From contig NW_027117346.1 in NCBI RefSeq assembly GCF_038025025.1, positions 1,240,001 to 1,304,000 on the forward strand: 64,000 bases of DNA. The letters are read 5' to 3'. Shown piece by piece: positions 1-64,000 of this stretch. The position numbers were made by a program, and so were the translations under genes. The stretch comes from Phyllosticta citribraziliensis (Eukaryota). How positions within the stretch are numbered: the stretch's first letter is position 1; the number at the start of each line of letters is the position of its first letter. The notes beneath the pieces are model-generated. The model worked only from the letters and a program-made list of their open reading frames with translations, made no database searches and was not told the origin of the DNA.

Positions 1-1714
1 CACAGAACCCCTTGGGCTGCCCAGCCTTTCCAACTCGCACACGCTGCACACCACCTCCGCCTCTGGTTTTTCGACTTTGCCGATCCAACTCATTTGATCT
101 GTATGGCCCTGCCATGACAAATCAGCATTTGAACCTACCTTTGCCGTGGAGGCGGCCTGAGGGCCTTGCACGTTTCCCGTCAACCACTGCCGACACCACA
201 TGGGATGCGGCCCACTTCATCCGGAAAGGCAGTCTTACCCCTACCACACCACCACCCTACATACCTACCCTACCCTACACCCAGCCAACTATCACCTCCC
301 TAGCCATTCACCCACGCCCGTCCACCCAACCAGAGGCACCCAACCAATCCATCTACGCGGTGCCGCTAGCTGCATGCAAGCTTGCTGCACCTGCATACCT
401 ATGCATGTATGTCCTATGCGCAGACACGTACGGACATGCCAGCTGCAACGTGCGCGTGCCTGCCCGCCGCCCGCCCGCCCATCGTCGTCTGCGTATTCGT
501 CGACCGACCGACTGCCCTGGGCTGGGCTGGGCTGCGCTGCGCTGCGCTGCTAAGAAAAGAAAAGCCGCGGCATCTTCCGCTCGGGGCTGGATGGTGAAGA
601 TGGGCTGTCTGTGGTGGGGCCAGGTACGTACGATAGATAGGACCACGACGATATGGTGTGCTTTGTAAGGCGAGAGGACGCTGGTCGATCGCTCAGATGA
701 GGCTCGTGATGAAGATGGGTGGAGAAGTAGGTGAACTTGGTAGTGAGTGCTTGCGGCTGTAGAGACCCCTGAATTTCCTCCAGGCTGTGAAGAGACTCGC
801 CTTCGATTCTAATTTCGTCATCGTCATGCTCATTGCTATTCATTTCCCTCTCTACCTTTCGTTCGCGCCAACTCTACCCAAAAAAGGAAGTCACCTGGGC
901 TGTAAATGCCAGCCAGCCAACGACTGTCGCCTAGTCGGCTGCCACGCTGATTGTAGTCATGTTACGTGTTTGGTTGAGACGCCGACGTTGCTCGCATCCT
1001 TCTTATTCTACTTCCGAATGCTATTTTGAAGTGTTCTTCTTCCTCTTCACTTTGTTGTGATTTTGGAGGTGCAGATTGCAGCGAGGCAGACGTGACACGG
1101 GATGCAGGGGTTCGATGAAGGGCACGCAGACAGATGAGGTGATTTGAAGAAAATGTTAGATGTGGCGCATGAAACTGTGGCGAAGAGCAGGAAATTAAAT
1201 GCAGGTAGACGCGAAGCATTATTGCCATCACGGCCTGTGTAGCGCACGATTGAGGGAATGGTGGGCAATCGGGTACGTGAGAAGGAACGAAGGGGACAGA
1301 GTTGGACAGAGTGCAAGGGAGGTTCGGTCAAGCAGTCAGGCAAAAAGAAGGAATGCAATCTCTGCTCGCTCAATATCAGACCAGCGAGGTTTTTTGGCGT
1401 TGGGAAGAGGGGAGAGTGGATGAAGGTCAAGGGTCGGAATCACAGAGATTGATGGACATGGGCGATGGGAATGCAATAGTACAGCAGCGAGGACAACTTC
1501 ATCACAGTGAGGACGACAACGTGAAAAAAGTGGAACCACTCGATTCGCGGTACTCCAGACGCCAATAAAGGATGAGCGGCCCAGCGGCTCCCATGGTATT
1601 TAGCCAGCTACCCTACGATACGAAGACGCCTTAGCCTTGCCCGTCGTAACCCATCCCAATAAAAAACAGCTTTTTGATTGCCCATCACGCAGCAGCATGC
1701 CGTAGCAGCCGCAC

Positions 1715-3096
1715 TTAGTTCATCTGGCGGATGAGGGCGTTGATGTGGTCCTCACGGTTGCCAAGGTCACCACCCTCGACGAAGTGCTTGAACTTGCGGG
1801 GACGGAAGCCACCAGTGGGGTTGGACAGCTTGAAGGGCCACAGGAAGTTGCAGGCCTGCTTGAAGTTGGGGCCGACGGTGTAGATCTCGTGGATCAGGTC
1901 CTCGATGCAGACAATGCCGAGCTGGCCGAGGTTCTCCTCGATGATGGCGTTGTCGGTCAGCGGGATGCGCTGCTTGTTGACCTTGCCGTAACCGCGCTTG
2001 TAGATGAGCTCGCGGACGGACTTGAGGTTGGGGTAACCGTAGGCGATGTAGGGCTCGACGATCTTGAGCATCTCCGAGGTGGCCTTGGTGAGCTTGACGA
2101 AGACACCGTTGTTGATCTGGAGCAGACGGAGGAGCTGGAGGGTCTTGCGCTTCTTGGGGTCGATCTTGTTGATACCCTTGATGCGGGTCACGAAGACGAG
2201 CCTGGACTCGGCGGGGACGTAGAAAGAGCCCTCCTGCTTGGCAACACGAGCAAGGCGGACCTTCTCGCGCTCGGCATCGCGGTACTCCTTGACGTAGGAC
2301 TCGGCGCGCTTGAAGATAACCTCACGCTTCTTCTTGTTGGCCTATTGTCATGTTAGTCTGAATCTTCGAGACAACAAAACGGGCGCTGGAGAAGCAGCCA
2401 TTGTCATTCCCGAAAGATGGTTAACGTAGAGACAGCATTGACCCGAGGGTCTAGTCGTCTTGGTTGGTAGTTTGAATCATCCAGGCTGCTTCTCCGTCGC
2501 AAAATGTAAAGACTGTACTGACCTCACGCTTCTTCTGGAGGTCGGCAGCACGGGCCTCCTGGTCCTTCTGCTGAGTCTTGCGCTTCTTGAGAAGCGTCTC
2601 AGGGACGAGGACTTGGTCCTTGGTGGGGATGGTGCTACATGAACCGGCATGTCAGCAGGCTGGCCTTTCGGTGAGCAGAGCGCTCCCAGACGAGAACTGC
2701 GGCAAGTGCGGCATTCCCGACTGAAGATGGACTCGATTGAGAATTTTAATCGATGAGGAACCTAGCCAGCGCGGCAGGAATTACCCTCAAGCGACAAGAC
2801 CTCGAGCAAAGCTCGAGACAGGATGCGCGCACGTAGGGAGAGCGTGGTTTTACCCAGCTCAGCTACGGCGGCAATTCCATTTCAGGGAGAAGACACCTTC
2901 AGCCCCAAGACCCTAGCCATGCATTCTCAACCGCCATGCGAACAGCATGGTCAGAGGAGGACCATGGCCCAGGAGTGTGTATCGAGCTGGTACTGTCGCG
3001 ACAGTATTCTCCAGCAGGAAAGGCCGAACCAGCTGCGTCCTCGTCTCGGGTTCAACGCGACGGGCAGAGGTAGACGTACGACTTGACGGAGACCAT
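1715..3096 (-). CDS. RPL7: 60S ribosomal protein L7 (uL30), 3 exons (3096-3080, 2634-2523, 2341-1715)
   Basis: The spliced product reads [25 protein letters not shown]...[31 protein letters not shown]...[44 protein letters not shown]. Introns GTACGT..TAG (3079-2635) and GTCAGT..TAG (2522-2342) have CTRAC branch sites. Confidence 0.97.
2388..2495 (-). ncRNA. Intronic box C/D snoRNA of the snR39/snR39B/snR59 type (LSU rRNA 2'-O-methylation guide)
   Basis: Lies in RPL7 intron 2. A perfect 12-bp terminal stem (GGAGAAGCAGCC 2388-2399 / GGCTGCTTCTCC 2484-2495) encloses box C-like UGGAUGA (2483-2477), box D-like AUGA (2407-2404) and a 13-nt guide ACCAUCUUUCGGG complementary to LSU rRNA CCCGAAAGAUGGU. 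Confidence 0.85.
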
Positions 3097-3368
3097 TTTG
3101 ACGGGTTGCCGGCGGTGCTGCTGGTGAGTTAGTCGTGAGGCGTGGAGAAGAAAAAGTCGCGGCTCGCCGAAATTTGGATGAGGTGCGCCCTTAGCGAAGG
3201 CGGTCTGCGATGGTCCGAGCGTCGCATGGATCTGCCGGTGCCGCTAGGCGGGAGCTGAACGACAGCTACACCACCGTCAACCGTTGCCTTCGGTTCTCCC
3301 ATCTCCAGACTCTGAGACTTGCTCACATCGTTCTAACAAATTGCTGCTTCTCTGTCAGGATACAAATC

Positions 3369-4222
3369 ATGTCCTCCAACCGTCGCGGCGTCGGCCTCTC
3401 CGCCTTTGACCAACACCGCATCACTCAAGCCCAATATGCCTCGCACGGCACCAACATGCGCGCGCAGCACCTGTCGTCGTTACAAACCCAACTCTCCGTC
3501 TTCCAGTCACTGCTGCACCAGTTCAGCATCACACATGCCAAAGACATCCGTTCCAACCCCACCTTCCGCGCCGAATTTGCCCGCATGTGCAACGCCATAG
3601 GCGTGGACCCGCTAGCATCATCGAACCGCAAAGGTGACGGCGGGAACAAGTCAGGAGGGGGCGGTAGCTTTTGGGCGCAAATGCTGGGCGGCAGCGTCAA
3701 CGACTTCTACTTCGAACTTGCCGTCCGCGTTGTCGAGGTGTGTCGCGAGACGCGGGCGGAGAATGGAGGCATGATTGCGCTGCTCGAGGTCCGGCAGAGG
3801 GTACAAAAGGGTAGGGGCATCGGTGGCGGTATGGAAGTCTCAGAGTACGTAGTTCGAATCATGGCTGTATCCACGAATGCTCATGCGATGACAGTGACGA
3901 CATTTTGCGAGCCGTCAAGTCGTTGGAGCCTCTGGGCTCAGGCTTCACAATTATGAAACTGGGCCACAAGCAAATGATTCGGTCAGTGCCAAAGGAGCTC
4001 AACACCGACCAGTCGGCAGTCCTAGAAGCCATACAAGTGCTGGGATACGTGACGGTGTCGATGTTGCAAATCAACTTGGGCTGGGAACGAGCACGATGCA
4101 TGGCCATCATGGACGACCTCATGACCGACTCGTTGGTCTGGGTGGATAAACAAACGGAAGAGACCGAGTACTGGTCGCCAACATTTATACACGATGCAGC
4201 GGCAGGCGAAGAAGTTGCATGA
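3369..4222 (+). CDS. SNF8: ESCRT-II subunit Snf8/Vps22 (EAP30)
   Basis: MSSNRRGVGLSAF...FRAEFARMCNAIGVDPLAS...DFYFELAVRVVEVCRETRAENGG...RSVPKELNTDQ...YWSP. One intron GTACGT..ACAG at about 3846-3894. Confidence 0.93.
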
Positions 4223-4355
4223 AGAATTGGCCATTTTGGTCTAGCACTTTTATGATACCCATCAAGCTAGCGCGATGCCTTACGCATCTCTCATGAGCCG
4301 TTAGAAAACCTGCATGAATCCTGAATGAAGGTCAGAAAAGCATTCCTCCCCGCGT

Positions 4356-7072
4356 CTAAGCCTGAATCGCCCTTCCCAATGCACCGCCAGTGAATTGACC
4401 GCCCCGGGTTCCACCGCCGAGACCACCCCTGCCACGACCGCGACCGCCACCACGGCCTCCACGGCCGCCACGGCCGCCTTGGCCACCCTGTCTCTCGAAA
4501 GCATTTGCCATGCCCTGTGTTCGCTGCTCCAGAGTCTTCTCGTTTGCTTCGATGAGACCGCTGGCCTTGTCGCTAAGGGTGAGGGCGAGGCTCTGCAGGC
4601 GCGAGAGCTCGACACCCTTGCGGAAGATGATGGCATTGTTGACTTGGTCGAGGGCGGCGGCAAGCTCCTCGTGAGAAATCATCTTGCTGACAACGGCAGC
4701 GACCTTGCGGTCAGACAGCTCGAACATGGAGGCGAGAGTCTTGATGGAGAGGGTGTCGTAAAAGGGGGCGTAGGTGAAGAGGTAGGTCCTGAGACCCTCC
4801 TCCTGGATTTGCTCGGCGAGCATGGCCTTGATCTTGTCCGGCTGGGCCATGAGGTCCCAGATCTTGATGGCGCTGATGAGGTCGACAGCCTTCTTCCACT
4901 CGCCGGCAGCCAGGGCCTTGGAGGCTTGCATGACGTGGTCGCGAGTGTTCTCAGGAGGGCCGGTGAAGATTTGCCTCTCGTGGTACTCTAAGAGCCTGCG
5001 GAAAGTCTTGCTGATGACCCTCTTCCGCACATCAGGCGACGAGCCAACCTGTGCGAGCAGCGGGATCTCGAGAAGCATGGAGCACGTCAGGTAGACGCAC
5101 TCCAGAAGCTCCAGGTTGATGTGCATGTGGAAGGGAAGCTGACGCTGCCTCTCCAACCGCTCCTGCTCGGGCGAGATCTGGGAGTACCTCTGCATCTGCA
5201 GACCCTGCGCCAGCAGCTCCTTTTGCCTGTTGCTACCGCAGATTTCCTGGAGGGAGGTTTGGGCCTCGTAGATGAGACCGGCGCGGAAGGCGCAGAGACC
5301 GACCTGGACCAGGGTCCTGTTGAAAAGGATCTGAGTGTTGACGTCGAAGTTGGAAATCGTCTCCTGGAGATGGGACATGAGCATCATGTCACGGGCCTTG
5401 TAGTAGTGGTCATGCAGCGCCAAGTGGTAAATCTGGCAAAGCATCGCCCTAGCCCTGATGATGCCCTCGCTGTGCTGGAAGAGGTACGTGCAGAGAGTGG
5501 CGAGGAGGTTGGTGATGTCGGAAACCTGTGCGCGGGGGGCGACCGAGGAGTCGAGCTGCGAGGGAATCGTCTTCCAGGAGTTCTCTTCGAGGATGGTGAC
5601 AACTTGGGAGGGCTGGAAAAGTTAGCAGTTTTATCATCAGACCGCTGTTTGCTCCTTACCTTGAAGTAGACGTGCTCCAGACGGCGCATGACGATGCGGT
5701 TGACACTCTCCTGGGGACCCTGGTGCGACTTCTTGATCTCCTCGACGTAGAGCTGAGCGCGAACGATGCTGCTGTAAAGGGCGGTCTCATCCGTGAGCCT
5801 CTCGACGTACTCGGCAGTGTGAGGGTCGATGTGTTGCAACGCGCGAGTGAGCTCGTCGTCCAGACGCTCGATGAAAGACACGATGCTGCCGGGGACCTTG
5901 AAGACCTCGCCTTCCTTGAGGACCGGCTGCTTGTCGTCATCTTCCCATTCCTCGGCGCCCTCAATGACAATAATGTCGCGGTTGTTCTCGAGGGTCAGGA
6001 GGAGCTCCTTGAACTCGGACTCGGCGCTGCAGCAGGTTAGCACTCGTTCGATGGGTGAATACGCAAGACGTACCTCTTCCATTGCTCCTGGGCCATTTGG
6101 TTGCCAGTGCCGGAGGTCAGGTCGAAACGAGTGGGAATAACGGTAAGCAGAACGCGGATTTTTTGGTAATCGGTGTTGGCGACATCAACAAGCTTCTCCA
6201 TGGTGCGAATCTGCTCGAGGCGGTCCGTGTTCTTGCGACCACGGGCCTCGACAATGGTCCGGAGGTGCTTCAGAATGCTCTCCGGGGTGTATGTCATGGC
6301 CTTGCCGCCGGCACCGACCATGGTGAAGCCGTCATCGTCGGCATCCTTGTCGTCGGTCGAGGCCAGAAGAGACGCCTTCTTGGACTTCTTGGGAGTCGGG
6401 GCCACCTCCTCGACGACTTCTTCCACCATGAACTTGTCCGGGTCGGCCCTGTACTGCTCAATCTCCTTGGCGTGGTCCTGCTTGAGCTTGCGCACGCGCT
6501 GGCGGACGGCGTTAAGACCACGCGTCATGGTTGCGTTCATCTTCTTGGGCGTGACCTTTTGCTTCTCAATCGTCTCCAGCATCTTGGTCTCGAGGTCCGA
6601 AATGGCCTTGATGTACACCTTGGGCGTCTTGCCATCGTTTTGCCTGACGAGCGCGGGGACCTGGCGGATCATCTTGTCGAACTCTGTAGCGTAGTTAGTC
6701 TCGCTGCCATCCATCCAGCTTGTCGCGTCACGAACCCGTCGAAATGACTGCCCAGTCGTTGATCTTTTCCGCATTCTCAATCAGCTTGATGGTGCCTTCG
6801 AGCTCCTCGAAACGCTTGTCCTTTGCGCTCTTGACGACCGTCGTCCGCTCCTCATCCTCAGAGTCCGACTCATCCGAGACGTCCTTCAAGAATTTGGACG
6901 CGCCGACGCGGCCACCCTCCTCGTCGCTGGACGAATCATCGTCGCTGTCCTCTTCTTCCTCCTCCTCAGAGCTAGATTCCTCCGCGCTTTGTTCTTCCTC
7001 CTCCTCGCCGTAGAGCTCCTCCTCCTCGGAGGACGACTCGGACGAGCTGTCGCCGGCAAAGAATCGAGACAT
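4356..7072 (-). CDS. NIP1: Translation initiation factor eIF3 subunit c
   Basis: [19 protein letters not shown]-terminus, [50 protein letters not shown] domain and RGG tail. Three short introns near 6.7, 6.05 and 5.63 kb. Confidence 0.96.
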
Positions 7073-7584
7073 GGTTGCGGATGGCGTTGATCCGGCGAGT
7101 CGACTGCGGCTGGGTGGTAGGTGGGGTGGCGCGTGTGGGAGTCGCGGGGATTATTTTGCCTTGTGAGCCCGATAGCATTTCGTGTTGAAGCGAACGCACC
7201 GCATTTTCGGTCTGCGGTGGTCCGTGCGTATCACGTGCATGTCCTTCGCCTGGTCTGCTACCGGTACCGGTTCCCCATTGTTTATCATTCGGAAGCATAG
7301 TGTGGGGAGCAAATAAAGCATCATGCGATCTGGATGCAAGTCCTAGCCTCTGCGTATGGCTGCTGTCAATCTTTTCCTGCACTTCGTTACACAACCTGCC
7401 AAACACGTCTTCACCAGCAACACCATTCCATGATGTTTGATTCATCGACCACTTGAGAAATATCTATACCACAGTCTCTTCTCAATCAGTAACAGGCAAC
7501 AGCATCTTGTGGAATTCAAACCAAACATGCAAACGGAAAAAACTCCCAGCGCCAACAAAGCCAGCCCTTTTTTCCATTCCTTGA

Positions 7585-9066
7585 TCAACCCTCCTCCTTG
7601 TCCATGTCATCACGACCTCTCTTCCCAGCGCCCCGCCGCCCGCGCAACACACTTCCCTTCTTTCCTCTGTTATCGTGCAGGTCCTTCATCTCCCTAACAG
7701 CCACTCTTTGTGCCTCGCCCACCCTATCACTCAGCACCATCACCTCATCCTTGACCACCGGCTCCTCTTCGAGTTTCTTGCTCAGTGCGTTCTCAATTCG
7801 CAGCCAAATCTCCACATCGTACTGTGTAACGAGCGACATCGCCTTGCCCGACTTGCCGGCACGCGCCGTGCGGCCGACTCGGTGGACATATGTCTTAGAG
7901 TCGGGGGGCAGGTCGTAGTTGATGACGTAGGAAACGCTTGGGATATCGAGACCACGCGCCGCAACATCGGTGGCGACGAGGATGTCGCGGGACTTGCTGC
8001 GGAACTTTCCAAGTGCGCCGAGACGCGCAGACTGCGAGAGTTGGCCGTGGAGCGGGATTGCGCCAAAGCCAAGGGTGCGCAACAGGATTGCGATTCTTTG
8101 CGTCTCGTTGACAGTGCGGGTGAATATGATGACGGGATGGCCAATCATGTCGTTAAGGAGGTGAATGAGATAGAGGTCCTTGTGCTTGTGAGGGATGAAG
8201 AGGTACCGCTGAATCAGGGTAGACACGGTCTGGTGGGAAGAGCTCGAGATGGAAACCTTGAGAGGGTTGCTCAAACTGGCGCGCTGCAAGCTCTCGACCT
8301 TGGAGCTGATGGTGGCCGAGAAAAGATACGTTCTCCTTCCCTCCTTGGGCAGGACTTTGAGGATCTTGTCGAGGATGGGACCAAAGTCAAGGTCGAGCAG
8401 TCTGTCGGCTTCGTCCATGACAAGGTACTTGAGATGCCTGAGCGAGAAGCCCTTGGTGTTTTCCAAGTGGTCCAACAGACGACCCGGGGTCGCGACAATG
8501 ATGTGCGGATTCTTGCCCAGGGCAATCTGCTGGGGCGTCATGTCCATGCCTCCGACCAGTACCGCGCACTTGACGCCAATCAGACTGCCGAGCGCCTCGA
8601 ACTGCTGCGAAATTTGGTATGCCAATTCGCGAGTCGGGGCGAGAACCAGTCCAAACAGCTTCTGCTGCCTCTCCATGAGATCTTGTAGAATGGGCAACGC
8701 AAAGGCAGCCGTCTTTCCGGATCCCGTCTCAGCCAGTCCGATCAGATCGCGACCCTCAAGGGCGAGCGGGATGGATTCGACCTGGACTGGCGTTGGGTGC
8801 TTGTATCCTAGTGCCTCGCAGCTGTTGCATAGCTCTTCTATGATGCCAAGATCGCGAAAGGTCTTCTTAGGCTGGGTTTCCTCGCCGTCCGGGCTTTCAT
8901 TTTGGGGTTGCGATTCGTCGCTCTCGCTTTGCGCATCGTTGGCAACAGGTTCGACGGGAGCGCTCTTCTTCTCGGGGACGGATTCAGAGGAGGTTCTTGA
9001 TTTGGTCGCCTTGGGCTTCGCGGCAGCCTTCTCAGAGTCGATCTTGCGCTTCTTGATTGCGGGCAT
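7585..9066 (-). CDS. RRP3: DEAD-box rRNA helicase Rrp3 (DDX47)
   Basis: Intronless 493-aa ORF with [21 protein letters not shown] and [10 protein letters not shown]; family-typical [16 protein letters not shown] and C-terminal DDMDKEEG. Confidence 0.95.
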
Positions 9067-9228
9067 TTTGCGTGGTGTAGGTGGTAGGTCGTCGAGTCGG
9101 CGCGAGCTGCCAGGATGAGCGATTGATGGGCCCGCGCGAAAAAAGTCGTTATCGATAAGTATTTTTCAACAAGCTCCATTATTGCGCTTCGGAGGAACTG
9201 CAACACCAAACAAACCCATCCGACAAAA
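9067..9228. promoter_or_regulatory. Bidirectional RRP3/SSF1 promoter with PAC-like, RRPE-like and TTATCGATAA elements
   Basis: 162 bp between divergent ATGs. GATGAGC at 9114-9120, palindrome TTATCGATAA at 9149-9158, TGAAAAATACTT on the minus strand at 9168-9157. Confidence 0.6.
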
Positions 9229-10627
9229 ATGGTAAAGAAGAGAACAAAAACAAGGACGCACGCCGGTGCCAACAAGCCCAAGGCGGCTATCCAGGCCAAT
9301 GATGGTAACCCCAGGAGCATGGTCATCCGAGTGGGAGCCGGAGAAGTCGGACCCAGCGTGTCGCAACTGGTTAGGGACATGAGGCTGGTCATGGAGCCAA
9401 ACACGGCGGCTCGATTGAAGGTATGCCACACGATCCTGGCTATCAACTTCGTGGCTAACCTGTCGACAGGAGCGCAAATCGAACAAGCTGCGCGACTACA
9501 CGACCATGGCGGGCCCGCTGGGCGTAACGCATCTCCTCCTCTTCTCCAAATCGGAATCGGGAAACACAAATCTGCGGTTGGCAAAGAGTCCTCGCGGACC
9601 AACACTACATTTCCGCGTCGAGAAATACTCGCTGTGCAAGGACATCCAGCGCGCGCAGAAGCACCCCATCACCGGCGGCCCTGAGTACCACACGGCGCCG
9701 CTGCTCGTCATGAACAACTTCACCTCCACGCAAACCGCCACGACACCCTCGGCCACCAACCCCGTCCCCAAGCACCTCGAGGCCCTCACAACCACCATGT
9801 TCCAATCCCTCTTCCCGCCCATCTCGCCCGCCGCCACGCCGCTCACCTCGATCCGCCGCGTCCTCCTGCTCAACCGCGTGCCCGACCCGTCCGACCCCAA
9901 CGCCTACATCATCCAGTTCCGGCACTACGCCATCACGACCAAGTCCGTCCGCAAGGACGTCCCGCGCTCGCTGCGCCGCCTCGATCGCGCCACCCGCGAC
10001 GCGAAGCACCGCGGCCTGCCCAACCTGGGCCGCCTCGAGGACGCTGCCGACTACCTGCTCGACCCGGAGGCTGACACGGGCGCCGGCGGCTACACCAGCG
10101 CTAGCGAGACCGAGATTGAGACGGACGCCGAGGTCGAGGTGCTCGAGACGACGCGCAAGGTGCTGAACCGCAAGGAGAAGCAGCGCGCTGCCGCTGCCGC
10201 GGCCGCGGACGGTTCGTCGAAAACGCCGAACGTGAGAAGCAGCGTGGAGAAGAAGGCTGTCAAGCTGGTCGAGTTGGGTCCTCGCATGACTCTGCGGCTG
10301 CAGAAGGTTGAGGAGGGCCTGTGTGGCGGCAAGGTCATGTGGCACGAGCGCATCTCCAAGAGTGCCGACGAGGTGCGTGCCATGGACAAGATGTGGGAGG
10401 GCCGGCGCCAGGAGAAGGAGGAGAGGAAGCGTGTGCAACGGGAGAATGTGGAGAGGAAGAAGAAGGAGAAGGATGAGCTGAGAAAGAAGGGCCAGGAGGT
10501 TAGTGAGAGTGAAGAGGGCGAAGAAATGGACGTGGATAGCGAAGGGGACGAATGGGATAGCGAGGGCTTGGAAGGCGACGACGTTGAGGAAGATGAAGAC
10601 GAGGAGATGGCAGATGGTGGGAGGTAG
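9229..10627 (+). CDS. SSF1: Brix-domain ribosome biogenesis protein Ssf1/Ssf2 (Peter Pan)
   Basis: MVKKRTKTRTH..PRSMVIRVGAGEVG..VMEPNTAARLK, intron about 9421-9469, then ERKSNKLRDYTTMAGPLGVTHLLLFS..RGPTLHF..LVELGPRMTLRLQKVEEG. Confidence 0.94.
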
Positions 10628-11076
10628 TTCATGTGATCTATTCCTTTATCAAAAGTACATTTTCGTGTGCCCACTGACTACAACTTGAATGCTTTTGATT
10701 TTCCTCCATGCTGTGTTCCAAGGTTCTCTTTCAATTGTCAGTATCATCACCCGACCACTCCATCCTGCTCCATTTCTCCCGACGCGTTTAACCAAGAATG
10801 GAGGACCCAAAAGCGATCATCGCCATCACCGTCCTTACACAGGAGAGTGCCCACATCCGCGAATTCCGAGAGTCAAGATCCCCCTGAAAACGTCCCATGA
10901 GGGACGGGGATCTTTCTACAGAAGCGTCACACACAGCTTTCCCTTTTCTCCTCTCTGAAGAAAGCGTGCTCGCATATCCGGTTGCATTTCTCCTTTGGCG
11001 AGGCTTGTCAAATGGCCCCTCCTCTCCTTTTGTTTGGTTGTTTTCCTTCTTCGGTCATGACAAGGAGTTTTCATCA

Positions 11077-13220
11077 TCATCCGCTGGAATCTGTCTTTTT
11101 GGTCGTGTCGTCGACGTCGAGAGGAGTCGGGGCGCCACGCGCAGCAGAGGAATCCTGCTCCTCCTGTTTCCGCGCCGCACCACCATCACCACCGCCACCA
11201 TCCTCTAATGACGGCACGGGCTTAGAGCGGCTCTCTTTGTCACCGTACAGCGACCTCTCGTCATACTCGCCATCGTCAAAGTCGGCATCCATGTCCGACT
11301 TAAAGCCCTGCTGCCTCTGCAGCTTCTCCTCCCTCCTCGCCGCAACCTCGTCCAACATCTTCTTCTTCTCCCGTTTCCATTTGTTGACTGCACTGTCGGG
11401 GACAAAGATCGGGACGTGTTGCATCTCTGGCAGCCGCTTGAGCAACTTGCCGCGCTTTCGCTGGAGTGCGCGCTGCTGCCGCACCTCCAGGGACTGTGTA
11501 ATTTGCTGTTCTTGTTGCTGCTCGGGTTTTGGAGGAGTGTCGTTTTCGCGGATTGCTTGTAGGTTTGATGGTCGCAGGAAGGAGGTCGATTCGTTGGTGA
11601 GGTGGCTTTTGACGCCTGTGGCTCGCCATTCGGCGCTGTTGGCTTTGATGATGGCACGGCGAGATCGTGGCGGTTGTGGTGATGATGATGATGATGAGGG
11701 CGAAGAAGATGATGGAGAAGCAATCGTGTCCTCAGATCCCGACGATTGTTGCTGAGGTGTTGACGGAGCGGTGTACTTTACCTGGCCTGCATCATACTTT
11801 TCAGGCGTGCTTTGGCGCATTTGCTCCTCAACAGCGCGCTCGTACACCGCGGCCAGCTTCTCCGGGTCTAACTCCAGCTTCTTGCGGTCCTGATGCTCCC
11901 TTCTCCTAGCTTCCTTCTCGAGCCTCTCCCGACCTTCTTTCGAGTCCTCACTAATCTCCACCTCCACGTTTTGCAGCTCGCACCAGTCATTTACGATCTT
12001 CTTGACGCCGCGCATCAAGTCGATGCAGCGCGGCGTCTTGTCGCGGCTCAACGCGTCCTCCTCCTCGGGGTGGAGATACCTCAGGAACGCGTGGTCCTCG
12101 TACACCAGCGCCTTCCACCCAGCATTCGCGGCTGCAACGGCGTCCTTGTTGATGTCGTCGCCAACGTGCAGCCGGTAGAAGGGGTACGGCCACGGGTGCA
12201 GCAGGCTGTGCGTCGCCGGCGCCGGCAGCCGCCGCATCATGTCGGCCGCGTACCGCTCGGCCAGGCCAAATATCTCGCGCTCCGGCTTTTGATACTCGGC
12301 GTCGTAGCTTGCCAGCACGAAGTCAAAGTCGGGCCGCTTGGCGCGGTCGATGAGCGGCGGTTGCGGCCGCTGCTCCTCCTGCTCCTGCGCCGACGAGCTC
12401 GAGTACAAAGTGTTTGCAACGGGCTGGATGTGGCGCATTGGCTCGTCGTCGCCGACGCTGAAGCCAAGGGACCGCAGGATCGACGCGATGCGTGGGTCCG
12501 AGTTTGATATGACGCCAATTATGACTGGGAAGTCGGAGTTGGCTTCGATGTTGCGCAGGGTTTTGATGGTCGAAGGTACCGACTTCATGTAGTGGTAAAA
12601 TGCGGACCCGGAGAAGCGGTTGATGAGGTCTGAGGCGAGATGTTGAGGCACCTTTTGTCCTGGGGCCGCGCAGGCTTTGAATGTCTCGTTCACTACCTGT
12701 CATCTTGATTAGCTAGACACGTTTGGCAAAAGCACGCAGATAGCGGAGATTGGCTTCTGAAAGAGGTTGAAAGGAATCTACTAACCCTGGACCACCATTC
12801 GTCTGGCGAGTTGAGGTTATTCTTTCCGTAATTCGGATAGATACTCTGGTTCTCTCGCAGGGCTGCATCTCGCCACATCAGTCATCAGCATCTCATCCTC
12901 GTAAATATCATCATTCTTGGGCAGGCTTTCAGCGCCAGAAGACGAAGGAGAGCCCTCGAAGAAAAACGAAAAAGCCGAAGAGTGAAGGGAGCGCAGATAG
13001 AAGCAATTGTCCTACTCTCAAACAACTCGTTGCACTAACCTTTCCCAAACTCTTCATTCAACTTCTCTGGTCCCTGAATGAGCATCCCATGCTCTTTAGC
13101 CACGGCCTCGTACATCAAATGGATCGGCGCGCGCGGCCGGTACAGCGTGCCGTAAGCATCAAAGGTAACGAGCAGCGGCCGACTCAGCCGCTTGACGCGC
13201 GCGATGCGTGTGAGGCTCAT
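11077..13220 (-). CDS. HAD-superfamily hydrolase (HDHD3/DREG-2-like) with a long low-complexity C-terminal extension; exons 13220-13040, 12862-12786, 12696-11077
   Basis: Motif I LLVTFDAYGTLY, GVISNSDPR, YQKPEREIF and HVGDDINKD..NAGW. Two GTTAGT..CAG introns keep the frame. Confidence 0.82.
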
Positions 13221-14747
13221 ATTCCCTTGCTCTTGCTTCACCAATTTTCTGGCCGGAGTTGACGTCGAGCTTGGTTCCTGGGATTGTGTTGATGATTGAT
13301 GGTCCGGCGGGCCAGATTAGGTGGCGAAGGGGGTCCTGGTGGATGGGATTAATGACAGGAGAAGAAGTCAGTCCATGTTGTTTGACTGCTGTGTTTCCGA
13401 GGTATCAATGGGCCCGTATTTGATGGTTTGACTCTTTCCGAGATTTGTTGGAAAATTGGAGCTTGCGACAGCTTTTTTTCTTTCTCTCTTCTTTTTCTCT
13501 CGAGCTCTCTTAGAAGATCGATTCAAGTTTCCGTGGCCCCAAAGCTGTCAAGGAGAGGAAGCGGTTTTTGAGATGCGGCACATGGTCTTTCGTTCAATCT
13601 CGAGTGTTGAAATGGTCGTTTTCACTGGTTTGGGAAAACGTCACGATTGTCGTCCGTCGTCAGGTGTCTTCGATTACTCAGCCACCCGCAGACCGCCAAG
13701 GCGCTAGCGAACTGCCAATCATTTGACCTCCTGGATCTCTCAAAAGCTACATCGAACCTAATGACGTCTCTGTAAGAAGAGTTGCCAGAATTCGCACTGG
13801 TGGTTTTCTCATCGTCCCGCTGGATATCAGCGTTTAAGCGAGGCACAGGTACTACACAGCACATATTCGAAGCACCCACGGGTTGGATAAACCAGATTTT
13901 GATTACTACCGTACAGTTGAAAGAAAGCGGAAAGGGGAATGGACGAGAAACAGAGCGCTGAAGTCCAAAAGGGGAAACGCTTTTGATCACCCATCAATCA
14001 CGGAAAGAGCCACGACACCTTTCCATCCTGCCCAGATACCCCACTATCCCGAGATTCCTTGAACAAGAGGTGTCTCGTCACATCGCGCCTCGACCCGGAA
14101 GAACTGTGAAATCCATCGAAAAAGACGCCTCGAAAAACTTGAAATCGGAAAAGGAAAAAGGGAACGGCGAGTGAAGGAGACAGACTGAAAAGTTGGAGAA
14201 AAAGGCGGAACAGCAGCCAGATGAGCAGGCGAGGTGTGTAGCGTAGGCGATTGCAAGTAGACATTAAGGGAGGCCTTTAAGTCCAGTTCGTCCTATCGTA
14301 CAGGATGCGGGCAACGACTCGCAGGCGGCCTTCAACCCTAAGGATCAGGCCAAGGAAACGAAAACTTCGAGGTCCTGGAGCGCAAGTGACTTTTTTGGAT
14401 ATGCTCTCCGATATTGCCGCTGCTGTTTCGAATTGAAAAAAGCTCAAGGAAAGAGTAGTACGTGGTATTCTTGATGAAAGGTTCCAAAAACGTTGTGATG
14501 CGCCGCGCTCCAAGACCGTAACGTCGTAACGTCATCAGGAACATTGCATGGCTTGATGTGTGCCTCGCGATGCCGAGCATAGGGCCTGCTCTTATGCAGA
14601 TGGCGTCCTGTTAAACAGATCACGCTGGCTTTCAACCAGAACCCGAAACGAAAGCTGCTTCGTGCCCGAGTCGGATGAGTAAAAGCCAGCGCCAAGAGAG
14701 CCCTGCTCCCCGACTCCAGAAGAAAAAGAGGATTGCAGTGTCTATCT

Positions 14748-16918
14748 CTAGACACGACGAGGGGCGAACGTCCCCGCAATGGGACCAGTCTTTCTGGCCA
14801 GAGGGCTGGCGCGCGGCTGCAAGGTATCTGGGTCCTTGGCACGCTTCTTCTTACGCATGGGCGTAATGATTGCGTCGGCAGAGGCGCCGGTGCGTACGGG
14901 GCGGGAGGCGGACGCGCGCAGGGCAGGGTCGTCAGGGAGGCGAGCAATATCGCGGTAGCGGTTCTGATTCCGGCGGAAAGACGTGACGTTGCCGCGATCA
15001 AAGTGCTGAAGCATCTTCTCACTCATTTCGTGGGCCGCCGACTTGGCAGGCGTGTGTCCAGCATGAGCTTTGGTAGGGGAGCCGTCAGTAGGGGCATCAG
15101 TCTCGTCGGCCTCCTCGCTGTCACTCTGGCCGAAGTCGATAAAGTCCGCGACGTCGAGCATGTTTTCCATGTCGTCATCGTCATCGTCTTCATCAAAATC
15201 TTCGTCAATGAGGTCATCGTCGCCCATAGCCGACCATTGGTTAGACATGGTCAGGGCCAGGTCGAGATCTGTACCAAAAAAGCCACCGAGGGCCATCAGG
15301 TTTGACAAGGTCTGGTTGTTGGTGTCACTGAACTCGCTCTCATCCGCGTTCATCAGCTGGCTCTTGGGGCTATTGTTGGCCGTGCTGCTGGCCGTGCTGA
15401 CGGCCCAGGACGAGCCGTCCCTGACACGCCCCGGGATGAGCACCATGCGCTTGCCAGTACCGTCAATGTAAGCCAGGGCTCTCTTGGGGTCAACTGCGAA
15501 AAAGCCACGCATGGGGCCTTTGCGCTTATTGGGCTTCTTTGGGGGTAGCATCTTTCTGGTGCGCGGCAGCGGCTTCGGGGTGGCGCTACTGGTTGAGGAG
15601 GTTGAGTCACGGTGAATACGAGCCGGTGTGGTAATGGTAGGCGGTGGCGGGAGTTCTTCATCAGTAGTGTCTCCTTCGTCGGCTTCAACATTGTCAGCGT
15701 GGATCTAGAAACAAGGAAATCCTGAACCCTACTCTCGTAGCCACTGGAGCCAGCCTCTGACTCCGAGTCTGACTCTGCATTCTCGTCTTGATCATCGTCC
15801 CAGTCACTAAGCTTGTCCTTGTCGTCTCCAAAGTCCCAGTAAGATCGTTCGCTGTCACTAGCAGTCTCATCAAGTACGTTCTCGGGATCGTTGCTGGCTC
15901 GAAAAACAAGAGGATCGTTCTGGAACAGATCAGGCCAGTAGCTGTTGAGGTCCTCGGACGACGTCTCGTCGCTGTCAATGTCCGACACCGTGTGCACCTG
16001 ATCGTCGAACCTGACGCGCCTCGTCGTCGGCTTTTCTTCAGGGTTGAGTGCATTGGCGGTTTCTTCGTGGACAGGCCACTCGTCGTCCCAGTAAGAACTA
16101 GGAAACGCTGGGGCGGAGTCGTCGTCAATGGTAAAGAATTCGTCGTCAATCAGGCCATTTTGGAGCAACATGGAGACATCGGGCCCGTCTCCATCGACCT
16201 CGCCAAAGTCGCTCTCGTCGTCCGAAGAATTCTTGAAGGCCTTGCGAATAGCTTTCTCTTCCAGGGTCTCATCAATGTACTCGTCATTGTCCGAAGGGTC
16301 AATGTCCTCGACAGCCTTGTAAATCTCGTCGTCGTCGGACGAGTCGAGTACGTGCTCAGGAACACCAGCTGGGATGCCCTTTTGCTCGCCTTCGTAGGCC
16401 ATGAGGCCTAGTTCGTCTTCGCCAAGCGTACGGGCCATCTTCCTGCGAGGATAGTCTGCGTCTCGCTGGCCATGTTCGTCATGGTGGCTCTCTAGATTAG
16501 ACAGGATGCTAGTTGAGCTAAAGGTACGCTTCTTGTTGGGGCCTGGCGCAAGCCCATTTTCCTGGGTTGTCCCCGCCTTGCGGCCTTCTTCCCGACTCAT
16601 GTCGACAGAGTCAATGCGGATGCCAGGGCGCTTCCCTTTGCCCAAGCCAGAGCCGCCAGACGGGGCAATTATCCTTCCTTCGTCTTCCTCAGCATCCGCC
16701 TCATCCGCACCCTCGTCGTCGCCTTGGCCTTGGCCTTGGTCATTGTCTGAGCCTTCACTAGTGTTTGGCTGGATTCCATTGGTTGAAATGTTGTTTTGGG
16801 CAGTCTGCTTGGATGGCGACTGACTGCTTGCCTTTGAAGGGGTAATTTGGTGGTTGCTGGCCAGGAGGTCGGCCGAGCCGCTCTCTGGAGTAGATCTTCC
16901 GGCACGTGCCGATGCCAT
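14748..16918 (-). CDS. Acidic, largely disordered nuclear protein, Ifh1/Crf1-like; exons 16918-15733, 15682-14748
   Basis: Two long ORFs are joined in frame by a 50-nt intron (GTAGGG..GCTGAC..AAG, 15732-15683), giving SSGYETDEGDTTDEELPPP. Also RRVRFDD, HFDRGNVTSFRRNQ and TPMRKKKR (NLS-like). The gene is well supported; the family call is inference. Confidence 0.7.
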
Positions 16919-18104
16919 TTTGCGTCGAGATTGAGTGATTGAAGTGTTTTGGTAGCAGTCGAGCGACGGTCGTCGTTGGTTGAGGTGGAGTCGCAAGGGA
17001 GAAAAGGGTGAGAGGTGTCAGGTAAGGAGGTTGAGAGGTGGTGTTGAAGGCGCAGCAAGTCAAAATGTCGAGGGCCTTCGTCTTCGGACGATGCTGATGA
17101 TGCGTTTTGTAATCTGTGGGACCTGAAGGAGCCTGGAGGGCGGGCGATCAGGCCGTGGAGTCGTCGAGCCCGTCAGGAAAGGCGGGCAATGAAGTTTTGC
17201 CGCTGTACTCGTGAAGCTCCGGGGCGAAATGGAAGTATTTCTGCAGAATACGAATGGACTTCAGGCGGGTTGCTTGAAGCAATCGGAGCTGGGGATCGTC
17301 GTAGAGTAGATGTAATTCTCGATGGGCTGCCGGGACTGGAGGGCGCACCAGGACGCGCACCCTCCAGCGGGGGATTTACAGCTCAGCGACAGCCTGCGGC
17401 ATTGTTCTCGACGAAGTTGGGGTCTCTGGATGGATTGGGATTGTAGGTGTTGGTTTGGTAGGGCGACTTCGTTGTCTGGCGTAGAATGGTGATGTTGGAG
17501 GGAGAGGAGGGTCGGGCGAGAGGTGGTCGAACATTTTGTGAGGGCTGCCCTTGGGACGCTAGGACCAAAAGGGGCAAGCGGTAAACAGGGGTGCGGGCCT
17601 GCTTCAGGCGCGCGAGTCCGGCATTTGCGCGCCCTGCGGCCCCTCCATTCCATTGATTGCCTCGACGTCTAGACGGCATTGTTGGAGTGTCTACATGTAC
17701 TCGGATTGTCCATTTGATCAAGTCTCTCTGCGAGGCCGTTGGAGAGGGAGCGAGGGAAAAAAGTGCTGTCGCCCGTTGATCCAAAATTAAGGCTGCATGT
17801 CGGGAGAGCGGGCCAGCCACAAAATGAGCCAATCAGGCGGCGCTGGCATGATGCACATGCAAACCTCCATCATGGCTGCAGGCCAATAACTGAATTGGCA
17901 ACTCAAGAGTCATCTACTACATGTACTCTCTTGCTCTAGTGTGCACCCGTCAGCTCGACTGCTGTCTTCGCTCGTTGTTTGGTTTCGTCGTCGACTCATC
18001 TCTCGCGGCCCCACTCGGCCTTGGGATGTCGTTTCCCTCAGATGCCATCACCACCCACGTCCTCAGCTGAGCCGCCGATGAGCGGTGTGGGTGACGAGGC
18101 TGCT

Positions 18105-18130
18105 TGCACTGCACTGCACTGCACTGCACA
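18105..18130. repeat. (TGCAC)5 microsatellite
   Basis: tgcactgcactgcactgcactgcac read directly. Confidence 0.9.
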
Positions 18131-20862
18131 CCTCACCCAGGTCAGTTCCATCTGCGCCATCTCACCGTCTGGGCAACGCCTGCGCTGTCCTGTACGACAT
18201 GGGCCACGCTGGCCGATACTGTCTGCTAGCTTCACTTCCGTTGGCCTAGCTCTGGCTTCTTCCCTGCCCTTGGCGCCCGTCGGCCCTGCGTCTGCGTCCC
18301 CCTTGCATTCCTCTGCTTCCACTCCTCCACCAAACTCCACCTCCGCCAATCACGCCTCATGCAAAACCACTACCCACGTCAATCGCCTCCTCGCTTCCGT
18401 CACTCTCGGATCAATTTACGTGAGTCTTTGCTCTTCCAGACCCTGACTTGGCCTCTGTCGTGGTCGTGAGACATCACGCTTCCAACCACGCTTTCCACGA
18501 GCTGTCCGACACCGCACTCCTGCGTTGTGAGGGAGCAGAAAGAAAAAAAAAAAAAAAAAACCCCCTCCTTCCCTCTGAACCCTTTCTGTCTTTGGCATGC
18601 AAACGCCACCTACGCCCAGCCTTGTCTTCTGCCCTGCGCATTCCTCTGTCCACGCAGCTTATCCCATCATTCGACCGTTTCTCCAAAACCCTTGGTCCAA
18701 ACAAGCTTTCATTCTCCCCACCATCATCACGATCCCCATCGGTGCCCCCTTGCCACCTCTGCACGTCATTGCCCCTCGCCCCCGCAAACCACTCCAAATC
18801 ACGTTGCCCTTGCGCCCCAGTTTTGTTCCGGACCTCTGTGCTTTCCGCCTTCCTCTCAGGACTTTTTTTTTTTTTTTTTTTTTTCCTTCTCACCCCCTTC
18901 CTCCGTTCTGCTGATATCGTATCACGCACGTTCGCACGGGACCTTCCTCGGCTGCAGAATTTTTCTTTTTTTCTTCTCCGTCAATCATCATGCGGGGCAT
19001 CCGAAAAGAGCAGCAATGCTGTCATGCGTTTCGAATTGATGGTGATTGCGCAGGTTGCTACTCCATCGGTCGAGAGGCATGAGATGCTGCTGCTGTTGCT
19101 GCATGCAAGGCGGCGCGCTCCGACATCTTCAAGGGTCTGCACCAAGGACATGCGCACGCAAAGAAGCCTCATACCTGTTCTCTGCAGCGATGCACACGAC
19201 GAAGCTTCACGCATCGAGCACCCTCTCGCGCATGTCGCAGGCAGCCCTTCGGGGCGGATCGCAACCTGTCTCGAACAAACTCTTCACGGCTCCTTCAAAC
19301 CTCACCTTGGACCGCGAACAGTAGAACTGTGCACCCGCAGCGAAGATTCACCCTTGTTCTATTGGCGCCACCGGAATTGGACATTTGCAAGCAATGATGT
19401 CTGACAATCGGCATTCTGGATACCGGATTCGCTATGAATGACATGACTCAATGTCTACACATTGTGCCGATAGCTGACTACGATTCATGCAGATAGGTCC
19501 ACCACTGAAGAAGGTGGAGCCAGAACCGCAAGACTGGACAGCTAGCTGTGAAGTATGGATTCGGAGGTAGACTCGGGAGAGCGCAGGCATGAATTGGCCG
19601 CTACGATTCACGTCGAGTTGCCTGTCGTCCCGGAAGTGCGCTTTACGGCCGCTGCCCATGAAAAGGAGATCCGTCTCCCGGACGCTGCAGATGACGGGTT
19701 GGGGGTAGACACGCAAGACAAAACGACATCAACTCACGCTGGCTTCACGCCTACCACCTGATGTCCCAAGTGCGCTCTTTGAGCTCCTACAACGAACCAA
19801 ATCTTGCAGTCATTGCAGATGGGAAGTTGTTTGTCAGTCTTTACGGAATTCCGAATTTTCAGGCGCATTTGATCGAAGTCGGTGCCTGAAGAAGTGGTTC
19901 CTGGTCAGGAATTGTCATGCTGTTACTTTGTCCTCGTCGACTCTTCTGCGCTTTGTAATGAAACTGGGACTTTGGGACTTGCGCTTGACTAGCCACACTT
20001 GGGTTGAATCTTGTGGTGGTTCTGTCGGGTTGAAGTGTGCAGGCGGAAGGCTCCAAGGCTCGAATTGAAGGCATTTCCACCCCGGAAAGCTAAAGTTGCT
20101 TGAGCCTGGGTAGAAGGAGACTCAGTTTGCTGTGACGATGTGTGGATCAAAGGATGAGTTGAGGCGGACTGCGCAAGTGCTAGAAGCTTCATGGCTATTG
20201 CTACCACCTGCGCCTTCTGCCAGCAGGTCTCCCGTCGAAAATGGGAGCTAGAACTTACACCGCTACCTCTCACCATGGAGCCTTGCTGGCATGCAACCAG
20301 CGACTGTGGACTGCCTGGGCTTCAAACAGGACTCGGCAGGAAATCAAACAAGACCTCGAGATCCAACACCCCCTGTCCAGCTGCTACGCGAAGAGAGAAA
20401 CGCTCGAATTTGACATCTGCGACGCCGCGGTATGCATGAGACCATTACTCCCGACGTCATCAATACCCTCAGACGGATGGTAGATGATGTCTGATTAATA
20501 AAAATCCCGGAACATCATTTGTATCAAACAATCAGTTGACGAACAGGAAGCACTTCAGCTTTTCAAACTTGCAACATAAAAAACATCTGGAGCATCCATC
20601 TACCTGCAAGTCAGTGTATGGAGAACGCAATTAGCGGAAGCCCAGGTACGGTCTTTGTCACCAAGCATCGACGAGACAGTTTCATTGTGTGAACAATAGA
20701 GGCATACACCAACAGATAAATTGCTATACAGTTGATCGAGGGGTATGAACTCAAACGCTGTACAAGTACAAAAGCCAAAAAATCGTCATGCCATCATAAT
20801 GCATTGCCAAACCCGTCCATCCATCCAGATATGCAATTAATTAGTCAATCCTCTCCACACGT

Positions 20863-22525
20863 TTACGAGGTGGTGGTCTTGACACGGGGGTCAAGCTTGT
20901 TGAGGATGTTGGACTTGTGGGGCGGGTGGCTGCCCTCCTTGACGTGGGTGGTGTTGGTGTTGTCCTCGTGCTCGTGGGTGCCTGTGGCAGCGTGTCCCGA
21001 GTCGGGGCGGGTGTGCTTGGAGGTGTCGGTCTCGAGGCCCTCGGACCCGTAGCTGCCGGGCGTTGCGCCGGTGCCCACATTGCCCGTGCCGGTGGTGTGG
21101 TGGCTCTTGGTGCCAGTGGTGCCGGTGCCGGTGGTGTTGTGGGTGTTGTGAGTGCTGGTCGCGAGGTCGTCGCTGCCGTAGCTGCCAGGAGTCACGCCGT
21201 GGAGGCCAGCAGCGCGGTTGTCGCGATCAGAGTCGATGCGGGGGTCGGCCTTGTTGGCGGCGCCGGAGGAGTGAGGTCCAGCAGCAGCGCCGGTCGAGGT
21301 GCCCGTCAGGCCGCGGTTGTCGCGGTCAGAGTCGATGCGAGGGTCCGCCTTGTTGGCGGCGTTGGAGCCGTGAGGGCCAGCGTTGGTAGAGGAAGTAGTA
21401 CCCTGACCAGCCTCCCTCAGGACGCCGTTGTTGTCCTCACGAGTGGGGAGACCTGCGTTGCTGGGGCGCGAGACACCAGTCGGGTCGCCGTGAGTCTTGC
21501 CCTCCTTGCTGGGACCAGTCGAGCCAGTGTGGTAAGCGCCAGAGCTGTGCTCGGAGCCAGTCGGGTGAGCTCCACGGTTGTCGCGGTCAGAGTCGACGCG
21601 AGGATCGATCTTGTTGGCAAGGTTGGAAGAGTGAGGACCAGCAGCGGCGCCAGTTTGGTTGCCGGTCAGGCCACGGTTGTCGCGGTCAGAGTCGATACGG
21701 GGATCCGTCTTGTTGAGCACGTTGGAGCCGTGAGGGCCAGCGTTGGTGGACGATGGGTTGCCGTACGCTCCAGTGGGGTTGTGAGTGGCATGAGAGGCGT
21801 TTCCAGTGCCATAAGCACCAGTGTGACCGCGGTTGCTCAGGTCCGAGTCGACACGAGGGTCGACAGTGTTGGTAACGTTGGAAGAGTGCGGGCCTGCGTT
21901 GGTAGAAGAGTGGCCGTAGGTGCCAGTGGTGCCACGGTTGCTCAAGTCAGAGTCAACACGCGGGTCGGCAGAGTTGGCGACGTTGGAGCCGTGAGGGCCA
22001 GCGTTGGTAGATGAAGGGTGTCCGTAGGTGCCAGTGGTTCCGCGGCCGCTCAAATCAGAGTCAACACGCGGGTCGGCGGTGTTGGCGACGTTGGAGCCGT
22101 GCGGGCCAGCATTGGTGGATGAAGGGTGGCCGTAGGTGCCAGTGGTCGAGGTAGTGTTGGAGCCCCAGTTGTCGGCGGCAGGGTTTCCTCTGAGCTCACC
22201 AGCTCTCACGTCGGAGGGGTGCTTGTCGAAAGACGATCCGGGGTTGTGGGTACGGCTGCCGGTCTGGAATTCATTGACTCCGCGGTCCGCAATGGTCTGG
22301 TTCTGGGCAGCGCTGTCGTTGCTGCCTACGGCAGAGTCAGCAAAGGCGTTGATTTGTCCGCGAATGGCCTCGCCGGCTCCTCGGGTGGTGTCAGTGGAAG
22401 CCCCAATAGACTTGCCAAAAGAGGGGGTAGGGGTTAAGGAGGTGGGTGGAAGGGGGATACGTACCGTGAACGCTGTGGACGCCGCCCCTGAGACCGCTGC
22501 CTGCGTTGGATCCAATGTTCGACAT
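20863..22525 (-). CDS. Fungal dehydrin-like protein with DPR repeats; exons 22525-22465, 22379-20863
   Basis: Eight DPR motifs, seven of them in AGPH(G/S)SxxxNxxDPR(V/I)DSD units; rich in G/T/S/H. Start MSNIGSNAG; intron GTACGT..ACTGAC..GAG restores HGAGEAIRG. Confidence 0.85.
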
Positions 22526-22672
22526 GTTGATTGATTGAGTTGTTTGGGTATCAAAAAAGGTTCAAGTTCGTAAAGTGCGTTTAGATGAGCGTGAAAGTGC
22601 GTTGGGTAGTTGAGAGTGTTGGTTGAGTTGTTTGTTCTGAAGATGCCGTTTGAAAGTTCCAGGTCCATCAGG

Positions 22673-22707
22673 TATATATGGATAGAAAAAGACAAAGTGT
22701 GACGTCA
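22673..22707 (-). promoter_or_regulatory. TATA box plus perfect CRE (TGACGTCA) upstream of the dehydrin gene
   Basis: TATATA at about 22673-22679 and palindromic TGACGTCA at 22700-22707, 150-180 bp upstream of the ATG. Confidence 0.65.
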
Positions 22708-23317
22708 ATGGTTGTCAAGTAGTTGTCAATGCACGTCCAAGTTGGAGATGGATGTGGCGTCGTGATGTGGCTGGAAGCGGGAACGGGCGACGATCTCTGC
22801 TGGGCGGAGCGTCATGGCGACGAGGCGTGACATCACTTTGTGGCTGCGGGGTCGCCGCATGAAGGACGACTTGGCCAGCGATGGCAGCGATCAACCTGAC
22901 CCTGAGCCATCTTTAGCAACCAAACAGGGCAGCTGCCGCATCCCGTCGGTTTGATTCGATTCTTATGGCGTAAGGCTGGTGTCACCTCGCGGAACCGAAC
23001 GCGCAACCATCCCTCGCGGCGGTACCTCCTGCTCGGCCTGTTTGTCCAACATCCACCTCGAATCCTGTCAGCTTCACAAAGAAATGCCGTCGGCACGGAA
23101 GCCCATGGCGAACCAGCAGTGGGGGACCTGTTGTGGCGTCATGTCTCCTCGTCATGTCTTGATTCAATACCTGATTCTTGTCCGCGTTCCAGCTGCTATG
23201 CTGTGCCGCGCCGCGACGAATTCAATGCCTTACCATTTACCCAATGACACCATATGACCCCTTTCCGTCCTTGTTGTACGCCTGTTCCCCGCAAAACGCC
23301 TCCAGCCCCCATTCCAA

Positions 23318-26300
23318 CTACTCCGAGTCGCTGTCCACCAGGAATCCTGCCCGCCTCCTCACGGGCCGCCGGACTGGAGCATCTTCGTCTTCGTCGCCAT
23401 CTGCCATGTCAACTTCCTTTGTGACTTTGGTGGAAATTTCGTCAGGTTCCTTGTCCATGTCGCCAACAGGCCCGGGACCAGAGACCTGTTGCGAAGAAAG
23501 GGACGTGTCTGAAACGTCTGAATCCGAGTCATCATCGCTGTTGATCGTTATAGGCGGAGCAGGCGCCTCGGACGAAGAGCGACTGCTCAATGCAACAATG
23601 TCGTCTCCGCCATCGTGATCCTCGTCAGACCCCGATGTCTTGGTCCTCTTCCTGCCTTTTGCATTTTTGCCCAGCGATTTCCTCTTCTTTTCGTTTCCAG
23701 AAGCTTCTTCGAGCTTCGTGTTGAGCAGCGCCTTGACGATTGCTTTGCTCGTGTTTTTTCTACGTTCCTCTTCTGCTGCGAAAAAAGCCTTGTCCTTTTC
23801 TTCGTCCGACTCCTCGTCCGAAGAGTGAATGAGTACGTCACTCTTGATCTTCCGCCTCTTCTCCAGCTCCTTCAATTGACGAGCCTTTCTTCGTCCCTCC
23901 TTCTCTGCGTCGTCCAGCTCCTCACTGGAATTCCTTGTGCGCCTTCTCTTCGTTTTCTTCTCTTCCACAGAGTCCGACTTGCGCGCCGTGGGACCTCCTG
24001 CAGGGAACAGCTCCTCATCATCCAAGGCGTCGGGTCCATCGTCCTCGTCAGACAAATCCGTGTCATCGCGTAGTGTGAGTCGCTGGCGTCTTGTGCGCAC
24101 CATATCTTCAGCAGATTTGTCCTCAAAAGTGGGCGGATCCCATTCAGCCTGCTGAATCAGGCGCTCGCTTTCACGCAGCTCCTCCGACGTGAGGCTGGAT
24201 GGGACAATCCAGCTGGCCTCGGTGTCGTCATCAAGTCCAATACGCATGAAGCCAACTACCTTGAGCAACAATCTGAGTTTGTTGTCTTTGAAAAGGGCAA
24301 TACGACGTTCATCATGGTCCGGTTTGACCATGATAGAGGGTGCCTTGGAGGCCTCATCGTCGTCTTGAGTCGTTTCTTGGCCATCAGAGGTTGTCTTTCT
24401 GGCTTCACTTTCCTTTTCCCATGCCTCTCTGTCCGTAGCGGCTGATGAAAGTGCGCTCCTGAGCCAAGCCAGGTGATCCATCTTGTTTTGACTGATCAAA
24501 AGGCTCACAGCAACACCAATCTGTTCTTTCTTGTCCAAGTCTCCTTTGACCTCGAGTTCTGCGGGCGGTCTTGGTGCCCTTGTTGCAATCTCCTTTTCAT
24601 GGCCGTACTCCAGGTAATACATGGTGGATGGAATTTTGCTGAAGAGCATCTCCACAACGAGTCCAGGTCTTTCCTGAACTTTTCTGACACATTTCTTGAA
24701 CAACTGCTTTACAAACTCTTGCCATTCCCGGAAGACAGGCAAGTCTGAGGGTAGGCCGTCAGGTCCCTTGATCATCTTGTTGAACAAGCTGATTATGTCG
24801 ACTCGGTAAAGCAAAACGGCAAGTTCGTTTTTAAAGGCCAGACGGTAAAAGAAGCGATGTGCCCGCTTTAATTGCTCCGGGTCAAGGTCATTGTAGAAGC
24901 GTGTGAAAGCCACGAATGTGTCGACGCAGCCCTGTGTCATGAAGCGTGCGGAAAAGCGTGTGAAATCAAACTTTCGCTCTGTTGAGACGCGATGCGCCTC
25001 GACCTCGTCATTCGCTGCGTCTCCATGATCTTCTGCGTCCCCATTGGCTTGAGCAGCTGCTTTGGCTTTTTTCCGTGCTCGCCGACGCGTTCGCACTTGT
25101 AGATCAACGTTTTGCTTTGCGTAGCGTTCGAGCATGCGGATAAAGACGTGCGCCAGCTCGGTACAAGCGTCGAGATAGCCAAAGCCCTGATCTTTGTAGC
25201 TCCGGAGAAGGGTAATGATACGGTCATGGGTCGATTCTTCGTAGAATATGCGGTTCAGGATGTTTTCAGCAATCTCCTGGTCGTCTTCACTTGTGGAGTC
25301 TGCCATTTCCTGGGTGGTGTGCAGAATACTGGTTAGGCATTTCATGCTGGCATTCAGGTCCCTCCAAGATTTTTCGTCAGCACTACGCTGCATGAAGCGA
25401 TTGAGGAAGATGAAGGTTTCTTGGTTCATGACCGACGCAATAAGCGCAAAGCTATCATCTTCAGAAGCGCTGGAACCATTGGCTTTCTCAGTCCTCTTCT
25501 TATTCCTTGCGCGGCGAGCACATTCGGCCTGGAGAAACCAAGATATCAGATAGCAAAACTGTCGCCTGTGATTTGAGCAGAGTCGAGGTGCTTCTACTTC
25601 CATGGCTTTTCGGAGATGCGTGAAGAGGGGGTTGAATGAGGAGTCGAGAAAATCCTCAACGAATTCGCGGAGAATTTGTCGCGCTGTACTGTTGAGTCGC
25701 TCCTTCTTGTCAAACTCATCCAGCGAAGTGTTGTCGATTTTGGAGCCACGATGCCTGGGTTTGTTCCACTTCTTGGTCTTGTCCATTTTGTCCATACTCC
25801 GTTCATGGCTGCTCAAGACGTCCTGACCAGATAAAGTCGAAACCTTGTCCTCATCCCGTTTGACCCAAATCATGGTGCCGAAGCGATTGTGCCGTGTTGG
25901 AGCGTGTTTTGCGTATCCTGCAAGCATCGCCTTTTCTTTCTGAATCAAGCCCTTCAACTCGTTGGTGTTTGAGCTGGCGAGCTTCTCTTCTTCCATGAAG
26001 AGCTTGTCTGCGTCGATACCCTTGATCAGGTGGAACAGTATCTCAAGTATCACCACGTCTTGTTGGACAAATTCGTCGCCGATGCTCGACGCGACGGTGA
26101 GGAGCACCGGGAATATGTCCTGCTTGTCGAAAGCTTCGATGGTCGCCGAACGTGACACTTCAGCTCCATCTCCGTCGTACGGTACGTTGCCTGGGATGGA
26201 TATTGATGCGATGTTTCGCAGGAAATATAGGGCAATCGTGATGATGCCGTCGTCTCTCGGGCTTCTTTCGCGCCGCGGCTCGTTCATCGAAGGCAGTGCG

Positions 26301-26873
26301 AGGCGCACAGCCGTGCGAAGAATCATTGCATCATGTTGGAGGATGGTACGTTTGTAATTTGTTTGCGCCAGCTGGAGATATGGAGTGTGTTTGAGGTGGT
26401 TCATGGATGGTTCGTCGTCGAGGAACTCAAGCGGCCAGGTCAAGGGGACGAGGATCTCCACTGCGGTAGATTAGCCACCTGCACTGCATCGTCTCTTGGT
26501 GCACCTACAAGCCGCCATGGCTGCTTTGGAGCGCAGAACATCGTTTGCCCTGTCCTCTGTCCAAAGGGCCAGGATCTCGCACAGATCTCCTTTGACAATA
26601 TTGGCCTCGGCCAGACATCTTGCAACGTCGTGTGAATCTTGCTTGTTGTCGTGAACTCGAAGCCAGCGACGGATATCCTTCAAGCATGCAAGAGCGTCGT
26701 CTCCGAGTACGTAGCGGCCATCGGTCTCGAGGCTAGAGCCACCAACCTGTGTGCCGTCAGTGGCCGCAACTGTCTCCTGGTGAGTAGAGGCATACAGCTG
26801 AAACAAGACTGTAGACGTGTCCGCGAATGACGGGATCGACGGTCTCAACCGTAACCCAGCCGTCGAGACTCAT
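23318..26873 (-). CDS. TOF1: Topoisomerase 1-associated factor Tof1/Swi1 (Timeless family)
   Basis: VDPVIRGHVYSLVSA..YVLGDDALACLKDIRRWL..VARCLAEANIVKGDLCEIL..EILVPLTWP..TRHNRFGTMIW..NILNRIFYEE..RAHRFFYRLAFK. Two short 5' introns near 26.77 and 26.48 kb. Confidence 0.93.
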
Positions 26874-26925
26874 GGTGCTGGCGACTATCGCATTTGGCGA
26901 TGTTGCGGGCAAATTGAGTGTCCGG

Positions 26926-26954
26926 ACGCGTCGAGCGCGTCGCAGCGCGTAAAT
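26926..26954. promoter_or_regulatory. MCB-like (ACGCGT/CGCGT) cluster in the TOF1 promoter
   Basis: ACGCGT at 26926-26931 plus GCGCGT at 26935-26940 and 26946-26951, within about 80 bp of the TOF1 ATG. Confidence 0.6.
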
Positions 26955-27112
26955 GGATGGCGGAAATAAAGTCGTGGCCGGCGTCCTGAGCCGAGGATAG
27001 ATGACTTGTGACGGCTGACGTCGGTCCGCATAGGTGCTTCCCCAGCCAACCCGCACTGCTCTCCCTCGCCTTCTTGCATCAATTAACCGTGTCAACCATC
27101 TTTAATTTCAAC

Positions 27113-28228
27113 ATGTCGTTCCTAGCCTATTCTCGTCGTGCTGTACGGCACACAGGGCTTGCTCATGTGCGCACATTTAGCTCCACCCCCGCGGCTGGAG
27201 CTGCCGCCCAGGTCAAGAAGCTGGGTGTGATCGGTGCGGGACAGATGGTCAGCGCCCAGTATCAACTCTGTCATCTATTCATCTTCTCACAACCACCAGG
27301 GCCTTGGAATTGCTCTTGTCGCTGCGCAAAAAGCTCAAGTTCCGGTCAAGCTCATCGACAATTCGCAAGCATCAATCGACAAGGGCTTAAAGTTTGCAGG
27401 TACGCGGAGAAAGCCCAATAGACAGGCATCGAGTTATTGATTGCGGGTAGACAAACTCTTGGAAAAGGATGTGTCGAAACAAAGAATCTCAAAAGATGAA
27501 GCCACTGCTGCTCGAGAAAGACTGAGCGCCAGCACCAGCATGGACGAGCTTTCTGGGGTGGACTTTGTCATTGAAGCTGTGCCAGTAAGATTGAGCGACG
27601 GTCTCGCGGAGCATTCTGACACAAAGATCAGGAAATACCAGATCTCAAGACCAAGATCTTTTCGCAGCTTGCCAAAACATGTCCTTCTCACGCCATCCTT
27701 GCGACCAACACGTCGTCCATTTCGATCACCCGCATTGCGGCATCAACGACTGAAGATCCGACAGACCTCTCTGCGCCATCGCGTGTGATTAGTACACACT
27801 TTATGAATCCTGTACCAGTGCAAAAGGGAGTGGAGATCATCACGGGCCTCCAGACGTCCCAAGACACGGTTGACACGGCCGTGGAGTTTTGCAAGAAGAT
27901 GGGCAAGATTCCGTCACAGTCTGCGGATTCTCCTGGGTTCCTGGCGAATCGCATTCTGATGCCATACATCAACGAGGCCATTATTTGTCTCGAAACAGGA
28001 GTCGGTACCAAGGAAGACATCGATGCCATCATGAAGAACGGTACCAATGTGCCAATGGGCCCTCTGCAGCTGGCCGACTTTATTGGCATCGACACTTGCC
28101 TGGCCATTATGCGGGTCCTGTACGAAGAAACGGGTGACAGCAAGTACCGACCGGCTGTGCTGTTGAAGAAGATGGTCGACGCGGGCTGGCTGGGCAAGAA
28201 GAGCGCCAAGGGATTCTACGACTATTGA
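27113..28228 (+). CDS. Mitochondrial 3-hydroxybutyryl-CoA (3-hydroxyacyl-CoA) dehydrogenase
   Basis: Arg-rich presequence, KLGVIGAGQM-GLGIA Rossmann motif, VIEAVP-E, ATNTSSISIT, STHFMNPVPV, PGFLANRILMP and PMGPLQLADFIG. Three short introns. Confidence 0.93.
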
Positions 28229-28678
28229 GACGAAGACGTAGGAACGTAATGCAATAAGAGACGATGATGCAATGGTGTTGTGTCGTGGCGCATGTGAAAG
28301 TCTGGGGCTCGTGGGTAGGGCTTAGCGGCGGCAACAAGCGAGGGACCTGTGTTTGTTTACCGCGCCCTTCCCAGCCACCTCTCAGCTGTTGGTTCCTGTT
28401 GCTCCCTGCCAGCCTCCGCATATCTGACCAGCCCTCTCCAACCCCAACGCCGCCAAAATGGCTGGCGAGCGGGTTCCTGGCAGCTTTGTGCCTCAGCAAA
28501 CAGAAAACAGTCGCCTTCTCCACCCTCTTCTGCATCTGCAATCACCGTAGCCTGGCCAGACTGGGCGCTTGCATCTCGTCCATCTCTTTGTCAACCCCCA
28601 AATCCTCGAGTCATCAATATACTTTCGTTGATCGTCCGCCCTGAACTCTGTGCCGTCCCGCTGGTACAGGTCCCCAGC

Positions 28679-29248
28679 ATGCGCTCGTCTGTTAGCCTGC
28701 TCTTCTGCCTCTTGCTAGCCTGCGCATTTGCGAAACCGCTACCACTCGACGCGCGAAACGCTGCAGATCACCAAGACAAGACGCCAAAGATTTACGATGT
28801 CGTCAATGTCGACGGCACATCCAATCTCAACCTACGCGCGCCGCCACCCCTTGACGAAAACAAGAACATTGACTCGAGATCACCCAAAAAGTCATACTCG
28901 GTAGTCAATGTCGACGGCGACGCTACAGAAACTCCGGAGCCAACAACCGTCGTCCTCACGTCAACGGCCGTCATTACCGCCTCTGCCATTCCCACCACTC
29001 AGGTCATCGTCAGTACCGAGGAGCCCCAGACGCAGACGCTGGTTTACACCGTCACCGTCGACGTCTCAAACACTCCTGCTCCCACCACGAATGCAGGAGC
29101 TGCTCCCAGCGAGACGCAGCCTTCGGTCATTGTTGTCACGACGACCGTCTCTCCCACGGATACCACGTCCTACTACGACAATGGCATGTGGCATACATAC
29201 TATCCTGTAAAGACTTGGCCGACTGATGGGCCTGCACCCAAGGCATGA
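28679..29248 (+). CDS. Small secreted Thr/Val-rich protein (189 aa), unknown function
   Basis: Signal peptide MRSSVSLLFCLLLACAFA-KP, two Y(D/S)VVNVDG motifs, a Thr-rich stalk and C-terminal YYDNGMWHTYYPVK. Confidence 0.8.
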   Translation: MRSSVSLLFCLLLACAFAKPLPLDARNAADHQDKTPKIYDVVNVDGTSNLNLRAPPPLDENKNIDSRSPKKSYSVVNVDGDATETPEPTTVVLTSTAVITASAIPTTQVIVSTEEPQTQTLVYTVTVDVSNTPAPTTNAGAAPSETQPSVIVVTTTVSPTDTTSYYDNGMWHTYYPVKTWPTDGPAPKA

Positions 29249-29759
29249 TGACGAGCGATTGGATCATGAGCGCCGAGTTGCTCTTCATTGACGAGAGATG
29301 ATGACGAGACGCAGCATTGTAATGTTTACTTGACGACTTGAGAGACGGAAAGCGATCTGCTGGATAGAAGCATCAAGAGCGACACGTAGACGGAGCGCAC
29401 TTGCCGGTAATTTGCATCGGATCGGGACAGGAAAGGAAAGGAAAGCACACGGAGGAGGACCTCATGCAATTCATGTAGATAGTTTACTCTTTGTCAATAC
29501 ATACGTACCTTTTACCGCAATGCAGAACGTGGCGTCTCCAACCCTTCGATATCGCACTGGCGGGGTGGCACGTGTGGCGGTGGGCGGGCGCGGCGGACTG
29601 GGATGGCGGCTCCCGCTTGGGCGCTCCAAGTCGCCAACGGAGACGGAGACGCCATCGCAGCGTCGTCATCCCCAGCTCAAGCATCACCCGGACCGACCTC
29701 CTCCGCAAGACTGCCCCCCACCCGTCTCCAAACACCACCAGACTCCGACAGCAGCCAAC

Positions 29760-32703
29760 ATGGCGTCGCCGACGCCCGTCGAAGACCAGTCGCGCCTGCT
29801 GGAGGATGCCTTGGGCGTGGTGCGCCAGCAGACGATGCTAATGCGGCGCTGCCTGGAGACTCCCGGGAAACTCATGGACGCGCTCAAGTGCTGGTGAGCC
29901 GCACGCCTCCTGATCGCGAGTTTCAAAACATGACTGCTGACTGCCGCCTTCCATAGCTCCACTCTAGTTTCCGAGCTGCGCACCAGCAGTCTGGGCCCCA
30001 AGCAGTACTACGAGCTGTACATGTCCGTCTTTGATGCGCTACGATATCTCTCCGTATACCTTCGCGACAACCACCCCGTAAACCACCTCGCCGACCTCTA
30101 CGAGCTCGTGCAGTATGCTGGCAACATTATCCCCCGCTTGTACCTCATGATCACCGTCGGCACCGTCTACATGGCCATTGAGGACGCACCCGTCAAGGAA
30201 ATCATGAAGGACATGATGGAGATGAGCCGTGGCGTCCAACATCCAGTCCGTGGCTTGTTTTTGCGCTACTACCTCTCAGGCCAGGCCCGCGACTACCTGC
30301 CGGCCGGCGATGGCGATGGACCCGAGGGCAATCTGCAAGACTCCATCAGCTTCATTCTGACCAACTTTGTGGAAATGAATAAGCTGTGGGTGCGATTCCA
30401 ACATCAGGGCCACTCCAGGGAAAGAGAACAGAGGACCAAGGAGAGAAAGGAGCTTCAATTGCTCGTTGGCAGCAACCTGGTTCGGCTGAGCCAGCTGGTA
30501 GACTTGGAAAATTACAAGAAGATCTTGGGACCCCTTTTGGAGCAGGTGGTGCAGTGTAGAGATGTCCTGGCACAGGAATATCTGTTGGAAGGTAAAATTC
30601 CGCCAAATTGCTGCCCGAGTGCTTTGTTGATGTTGGGCAGTCGTCATTCAAGTGTTTCCTGACGAGTTCCACCTTCACACGCTCGACCAATTCCTCTCCG
30701 CAACATCACGGCTGAATCCTCACGTAAACGTCAAGGCCATAGTCATTGGATTGATGGACCGTCTGTCTTCATATGCGGCGAGAGAGTCCGAGCAGGAGTC
30801 TCCTGAGCAGCGGTTGAAGACAGAAGAGGAGGCAGCAACAAAGCTTCTTGAGCAGTTGAGGATATCAAAAGAGACAGGCATAGAACCAACAAGGAATGGC
30901 GATGCATCAAGCCACATTGAAAGTGTGGCAGATTCAACTGCTCCCTCGGAGACCACCGCTGTCGAGCCGTCTGAAAATGCCGAAACGGAGTCGCCAGAGA
31001 CGCCGGCCGCAGAAGACGCAGACGACAAAAAGAACCGCGGCATTCCAGAGAATGTCCAGCTCTTTGAAATCTTCTACGAGCAGGTTGCGACGCTGGTCAA
31101 GATGCAACGACTGCCAATTCAAGATACAATTGCGCTTCTTCACTCTCTTACGAACCTCGCCCTGTAAGATCTGCAGACGCATTCTCCTGTTGTTGCTAAT
31201 GTAACCCAGGAACATCTACCCCGATCGCCTGGACTACGTAGATCGCGTGCTCTCGTTTGCAAACGAAAAGGTTGCACAGTACGCTAACAGTGCTGACTTG
31301 CACTCTCAAGCCTCCCAATCCAACGTCCTGAACCTCCTCCTGGCCCCTATCAAAGCATACATTTCCCTATTTACTGCTTTGGCCTTGCCAAGCTTTGTTC
31401 CTCTTCTCCACTCGCAACCCTATCCCACAAGAAGGGCAGTTGCTGGCGAGGTTGCCCGTAGTCTGCTGAGGAATCGGACCAAGGTCACATCGACAGAAAA
31501 CCTGGAGGCAGTGCTGGAGATTGTCAAGGTCCTCATTCGAGAGGGCGCACAACAATCGACGGGATACACAGGAGGCCCGCTTCAGAGGAAAGGCATGGAG
31601 ACGGACGAGACGATTGAAGAGCAAGGGTGGCTGGCACGACTTGTGCACCTGATTCAAGGTCCCGACAACGACACTCAATTCAAGGTACATCTTCCGCTTC
31701 CCAGACCATATGCAATTAGCTCACAGTCGACAGCTTCTCCAAATCGCACGCAAGGCTTTTGCAGACGGTAACGAACGTGTCAAGTACACCTCCCCAGCCC
31801 TAATCACTGCCTCTCTCAAACTCGCGCGCAAATTCAAGGCGCGGGAGCACTATGACGAGAACTGGAATTCGCAATCCAGCGCGCTGTACAAATTCGCCCA
31901 TTCGGCACTCTCGACACTCTACGCACGCGTGGCCGGCGCCGCAGACCTATCGCTGCGTCTTTTTGTTGGCTGCGGCCAAGTTGCCGACCAAACGGGCCAC
32001 GAGGAAATCGCCTACGAGTTCTTTGCTCAGGCTTTCACCATTTACGAGGAGGCCATCAGCGATAGCCGCGCGCAGTTCCAGGCCGTGTGCGTGATTGCCG
32101 GCGGGCTGCACACAACGCGCAACTTCTCCCGCGACAACTACGACACGCTCATCACCAAGTGCGCGCTGCATGGCAGCAAGCTGCTCAAGAAGCCAGATCA
32201 GTGTCGCGCCGTATACCTTGCCAGCCATTTGTGGTGGGCGACGGAGATTCGTGCACTAGGCGAAGAGGATGCGAAGGACGTCAGTGTTTTCCTGCCTTGA
32301 GAGCCTCGTTTGATGATGCTGACTTTCTATCTTGTAGCTCTACCGCGACGGAAAGCGCGTACTCGAGTGCCTACAGCGCGCACTGCGCGTCGCCGATGCA
32401 TGCATGGATACAGCTGTCAGCGTCGAGTTGTTTGTCGAGATATTGAACCGCTATGTGTACTACTTTGACCAGGAGAACGATGCTGTATGTGGATCATCTA
32501 GTCCCGTCGAAGGTCAAGCTCAACTGACGCGTGTACAACAGGTGACGACAAAGTACCTCAACGGCCTCATTGAGCTCATCCACTCCAACCTCAACACCAA
32601 CGAGGCGACTAGCAGCCTCGACAACCCGCGCAAGCACTTTGAACGCACCCTCGATTACATTGCGACCCGCGAGTACGAGGGCGTCGTTACTGAGGCCAAG
32701 TAG
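29760..32703 (+). CDS. VPS35: Retromer subunit Vps35
   Basis: [96 protein letters not shown]. About six introns. Confidence 0.97.
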
Positions 32704-33251
32704 GGAAGGCAAGTAATATGAGTACGTGGGGACTGGGAAGGACTGGCCGCAGTCGGACTTTTTCACTCGCTGTAATGTAGATTAAGGTGTGGAATGAGGA
32801 TGCGGTGGTTGGCTGCCGAGCATTTCCTGCGGTGTCGATTTTGATGGTAATGTGCCTCTTCCCCGGCACAGTGGGTGTCGAAAAAAATTGGAACTCCTGG
32901 CGATGCTGCGTTCGCTGCCAGTCATGCGTAGAGAGACGTCCGCCATAAGAAGTTGCGTTTAGGGATCAGTCGACTGCTATTGAGGCTGTGCTTGAGCTTT
33001 CGTCCACCATTGCCGCTAGATTCGGGGAGTATCACTTCTTTCTACCCCACTCTGCACTCGCTGTCCGAATGGGGGGGTCCGCTGACGGCGCACAGACTTC
33101 GTCTCATCAGGTAAGATCGACCCACTCAACTGCTACGTGGTGGTGGCAAGCACGAAAGGCAACACACCAAGACACCTTTTAACTTCGTACGCATCCTATC
33201 CCTCAGCCTCCTAGACATCACCAATTGCTCGGCTAGACATCATCAATCCAC

Positions 33252-36200
33252 ATGGCTGCGCCTCCGCCATGGCAAAGAGCTTGGGAACGAATCGAAAGGG
33301 AAAAGAAGGGCACCGTCAAATCGGAAGTATGGCGAGCATTCGAAACAATGGACGGGGACGAAAAAGCCCCGGAAAGCTTCATCCAACAGCTCAAACATGT
33401 GCGGAGTCAAGTCGACGAAAAATACTCGCCAAGATTCTGTCGAGCTGTCGAGCTTCTGGATCTCGTCCGGACCACAGGCGGACAAGTTGTTCAGTACGGG
33501 CCACAAACAGTCGGAATCGCATTCACGGCATTCAGCTTCGTCTTTGAGTTTGTCACAGCCGACAAGGATTTGTGTGATACAATCAGCATGACGATTGAGA
33601 GTGTCATCCATTGGATATTCCTGGGTGAAATCTTCACGAGAAGATACAGCCACGAGATCGAAGATGCGTCGAGCCGAAGCAATGCCCAAGAGCTGGCAAA
33701 CGCAATGATTGAGGGGACAATCGATCTTTTTGTCATAATCCTTGAGATCTGTTTGAAAATTGTTCGCTTGAAGCTCAGATATGACGCAGAAGCTACTAGC
33801 GATGATTCCAAAGACAAAGATGAATCAGTCCCTTGGATCCGTACCAAGTGCCGTGTAAAGAAGACCACGGAGCGAGTATCCAACTCGCTTTTCAGACGTG
33901 TCTTGGCTTTCTTCGGCAAAGGAAGTGAAATCCAGGGGATGCTGGAATATGGCAAGGAGAAGCTTGCTGTGTTGCAGCGAAACGCTGGTTTGAGCTTCCA
34001 AGAGATAGCTGAAAGCCAGCTCAAGGATCTCAAAAGAGACATCCAGGACCTTCCCCAAAGACTGCACAGGGCTCTGGACCCATTGCAAGAGAGTCTCAAC
34101 AGAGTCGAATGGACGGTCATGGAAACCAAAGCGAAAATGGAGCGAATGGAGAGAAGACTCGGCCAAGATGAGTTCAACGAGAATCTTCTATGGCTTCAAT
34201 CGGGTACCGCGCTCCCCATTGCGCAGCCTCGCGACCGGCAACGCGAGTTGAAGCCTGCTGCAGGAACCTGCGACTGGATTTTCAACCACGAGAGATATCA
34301 ATCGTGGAAATCAAGCAAAGCACACGTATGTTGGCTTTTTGGAGAGGCTGGAGTAGGAAAGTCCTACGTCACATCCTCAGTCATCGAGAAGTTTGTAGAG
34401 GAAAACGACGATTCCCTTGTTCTCTCCTTCTTCTGCCAAACAGGAAGCGAGTCATCTAGCAGGTGTAAATATATCCTGCTTCATCTGCTGATTCAGCTAT
34501 TTCGGAGTTGCACAGCGCTGGAGCCATACGAGGACCGTAGGGAATGTTTGGAGATCATCAAAAGAGCGAGATTTGGCCAAGGCGGAGACGAGTATCGAGA
34601 GAAGATTCAAAGAGAAGAGAGAAAGCCTAACATGATGTTGATGGAAGAAATCCAAGCCGCTTTTTTTGGCTTGCTGAGGGTATTCCGAAAGAAGGTCTTC
34701 ATCATCGTGGACGCTTTTGATGAGTGCATCGATCCCAAAGCTGGTGGACTAGTAGATGCTTTGGTCGAAAAACGAACACCGAAAGGACAGCAGAATGTCT
34801 TCCTGTGGATTTCAAGCCGACCTGAGGATCACCTGAGAGAGGTAGCGGACAAGGGGATAGCGGAAGGACAGTTCAATGTGGTTGAGATGAAGACAGAAGA
34901 CAACGATGACAACATTCGCGCATATCTCAAAGCCGCATTCAAGGAGATGAGCCACCTTCCGCAGAATCGACGAGATCGAGCTCAAAAAATCATTCTTGAA
35001 CAATCCCGCGGTTCATTTCTACGTAAGAAAACATTCCGATAACTGAGCAGTGGCTAATGAATGCAGGTGCGAGCACGGCAATCAATGCCCTTTGCGGAGA
35101 GAAGGCCATTTTCGATATCATGCAGGCATTGGACGACTTACCGATGGACATGAATCGATCATGGCAGCAAAAATGGGAGAGCCTCTCCCTTTTTCAAAGG
35201 AAATGGCTGTCGATTGCCTTCCGTTGGCTCGTACATGCCTACGGGACTATTACCACGACACTTATTGCGGATGAAATCGAAAAGAAATATTACCATCGGC
35301 TCCAGGAAGAGCAGGAATTAGGAAACGCCGAAAATGACAATCCAGACCAGCGGATTTCCAAAAGCGATGGTGAAGACGATGAAATCACCGAAGAGACAAT
35401 CGTCCTGCAACCATTGGAGCGTCCGTCAATCAAAGCCTTGAGGGAATTCGCAAGAGATTTCCTGGAGTTTCATGTGCCCGACAGAATTCAGTTGAGGTCT
35501 CGCGATATACGAGATTGGCTTCTGGATGGCAAGAAGGAGGAATATTATGAAAGTTCTCGGCACTGCCCAAGGTGTTCGGGACACATGCAGTCCGCTTCCA
35601 TTGAGGAGGTTGTGTCCAAAAATGGCTCACTTGGGATGGCTTTATACATCCTGCGAACCATCAACAACAGGGAATTCCAAAAGGAGCATCTTTTCCGCTC
35701 TGGCATTGAAAATGAAGATTACAACATGTTTATGGACGAAAAAATGTATCCCGACGGTAATGTCCTGCTGCAGGATTGGTTCACATCTACAGCAAGCGAC
35801 AAAGCCAAATCTTCGAAAGCTACACAAGGCCACAAGGGGGGTCAAATCGGCGGGGCCAAAAAAACAAAACAGTACCATGATACGCTTTCAGTGGTCGAGG
35901 CCGAAGCAACAGACTACGCATCCGATGCAGGCTCAGAAGATGGTGCACTTATTGCTCAGATTGCCCACTTGGATTATTTGGAAGGTCCTCCGGACAACTT
36001 GAACGAAGATACGGGGCCTCGCTACGAGTTCTACTATTGGGAGGCTCATATGAGAGATGCTGAAGAACAGTGGCGGCTCGACGAGCGGACTTCAAAGGAC
36101 TGGGATGAGTTGTACTCTCTCGCCGAGAAGTTCTTGGATGGACGTTCGCCAGCCTTTAGAGCCTGGATGAGGGAGTATGTTACCGATCAAACGAGGCCTG

Positions 36201-38595
36201 TGACATACGACGTTCGTCTACATGATGCAGCCGGATACGGAATTGTCGGTTTGATGGACAGGTTCATCGACCAAGGCGATAGCATGTCAAAAATGATTGA
36301 CGGCTACGGAACACCTCTCCATGCAGCTTGTCGACAGATTGAAGGAGAGCAACGTCTGAATATAAATCAGTACAAGGAAATTTTCGACAGGTCCAACTTC
36401 GCAATCAACATTCAAGAAGTTCGAGGGGAGACACCCGTTTTTCTTCTTGTCAAGCGAAGAGCTCCACTGGAGATCATTGAACTTATTGTCGAGAAGTATG
36501 GCGCAAGACTCGATATTCCACTACGGTGGAGGAGGGATTTTCCAATACACTGGGCTATCGTTCACCCAGATGCTGGGGTGTGTCGATACCTATTGGGACA
36601 ACCGGATTGCAGTCCAAATGTTGTAGACCAAGAGGGGGAGACGCCCCTTCATTGGCTTCTCCATCTGCACAACGCGTCGCCTCAGATTGCGAAGATTCTC
36701 ATCGATCACGGAGCAAATGTTTGCGCAAAGGACAACCAAAACCAACAACCCTTGTACGAGGCTGCTCGAACTGATAACTTCGTCATTGGGGAAATGCTCC
36801 TTCAACACAACGCATGCGTAGACGATATCGAGAACACCAGGAATTGGACTGCCCTACACCAAGCGGTGTCCAAAGGACACGTCGATTTCGTCAACATGTT
36901 GCTCCGACATAGTCCAGGCCCAGACATCACACTGGAAGACAAAAGATCAAGGACAGCGCTGCACTTGGCGGCCAAATACGGCCACCAAGAAATCCTGAAA
37001 GCAATGCTGAAGTACTTAGCGGGCAGCCTGCAAGGGAACGCTGAGGAAGGTCCAGCAAACAGTGATCGCGAAACGCAAGCGCATCCTTATGATGAGATTT
37101 TGCGGACTGAAATGGACAGTGGCGATAAGATCAAAGCGCTTTTGGAGAAGCCAGATTATCGCGGCAACACTCCCCTCCATAAAGCAGCTGCGTATGGTCA
37201 TGTTGACTGTATGAAGCTCATCATCGGAATCGGAAACGCGAAAGAGTTGTGCTCAATGAAAAATGACGTCGGCGCTACTCCACTCCACTTGCCCATCAAA
37301 GTGCTTCTACACTCAAAGCACGATCTTAGAAAAGACGTCGACAAGGCCCAGTCCAGTCACAACGGGAAAATAGACGGGGAACATATCAGGAGTTGCATGC
37401 AGCTCCTCCTTAAAAACGGGGCTGATCCAAATGCACAGGATAAGAGCGGTAAGACCCCGCTTCGCCTTGCCGTGGATGCAAAAGACAGTCGGTCTGTTCA
37501 GCTTCTTGTACTCGCAGGTGCGGATCCGATGCAACCGGTCTGCTCCAGTGATGAGACCACAGTTCTTCAAAAGATAGTCGAGCCTTGGAGAGACCAAGAT
37601 ATGACGTCAAACGACAACGAAGAACTCGTCAAAGCCCTCTTGAGGAGTAGCAAAAAGCTTCCACAGGAGGTCTGCGTCAACATCTTGAACATTGCTCTGG
37701 AGAGGCGCGCGGTCGAGGTACTGAAGAGCTTCACAGCTCGCTTTGATGACAAGGATCAACATGGATGGTCAATACTCGCTTTAGCAGTCCAGTTCCGGGA
37801 AGGGTCGCTCATTGACCGCATCCTCCTTCCTCGGCCTGAAAGCTACTTTCCAAAATGGAGTAGTACTGACAGACACGAAGATGTCATCGTCTCTGAAGAT
37901 GGAATGGAAGTTTCTTGCCCTCGATTGAGAGAGGAGCCTCAAGGCGAAGGATGTCGAGCTGTGCGAGCCGACTTTCCAATTCCTCCGGGGGTGGATCGCT
38001 ATTACTACGAGATTGAAATCGTAGAGTGTGGATCGATTGGGACGACTGAAAGGTATGAGGAGTCTCGATAGCGGCGCGGAACTCCGCAAAGCGAAGGCCT
38101 TGGTGCCTTTGAGTGTCTTTTAGCTAACATGAAGTTGCAGCGCTATCGGTGTTGGATTCGCCTCGCAATTCTTGCGCCTCGACACCATGCCCGGCTGGAG
38201 TTCTCCATACCAGTCATGGGGATACCATGGCGATGATGGCCACAAATACGACAATATGTCCATAATCGAGGATGGTCATCCATACGGACAAGGAGACACC
38301 GTCGGGGCAGGTGTGGACTTTGCGAACCGGGAAATCTTCTTCACCAAGAATGGCAAGAGACTGGGTAAGTTATCTGCATCCCGGCGCCTGGATCTGTGTA
38401 TTCTGTGAAGCTAACAACTCGGGACTTTGTGCAGGGACCTCGTTCTCTGGAGAAAATGTAAAGGGGAAGCTGTTTCCGATGGTTGGCTTCCACGCGTGCG
38501 GGGTCAAGATTCGTACCAATTTCGGGACGCGGGAGTTCAAGCATCCAGTCGACTGGTGCAAAGTACAGCCGGCAGGTGAGGCGCCGGCTGCGTAA
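33252..38595 (+). CDS. NLR-like STAND protein: N-terminal helical domain + NACHT + ankyrin repeats + C-terminal SPRY; introns 35023-35066, 38053-38140, 38365-38434
   Basis: GTCDWIF, Walker A WLFGEAGVGKS, Walker B FIIVDAFDEC, ISSRPE. About 10 ankyrin motifs (GTPLHAA, GETPLHW, WTALHQA, RTALHLA, GNTPLHKA, GKTPLRLA). SPRY motifs VRADFPIP..YYYEIEI..MPGW..SWGYHGDDG..GDTVGAGVD..IFFTKNG..LFPMVG. All three introns keep the frame. Confidence 0.9.
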
Positions 38596-41500
38596 AACGT
38601 TGACTGTATTTTCGGAAGAACTATCAATGGGCAGATTGTGAACAGGAGTCGAAAATGGGAGAGGGCAGCCGTGATTCAATGCGATGGCCGCCCTGAACTG
38701 GGAAGGTAGAATAGAAACGTGAGCGAAGTTTGTTTCCTAGTTGATTGCCCATTCGCAGGACGATTGCAGTAACAGCTATTCAGCAAAATAATGGACTGGA
38801 GTTTGGTCGTTCAGCTGTGTGTCTTTGTCGAAATTGATTACACATTTTTTGCATCCAGCCATGAACTTGAATTCTTCTATGCGCCGCCGGACATGCCCTC
38901 TGACTTTCAAGTTCTGATACCCGCATCTACACTCATTCTGCTTTCATTCTACCCCTCCAATGCAGTCTCAGCTTCTCAGTTGGAAGCTTCTCCAGGCTCT
39001 GGAGGCATGACGACAATTGTAAATCAAAATATAATGCAAGATTTTGGTCTATTGCTCCACGTACGACCATAGCAGGTAGAAAACTCGGAACCCCGTCCGC
39101 TCTTCCATAGATAAGCTACCTTACGGCCGATTAGTAGTTGCGTGGGTGACCAGCAGCGAATCCCGGCTGTTGTACGTTTTGCATTTTGTTTTGGTGGGTC
39201 AGTGTTGATTGAGGCTGTGGGGGCGAAAGGGGGTTCTTCGGCTCAGGGGTAAGCGAGGACCGAGGATAGCCGACGACGAGTCGAAGAAAAGTCGTGGCCC
39301 ATGCAACGACAAACAAGCGAGCAGATAGGGAGCATTCGCACGCTTCGACGGGCGAGTGAAGGTGAGATAGTACAGCTCAATTTAATGGAATTCTCTTATT
39401 TTGTGTGCCATGGCGATCCAACCTCGGGCGGAGGGACTGCTCTTTTGCAGTCAGATTGCTGAGTTGTCGGCTTGTCCTCTTCTCTACTGCTCCAGTCCAG
39501 AAGTGTTGGGTTTTCTGACCATGTTTCGCTGTTGAGGCGACCTGGACGACAACGTAAAGCGACTGGTCTAGTAACCAGGGAAAGCGAGGAAGCTTCTAGT
39601 ACACCCTCCCTATGCGTCAAAATGTCAAGGGAAGGATGCGGATTCACTGCCACTGACGTTACAGCCTCAACACTTCCAACTCACGGAGGACTACTCCGAC
39701 GGCAACACGGGACTCCGAAAGACCAGAAAGAAGTACGACAGGACAAGAAGCAATGATTCCGTCGCCCTCAGGGCAACGGACAAGGCGAAAAAACAAGCAG
39801 GCAAAAGGAATCCGGTTTCACTTACCTCTGTGCCTTGGCTCGACGTGATGACGATGACGATGATATTTTTGGGCGAATCGATTCCTGCCTGTCGGCTAGG
39901 TGCTGACGCTACCGATGCATGGAGCATTTGAATTTGTGCGCCAGCTTCCGACTGACAGTTTGCGAAACGTTGATGTCGAGGATGAAAGCTTGTTGACGAG
40001 GTGATGATGTGGCTTGCCGGTCAGCACTTTGTTCTTGGGGTGCATGGTGGCGTCATTAGATGATGCCCTTTGCTGCAGGCCTTGATTTGGCATCTTCCTC
40101 TTTTGAGATGGAACAAGGAACCAAGGAAACAAGGTAGAGCGGGTGTGGCGCAAAACGAGGCGGAGAGGCGGCGGTGTTGCACGCGGCGGCTGCGAAGCAT
40201 GCGAGGGCTCCGTTTACGCGTCGCGTCGCCACGGCAGGGACTTGTTCAACCGTTCCAACGAGCAGCTGTTCCTACCGCATACCATGCACTCGCCACTGCC
40301 GAGATGCATACAGTATCGACCATGGAAGGGATCGCGCACGCGTGTGGTACCGCAGACGGGACAGCACCGCCCGTGTGCCGAGATCAAACACGCGTCCGCA
40401 GGCGGCAGCGTTTCGTTTGGCTTGCGCGGCTCCGATTGCAGGAGAAACAAGAAACGCAGGTGAACTCGTCGCCTCGCAATTTCCATCGGCATGAATCCTC
40501 GGCCACGTGTCCCTGTTGAGAAGGTGTCCGAGGCGAGGGAGTAAACAAACGGGTGGTTGCGTTGGCGGATATGGCTTCGGAAGGAAAGGGGCGTTGCATG
40601 TGCGGGGTCGCGTGCTGCGAATAGCACTGCGGCAAGGGACAAGATTGTGAATGAGTGATGAGGTTAGCCTGTCCGTGATTGAAGACAGAAGTGGTGGGAC
40701 ATGTGATAGCACCAACAAGTTTGATGAGGAAGAGACAGAGCTAAACAAAAGATGATTTTTGGAAAAAGTGAGGGGCAATTGCTGGGTGTTGCTTTCGATC
40801 TGAGCGTCCCGGATCGTTGAACATTTCCCGGCCGAACGCCTGCAGGGTGCGAAAGGGTTGAGGTCGAGCATGATGCCGATGTTTCTGTTTCGAGAATTGC
40901 AATTGCTCGAGCGGTGTGCTTGGGGAGTTAATGCGCAGCGTGCGAAGCGGAGGCCAAACCAAACAAGGTCGGAACGGGCAATGTCTAGGGGAATTCTGCC
41001 ATGCCCGCGAGGAACTATCCAAGATGTGTTCCTGACCGGTGCGACAGCTCATCAAAAAAATTGAGGCGTGGAGGCGATTCGCGTCGGCGCTTGGAGGACA
41101 GTTGGCTGTGGCAGTGATTGTTGACCGGTACTCCATTCCCTGCCACGTCTCGACGCTAGCTGCAGGGGCAGAGGGCAGAAGAAACCGACCCGGCAGAGTG
41201 GAAAAAGAAAAAACGGCCACTGTGCTTTTCTGCAAGTCATGATGTCGTGTCTTGCTCCACTCCCGCCGGTCGGCTCCACGACAACCCATACACCGCCTCA
41301 TCGATTGCTGCCCGTCTCTGAATCCGTGAATCTGTGAGGCTGGGAATGTGGTCTGTCCTTTGTGCCTTGCAGGCATGGAAAGTGTGTGTCTTGGTTGCTC
41401 GAGGCTTGTAGAGTCGTGCTGGTTCATACATATCTGGTCGCGTTTTGTGGCTTCCATGGTAAAGTAAACAGAGAACGCACAGACCAGCTTCTCAAAAACT

Positions 41501-41720
41501 ACGGAAGGAACTGTCAGTCTCGCACAACACCATCAATAAGGTTTGTCTTTCATGTTAGAGCACCAATTTTGAGATCGTTCTCTGTTCTTTTAAAATATTA
41601 CCCCCATATACTCTCGAGTTCCCGCATTCTTTCTGGAAGATCCAGGGGAAGGCTGTTCCGCCCAAAGCTCCAAAAACATGACATTGATATATTTTAAACA
41701 TTGTACCTTTCTCAACAACA

Positions 41721-41809
41721 TCTTCGATGGTCTAGTGGTGATGATTTCCGCTTGTCATTACAGCGTAGTGCAAGCGCGGGAGACCGGGGTTCGATTCCCC
41801 GTCGGAGAG
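41721..41809 (+). tRNA. tRNA-Asp(GTC) with 17-nt intron (41758-41774)
   Basis: Acceptor stem TCTTCGA/TCGGAGA plus discriminator G, D-arm TGGTCTAGTGG, anticodon arm TCCGC-TTGTCA^C-GCGGG, T-arm CGGGG-TTCGATT-CCCCG. Confidence 0.95.
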
Positions 41810-42450
41810 ACCGTCCCAACTCGTTAGATTTGGCTGTTGTTTTGCTTTTTGTTGTTGGAGTGGATAACCTGCATTTTGACAATTACCAGGAGTACCTTCT
41901 GCAGGAAGTGGATTCTGCAATGGAAGGTGGTCTGTTGGAGTGACCGTCCTAGCTAGTCCCTTCGACTGGGTTTTCTTTTTGTCGCTTCACTTTGTCGGAG
42001 TGAAGTGGACTTCCTGCCCCCTGACGTCATATCTCTTTGGTAGGAGCATCCCGGTCTCTGTAAGGGCAGGAGCCAGGATATGCGAAGGGGAACCGCGTCG
42101 TGCTTCGAGTAGTGTTCGCATTTTCACCCCCTGACTACTCCAAGAAGAACTACCAATTCAAAGTCCATTTGTCATTCGTCTTAGTGGACGATTTCTGAAG
42201 CGTCTTCTCGCTAATTGCCCAACCACGGCTGAACAGCTGTCTGCCAGGGTTTATTCCATGCCGGTTAAAGTTAGTTGCAGGTGCAACAATCATGATTGAG
42301 AATCGACTCCCCCGAAACTTCTACACTGGAAGTCACGCCATGGACGTTGGACTGTCCCTTCCCGACCTTCTCTGTTCTAGCGCCGTGTGGTTTCCTCTGC
42401 CGCCAGGAGTCAATCTGGCATGACATCTTCACGGCGTCGAAGTCCTCGCC

Positions 42451-44573
42451 ATGACACAACATTGCGGCCCAATCGCTGAAAATGCAGCATTACTGTCACT
42501 GTTTCCTCCATTGGGGATCTTAGAGCCAAAGGTCACATATCCGATCCCGTCACAACGCCGAGACTCTGCGCATCCGTCCAAATACGTCCTCTCATTGAAG
42601 GATGAAACACGATGTGCCCAGGCATTCGCCATCTTGTTGGCGGATTCAATCGATCCGGATAGAATCGGAGCAGTATGCATCGAAGAGGAGCCCGTGGGAG
42701 AGGGCCTCACGGTTAGGATCGCTTCCAATTCGGGATCCCAGTTGAAACGAGTCGATCGCTTGCAAAGAGTTGCGGACAAGTTGAAGCATGTCTCAATGAC
42801 AGGTAAGTCATTTCAAATCCACATGTCCATATGTTGATTGGACTGCCAGAGGACATAAGCACTCAGATCTACAAGATGACGGGCGAGATGATTGCTATGT
42901 TGCAAAACCGACTACTTAGCCGCCTAGGATCAAAACACGCGGAAGGCTGCAAAAGATTTCGCAAAAAGCCAATCCTGCCGAAGCTAGAGTCTTCTATGCC
43001 GCATCTAGACAAAGCAGGTTGCCAATCAAGAGAATACAAGATTTTCTGCAAATTTGCCCGATCTTTGGTCGATAAGTTCAACGGATTAGAACATCTTTCT
43101 CATGAACATGCACATTCGGCTAGAGGGGGGGAATTCATACACGAGATTCTCCTCACAATCGAAGAGATGCTAAGATCTGTTAACATCTCGTCCATCCTGA
43201 AACCGATTCCAAGGAATGTGGATTCCTGGAGTGGCGATTCCCGCGAAATGCTTGTCGGGAGTCTTGAAAAGCTCGTCCAGCACCTGGCCGCAACTCGAGA
43301 TCTGGTTCGTATGGCACAAAAATACGCTGTAGTCCGGAACATCAAAGTAGAGCAATTGCCCAACTCGTCCTTCCCAACAAGCACACGAAGTGCTGAGCCA
43401 ACTTCCGTCGACAAAGGATTTCTTCGGCGCTGCATGCCAGACGAGGACAAGACACGACGTGTCAAGAGTCTGCGCAGGCTCGAATTACGTTGGAAAAAAC
43501 CTGCGATGGTGATCAAAAGGGAGGCCGAGGACCGCGCAAGAGAATCCAAAAAAGTCCACGCAGAGATCCAATTGCTGCTCTACTACGAACAGCGTCCCGA
43601 AATCGAGAATCCGCCGCGGGTCGTGTGCTCCAGCAAATACGCGTGTTTCCTGTGCGACTTGTTCATCAAGACCCACAAGGGCCTTCACACTCCTGGATCC
43701 CACGGGCGATGCTACCCGAACTGGAGGCTCCCGATGCCTGAGGAACTGAACCTGCCTGAAAGTTCCAAGTTGAGATACTTGCAGTGCTTGGTCGACTTCA
43801 ATCAAGAGCTCGAGCTCCAAATCCAAAAACTTCTGCGGCAGAATCCGACCAAGAAGATGGCACAGCCCGCGGAAAGTATAATATACAATCCAGGATCGAT
43901 TACACCGTCGACTTTGTCCGTGAAAGAAAAAGTCGGGCTGGGAGAACATGCAGATGTACCTGGAGAAACCGACTGGGATCTGCAAGTTTTGCGTACTACA
44001 GAGTCTTTGAGGACACCGGTGCCTTCCGAAATAGCCAGATCGTCTGGAGTCGTGGCAAGTGATCCGTTGGCACGAATTCAGAGTCAGAATGCGCTGCCGA
44101 ATACCGGGATGGCTCCAGTCCAGACACTCATCGACTCAACAGATTCAGTCGACTGTAGAAGCAGTGTGACAGTCATGGGAACATGTACTGCACACGAGAG
44201 TCCGGAGCAATTACATCAAATGCGCTACGAAAGACCATTAACTGTGGTCTTTTCTCCTGGTTCGTTGGCACGCTTCCACACAAGCCGAATCCACGTGGAG
44301 TTGAGCTATGATGACGCCATATCTCTTGCATCAAGCGTTTCGACATCTGAGCCATCTGTTGATACCCACGAGTCTGACGTAGTGGTACGAATTGAATGGG
44401 TCCACCCTACCTCCTGCAGTGTCCCAGAGACCAACTTCGACCTCGGTGTGCAGTGGAGCCGCATGCATGTTCATAGAGACACTCTATCTGGAGAAACGCG
44501 GTTCGCACTGAGCAAGGCTGATGAGATGCTGGTCATAAGTGCCAAGTCTTGTTATGAGGGGCATCAGAAGTAA
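42451..44573 (+). CDS. OTT_1508-like nucleic acid/nucleotide deaminase (about 690 aa); intron 42803-42849
   Basis: KVHAEIQLLLYYE...PRVVCSSKYACFLCDLFI...SHGRCYPNW fits the HxE..SKxxCxxC Zn-deaminase signature. N-terminal LSLKDETRCAQAFAILLA..GAVCIEE..LTVRIASNSG; canonical GTAAGT..CAG intron in frame. Confidence 0.85.
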
Positions 44574-47500
44574 TCTTTTTGGCTGAAAACGTACCCGTGT
44601 GCGGTGGACCTCCTCACCTGACGGGGACGTAGAAGAATTGCCATTGAAAGAAATCGATCGGGGTTGATGGCATCCGTGAGTTAAAAGAGCAAGGCGGCAA
44701 CAGAGCCATAACCTAAGGGAAGTCGTGGGATCTCCTTCTCAGTTCGAACAATCAGCTGGTATTGTCTGCCATTTCCCTGTCTCTGCGCTGGTTGCTTCCT
44801 TTCGTTCGTTCGCCGGGAGTCGTCGGTGAGTACTTGATGATGTAAGTGGTGAGGACCATTCTGTTTTTCCGGAGAAACTGGGCGTGGCTTGAGGTCTGGA
44901 TGTGGAATCTTTTGACAGCTTACCTACCAGAACCTGGTGAAATAGTCGTAGTCCGCACCAGGTAGAGCTTGAATGCTCCCTGTCATACCTGCTCATCCAT
45001 CGAGTGCCACGAATTTCGGCACCAAGCTTCGCACGATAATGGCTTTTGAGTGCCAGCACAATGTTAGCGATGGAATCAGCAGCAGCAGCAACGTCACCGA
45101 GCCAGCTTTTTGAGAAAAGACAGCGACTGGCTCCCACAAACGGCAAGAGGCTGTGCAGGCCAGCCCGGCGCCACAACCCCACAGCACAGGGCGGCAAATC
45201 AGCGAGTGCGAGACAGCCCCACAAGGCCCCAAATGGATGGGAGGGATCAGCGGCAGGGGTGGGGGCCTCAATGGTCAAGCACAGACAGACGCTCCTACCT
45301 GCGGTTCTCCCGTGTCCATGTAGGAAGTCCACCGCGCACGATCCGGGATAGGAGATGATTCGTCTGGAGGGGGTGGGCGAGGGAGTGTGGGCTGCCATGG
45401 GGGCCGGCGCAAAATAGCAATCCACGTCAGATGAAGGGGCTGCAGATCTCAACTTGGAATCGTCGTCGTTGTTGGCAGAGAAGCGAAAGGGAGGATTCTT
45501 GGCCTCCGCCCGCACATGACCGACGCCCAGACAGCGTGCAATTTCAAAAACGAGGAAAAAGACGATGCGGAATCGATAGTCTGAAGGGCAAGCAAAGAGT
45601 CGAGTGCCATGGACGAGAGCGCTGATCAGAGACGGTCATGGATGAATCAGAGTGAATGAGGAGCGACAAACGGAGCTTGGTCCGCTTTGTTGGTTGCTGG
45701 AGTCCATGGCGACGATTCGGGGCATAAGCAGCGACGTAGGGACCGTCGAATCAGAGCAAGGTTGGACAAAAGAGGCCGCCGCCCGTCTCCCTGGCTTCGG
45801 GAGAGCCGCAGCTCACGCGCCGGCTCGTTGCTTTGGCAGAGAAGGCGCCTGGACCGCATAGCAGCAGTAGCAGCAGCAGCAACAGCGGCGCGACCCCTGC
45901 ACTTGCGGCTCTGCAGCGTCGGGAGTTGACAGGAACAGAGGCGGAGAAGGGTTCGAGAGAGGGACAAGAGGGAACAAAGACGTCATAGGCGGCCCTCGGC
46001 CCTCGGGTCGTACCGGTGGTAGAGCAGGTCGATGAGATGGAGTTTTGGGGCAGGTTATTGGTCGGCAGCGGGTTGTCCGGCGTCCGTCTCCGTGTCGGCG
46101 TCGAACCACGGGCCGGGCGATGCTTGAAATAGCCACAAGCGTCACACGGACGAGAGCGACGGACGAGGCAGCGATCCGGTTCCGTAGGACAGGATAATGC
46201 GGGGGAGCCAGAGCACTGGGAGGGAGTGGAAGAGACAAAGCAAAGATTCAGGAACGCAGGAGTCGCTGCATGTGCGTGTCCAGCTGGCCGGGCTGTGTTA
46301 CTCAGCTGAGCCCTGAGGTGCTGCCTTGGGACACATGGCGCGAGGGCTCACCGTACGCGATATTTGATGCCGTCGCATTGCATGACTGTCGTCGTCGGAC
46401 AGGCCGAGGAGAATTCTTAATCAAGCCGACCAAGCAGAGTTTGCGCATCGAAAATTCCTGATGCGGAGGTTTTGTCATCTGGCAGCCCTACGCTCCGACC
46501 GTCTGGGGATGGAGTTAAGGCAGCAAAAACCGCCAATGGCGCACAAGGGCATAAGTAATCGCCGTGCAGGCTTTGTCGCCGACTTTGTAGCTAGCAAGAG
46601 TTAGTCATTCAGAGCAAGAGTGTGGCTGAATTGTGTGTGCAGTGCAGAGAAAAGCAAAGTACGGCGGGACGGAAGCGAAAGCGAGGCCTGAGCCTGGGCT
46701 GCCGGAAGCCAGAGCGTGTGCCTGGAGAGAAAGGTACATGTACATTGCATTAGTTACAGCCTGAGAAATTGGCACGGACGAGGCGTTGCCGAGCCAGAAG
46801 GACGAAGCTCGCGGGTCGCGGCAGCCAAAATCCGACCGCCGAGAAAACCTCCCCTCATCAGCCGCCCGGGGCTCGCAGCTTACCTGGTGGATTACTGTTC
46901 AGATGTCCGCTTGCAGCCATGAGTCAACTCGACCGGAAGAGGGCAACGCTGCGGACGAATTGCGAAAAGTCGAGCGACGATGCGATGCGACAGTCTGCAT
47001 TCTGTCTGCCTGGCCTGGTGGCTTGTAACGCGCAGCCCTGCAAATTGCGCGTTCCGCTTCCGCTCGAGAGCGGTGGGGACTCGGCGTCGAGCGAGGGCAG
47101 GCTGGAGGGCAGCAAAGAACACGCCCGCGGCCGGGGCGACCGAAGACGGACGGACGGACACACAGGCAGCGACTTGGCGCTGTCTAAGCCAAGGCAGGGC
47201 AGGGTCGGGTCGTCGACGTCGCTCTCGGACCCGATGACAATCCAGCAGCGGTGAGCAGGGGGCGCGCCCACGGCATCCACCTCGCCCTAACGCCGTCTTC
47301 CCGAGCGAGCGACCATCACCCTCACCGGCACCACCATCCTGCCTCGAAACATAAGAACAGCCCGCGCCCTCCGCCACATCTCGTCCCATCATCCACTCCA
47401 CTCCAACAGCTCTCCAACAACGACATCTCGACTCGAGCAAACACCCACTCCCACTTCGCAAACATCTCCGCTGCTTGTCCCTGCCAACAGCCCACCCCGG

Positions 47501-47638
47501 CCCACCACCACGCAGATCCACCGCCCTGCCGCCCTCTCACCGCCCGCCTCTCAGGTACGTCTCCGCCTAGTCCTCTTCGTCATCCAAGCATTTATTGACT
47601 CACTCCCCAGGCTCTCCACACATACAAAGCCGCCCACA

Positions 47639-48412
47639 ATGCCTTCCCACCTCCGCATACAATCCTCTTTTGAGCCCTTCACCGCCGAGACCACCCGCTC
47701 CATCTACCCTTCTCAAGCTCCTCCTGCAAAGAAGCAAAAGATGAGCCTCTCGCAAACCTACTACATTGCCGCCTCGGCGCGCTCAAAGCTCACCCACGAG
47801 GCCCAAAAGAGCGACCACGACCTTCGCTTGCTCGTCGGCCACGCCAACCTTCTCGACTCGCTCATGCTCGACCTTGCCGATGCCGAGCGCGAGCAAGAAG
47901 CCTGGTTCAACAAGACTGTCAACAACGCCGCCCGCTCCCAGCAAAAGCACATCCAGTGGGTCGACACCATCGACGAGGAGGCCATGGAGGACTACGACGA
48001 CGACGACGCCTCCGACAGTGACTCCGACTCAGAGTACGACGAGGACGCCGAGGCCTTTGACATGATCCCTCCCCTCCGCGGAATTGCTCAGGCTCCCGTT
48101 GTCGTCACCACCACTGAAGTCGACGACGACGACGACGAGGATGACGAGTACGTCGACGACGAGTTTGACGAGGCACACGCTCTCACCCGCACGCCCTCGC
48201 AACAACATCCTCCCGAGCTGGTCCACGAAGAGGACAGCGACTCTGACGAGGAGCCTCCCACCACGCCGCCTCAGCCTGCCGCTCTCGAATACAGCGAAAA
48301 GGAGAGGCAAGCCATCACAACAACGGCCTTTTACGACCGCAAAGACGCCGCCCACATGAGCGACGACTACATCATACCGCAACAAAACGCACCAATGATT
48401 GCAACATGTTAA
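47639..48412 (+). CDS. ECM13-like protein, preceded by a 5'UTR intron (about 47556-47610)
   Basis: SLSQTYYIAASARSKLTHEAQKSDHDLRLLVGHANLLDSL family motif plus acidic tracts, strong codon bias, and GTACGT..TTGAC..CAG upstream of the ATG. Confidence 0.8.
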   Translation: MPSHLRIQSSFEPFTAETTRSIYPSQAPPAKKQKMSLSQTYYIAASARSKLTHEAQKSDHDLRLLVGHANLLDSLMLDLADAEREQEAWFNKTVNNAARSQQKHIQWVDTIDEEAMEDYDDDDASDSDSDSEYDEDAEAFDMIPPLRGIAQAPVVVTTTEVDDDDDEDDEYVDDEFDEAHALTRTPSQQHPPELVHEEDSDSDEEPPTTPPQPAALEYSEKERQAITTTAFYDRKDAAHMSDDYIIPQQNAPMIATC

Positions 48413-49600
48413 CTGCCTGTCCATCACAACATCTTTTGATTAATCCGACTGGGCTTTTTTCAGCAATCATTAGCGCGGCGTTCATGGGCACTCTTGTTTG
48501 ATACCTATTTCCTTTTGTCACGAACAAGAAGCATCGGCGGGTCTGGATGGGATGGATCAAGGATTCGAAACAAAGGATTTTGATGCGCGATGGGAAATTC
48601 CGCGCCGGCGTTTACTGGTCTTGTTGTCCATTGTCTGCAGCGGTTCTCCCTCTGCCCTTTGTTATGCACGCAGACGGTCGAGACCCCAGACGGCTTTGAT
48701 TTTTCTCTTTACCCCACCACACTCTACAACTATTGCAAGCTACAATCCAACCAATCCAATTCAAAACCGACCTATCCGCCACGCTCTGTGCTTGCTTGCT
48801 GCATTCCTTGATGACTGTGACTGTGACTGACTGACTGCTTGCATGCATGCACTTTAGATTGATCAAAGCGACTCATCTCATTCTTGTCCTCATCCGCCCA
48901 ACACAAGACTACTAACAGGTACTGTTGGCACAATGCCCACAACCGACGCGCTTCGCTTCCCTTCCCTTCCCTTTCCGCGCGCAAGTCATCCCGCTCTCAC
49001 CCACGCCCACCCCACCCGCACCGTAAACAAAAAACCCGACATGTGACCACCCAACCGACCGCTTGCCCCTCTTCGCCTCGCCTCGCCTCGCCTCCGTTCC
49101 CGCCCGCTCTCCGTTCGTCCTACCTACCGTACCTACCCACGCACGCGCTCACCTAACCGCCCCCCACACGGGTTGGGCTGCTGAGCAATGGTGAGCGAGT
49201 GGGCGAGGCACGCGCGACAGGACAGATGGGTGGTAGGCAGGGCGTCATGTCATCGGCATCGCATCCCGCCTCATCCGCCGGAGAGAGAGAAAGAGAGAAG
49301 AATAGAGAGCGTTCCGGTGTCGGATGTTGCTGCTGCTTGCTGCCGCGCTGCCCCTCCATCTACCTCACCCCATGTCGCTTCGTCGACAGGGTACCTATGT
49401 ACAGAGGCGGGCAAGGCAAGCGAGAAATGAATGAATGGTGGAAGACGAGCGAAGCCGACAGTCTCATTTCAATACAGATGGATGGCTGGATCAGTGGATG
49501 CGTGGGAGTGTCCTTAGGGCAAAGTGGGCGCGGAGAGCGTGCCGACCGCCGTCTATCTTCTTCCACGCTCCTCTGGCGTTTCGCGTTGGTTGTGTGTTCG

Positions 49601-49826
49601 AGACGAGACGAGACGAGACGAGATGCGGTGGTTGCGGTGGTGGCTTGCCCCGGCTGCCTGCATGGGCAGACACCCGCCGCCAAACGTTTTCCCATTCATT
49701 CCTTGCTACATACCTACAAGTGCACCGCCCTGAATGCCTTCGGAGCATCATCCATGCTTTCGAGGCGGTGCGAAAGGACTTGGAGGAGAGAAGACCTGAG
49801 GCGCAGGCAGGCAGGCAGGCAGGCAG
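49601..49826. repeat. Simple repeats (AGACG)n at about 49601-49623 and (GCAG)n at about 49803-49826
   Basis: Read directly; typical of this microsatellite-rich intergenic DNA. Confidence 0.85.
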
Positions 49827-52800
49827 TCAGCTTGATGAGCGGCCAGACAGGCAGCATCGACCATAAACCAGCGCGCGTCAATATCGAGCATGTTTCCGCT
49901 CTCACTCGCTCCGCGTCCCTCTCCCTGCCACGCGAGGTCTTTAACGCGCGAGAATAAGGGACAGGGAAAGGGAAAGCAAGGCGGGGTAGGCAGGCACGGT
50001 GCTTTACGCGCGAGAAACGCGACCGCGGTCAGCCAGCCAAGGAAGCAAGGTAGGAGAGAGCTTGTTTGGTGGTTTGTTGCGGCCGTTGCACGAATAATGG
50101 AACCAAGCAGAGTCGCTTTCTTGTCTTTCTGCCTTGTACTACAGTGTGTACAGACAGATGAGTGCGCATGTATGTACCTGACCGCGTGCGCGTCTACTGC
50201 CTGGGCAATGGGTTCGCATGCAAGGTAAGGAGGTGAGGGTCCGGAAGCGTGCCCTGACCTGAGGCACGAGGCCCCCCTTCCTCTTTCCTTCTGTCTGTGA
50301 CACATGTTCCTCTCCAAACCAGCCCGGCTCACGTTCAACCCTCACTCAGCTCAGTCTCAGTCTCGCTGCTGCTGTCGTGTTTGCAACTCCCAGTAGATAT
50401 GTACCTACCACAACGCCCTCCCGCGCGCACGCGCAAACGGAACTGCCCAACAAGGCAACCCATCCCGACCTCCTCCCCCCCCTCCACCCCACCTGACCCG
50501 GACGGAAACGCGGATACAAGCGAGCCCGGCCGCGGGGCGTGCATCCCGTTCGTTTTCGGAGCGGAGCGGAGCAAAGCAGAGCAAAGCAAGAGCCAGCCAG
50601 CAGTGCGCGAGCTGCTAAAGGGGTGTTAAGGGGTTGACCGCCTCGCCGGTCGGTCTGAGCCTCAGGCCGACAAGGCAACAGGGCGAAGACGGGGTAGAGA
50701 GAGGAAAAGAGGGGAACAGAGGTACACTGGGAGAGGGACTGGAGCTTAGGCAAGTTGATGATGTTGAGTCCTGACGTATGCAGGAGAGCAGAGCACCTTG
50801 GTGGTGATGTGCGACATTGGGTATATGTGACATCATGGAAGCTCCAGAGGACCTAGGTACCGTAGATCCCGCCATCCATGTCGCTTCCATGTGGCATTGA
50901 TGTCAGTGGTAGACACTACTGCTGCTCTTCTCTTCTCTGCTGCTTCCAGACTACTCCCGCCACTAGGTGATGATCCAATGGCGAATGCTGTCAGCAGCAA
51001 TGAAGTCGTCAACACCAAAGCTATGACACTTGCGTCGCGGGCGCGCATTGGCTGGAAGCTAGACTTCTCCGCTCTCCCACCCTCTGCTCAACCTCACCTC
51101 ACCCACTTCACCGTGAACATGCTGATTCACTTCCTCACACGCTCCCTGCCTCGGACCTATCCATTAACTCCATCTCAAGTGCACCACGCCCGATACTTCC
51201 GCTCATCCGCAGGCCGCCAAGACGCACTCTTTCTCTAAACTCCATTGCCCGCCGCGCTCTCCCCTCTCCGTCCCGCCGTCTGCATAGCTAATCCACGAGA
51301 GCCAACCACCCGACAGGTAGGAAAGCACGGCGGATACGGGCGGAGGCGGAGAAAGGAGGGAAAGGCAGGCGGAGAAGGGTGTTTGCACGACTCTTGCGAG
51401 CAAACAAAAGGGCTCGGCATGACACAATGCTCCGGTACAGCGGCGGCGGGGATGGAGCGCATGCACGTACACGGCGTGGACGAGAAGCGGAGGTGTCAGT
51501 AGGGGCCAAGCTTTGTTCGATTTGTGATGACAAAGTATGTATGGGGTGGTAGTAGCAGCGGGCCGGGGCGTGAGCGGAACGATGAATGACGGCGGGGTCG
51601 AGCCGAGTCAATTGGATTCGGGATAGACTTTCTTTGATGTCGGTCGTCGCCATGTTCGTCGGTGCCTCCGAAGGTGAGCTTGTTTGGTAAATCCGCTCTG
51701 CTGGCCTTGGGCTTTGGCTCTCGTCTTTGTTTCACTGACAAAGAGATGAGTTCGCCTCAACCCCAAGGCAACCTTCATCGTTCCCATGTGCTTTTTGTTC
51801 TTCAATCGAGGTAGACAACAAAACCGCAGTTCTTCTTGTAGAGCATCCGTGCCTCGGAAGACGACAGGACCAGACCCTGTGGCGCAGCCGTAAAGCCAAC
51901 CGCAGCCGTAGCAAGCCACAGCCACTCCCGCGGTATTCCTACCCACTGCCTGTACCGGCCGGGCCACGCAGGCTACTGGTGGCGCGGAAGCGTTTCGTTC
52001 CGCGCACCAGAAGACATCATCCCGTCTGTCAGTCTCAACTGTCCGGTGCTCAGCCAACATGCCAAAATCTGGCGCCGAGCCCGAAAGAAGGGCAGTCAAC
52101 AATCTTCCGTATTCGCTCCTGAGTGGACGATGTTTCCTTGGGTCGCGTACCGTCGGATGGGTAACTATATGCCAATAGGCACCGCCGAACGACGAGACAG
52201 ACGGAGACCGAGCTTACCGGCGCGCGCGTGTGCCTCGGTCGAGCAAATCGAGTCGGCTGCGTTCCGGCCGCTATGCAGAGCACCCAAGTGGCTTTCCATT
52301 CATTTTGCTGTCGTCGGCGTCGCCGAACCGTGGTTCAGCGCATTGGATTACTCACCTCCGATGCATGCCCTTTTCGCAGGCACGCTATCCATGCTCGCTT
52401 TGCGCCGGGTAGTATGTAGCCGCTAGTTCAGCGACGCCCGGCAGTTTCTGCCGTGCTCGTTCCTTTCGCATTCTCGTACCCTCCTCCGCTGTAATACCAT
52501 GGTCGGCAGATCAGGTATTTTGAGCATTGAGAGAAACGAATACGACGCGCGCGTGCCTGCGCTTGGCCTCGTGTGTGGCTTGCGAGGTCTTGGCTCTGGC
52601 TTGTTTGCTCGTCGATCATCAAAGGCGGTGTTCTGCTTGTTCCTGTCTGGCTTTCTCTTGTGGCTTTGATTTGCTTCGCTTTGTGTCAACATTGTTGCAC
52701 GGATCCATGTGGAGACGCTGAATGTGGTAGTAGGATAGGGAGAATGAGCATTCCATCTGTAGCAACGCACCGCGACGCACTCTTCATTCACTCCGGAATG

Positions 52801-55800
52801 GGCACTTGCGCCTCTGTCCAGGTGCTCCATTGTCCACGTGCAGCTGGCTCGATATCAACGAGCCTCCCTGCATACAAACGGGCAACAGAGATGCAGCATG
52901 TTCACTGTGACTTTTGCTCAACCTAAACCACAAGACCGCAGTGACTGACAGCTGCGCCCTACGCCGCACATCTGCCTGCGCAGGCGTAAGGTTTGCAGCA
53001 GCAGCATGTAGCTAGCCAGGGCAAGTGTGGGGAAGACGATGAGTTGTTCCCCTCGCCGTTCATGCACTGAATGCATGCTCTCTGCAGTAGTCAAGAAACT
53101 ACTAGTCGTTCTATGCCATGGCCCTGTGTGCACCCTCGCTAAACAAAATCTGCCTTACGGATACGCCTGACAGACTGGCAGGCACAACGCGGGACGAGCG
53201 TGCCGGAGGATCATTCGCGATTTTCCTCCTTGCTGCGCGCTCAGAGCCTCTGAGAAAGAAAGAGGGATGGCGGACAATTTCCCCAATACGGATGTACGAA
53301 TGGGATCGGCGCGCCGGGCAGATCATCAATCATCAACTGCGATCATGTGTACGGTATGTACGTGCTCTGCTCTGCTCTGCAAATCGATAGAAGGATATGT
53401 AGAAAGCACGGGAACAGAAGATTCCGGACAGTTGGGGGTCACGGGCCTATGCGCGCCTTGCCTTGCCCTGTCGGTTTGACGAAGCGCGCGTGCTGAGGGT
53501 TGATGATGAGGCGCGTGGTTCGCTCCTCTTCACTTCGTATGTCGAAACGAGAAATGAGGAAACGAGAAAGTGAGCACCGTAGCGAAATGCGCTCAACGAG
53601 AAACCGCAGAGTCATCGCCCTCATGCAATGGCTGTGTGTACAATCCAGCCAGCCCTACATGTCCGGCAGGCCTGCCTCGGCAAGCGAATCCGCGTCGCGG
53701 GCGGCAGGCAACCGGAAACAAGCGGTGACGGGATGACTATTCGACAAGGGCGTGTCAGCAGAAAAGAGATGCGATGCCGCGAAGCCGTGCTGCGCTGCCG
53801 CGGGTGACGGTCGGCGGGCGGCGGGCAGCGGGGCTGGCAGGCTAAGGCACGGTGCCCGGTGCCCACACTTTCTACGAATTGCCATGCCCTTTGTTCATAT
53901 TTTGCATGCCCTCGGTGTCAGTTTTCGCTCGCCACAAGTCGACGATGACGAGAATCAAAAGTGGTGGTGTTGCGGGGCGGGGAGAATTTGACCGGGCCGG
54001 ATTTGTGGATGTAGCGAGAGATGTTGCGAGACGGAGGCGAATCAGATCCATTTTTATTCGACTTTTTTTCTTTCCTTCTCTTCGTCTTCCCTGTTCTCTC
54101 TCACGATGAACGCTTGTTGAGCCTTGGTTGGTCAGTTTGCTCTTTAGTTGTTGGTGTTGGTTGGGACAGCGGCCGTGGGGGCTGCAATCTTTTGCTCTCT
54201 CCACAATTTCCGCCGTTCAACATGATGGCTTCGTCGCTGTGGCTTGTTGGTCTCAACGAGGGTCTCCGCGGATTGATTGCTCTCATCCGAAAGTCGCGAG
54301 AGACAGACATCAAGGTTCCCGCCTCGCGCGGATGCCGCTGCCGCTGCCGGTCAGGCAGTCACTGAGGACTGGCGAGATGCAGTCCAAACCCTGTGGCGGC
54401 GGGATGAAGAGTTTTCAAAAGGGCGTCCCGGATCACTTTCGACGCTTTTCATTATCAATTTCTTGTCCAGCAAAATTTTCTCGCCGTCTCGTCCCTGCCC
54501 AGCAACACCAACCGCGCCAGGAACCTTCTGCCCTGTACAGGGACGGGAGCTCGGAGCGGAGGCTGTACCTGGCGCACAGACCACATCTTCTGCGTTGCCC
54601 GTGCGAGGGATTGCCGCCATGGATCCATCCGCCATCGTGTAATCAACATCTTTTCGCTTCTTCGCTTTTCATCTTCATTTCTCATCCGTTTTGTCACGCC
54701 CGTGCGGTCGCTACTGCCCTTTCCTGCCCTCCACCCTATTGACTCTCCAAGCACATGCCCGCGCAGTCGAGTGCTGTGAGCAATTTGGGATCCGGGCGGA
54801 GCTCGGCGTTTGTCCAGTCCACAGAGAGCGAGCTTGAGGACCCTGCCTCACCTCCCGGCTGCGACCGGCTCGCACGTCTTCTTCCTTGTTGAACATCTCT
54901 CCCCCGGCTCTTCTTTGTCGTTGGTGGTTCGCCGCGGCTTTCGGCCGGCGTCCGGACGAAAAATGGCTGGCTAGATTTGTGCCCCGACGAACTTGACCAT
55001 GCCATGTGTCGAGTGCTGACATTTGGCTGTGTCTGCTGCACCAATTTGTCACTCTCCAGTCACCTTCTGGAGCGTTGTTGACTGGTTGGTTGGTTGGTCG
55101 TTTGCGGAGACCTGTTTGGCGCGGATGCGACCGCACCAACACCTGCGGTGGCCGGTTTCAGCACCTCGGCCTCGGCCTGTCAGCAACACTTGACCCTTTC
55201 ATCTCATCAATCAAGTCCGCACAACGATGCTGACACTTCTCCGCTGTTGTGCCCGATTAGAGAGACGACTCCCATCCATCGCACGCAGCTTGGGCTCGTG
55301 AATGCCCATCCAACATTTTCTGCCGGCAGAACCACCACCACATCCTTCGCCCAAAATAGCCACCACCACCTCCCACATGGCATGCAATCGAAACAGACCG
55401 CTTCTTCCACCAACCTCTCCCCCACCAACCAGCCTGTCAGCCAATCTCCCACACGACGCCTCCTCGCGATGCTACCCCACGGCCTGGAAAGCTGGCCGCA
55501 TCGCACCGCGTGGTCCACGGGCGCCGCGAGCCCCCGCGTTTGTTTCGCGCGGAATTACCATTTGTGGCAAAGCGACCATGGAGCCCGGGTAGACGGCGAC
55601 CTCTCCGCCAGCCCAGCCAGCCCACCGGGCTCTAGTTTTCCTGACGTGTGGGGGTTGTGGTATAGCAGAACGCCGACCCTTTTTCGCTACTTGTCCCTGG
55701 TAAACACTTCCAGCATCGTCACGGCGCCTTGTCATCAGATCGGTCAGGGACGAGGTGTGCGCGGGATCCCTTTCGCGATGTGGCATCCCACGCCTTCCCC

Positions 55801-58571
55801 CGAGTACTGCGACATCGGGCATGCTTCAGGTTGACCACCACTGCAGCACTCAAGTCTCGTGGCTGCCTGTTTGCCCTGCCCGTCTTCACGACGCGCGGAA
55901 CTAGGCTGTGGTGGGAGGCTCAGTTGAGACAGGCCTCGGTCAATCAAGTGAATAGGGCTATACGTACGAGTACGGGGAATATTTGTGCACCTATTTTGCT
56001 ACCTGTCCGCCCGTTAGCGAAGACGCCAACATGGGACAGTGCCACTACGGCTTCAGGGACCCTCCAAGATGCCGCGTGTGTGTCCTCGACACGAGGATTG
56101 TGTGCCTGGTGCACAGCTGCCGGGGATCAGCCCTCCAGCTGACTGCTCAGTGCTTCACAGCCGTGTCGCCGTTTTCCCCATCCAAGCGTCCCCAGCCCAT
56201 GTCCACCTCCACAGAGCTTCTCGCACTTGACCACATCGCCATCCCATCTGATCTGCTCGATGCAGTTCGTCATAGCCGTCAACAGACTTCAAGATCAGCT
56301 CCCGTCTGCATCTCATCTGCTCACGTTCTGCGCTTGGCCTACATCATGCTCGTCGATCTCCCGGAGTCCTGTCCACGACCACCCCGTCTGGAGGTGCCGC
56401 TTCCGGTAGGCATTGGCGTCGTTTGCTGGGAGGTGTTTGCTCCGCTGCAACTTTAATTGTGCTCTCGAGTCGCTGAGCTGCACAGTCTCGGCCTCTCCCC
56501 GTCCCGTTGGCCCGTACGAGTCAAACGGCCAATTTCCACCCTCTCATTTGCTGCCGTCATTGTTGCGCCCGCTACTCTTGCGTCATAAGCGTTCGTCGTC
56601 GACGCTATCATCCGGCCTGGACGATAACCTGTGAAGGGTTTTTTTTTTTCTGCCGGCAGAATCAGACTCGCGGTTGACGTTCTCCAGTTCTTTTTGTCGC
56701 AGAAAATCGGATGCTTTGCGATCCATGACGTACGTGTGCTGTTCGTTGACGCGCAGCACCAGGCAGATCAAGTTCGCAATCCACACCCACATTACCGAGC
56801 GCGACCAAGTCTCGACCGCGCAACCAACGGCGACGACAGGCCCAGCCCAGCTTAGCCTTCTGACTTCCCGCCCGCACGTGGCACTGGGCAGGTCCAGTCG
56901 TTTACTATTCATTCCCTGGAGGTTTCGTCATTTGAATGTCGACCTGATGCGACGAGTTCGCAATCAAGCTTGCGTCCATCCTTGACCAAGGCAAGCACCG
57001 TGGCCATCAAACAACCTGCCCTTTGTGGTATGCCCTGTCGCATCGGTCACCGAACCGCTGTCCTGGCGGAATGGTACCTCGACGGGACCCCTCCGCCCAC
57101 TCGCGGCGGCGGCCCGTACCTGCACGCTAGCACAACACGAGCTACCTGCCCTGACCACGAACCGTAATCTTGGATGGCTCTGTTTCGAATGCTCGGCCAA
57201 TGGTTCTCCGTTCGTTTGAAAGATGGCGCTCAGCAGATTCCGGACGCATCGCAGAATGGCCCAGACGGTCGGGCTCCTCTGCGAGATGCTTACTGCGAGT
57301 AAGCGGTATCAAAGCGCGTCGAAGCCGTATTGCGCTTTGCACCAGAGATAGCAATCGGTTTGTCCATGCTGCGGGCCGCAGACCTCCGTCTGGGGTAGGT
57401 ATTCGGCTTGTGTCTGCGCGGAGAGAAGAACGACGAGAGCCAGCCCGGGTCGTTGTCGCCCGATGCCATTCCAGCTCGCCTGAGTGCCCGAATGCTCGCC
57501 TGCTTGTTTGAGTGCCCGCGTGGTGACGTTGGAGTGCCGACCTGTTGCAAAGGCTCTGTGTGAAGTCTGGCATTGGATTCGTGAGTCAGGACCTGAGGCT
57601 GAGTTGAGATCTGGGGTAACGGAGCTCGGTTGGTACGTACCGCATTCGACCTTCTCTAGTTGAGGGCATGCCGGTCAGAGCTATCAGTCTGGCTCTGTAC
57701 CGTGGAGAGCGAGGAGTGGAGATTTGAGTGGCTCTTTTGTAACCTTGAGGCCAGTTTTCTACTCAGCAAGGCACGCACCAGTCAAGCAATCAACAACCGC
57801 GCCGCCTAAAACGATGGCAGGCTGTTCCGTAAGCCAGAGGAGCGAATAATGGCTGGAAATACCTGCCGGTGTAAAAGAGCTTGGGATGCGGAGTGAATTG
57901 GTTGAGTTCAAAGAGTAGGAAAAAATGCGGATGGGGAAAGACGAAACCAGCGTCGGGTGTAGTCATGGAGGCAAATGAGATGGCGCCAGAACGGGCAGGC
58001 GCTGCGTCGAGAAAATATGCGCAAAGCCCCATCTATCGTCTTTTCCCTACAACATCTTCATCACCATTCAAATTCGAAACAAACGCCATTTGATCCTTGA
58101 ACTTCGACCGTCGACGATTTCACCACCAGAGAGCTTCAGCGCACGGGCTTTCGATCGAAAAGGGCCACAAATTCGCGCCTTGGGTCCTGATCTAGGCTGG
58201 AGAGAATCGGACATGATGCTCAGCCCCAACTTTATTGACTCAAATAGGCTAAGCACCCCTGGAATCAGTGATGAGCGACCACATCAGCGTTGGCGATGCT
58301 TTGTCATGCCCAAAAATGCGTGTGGCTTCGGCAACTGACCTCTAACTGCCATGATCTCCTTTGGGGCCGAAATGATAGGACGGCGCCGCAAGAAGTCTGC
58401 ATGCGTGAATATCACAGTGCATGAATCCCCACCGACGGAATAGATTGGTTTGACCTTAACCAACGCTTTAAGCGCCTTCACTGATGTCTTTGCGCATAAC
58501 TGTCGACGGCCATCATTCAGAGAAACCTTTTAAATTCTCCAACATTGAGATCTAGGGAGTCTTGCTTGAAT

Positions 58572-61500
58572 ATGGGTTGGTGGGATGACTTCGCCAACAA
58601 TCTTGCCACGGACCTTGGTCCCCTCATCGCGCTCTTTGGAGAAGCGCCGACAAAACAGTACCTTAGCGAAACAACAATGCCGGAAGACATTGTCATTTTC
58701 GCAATGGCGCCTATTGGAATTCTAACTGCGGTCGTGTCAGCGATTCGTGTCTGCGGGTCACCGTCTCTACGGGCTTTCATTGGGCGAGCACAGGAAGGAG
58801 AAGGAAATGCGGAAGTCGAGCTCTGTTCTTCTACCAGCCGGAACGTTGGTGAATTGTACAACAACGGAGGCATCGCTCGTGTCTTTGGCACCCCGAAACT
58901 CCTCGAAATCATCTTTGATCCTGAAGCACTGAAAGAGGACTTTTATCCAAACTATTTCAAAAAAGCAAGTGCGGGAATCCATCTGCCGAGGGACTATTTC
59001 AACAATCTCAGGAAAGAATCAGAGTGGACCGAAAAAGGCACGAGGAGAGGCAAAAACACTGTGGAAGACGGTACCGAAACGCAACACACGAAAGACTTTG
59101 CGCCAAATCCAAATCTCTCTCTCAACGTCGGAATTCAGGAGCGTCCTAGGCCCTGGTTTTTGGTGGCTGCTTGCCTGGGAGTTACTCTGCAATGTGGAGT
59201 ATTGGTGTGGGCCGGTTTTTCAAGATACACCCTCCACCTCATTCAGAGCAATCCTACAGCGGAGTACGCTGTACCAATGACTGTCACTGGAACAATACTC
59301 GTGAGCTTTGGGGTAGGTCTATGCGCTCTATTGGTGGACAGCACGACTGGAGAACGACGGTTCAAGAGAAACGGAAATTTGACGAACTACCAATCTCAGA
59401 TGTACTGGATTCAACCAGGGAACCAGAAAATCGGCGATCAAGCTTTCGACTCATTCGCGTACACCAAAGACAAGAGTACATCAGAGTACATCACTTCATG
59501 GAAGAAGAAGCCGGATGGGATGGAAAAGAATCGTGTCGAAGCTTTGGTCTGGCTTGCCGTCGGATCCTCAATTGTTGGTTTCATCCTGCAATTTCTGGGG
59601 CTAAGAGCATGTCACTCGTCTGTGTCCGTAGCTCAATTGGGAGTCATGCTCGTGATGAGCATTGTCCGTGCGGGCCTCCGGACGCAACGGTTAAAAGACG
59701 AGCAAAATCTTATTGGCAAGGACTCGGACACCTTCAAAGGCCACGAACTTGATTGGCTCGCACTCCAGCTAGGAAGAGACGCCAGAAGCCAACGTAAATG
59801 GCGGATCGCCTATGTTGGGACCGACTATTCACAAGTGGCCGCCTTTTTTGGGGACAAAAACCGGAAGTCGCTTTGCATCGGGGAAGAGTACCAGTTGGTC
59901 GGATTTCGACCGACAGACACCAACCATGAAGAAGCCGGGCTGAATCATTTTCCAGAGGGATGGCTCAAGGACTTCCAGAGCACCAGAGAAGGATCGCCCC
60001 CGCATGATGCCGTCAAAACATTTCTTTATCGATGTCGACTGGCACGAATTACCGATCATTGGACAGAGGCCCTGGTTCCTGTGCGAGAGACTGCCGCTGC
60101 ACTAGCGAGAGCGATAGAAGGAACTGCCGACTTCATTTTCGCTGCTTACGACATCAAAGACGACTGGGACGAGGTTTATGCCATGTACTGGCCGATCAAG
60201 TGCGAGCTGCTGGGCCAGACTACCAAGCCTGGTGACGGAGCGATGGAGGTTTTCATCTCACTTAAACGCCATGTCGATTGGAATGGAAGCATCTCTGGAA
60301 ATTGGAAGGTAGATGTGCCCGAGCTGGAGGCGGTGCTTGGACTTCAACTGTTGGCATTGGACGAATACCGAAGAAGGAATCAATACGCAGAAGAAACGAA
60401 AAGCTCTCGAGAAATTCAGAGCATGCGGATTCTTTGGCAACTTCCCGACAATGCGGATTTCGACCTGCAATGCATGGAATACGACATGTGGCGAGAGAGC
60501 AGACAACCCAAAATCCGCAACGACGAAGTGGACCCACCATGGTCGAGAGACAAGTCCTCTCTACGGACCGAATCCATTCCAATGCCTTTGCGATTCGGTT
60601 GGCGAAACATATGTCAAAAGGACCAGAATTCTGCGAGAGTGCGCGTTTTGGCACTGCCCACAAACCTACCTCTTCCAAAACTCTGTGCACAAGACATGTA
60701 CTCGTCTTTTTTCATGGCAATTCTTCGCATCATTGCGGATTTGGAAGGTTATTCTTCTCCAGAAGGGCTTTGTTTGAAATGGGACATCATCTCACGGGCC
60801 CAAAACATATTCGGAGAGAGCGGCCTGGGCTCTGCGGACGACGCTTTAATATGTGCAGTTCCAGCTCTTAAACTGCAGAAGAAAACGCCAACCCCGCTCC
60901 ACGTTGCTGTTCAACCTCAATTTGTAGGCTGGAAGGTCTTCTTGGATCTCTTGGATATTCAAGCCAATCAAGATCCAAAAGTAAAAAACAGGGACACAAG
61001 CTCAGACGACCTCAAACAACATGAGAAAGTGGTCGATCTTCTATTGCGCAGAAATGTCGACGTCGATGCGAAAGATGACGACGGGCGCACTCCTCTTTCT
61101 TATGCTGCATATGAGGGGGCACCATCAATAGTCAAGCTTCTCTTGGACAATAAAGCCGATGTCAATGCAAAGGACGAGAGCTTTGGAGATACAGCTCTAC
61201 TAGACGCGTTGAAAGGCGATCCCGACTTGATCGACAGACGGCAGAGCCAGAAAGCGGACATCGTTAAACTCCTATTGCGAAGAGGAGCTGATCCGAACTC
61301 GAAAAACCACCGGGAGTTTACACCATTGCACTTGGCCGCAAGTTTCGGGAGACTAGACATCATTCAGGAATTGCTTGAGAGAGGAGCTGACCCGAACTCG
61401 GAAAACCATGCAGGGTATACGCCATTGCACGTGGCCACGGATTGCGGGGAATCAGACATCGTTCATGAATTGCTTGAGAGAGGAGCTGACCCGATCTCGA

Positions 61501-61862
61501 AAAACCATGAAGGGGTTACGCCATTGCACTTGGCTGTGAATTTCGGGAAAACAGACATCATTCAAGAATTGCTTGAGAGAGGAGCAGATCCAAGCTCACG
61601 AAATGACTCTGGACTGACTCCGTTGGATTTTGCACGAGAGTCTGGGGATACGAGCGCTATTGAGCTTCTAGAACGAAAACTGGGGATACGTACAGCGGTG
61701 GAAGAAGAATCCGACGGCGACTCGAGTTCGAATTCGAGCGATGCGGAAACGGATAGCCAGGGTGTGCGGTTGCCTGTCACTTCTTCAGACAATGGAAGGC
61801 AGAGTGCTCGCTTTCGTCAAAGTTCGACAACCCACGAGATCACCATCAACATCAGAACGTAG
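58572..61862 (+). CDS. Multi-pass membrane protein with C-terminal ankyrin repeats (about 1096 aa, intronless)
   Basis: N-terminal WDDFANNLATDLGPLIALFGE..IFAMAPIGILTAVVSAIRVCG..RAFIGRAQE..ELCSSTS; several hydrophobic segments (WFLVAACLGVTLQCGVLVWAG, GTILVSFGVGLCALLV, SSIVGFILQFLGLR); about 7 ankyrin repeats. Confidence 0.88.
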   Translation: MGWWDDFANNLATDLGPLIALFGEAPTKQYLSETTMPEDIVIFAMAPIGILTAVVSAIRVCGSPSLRAFIGRAQEGEGNAEVELCSSTSRNVGELYNNGGIARVFGTPKLLEIIFDPEALKEDFYPNYFKKASAGIHLPRDYFNNLRKESEWTEKGTRRGKNTVEDGTETQHTKDFAPNPNLSLNVGIQERPRPWFLVAACLGVTLQCGVLVWAGFSRYTLHLIQSNPTAEYAVPMTVTGTILVSFGVGLCALLVDSTTGERRFKRNGNLTNYQSQMYWIQPGNQKIGDQAFDSFAYTKDKSTSEYITSWKKKPDGMEKNRVEALVWLAVGSSIVGFILQFLGLRACHSSVSVAQLGVMLVMSIVRAGLRTQRLKDEQNLIGKDSDTFKGHELDWLALQLGRDARSQRKWRIAYVGTDYSQVAAFFGDKNRKSLCIGEEYQLVGFRPTDTNHEEAGLNHFPEGWLKDFQSTREGSPPHDAVKTFLYRCRLARITDHWTEALVPVRETAAALARAIEGTADFIFAAYDIKDDWDEVYAMYWPIKCELLGQTTKPGDGAMEVFISLKRHVDWNGSISGNWKVDVPELEAVLGLQLLALDEYRRRNQYAEETKSSREIQSMRILWQLPDNADFDLQCMEYDMWRESRQPKIRNDEVDPPWSRDKSSLRTESIPMPLRFGWRNICQKDQNSARVRVLALPTNLPLPKLCAQDMYSSFFMAILRIIADLEGYSSPEGLCLKWDIISRAQNIFGESGLGSADDALICAVPALKLQKKTPTPLHVAVQPQFVGWKVFLDLLDIQANQDPKVKNRDTSSDDLKQHEKVVDLLLRRNVDVDAKDDDGRTPLSYAAYEGAPSIVKLLLDNKADVNAKDESFGDTALLDALKGDPDLIDRRQSQKADIVKLLLRRGADPNSKNHREFTPLHLAASFGRLDIIQELLERGADPNSENHAGYTPLHVATDCGESDIVHELLERGADPISKNHEGVTPLHLAVNFGKTDIIQELLERGADPSSRNDSGLTPLDFARESGDTSAIELLERKLGIRTAVEEESDGDSSSNSSDAETDSQGVRLPVTSSDNGRQSARFRQSSTTHEITINIRT
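61281..61626 (+). repeat. Three and a half tandem 99-nt near-identical ankyrin-coding units
   Basis: Units start at 61281, 61380, 61479 and 61578 with AGAGGAGC(T/A)GA; the first three end GAATTGCTTGAG. Confidence 0.92.
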
Positions 61863-62533
61863 AGTTCCACGCTACTCGAAACCAGGTCAATCAACGTGTA
61901 GTTCCGGCCAGGAATCAAATTTATATCACGGAATCCAGATCCACTCGAGCAATTCGCCTCATTTCATCGTTCGCCTTTCATGTAGTAGCATCGGAAGCTG
62001 CTTGGCAGCCATGGTTCAAAACGGACCATTCAATTCGGCCCTGTACTGGAACAAAAGTTGTGATACACAAAACGGAGAGCATGATGAGCCAGAAGAAATG
62101 GAGTCCAGAAACAGGAACACAAACCTCCTCAAAGGATACGAACTTGAGCAGAAGTGTGGCGGCTTTTACCATCGAGCCTCGCATCGTGATCGATTTCCAG
62201 CGGCATTGGGGTTGCACTGAAGCAAGATTGGACGAAACGCTTGGGTGGCCGATTGAGTTTCTTTCAAGCCGAGTCTAGTCGCTTGGATCTTTGATCGCCG
62301 TCTTTGGTGTCGTGAGGCTGTGGCTAGCGGCGCCGTCCCTATTGAGGCCCCCTTGCGTCCTGGTTCGCTGCCACCAAAACCCAATCGACTCGGACTTGAC
62401 AAAGAATTTCCTCGACGACTCTACGCATTCTCCACGCTTCGCAGGCTTGAGAGAAGCTCCACAAGCTCATCAAAATGCTGTTTATATCTATTGTTTTCCA
62501 GCATTCTTCCATCAGCACCACAAAACATCAACT

Positions 62534-62638
62534 GGGTCTGTGGTCTAGGGGTATGACACTCCCTTAGCATCTGGATGGTCTACGATCACCTGGATCCTGA
62601 GCTGGGAGAGGTCCCGGGTTCAATTCCCGGCGGATCCA
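62534..62638 (+). tRNA. tRNA-Ala(AGC) with 33-nt intron (62570-62602)
   Basis: Acceptor stem GGGTCTG/CGGATCC plus A with the G3:U70 alanine identity pair, anticodon arm CTCCC-TTAGCA^T-GGGAG, T-arm CCGGG-TTCAATT-CCCGG, and a T-run terminator at 62643-62648. Confidence 0.95.
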
Positions 62639-63263
62639 TTCCTTTTTGGCATCTCGTGATAGAGATCGTGGTGTTGTGGTGTTGCGGTGATGGTGTTGAG
62701 TTTTTGGGGATGAGGTGTGGGACCTTTTTTTTTTTTTTTTTTTCCTTTGCCCACCACGGGCACGAGACCTCATGACCTTGCGACTCCAGTTCAATGTTGA
62801 TTAAATGAACAGGATGCACAGGTAGGGAATGCAAATTTGCGCGTGGTTGATTGGTCGTCGCGAAGTGAGTGGATTTTTTCGTTGTGCGCTCGTGGAGGCG
62901 GAGAAAGGGCCGACAGCCGGCGGCTGCTAAGCGCGCTCGTGTTCCCCAGTCCCCCACCCCAACAGTCGGCACGCGAAAGGTTCCATCTTCGGTTGGTCTT
63001 GCTCTGCGCTTGCATGCTCTGAAAAGGGCCACAATGATTGGTCGAAATCGCGTCGCTGATGGAAACAAAGCAAGGATGAGATGGAATCGCTTCTTATTTT
63101 CTTTTCCCCGCTGGCGACGAGTTGCTGATCTGGAAGCTGCACTGCCGCTACGAGAGCTTTTGAGTCCGCCTGAGATGATAACACCGTCCAACACCCGGCC
63201 TGATAGCCTTGAATTTGCAAGCTCCTGGAAAGTGCCCGTCGTTCAAAATAAAGGAAAGCCAAT

Positions 63264-64000
63264 TCAACCGCTCTTCGAGATCTCAGCGGTGCTTGATGGC
63301 TTCCTCGCAGAAATGGCGACGTACCGCCAGCGTCCCTGTCCCCGGTATGATTCCACTCCGGCCACAGTATTGATGAAATATTTCTCTAGCCCCAAAAGAG
63401 TGATTATGAGGAACGGGAGGTAGGCGAGTATGTAGAACAGCCTCGTCATGGGCCTGATGTTCTCAGAATAATCCCGGACGACGATGTCGGTGAACCTAAC
63501 TTCCTTAAGCATCTCTTCGAATACGCCCGGATGCGACAGAGCATTCGTCGGCATGGCGGCAAAGTCGTTGATCTTGCGCATTGATGCCGCCATCGCCTCG
63601 GGCGAGCTTTCGACGAGTTCGTGGTCATATTCGAATTGCGACAGACGACCGCCAGGGCGAAGAAGACGGTAGAAGCCAGCGAGCACCGCCTTTGGGTCGG
63701 TCGCATGCACAAACGTCTCCATCGTGTAGATGCCGTCGAATGACTCCGTCTCCAGGCTTTCCAAGTGATGGTAATCCATTTTGCCAACCGTCACCTGGCC
63801 TGAAGGGAGGCCGGAACGAGCAATGTTGCGATTTGACTTTTTCAGGTGATGGTCCACAATGTCGATTCCTTGCACCCTGTACCCGTGCTCCTTTGCAAGA
63901 CGGATTGCGACATGACCGACTCCACACCCAGCGTCGAGAACTCGCGCTCCTGGTGGGAGGTCCAGCGAGGTCGCCATTTTGTCTTCCATGGCTCGTAGCG
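63264..64000 (-). CDS. Class I SAM-dependent methyltransferase (sterol C24-methyltransferase-like); 5' end lies outside the window
   Basis: RVLDAGCGVG motif I, VQGIDI, FDGIYTMETFVHA and YRLLRPGGRL. The frame is open to the window edge. Confidence 0.88.
   Translation of the reverse strand, partial: LRAMEDKMATSLDLPPGARVLDAGCGVGHVAIRLAKEHGYRVQGIDIVDHHLKKSNRNIARSGLPSGQVTVGKMDYHHLESLETESFDGIYTMETFVHATDPKAVLAGFYRLLRPGGRLSQFEYDHELVESSPEAMAASMRKINDFAAMPTNALSHPGVFEEMLKEVRFTDIVVRDYSENIRPMTRLFYILAYLPFLIITLLGLEKYFINTVAGVESYRGQGRWRYVAISARKPSSTAEISKSG

Follow-up and report, generated by a model that had tools for sequence, protein, structure and literature searches.

Does the DNA that follows VPS35 in this part of the Phyllosticta citribraziliensis genome encode a defence module, with a receptor as sensor and a neighbouring enzyme as effector, or are its genes independent of one another? 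An earlier note had read the interval 33252..62638 as a candidate sensor-plus-effector module that accumulates at tRNA-associated sites. We analysed the window, meaning the whole 64-kb stretch, and found the three genes and two tRNA genes of that note at its coordinates, with the NLR, deaminase and membrane-ankyrin genes all on the plus strand (Table 1). Its spacings also held: tRNA-Asp lies 642 bp from the ATG of the deaminase gene (given as about 640 bp), and the stop codon of the membrane-ankyrin gene lies 671 bp from tRNA-Ala (given as about 670 bp). The block upstream is indeed a housekeeping one, with RPL7, a Vps36-like gene, eIF3c, a DEAD helicase, Brix, Timeless, 3HCDH and Vps35. Gene identities and the accessory character of the locus stood, but the module and the accumulation at tRNA-associated sites found no support. 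The reading we favour, with moderate confidence, is that the interval holds lineage-restricted, weakly codon-biased, fast-evolving genes beside a housekeeping block, and that the three genes are most likely independent.

Table 1. Coordinates of the features discussed, as positions in the window.
Feature	Position	Strand	Details
NLR gene	33252..38595	+	exons 33252-35022, 35067-38052, 38141-38364, 38435-38595
5S rRNA gene	39059..39178	+	Rfam RF00001, 81.3 bits, E 1e-15
tRNA-Asp (GTC) gene	41721..41809	+	Rfam RF00005, 46.3 bits; intron ~17 nt
OTT_1508-like (OLD-family) deaminase gene	42451..44573	+	exons 42451-42802, 42850-44573; 691 aa
Spliced transcript	44600..47498	-	CT..AC joints in RNA-run contigs; introns 46293-46351, 44833-44923
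Acidic-protein gene	47639..48412	+	257 aa, GC3 0.74
ORF-poor stretch	48500..58400	.	~10 kb, GC 0.57-0.58, no Pfam-bearing ORF
Membrane-ankyrin gene	58572..61862	+	1096 aa
tRNA-Ala (AGC) gene	62534..62638	+	Rfam RF00005, 48.6 bits; intron ~32 nt

Accessory genes beside a housekeeping block

The three genes are not contiguous. The NLR and deaminase genes are neighbours with the same orientation; in the 3.9 kb between them lie a 5S rRNA gene, a tRNA gene and ~2.5 kb of DNA with weak coverage, and a further 14 kb separates the deaminase gene from the membrane-ankyrin gene. This second gap contains a minus-strand spliced transcript, an acidic-protein gene and the ORF-poor stretch. The transcript converges on the 3' end of the deaminase gene and contains no ORF of coding-like composition, whether or not TAG is read through, and no Pfam match. 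At least positions 48956-52999 of the ORF-poor stretch lie under unspliced RNA-run contigs. The acidic-protein gene is a conserved core gene amid accessory ones; its 90%-identity cluster includes P. citriasiana, P. citricarpa, P. capitalensis and P. citrichinensis, and its RNA contig depth is the highest of the stretch.

A weaker third-position bias in the three genes, previously judged by eye, was borne out by measurement. Their GC3 values are 0.541, 0.545 and 0.521, compared with 0.59-0.90 for 13 ORF pieces from 10 other genes of the window, nine of them verified by Pfam and one by orthologues (Mann-Whitney p = 0.005), and GC falls to 0.48-0.51 over the three genes from 0.55-0.60 nearby. Among the Phyllosticta species shown to be in the protein collection, P. 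citribraziliensis and its sister P. citrichinensis alone carry the deaminase, compared with at least five Phyllosticta species in the cluster of a control gene. Between the two sisters the deaminase is 82% identical and two neighbours are 95% and 91% identical. Beyond this pair the next best match to the deaminase is 48% identical, and its named relatives are scattered (Zopfia, Emydomyces, Eremomyces, Sarcosagium).

The third gene encodes a protein with five hydrophobic segments in aa 40-369, as judged by hydropathy, and Pfam ankyrin repeats in its C-terminal 300 aa, among them three 99-bp units (61281-61648). An exact record of the protein exists, and its P. citrichinensis orthologue is 95% identical across aa 1-714.

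The NLR has a known architecture

All three introns of the NLR gene (35023-35066, 38053-38140 and 38365-38434) have GT..AG borders and are removed in contigs from two RNA runs, X1 and X2, and the spliced product of 1713 aa has no internal stops. Pfam matches cover NPHP3_N (E 2.4e-27), NACHT (1.3e-06), ankyrin families (E down to 5.8e-51) and, in the ORF at 38133-38408, SPRY (E 5.6e-12). The order is a helical N-terminal domain (aa 1-335), NPHP3_N/NACHT, ankyrin repeats and a C-terminal SPRY domain. With a Walker A motif (GEAGVGKS, residue 364) and a Walker B motif (VFIIVDAFDE, 482) in its NACHT/NPHP3_N NTPase and a C-terminal repeat domain, the protein has the features of a NACHT-type NLR.

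The N-terminal domain has no Pfam match at E <= 10. Its nearest clusters in a protein atlas are DUF7708, Goodbye and NACHT_N, at a score of 0.89 that falls under the 0.9 line and serves only as a lead; it is probably a Goodbye/DUF7708-like signalling domain. A search for relatives of the NLR found none. The architecture itself is already described and not new here: in the part of a survey of Sordariales concerned with 46 NLRs carrying SPRY, this domain is always C-terminal and ankyrin repeats are always present (PMC12258605), and the domain order of the NACHT-ankyrin-SPRY receptors given there is identical to that of our protein. The present NLR differs from the Sordariales set in belonging to a Dothideomycete, in having an N-terminal domain without a Pfam match and in that a search of it turned up no tandemly conserved ankyrin units.

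An intact deaminase without a zinc-finger neighbour

The deaminase gene has a single intron (42803-42849), confirmed in runs X1 and X2, and its product matches an annotated P. citribraziliensis protein (P0204) letter for letter. It matches PF14441 with E 2.2e-21 and 76 bits, against a curated cut-off of 27. The HAE...CxxC centre (HAE, CFLC) is encoded at 43557-43655; across 150 relatives H236, E238, K262, C265 and C268 never vary, and the loop residues H284, G285, Y288, W291 and P294 reach 90% conservation or more. As described in the relevant part of Iyer et al. 2011 (PMC3239186), the OTT_1508-like clade is marked by HxE, a K before CxxC and a loop with H and aromatic-x-x-P, all of which are present here, and its fungal versions carry a helical insert. 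In the present protein the N-terminal region is long and helical, and the C-terminal domain is beta-rich. Its core was modelled at pLDDT 91.5; Foldseek gave no match to the model at E <= 0.001, a PDB sequence profile search was also empty, and the best VIA match (Z 4.0) was to an unrelated chain. Its sequence is that of an intact, zinc-dependent enzyme, OTT_1508-like and of the OLD kind. In bacteria, members of the clade occur as secreted toxin domains, accompanied or not by immunity genes; in contrast, the present deaminase looks like a cytoplasmic protein of a eukaryote and has no hydrophobic segment.

Of known systems, OLD-ZAO of Neurospora crassa comes closest, an antiviral A-to-I editor with a C2H2 neighbour, as described in two commentaries (PMC12754623, PMC13327615). 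Work in Neurospora (Honda et al. 2025, Cell Host Microbe, as given in the commentary PMC12754623) reported that fungal OLD deaminases edit A to I and are antiviral, so the link to defence is stronger than the earlier note knew. According to the same commentary, genomic neighbours are the primary targets of OLD proteins, and cofactors, left unnamed, are said to be needed; OLD-ZAO is listed there for Eurotiomycetes, Sordariomycetes and one basidiomycete, and Dothideomycetes do not appear in that list. The Fusarium homologue CHE1 has three C2H2 fingers (PMC11169179).

The deaminase here shares with OLD-ZAO the HxE...CxxC centre, a stand-alone size (~500-700 aa) and a lineage-variable, fast-evolving character, but has neither the C2H2 zinc-finger neighbour nor the TAG-interrupted one. 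A six-frame scan of the 64 kb for the C2H2 pattern gave a single match, a chance one antisense within the NLR gene, and none of the 96 ORFs of at least 90 aa between and around the genes has a zinc-finger match in Pfam. TAG read-through ORFs around the deaminase have no coding-like composition and no domains. Since an adjacent ZAO target gene is absent, any target of the deaminase would lie elsewhere in the genome.

Independent genes or a module

Three independent genes would account for these observations as follows. The NLR may be a self-contained receptor, with an N-terminal helical signalling domain, a NACHT switch and an ankyrin and SPRY end that would bind the ligand. The deaminase, by analogy with the Neurospora OLD proteins, would most likely edit adenosines in a few mRNAs, and the third gene would give a membrane protein with several passes and, at its C-terminus, an array of ankyrin repeats. 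Their nearness to one another and to three Pol III genes would be co-location in a region of low constraint. The NLR and the deaminase are additional members of known families, and this nearness is not evidence for a functional module. At least the sister species retains the linkage: there the accession numbers of the deaminase, acidic protein and membrane protein run in the order found here; such conservation is also the default expectation between close relatives.

The earlier note's module would have the NACHT-ankyrin-SPRY receptor sense a virus or non-self and activate or license the OLD-type deaminase, with RNA editing or nucleic-acid mutation as output. Besides the co-orientation and short spacing of the two genes, it draws on their separate spliced RNA contigs occurring in the same two runs, on contigs over both in a second organism, organism B (~84-85% DNA identity), and on the missing ZAO, which leaves the partner slot open. 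A neighbour-dependent role for the deaminase is not absurd, given that OLD proteins, in the commentary cited, are antiviral, act on genomic neighbours and are said to need cofactors (PMC12754623). We nevertheless found no fusion, shared motif, shared promoter word, flanking repeat or joint RNA contig that would tie the pair together. All 61 relatives of near length carry PF14441 only, with no fusion to NACHT or ankyrin domains. The 150 best of 2213 profile matches are 183-949 aa long, and the 19 longest of these 150 likewise carry PF14441 only; a search for longer relatives found none. Both of these searches are weak evidence by the tool's own statement. At the only independent distant locus examined (n=1; L001), a relative 32% identical to the deaminase lies among aconitase, FtsJ methyltransferase, P450, class II tRNA synthetase and COX15 genes, and none of the 14 ORFs of at least 150 aa has a NACHT, ankyrin or zinc-finger domain. 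In receptors of the NWD2/HET-S type, a short N-terminal motif of the NLR matches the C-terminus of the adjacent effector, the two sharing an amyloid motif. The present locus resembles that type in placing an NLR gene near genes that could be effectors, but differs in that the NLR has its own 335-aa N-terminal domain and neither neighbour has a matching motif; the best local matches of this domain were E 7.3 (deaminase) and 0.61 (membrane-ankyrin protein). Words common to the three promoters do not exceed those in shuffles, no RNA contig spans the NLR and deaminase genes, with depth dropping to 7-57 over 39670-41670, and Pol III genes lie between the two. A literature search on fungal NLRs with deaminases returned nothing related. 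We regard a sensor-effector pair as quite improbable. Its most specific form, a ZAO-less OLD-type deaminase functionally coupled to the receptor, with the NLR supplying the OLD sensor or cofactor, is very unlikely; if true, this would be a first for fungi, an immune pair in which an NLR controls RNA editing.

Two further explanations look to the surrounding DNA. The low-GC3 genes could be cargo of a past insertion targeted to Pol III genes (5S or tRNA), brought by a mobile element, since decayed, or by other means. The dip in GC over the three genes, their low GC3 and the restriction of the deaminase to one sister pair, with scattered distant relatives, fit such an origin, as does the short distance from each accessory gene to a Pol III gene (up to 700 bp, or under 500 bp); organism B, moreover, shows a skip of 578 bp in the stretch from tRNA-Asp to the deaminase gene. 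Yet low GC3 could also be explained by weak expression-linked codon selection, a conserved core gene sits inside the interval, and none of the 96 ORFs has a transposase, recombinase or reverse-transcriptase domain. There are also no flanking direct or inverted repeats of at least 22 nt and no duplicated tRNA fragments. Under random placement in the window, all three Pol III genes would fall inside the 29.4-kb interval with a probability of 0.097, so their clustering is not above chance. Accumulation at tRNA-associated sites was accordingly not upheld, and an insertion of this kind seems unlikely. The deaminase might instead act in cis, editing the convergent spliced transcript (44.6-47.5 kb) or the downstream ORF-poor RNA in place of a zinc-finger mRNA. 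The reported preference of OLD proteins for genomic neighbours (PMC12754623), the transcript adjoining the 3' end of the deaminase gene and the RNA-run contigs over the ORF-poor region are consistent with this, and among the pieces listed for organism B the ORF-poor region diverges by 6-9%, compared with 15-17% for NLR and deaminase pieces. Against it stand the six-frame scan of the 64 kb, in which the chance match is the only C2H2 motif, the absence of a TAG-interrupted ORF with coding-like composition, and the X1 and X2 contigs, which over 20 kb, blind as contigs are to partial editing, contain 1-2 A>G changes, with other changes equally rare. Such cis-editing we consider highly improbable, and independence of the three genes remains our preferred reading.

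Pol III genes of the interval

Both tRNA anticodons, GTC and AGC, were assigned by eye; ARAGORN detected only tRNA-Asp and misread its anticodon. The 5S rRNA gene between the NLR gene and tRNA-Asp was missed in the earlier note, and has very high contig depth in all RNA runs.

Immune-like genes beyond the housekeeping block

The DNA matches Phyllosticta, a Dothideomycete. The earlier note had described three large genes downstream of Vps35, encoding a NACHT-ankyrin-SPRY receptor (the NLR), an OTT_1508-like deaminase (PF14441) and a membrane-ankyrin protein, and its coordinates and gene identities were correct. The distances it claimed from the tRNA genes were confirmed (642 and 671 bp), as was the weak codon bias of the three genes, with GC3 values of 0.541, 0.545 and 0.521 for the NLR, deaminase and membrane-ankyrin genes versus 0.59–0.90 in 13 ORF pieces from 10 other window genes (Mann-Whitney p = 0.005). 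The three genes do not form one unbroken block, for the deaminase and membrane-ankyrin genes are 14 kb apart.

Features of the interval and its flanks (window positions)
Feature	Position	Strand	Remarks
Housekeeping block	1-32.3 kb		RPL7, Vps36-like, eIF3c, DEAD helicase, Brix, Timeless, 3HCDH, Vps35
NLR gene	33252-38595	+	
5S rRNA gene	39059-39178	+	81.3 bits; between NLR and tRNA-Asp
tRNA-Asp	41721-41809	+	
Deaminase gene	42451-44573	+	
Spliced transcript without a credible ORF	44600-47498	-	introns 46293-46351 and 44833-44923
Acidic-protein gene	47639-48412	+	GC3 0.74
ORF-poor stretch	48500-58400		~10 kb, GC 0.57-0.58
Membrane-ankyrin gene	58572-61862	+	
tRNA-Ala	62534-62638	+	
Methyltransferase gene		-	after tRNA-Ala

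Counting a 5S rRNA gene that had been overlooked, the interval holds three scattered Pol III genes, each in the orientation of the three protein genes. Random placement within the window would put the three Pol III genes together in the 29.4-kb interval with a probability of 0.097, and the interleaving with tRNA genes is thus no greater than expected by chance at window scale. An Rfam search of 38.6–58.5 kb at a relaxed threshold returned nothing beyond the 5S gene and the tRNA gene there, none of 96 ORFs was a mobile-element gene, and no flanking repeats were found. The proposed build-up of such genes at tRNA-associated sites is therefore unsupported.

To examine the gene models, we used contigs from X1 and X2, two public runs of one coded organism from two studies. 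Exact GT..AG segments are missing from the contigs of both runs, at 35023-35066, 38053-38140 and 38365-38434 in the NLR gene and at 42803-42849 in the deaminase gene. Neither run is recorded as RNA; we assigned their status from this intron loss, which indicates that the runs contain RNA and that transcription and splicing of the NLR and deaminase genes follow the models; contig depth gives no ranking of their expression. One contig of 8494 nt (~30020-38716) reaches from the area of the Vps35 gene across the entire NLR gene, indicating that the two transcription units overlap or read through.

The acidic-protein gene, whose GC3 is higher than that of the three genes, is a conserved core gene present in five or more Phyllosticta species. 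The minus-strand transcript beside it diverges from its promoter, and converges on and abuts the 3' end of the deaminase gene. In the ORF-poor stretch we found no Pfam-bearing ORF and no Rfam match. Unspliced contigs from the RNA runs cover at least 48956-50050 and 50311-52999, and among the pieces listed, divergence from a coded relative, organism B, is 6–9% in this stretch versus 15–17% in the NLR and deaminase genes. The stretch may constitute a long, conserved unit of non-coding transcription.

An OLD-family deaminase without its defining neighbor

After splicing, the deaminase model gives a 691-aa protein that agrees letter for letter with an annotated P. citribraziliensis protein. It has an HAE...CxxC center and keeps all conserved family positions in an alignment with 150 relatives. 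Structure models were confident (pLDDT 80 for the full exon 2, 91.5 for the core), and neither the exon-2 nor the core model matched a deaminase among solved structures, a result that is not evidence of a differing fold. The core (43404-43856) is predicted to adopt a largely helical fold with few strands; its best match among solved structures reached Z 4.0. Judging from these models, the clade seems to have no representative among solved structures.

According to commentaries (PMC12754623, PMC13327615) on Honda et al. 2025, virus infection in Neurospora leads OTT_1508-like deaminases, known as OLD, to edit the mRNA of an adjoining zinc-finger gene, ZAO, at a premature UAG, and this has a strong fitness cost. 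CHE1, the Fusarium homolog of ZAO, is described as having its edited TAG upstream of three C2H2 fingers (PMC11169179). When all six frames of the whole window were scanned for C2H2 patterns, the only match was a chance one, antisense within the NLR gene, and none of the TAG-interrupted ORFs near the deaminase looks coding. Unlike OLD-ZAO as described in those sources, the window deaminase thus lacks an adjoining zinc-finger gene and is an OLD-family member without its defining neighbor. By analogy with OLD, we infer that it most probably deaminates adenosines in RNA, its targets lying elsewhere in the genome. A role as a mutator is also possible, because the clade was predicted to deaminate cytosine (Iyer et al. 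2011, PMC3239186). The locus provides an annotated "orphan" OLD-family deaminase in a Dothideomycete.

The NLR has a domain order known from Sordariales

The NLR product (1713 aa) comprises an N-terminal region of 335 aa, an NPHP3_N/NACHT domain with Walker A and B motifs, ankyrin repeats and a C-terminal SPRY domain interrupted by two introns. The N-terminal region has no Pfam match; its nearest protein-atlas clusters are DUF7708/Goodbye/NACHT_N (0.89), which is a lead only. Translations of two unspliced NLR ORFs have no record in the protein collection. The NACHT-ankyrin-SPRY order is the same as that reported for 46 Sordariales NLRs (PMC12258605), making the window NLR an example outside Sordariales.

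The deaminase is accessory in Phyllosticta

The protein collection includes at least five Phyllosticta species, as seen in the 90%-identity cluster of a control gene. Among the Phyllosticta species checked, only P. citribraziliensis and P. citrichinensis have deaminase orthologs; according to PMC9073689, these two are each other's closest relatives and P. citribraziliensis is an endophyte. The next-best match is 48% identical, and the named relatives are scattered (Zopfia, Emydomyces, Eremomyces, Sarcosagium). Between the two species, identity is 82% for the deaminase, 95% for the membrane protein (residues 1-714) and 91% for the acidic protein. Accession numbers of the P. citrichinensis proteins follow the window order, from the deaminase through the acidic protein to the membrane protein, and contigs of organism B (~84–85% DNA identity) show both the NLR and the deaminase. 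Both points count toward some link; because the same gene order is the default expectation in a sister species, this says little about function. Between tRNA-Asp and the start of the deaminase gene (window 41843-42422), an organism B contig skips 578 bp, so the spacer beside the tRNA gene differs between relatives.

Tests of a sensor-effector module

The earlier note had proposed that the locus could be a module of a sensor and a toxic or mutagenic effector. Reasoning that cooperation between the NLR and the deaminase might leave fused forms, we examined the domains of deaminase relatives. All 61 relatives of near-equal length carry PF14441 alone. When 1.84 billion representatives were searched with a profile, 2213 clusters scored E <= 0.001; the top 150 of these span 183–949 aa, and the longest among those 150 (691–949 aa) again have PF14441 alone (19/19). 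A search for longer relatives that could be fusions found none, and an exon 1 query found no NLR relatives among longer proteins; each of these is weak evidence. A metagenome scan yielded true relatives in two of 148 pattern matches. One locus (2.7 kb) is too short for neighbors; the other, on a 525-kb contig, encodes a protein 32% identical to the window deaminase, flanked by aconitase, FtsJ methyltransferase, P450, class II tRNA synthetase and COX15 genes. At this sole distant locus with flanks, 14 ORFs have at least 150 aa, and not one carries a NACHT, ankyrin or zinc-finger domain.

Within the window, the NLR already has a long N-terminal domain of its own, which has no motif in common with either the deaminase or the membrane-ankyrin protein (best E 7.3 and 0.61, respectively). 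The regions upstream of the three genes have no common 8- to 12-mers beyond shuffled controls, and the NLR and deaminase lie on different RNA contigs, with depth falling between them. A literature search for "fungal NLR" with "deaminase" returned no related paper, and the word "deaminase" is absent from PMC12258605.

Lacking fusions, an NLR neighbor at the distant locus, a common motif and shared promoter words, the functional module is unsupported, and we consider an NLR-coupled, ZAO-less OLD deaminase very improbable. If true, the pairing would connect NLRs with OLD-type RNA editing, two arms of fungal immunity, and would point to a sensor upstream of OLD. We conclude that the window genes are further members of already known families: their description as immune-like accessory genes stands, but the module and accumulation at tRNA sites are unsupported. 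Where immune-like genes lie close together and near tRNA genes, as here, a genome-wide control is needed before they are called a system.

The membrane-ankyrin gene

In the membrane-ankyrin protein, residues 40-369 hold five hydrophobic segments, and the ankyrin repeats occupy the last ~300 residues. Unnamed ascomycete clusters of 643–717 aa resemble its N-terminal 790 residues. The annotated P. citrichinensis ortholog (P0206, 791 aa) aligns with residues 1-714 at 95%, after which the match ends (window 60714-61862); either that species lacks the ankyrin array or has a broken one, or its annotation is wrong. In the window, the array includes three 99-bp units that are 73–81% alike (61281-61648).
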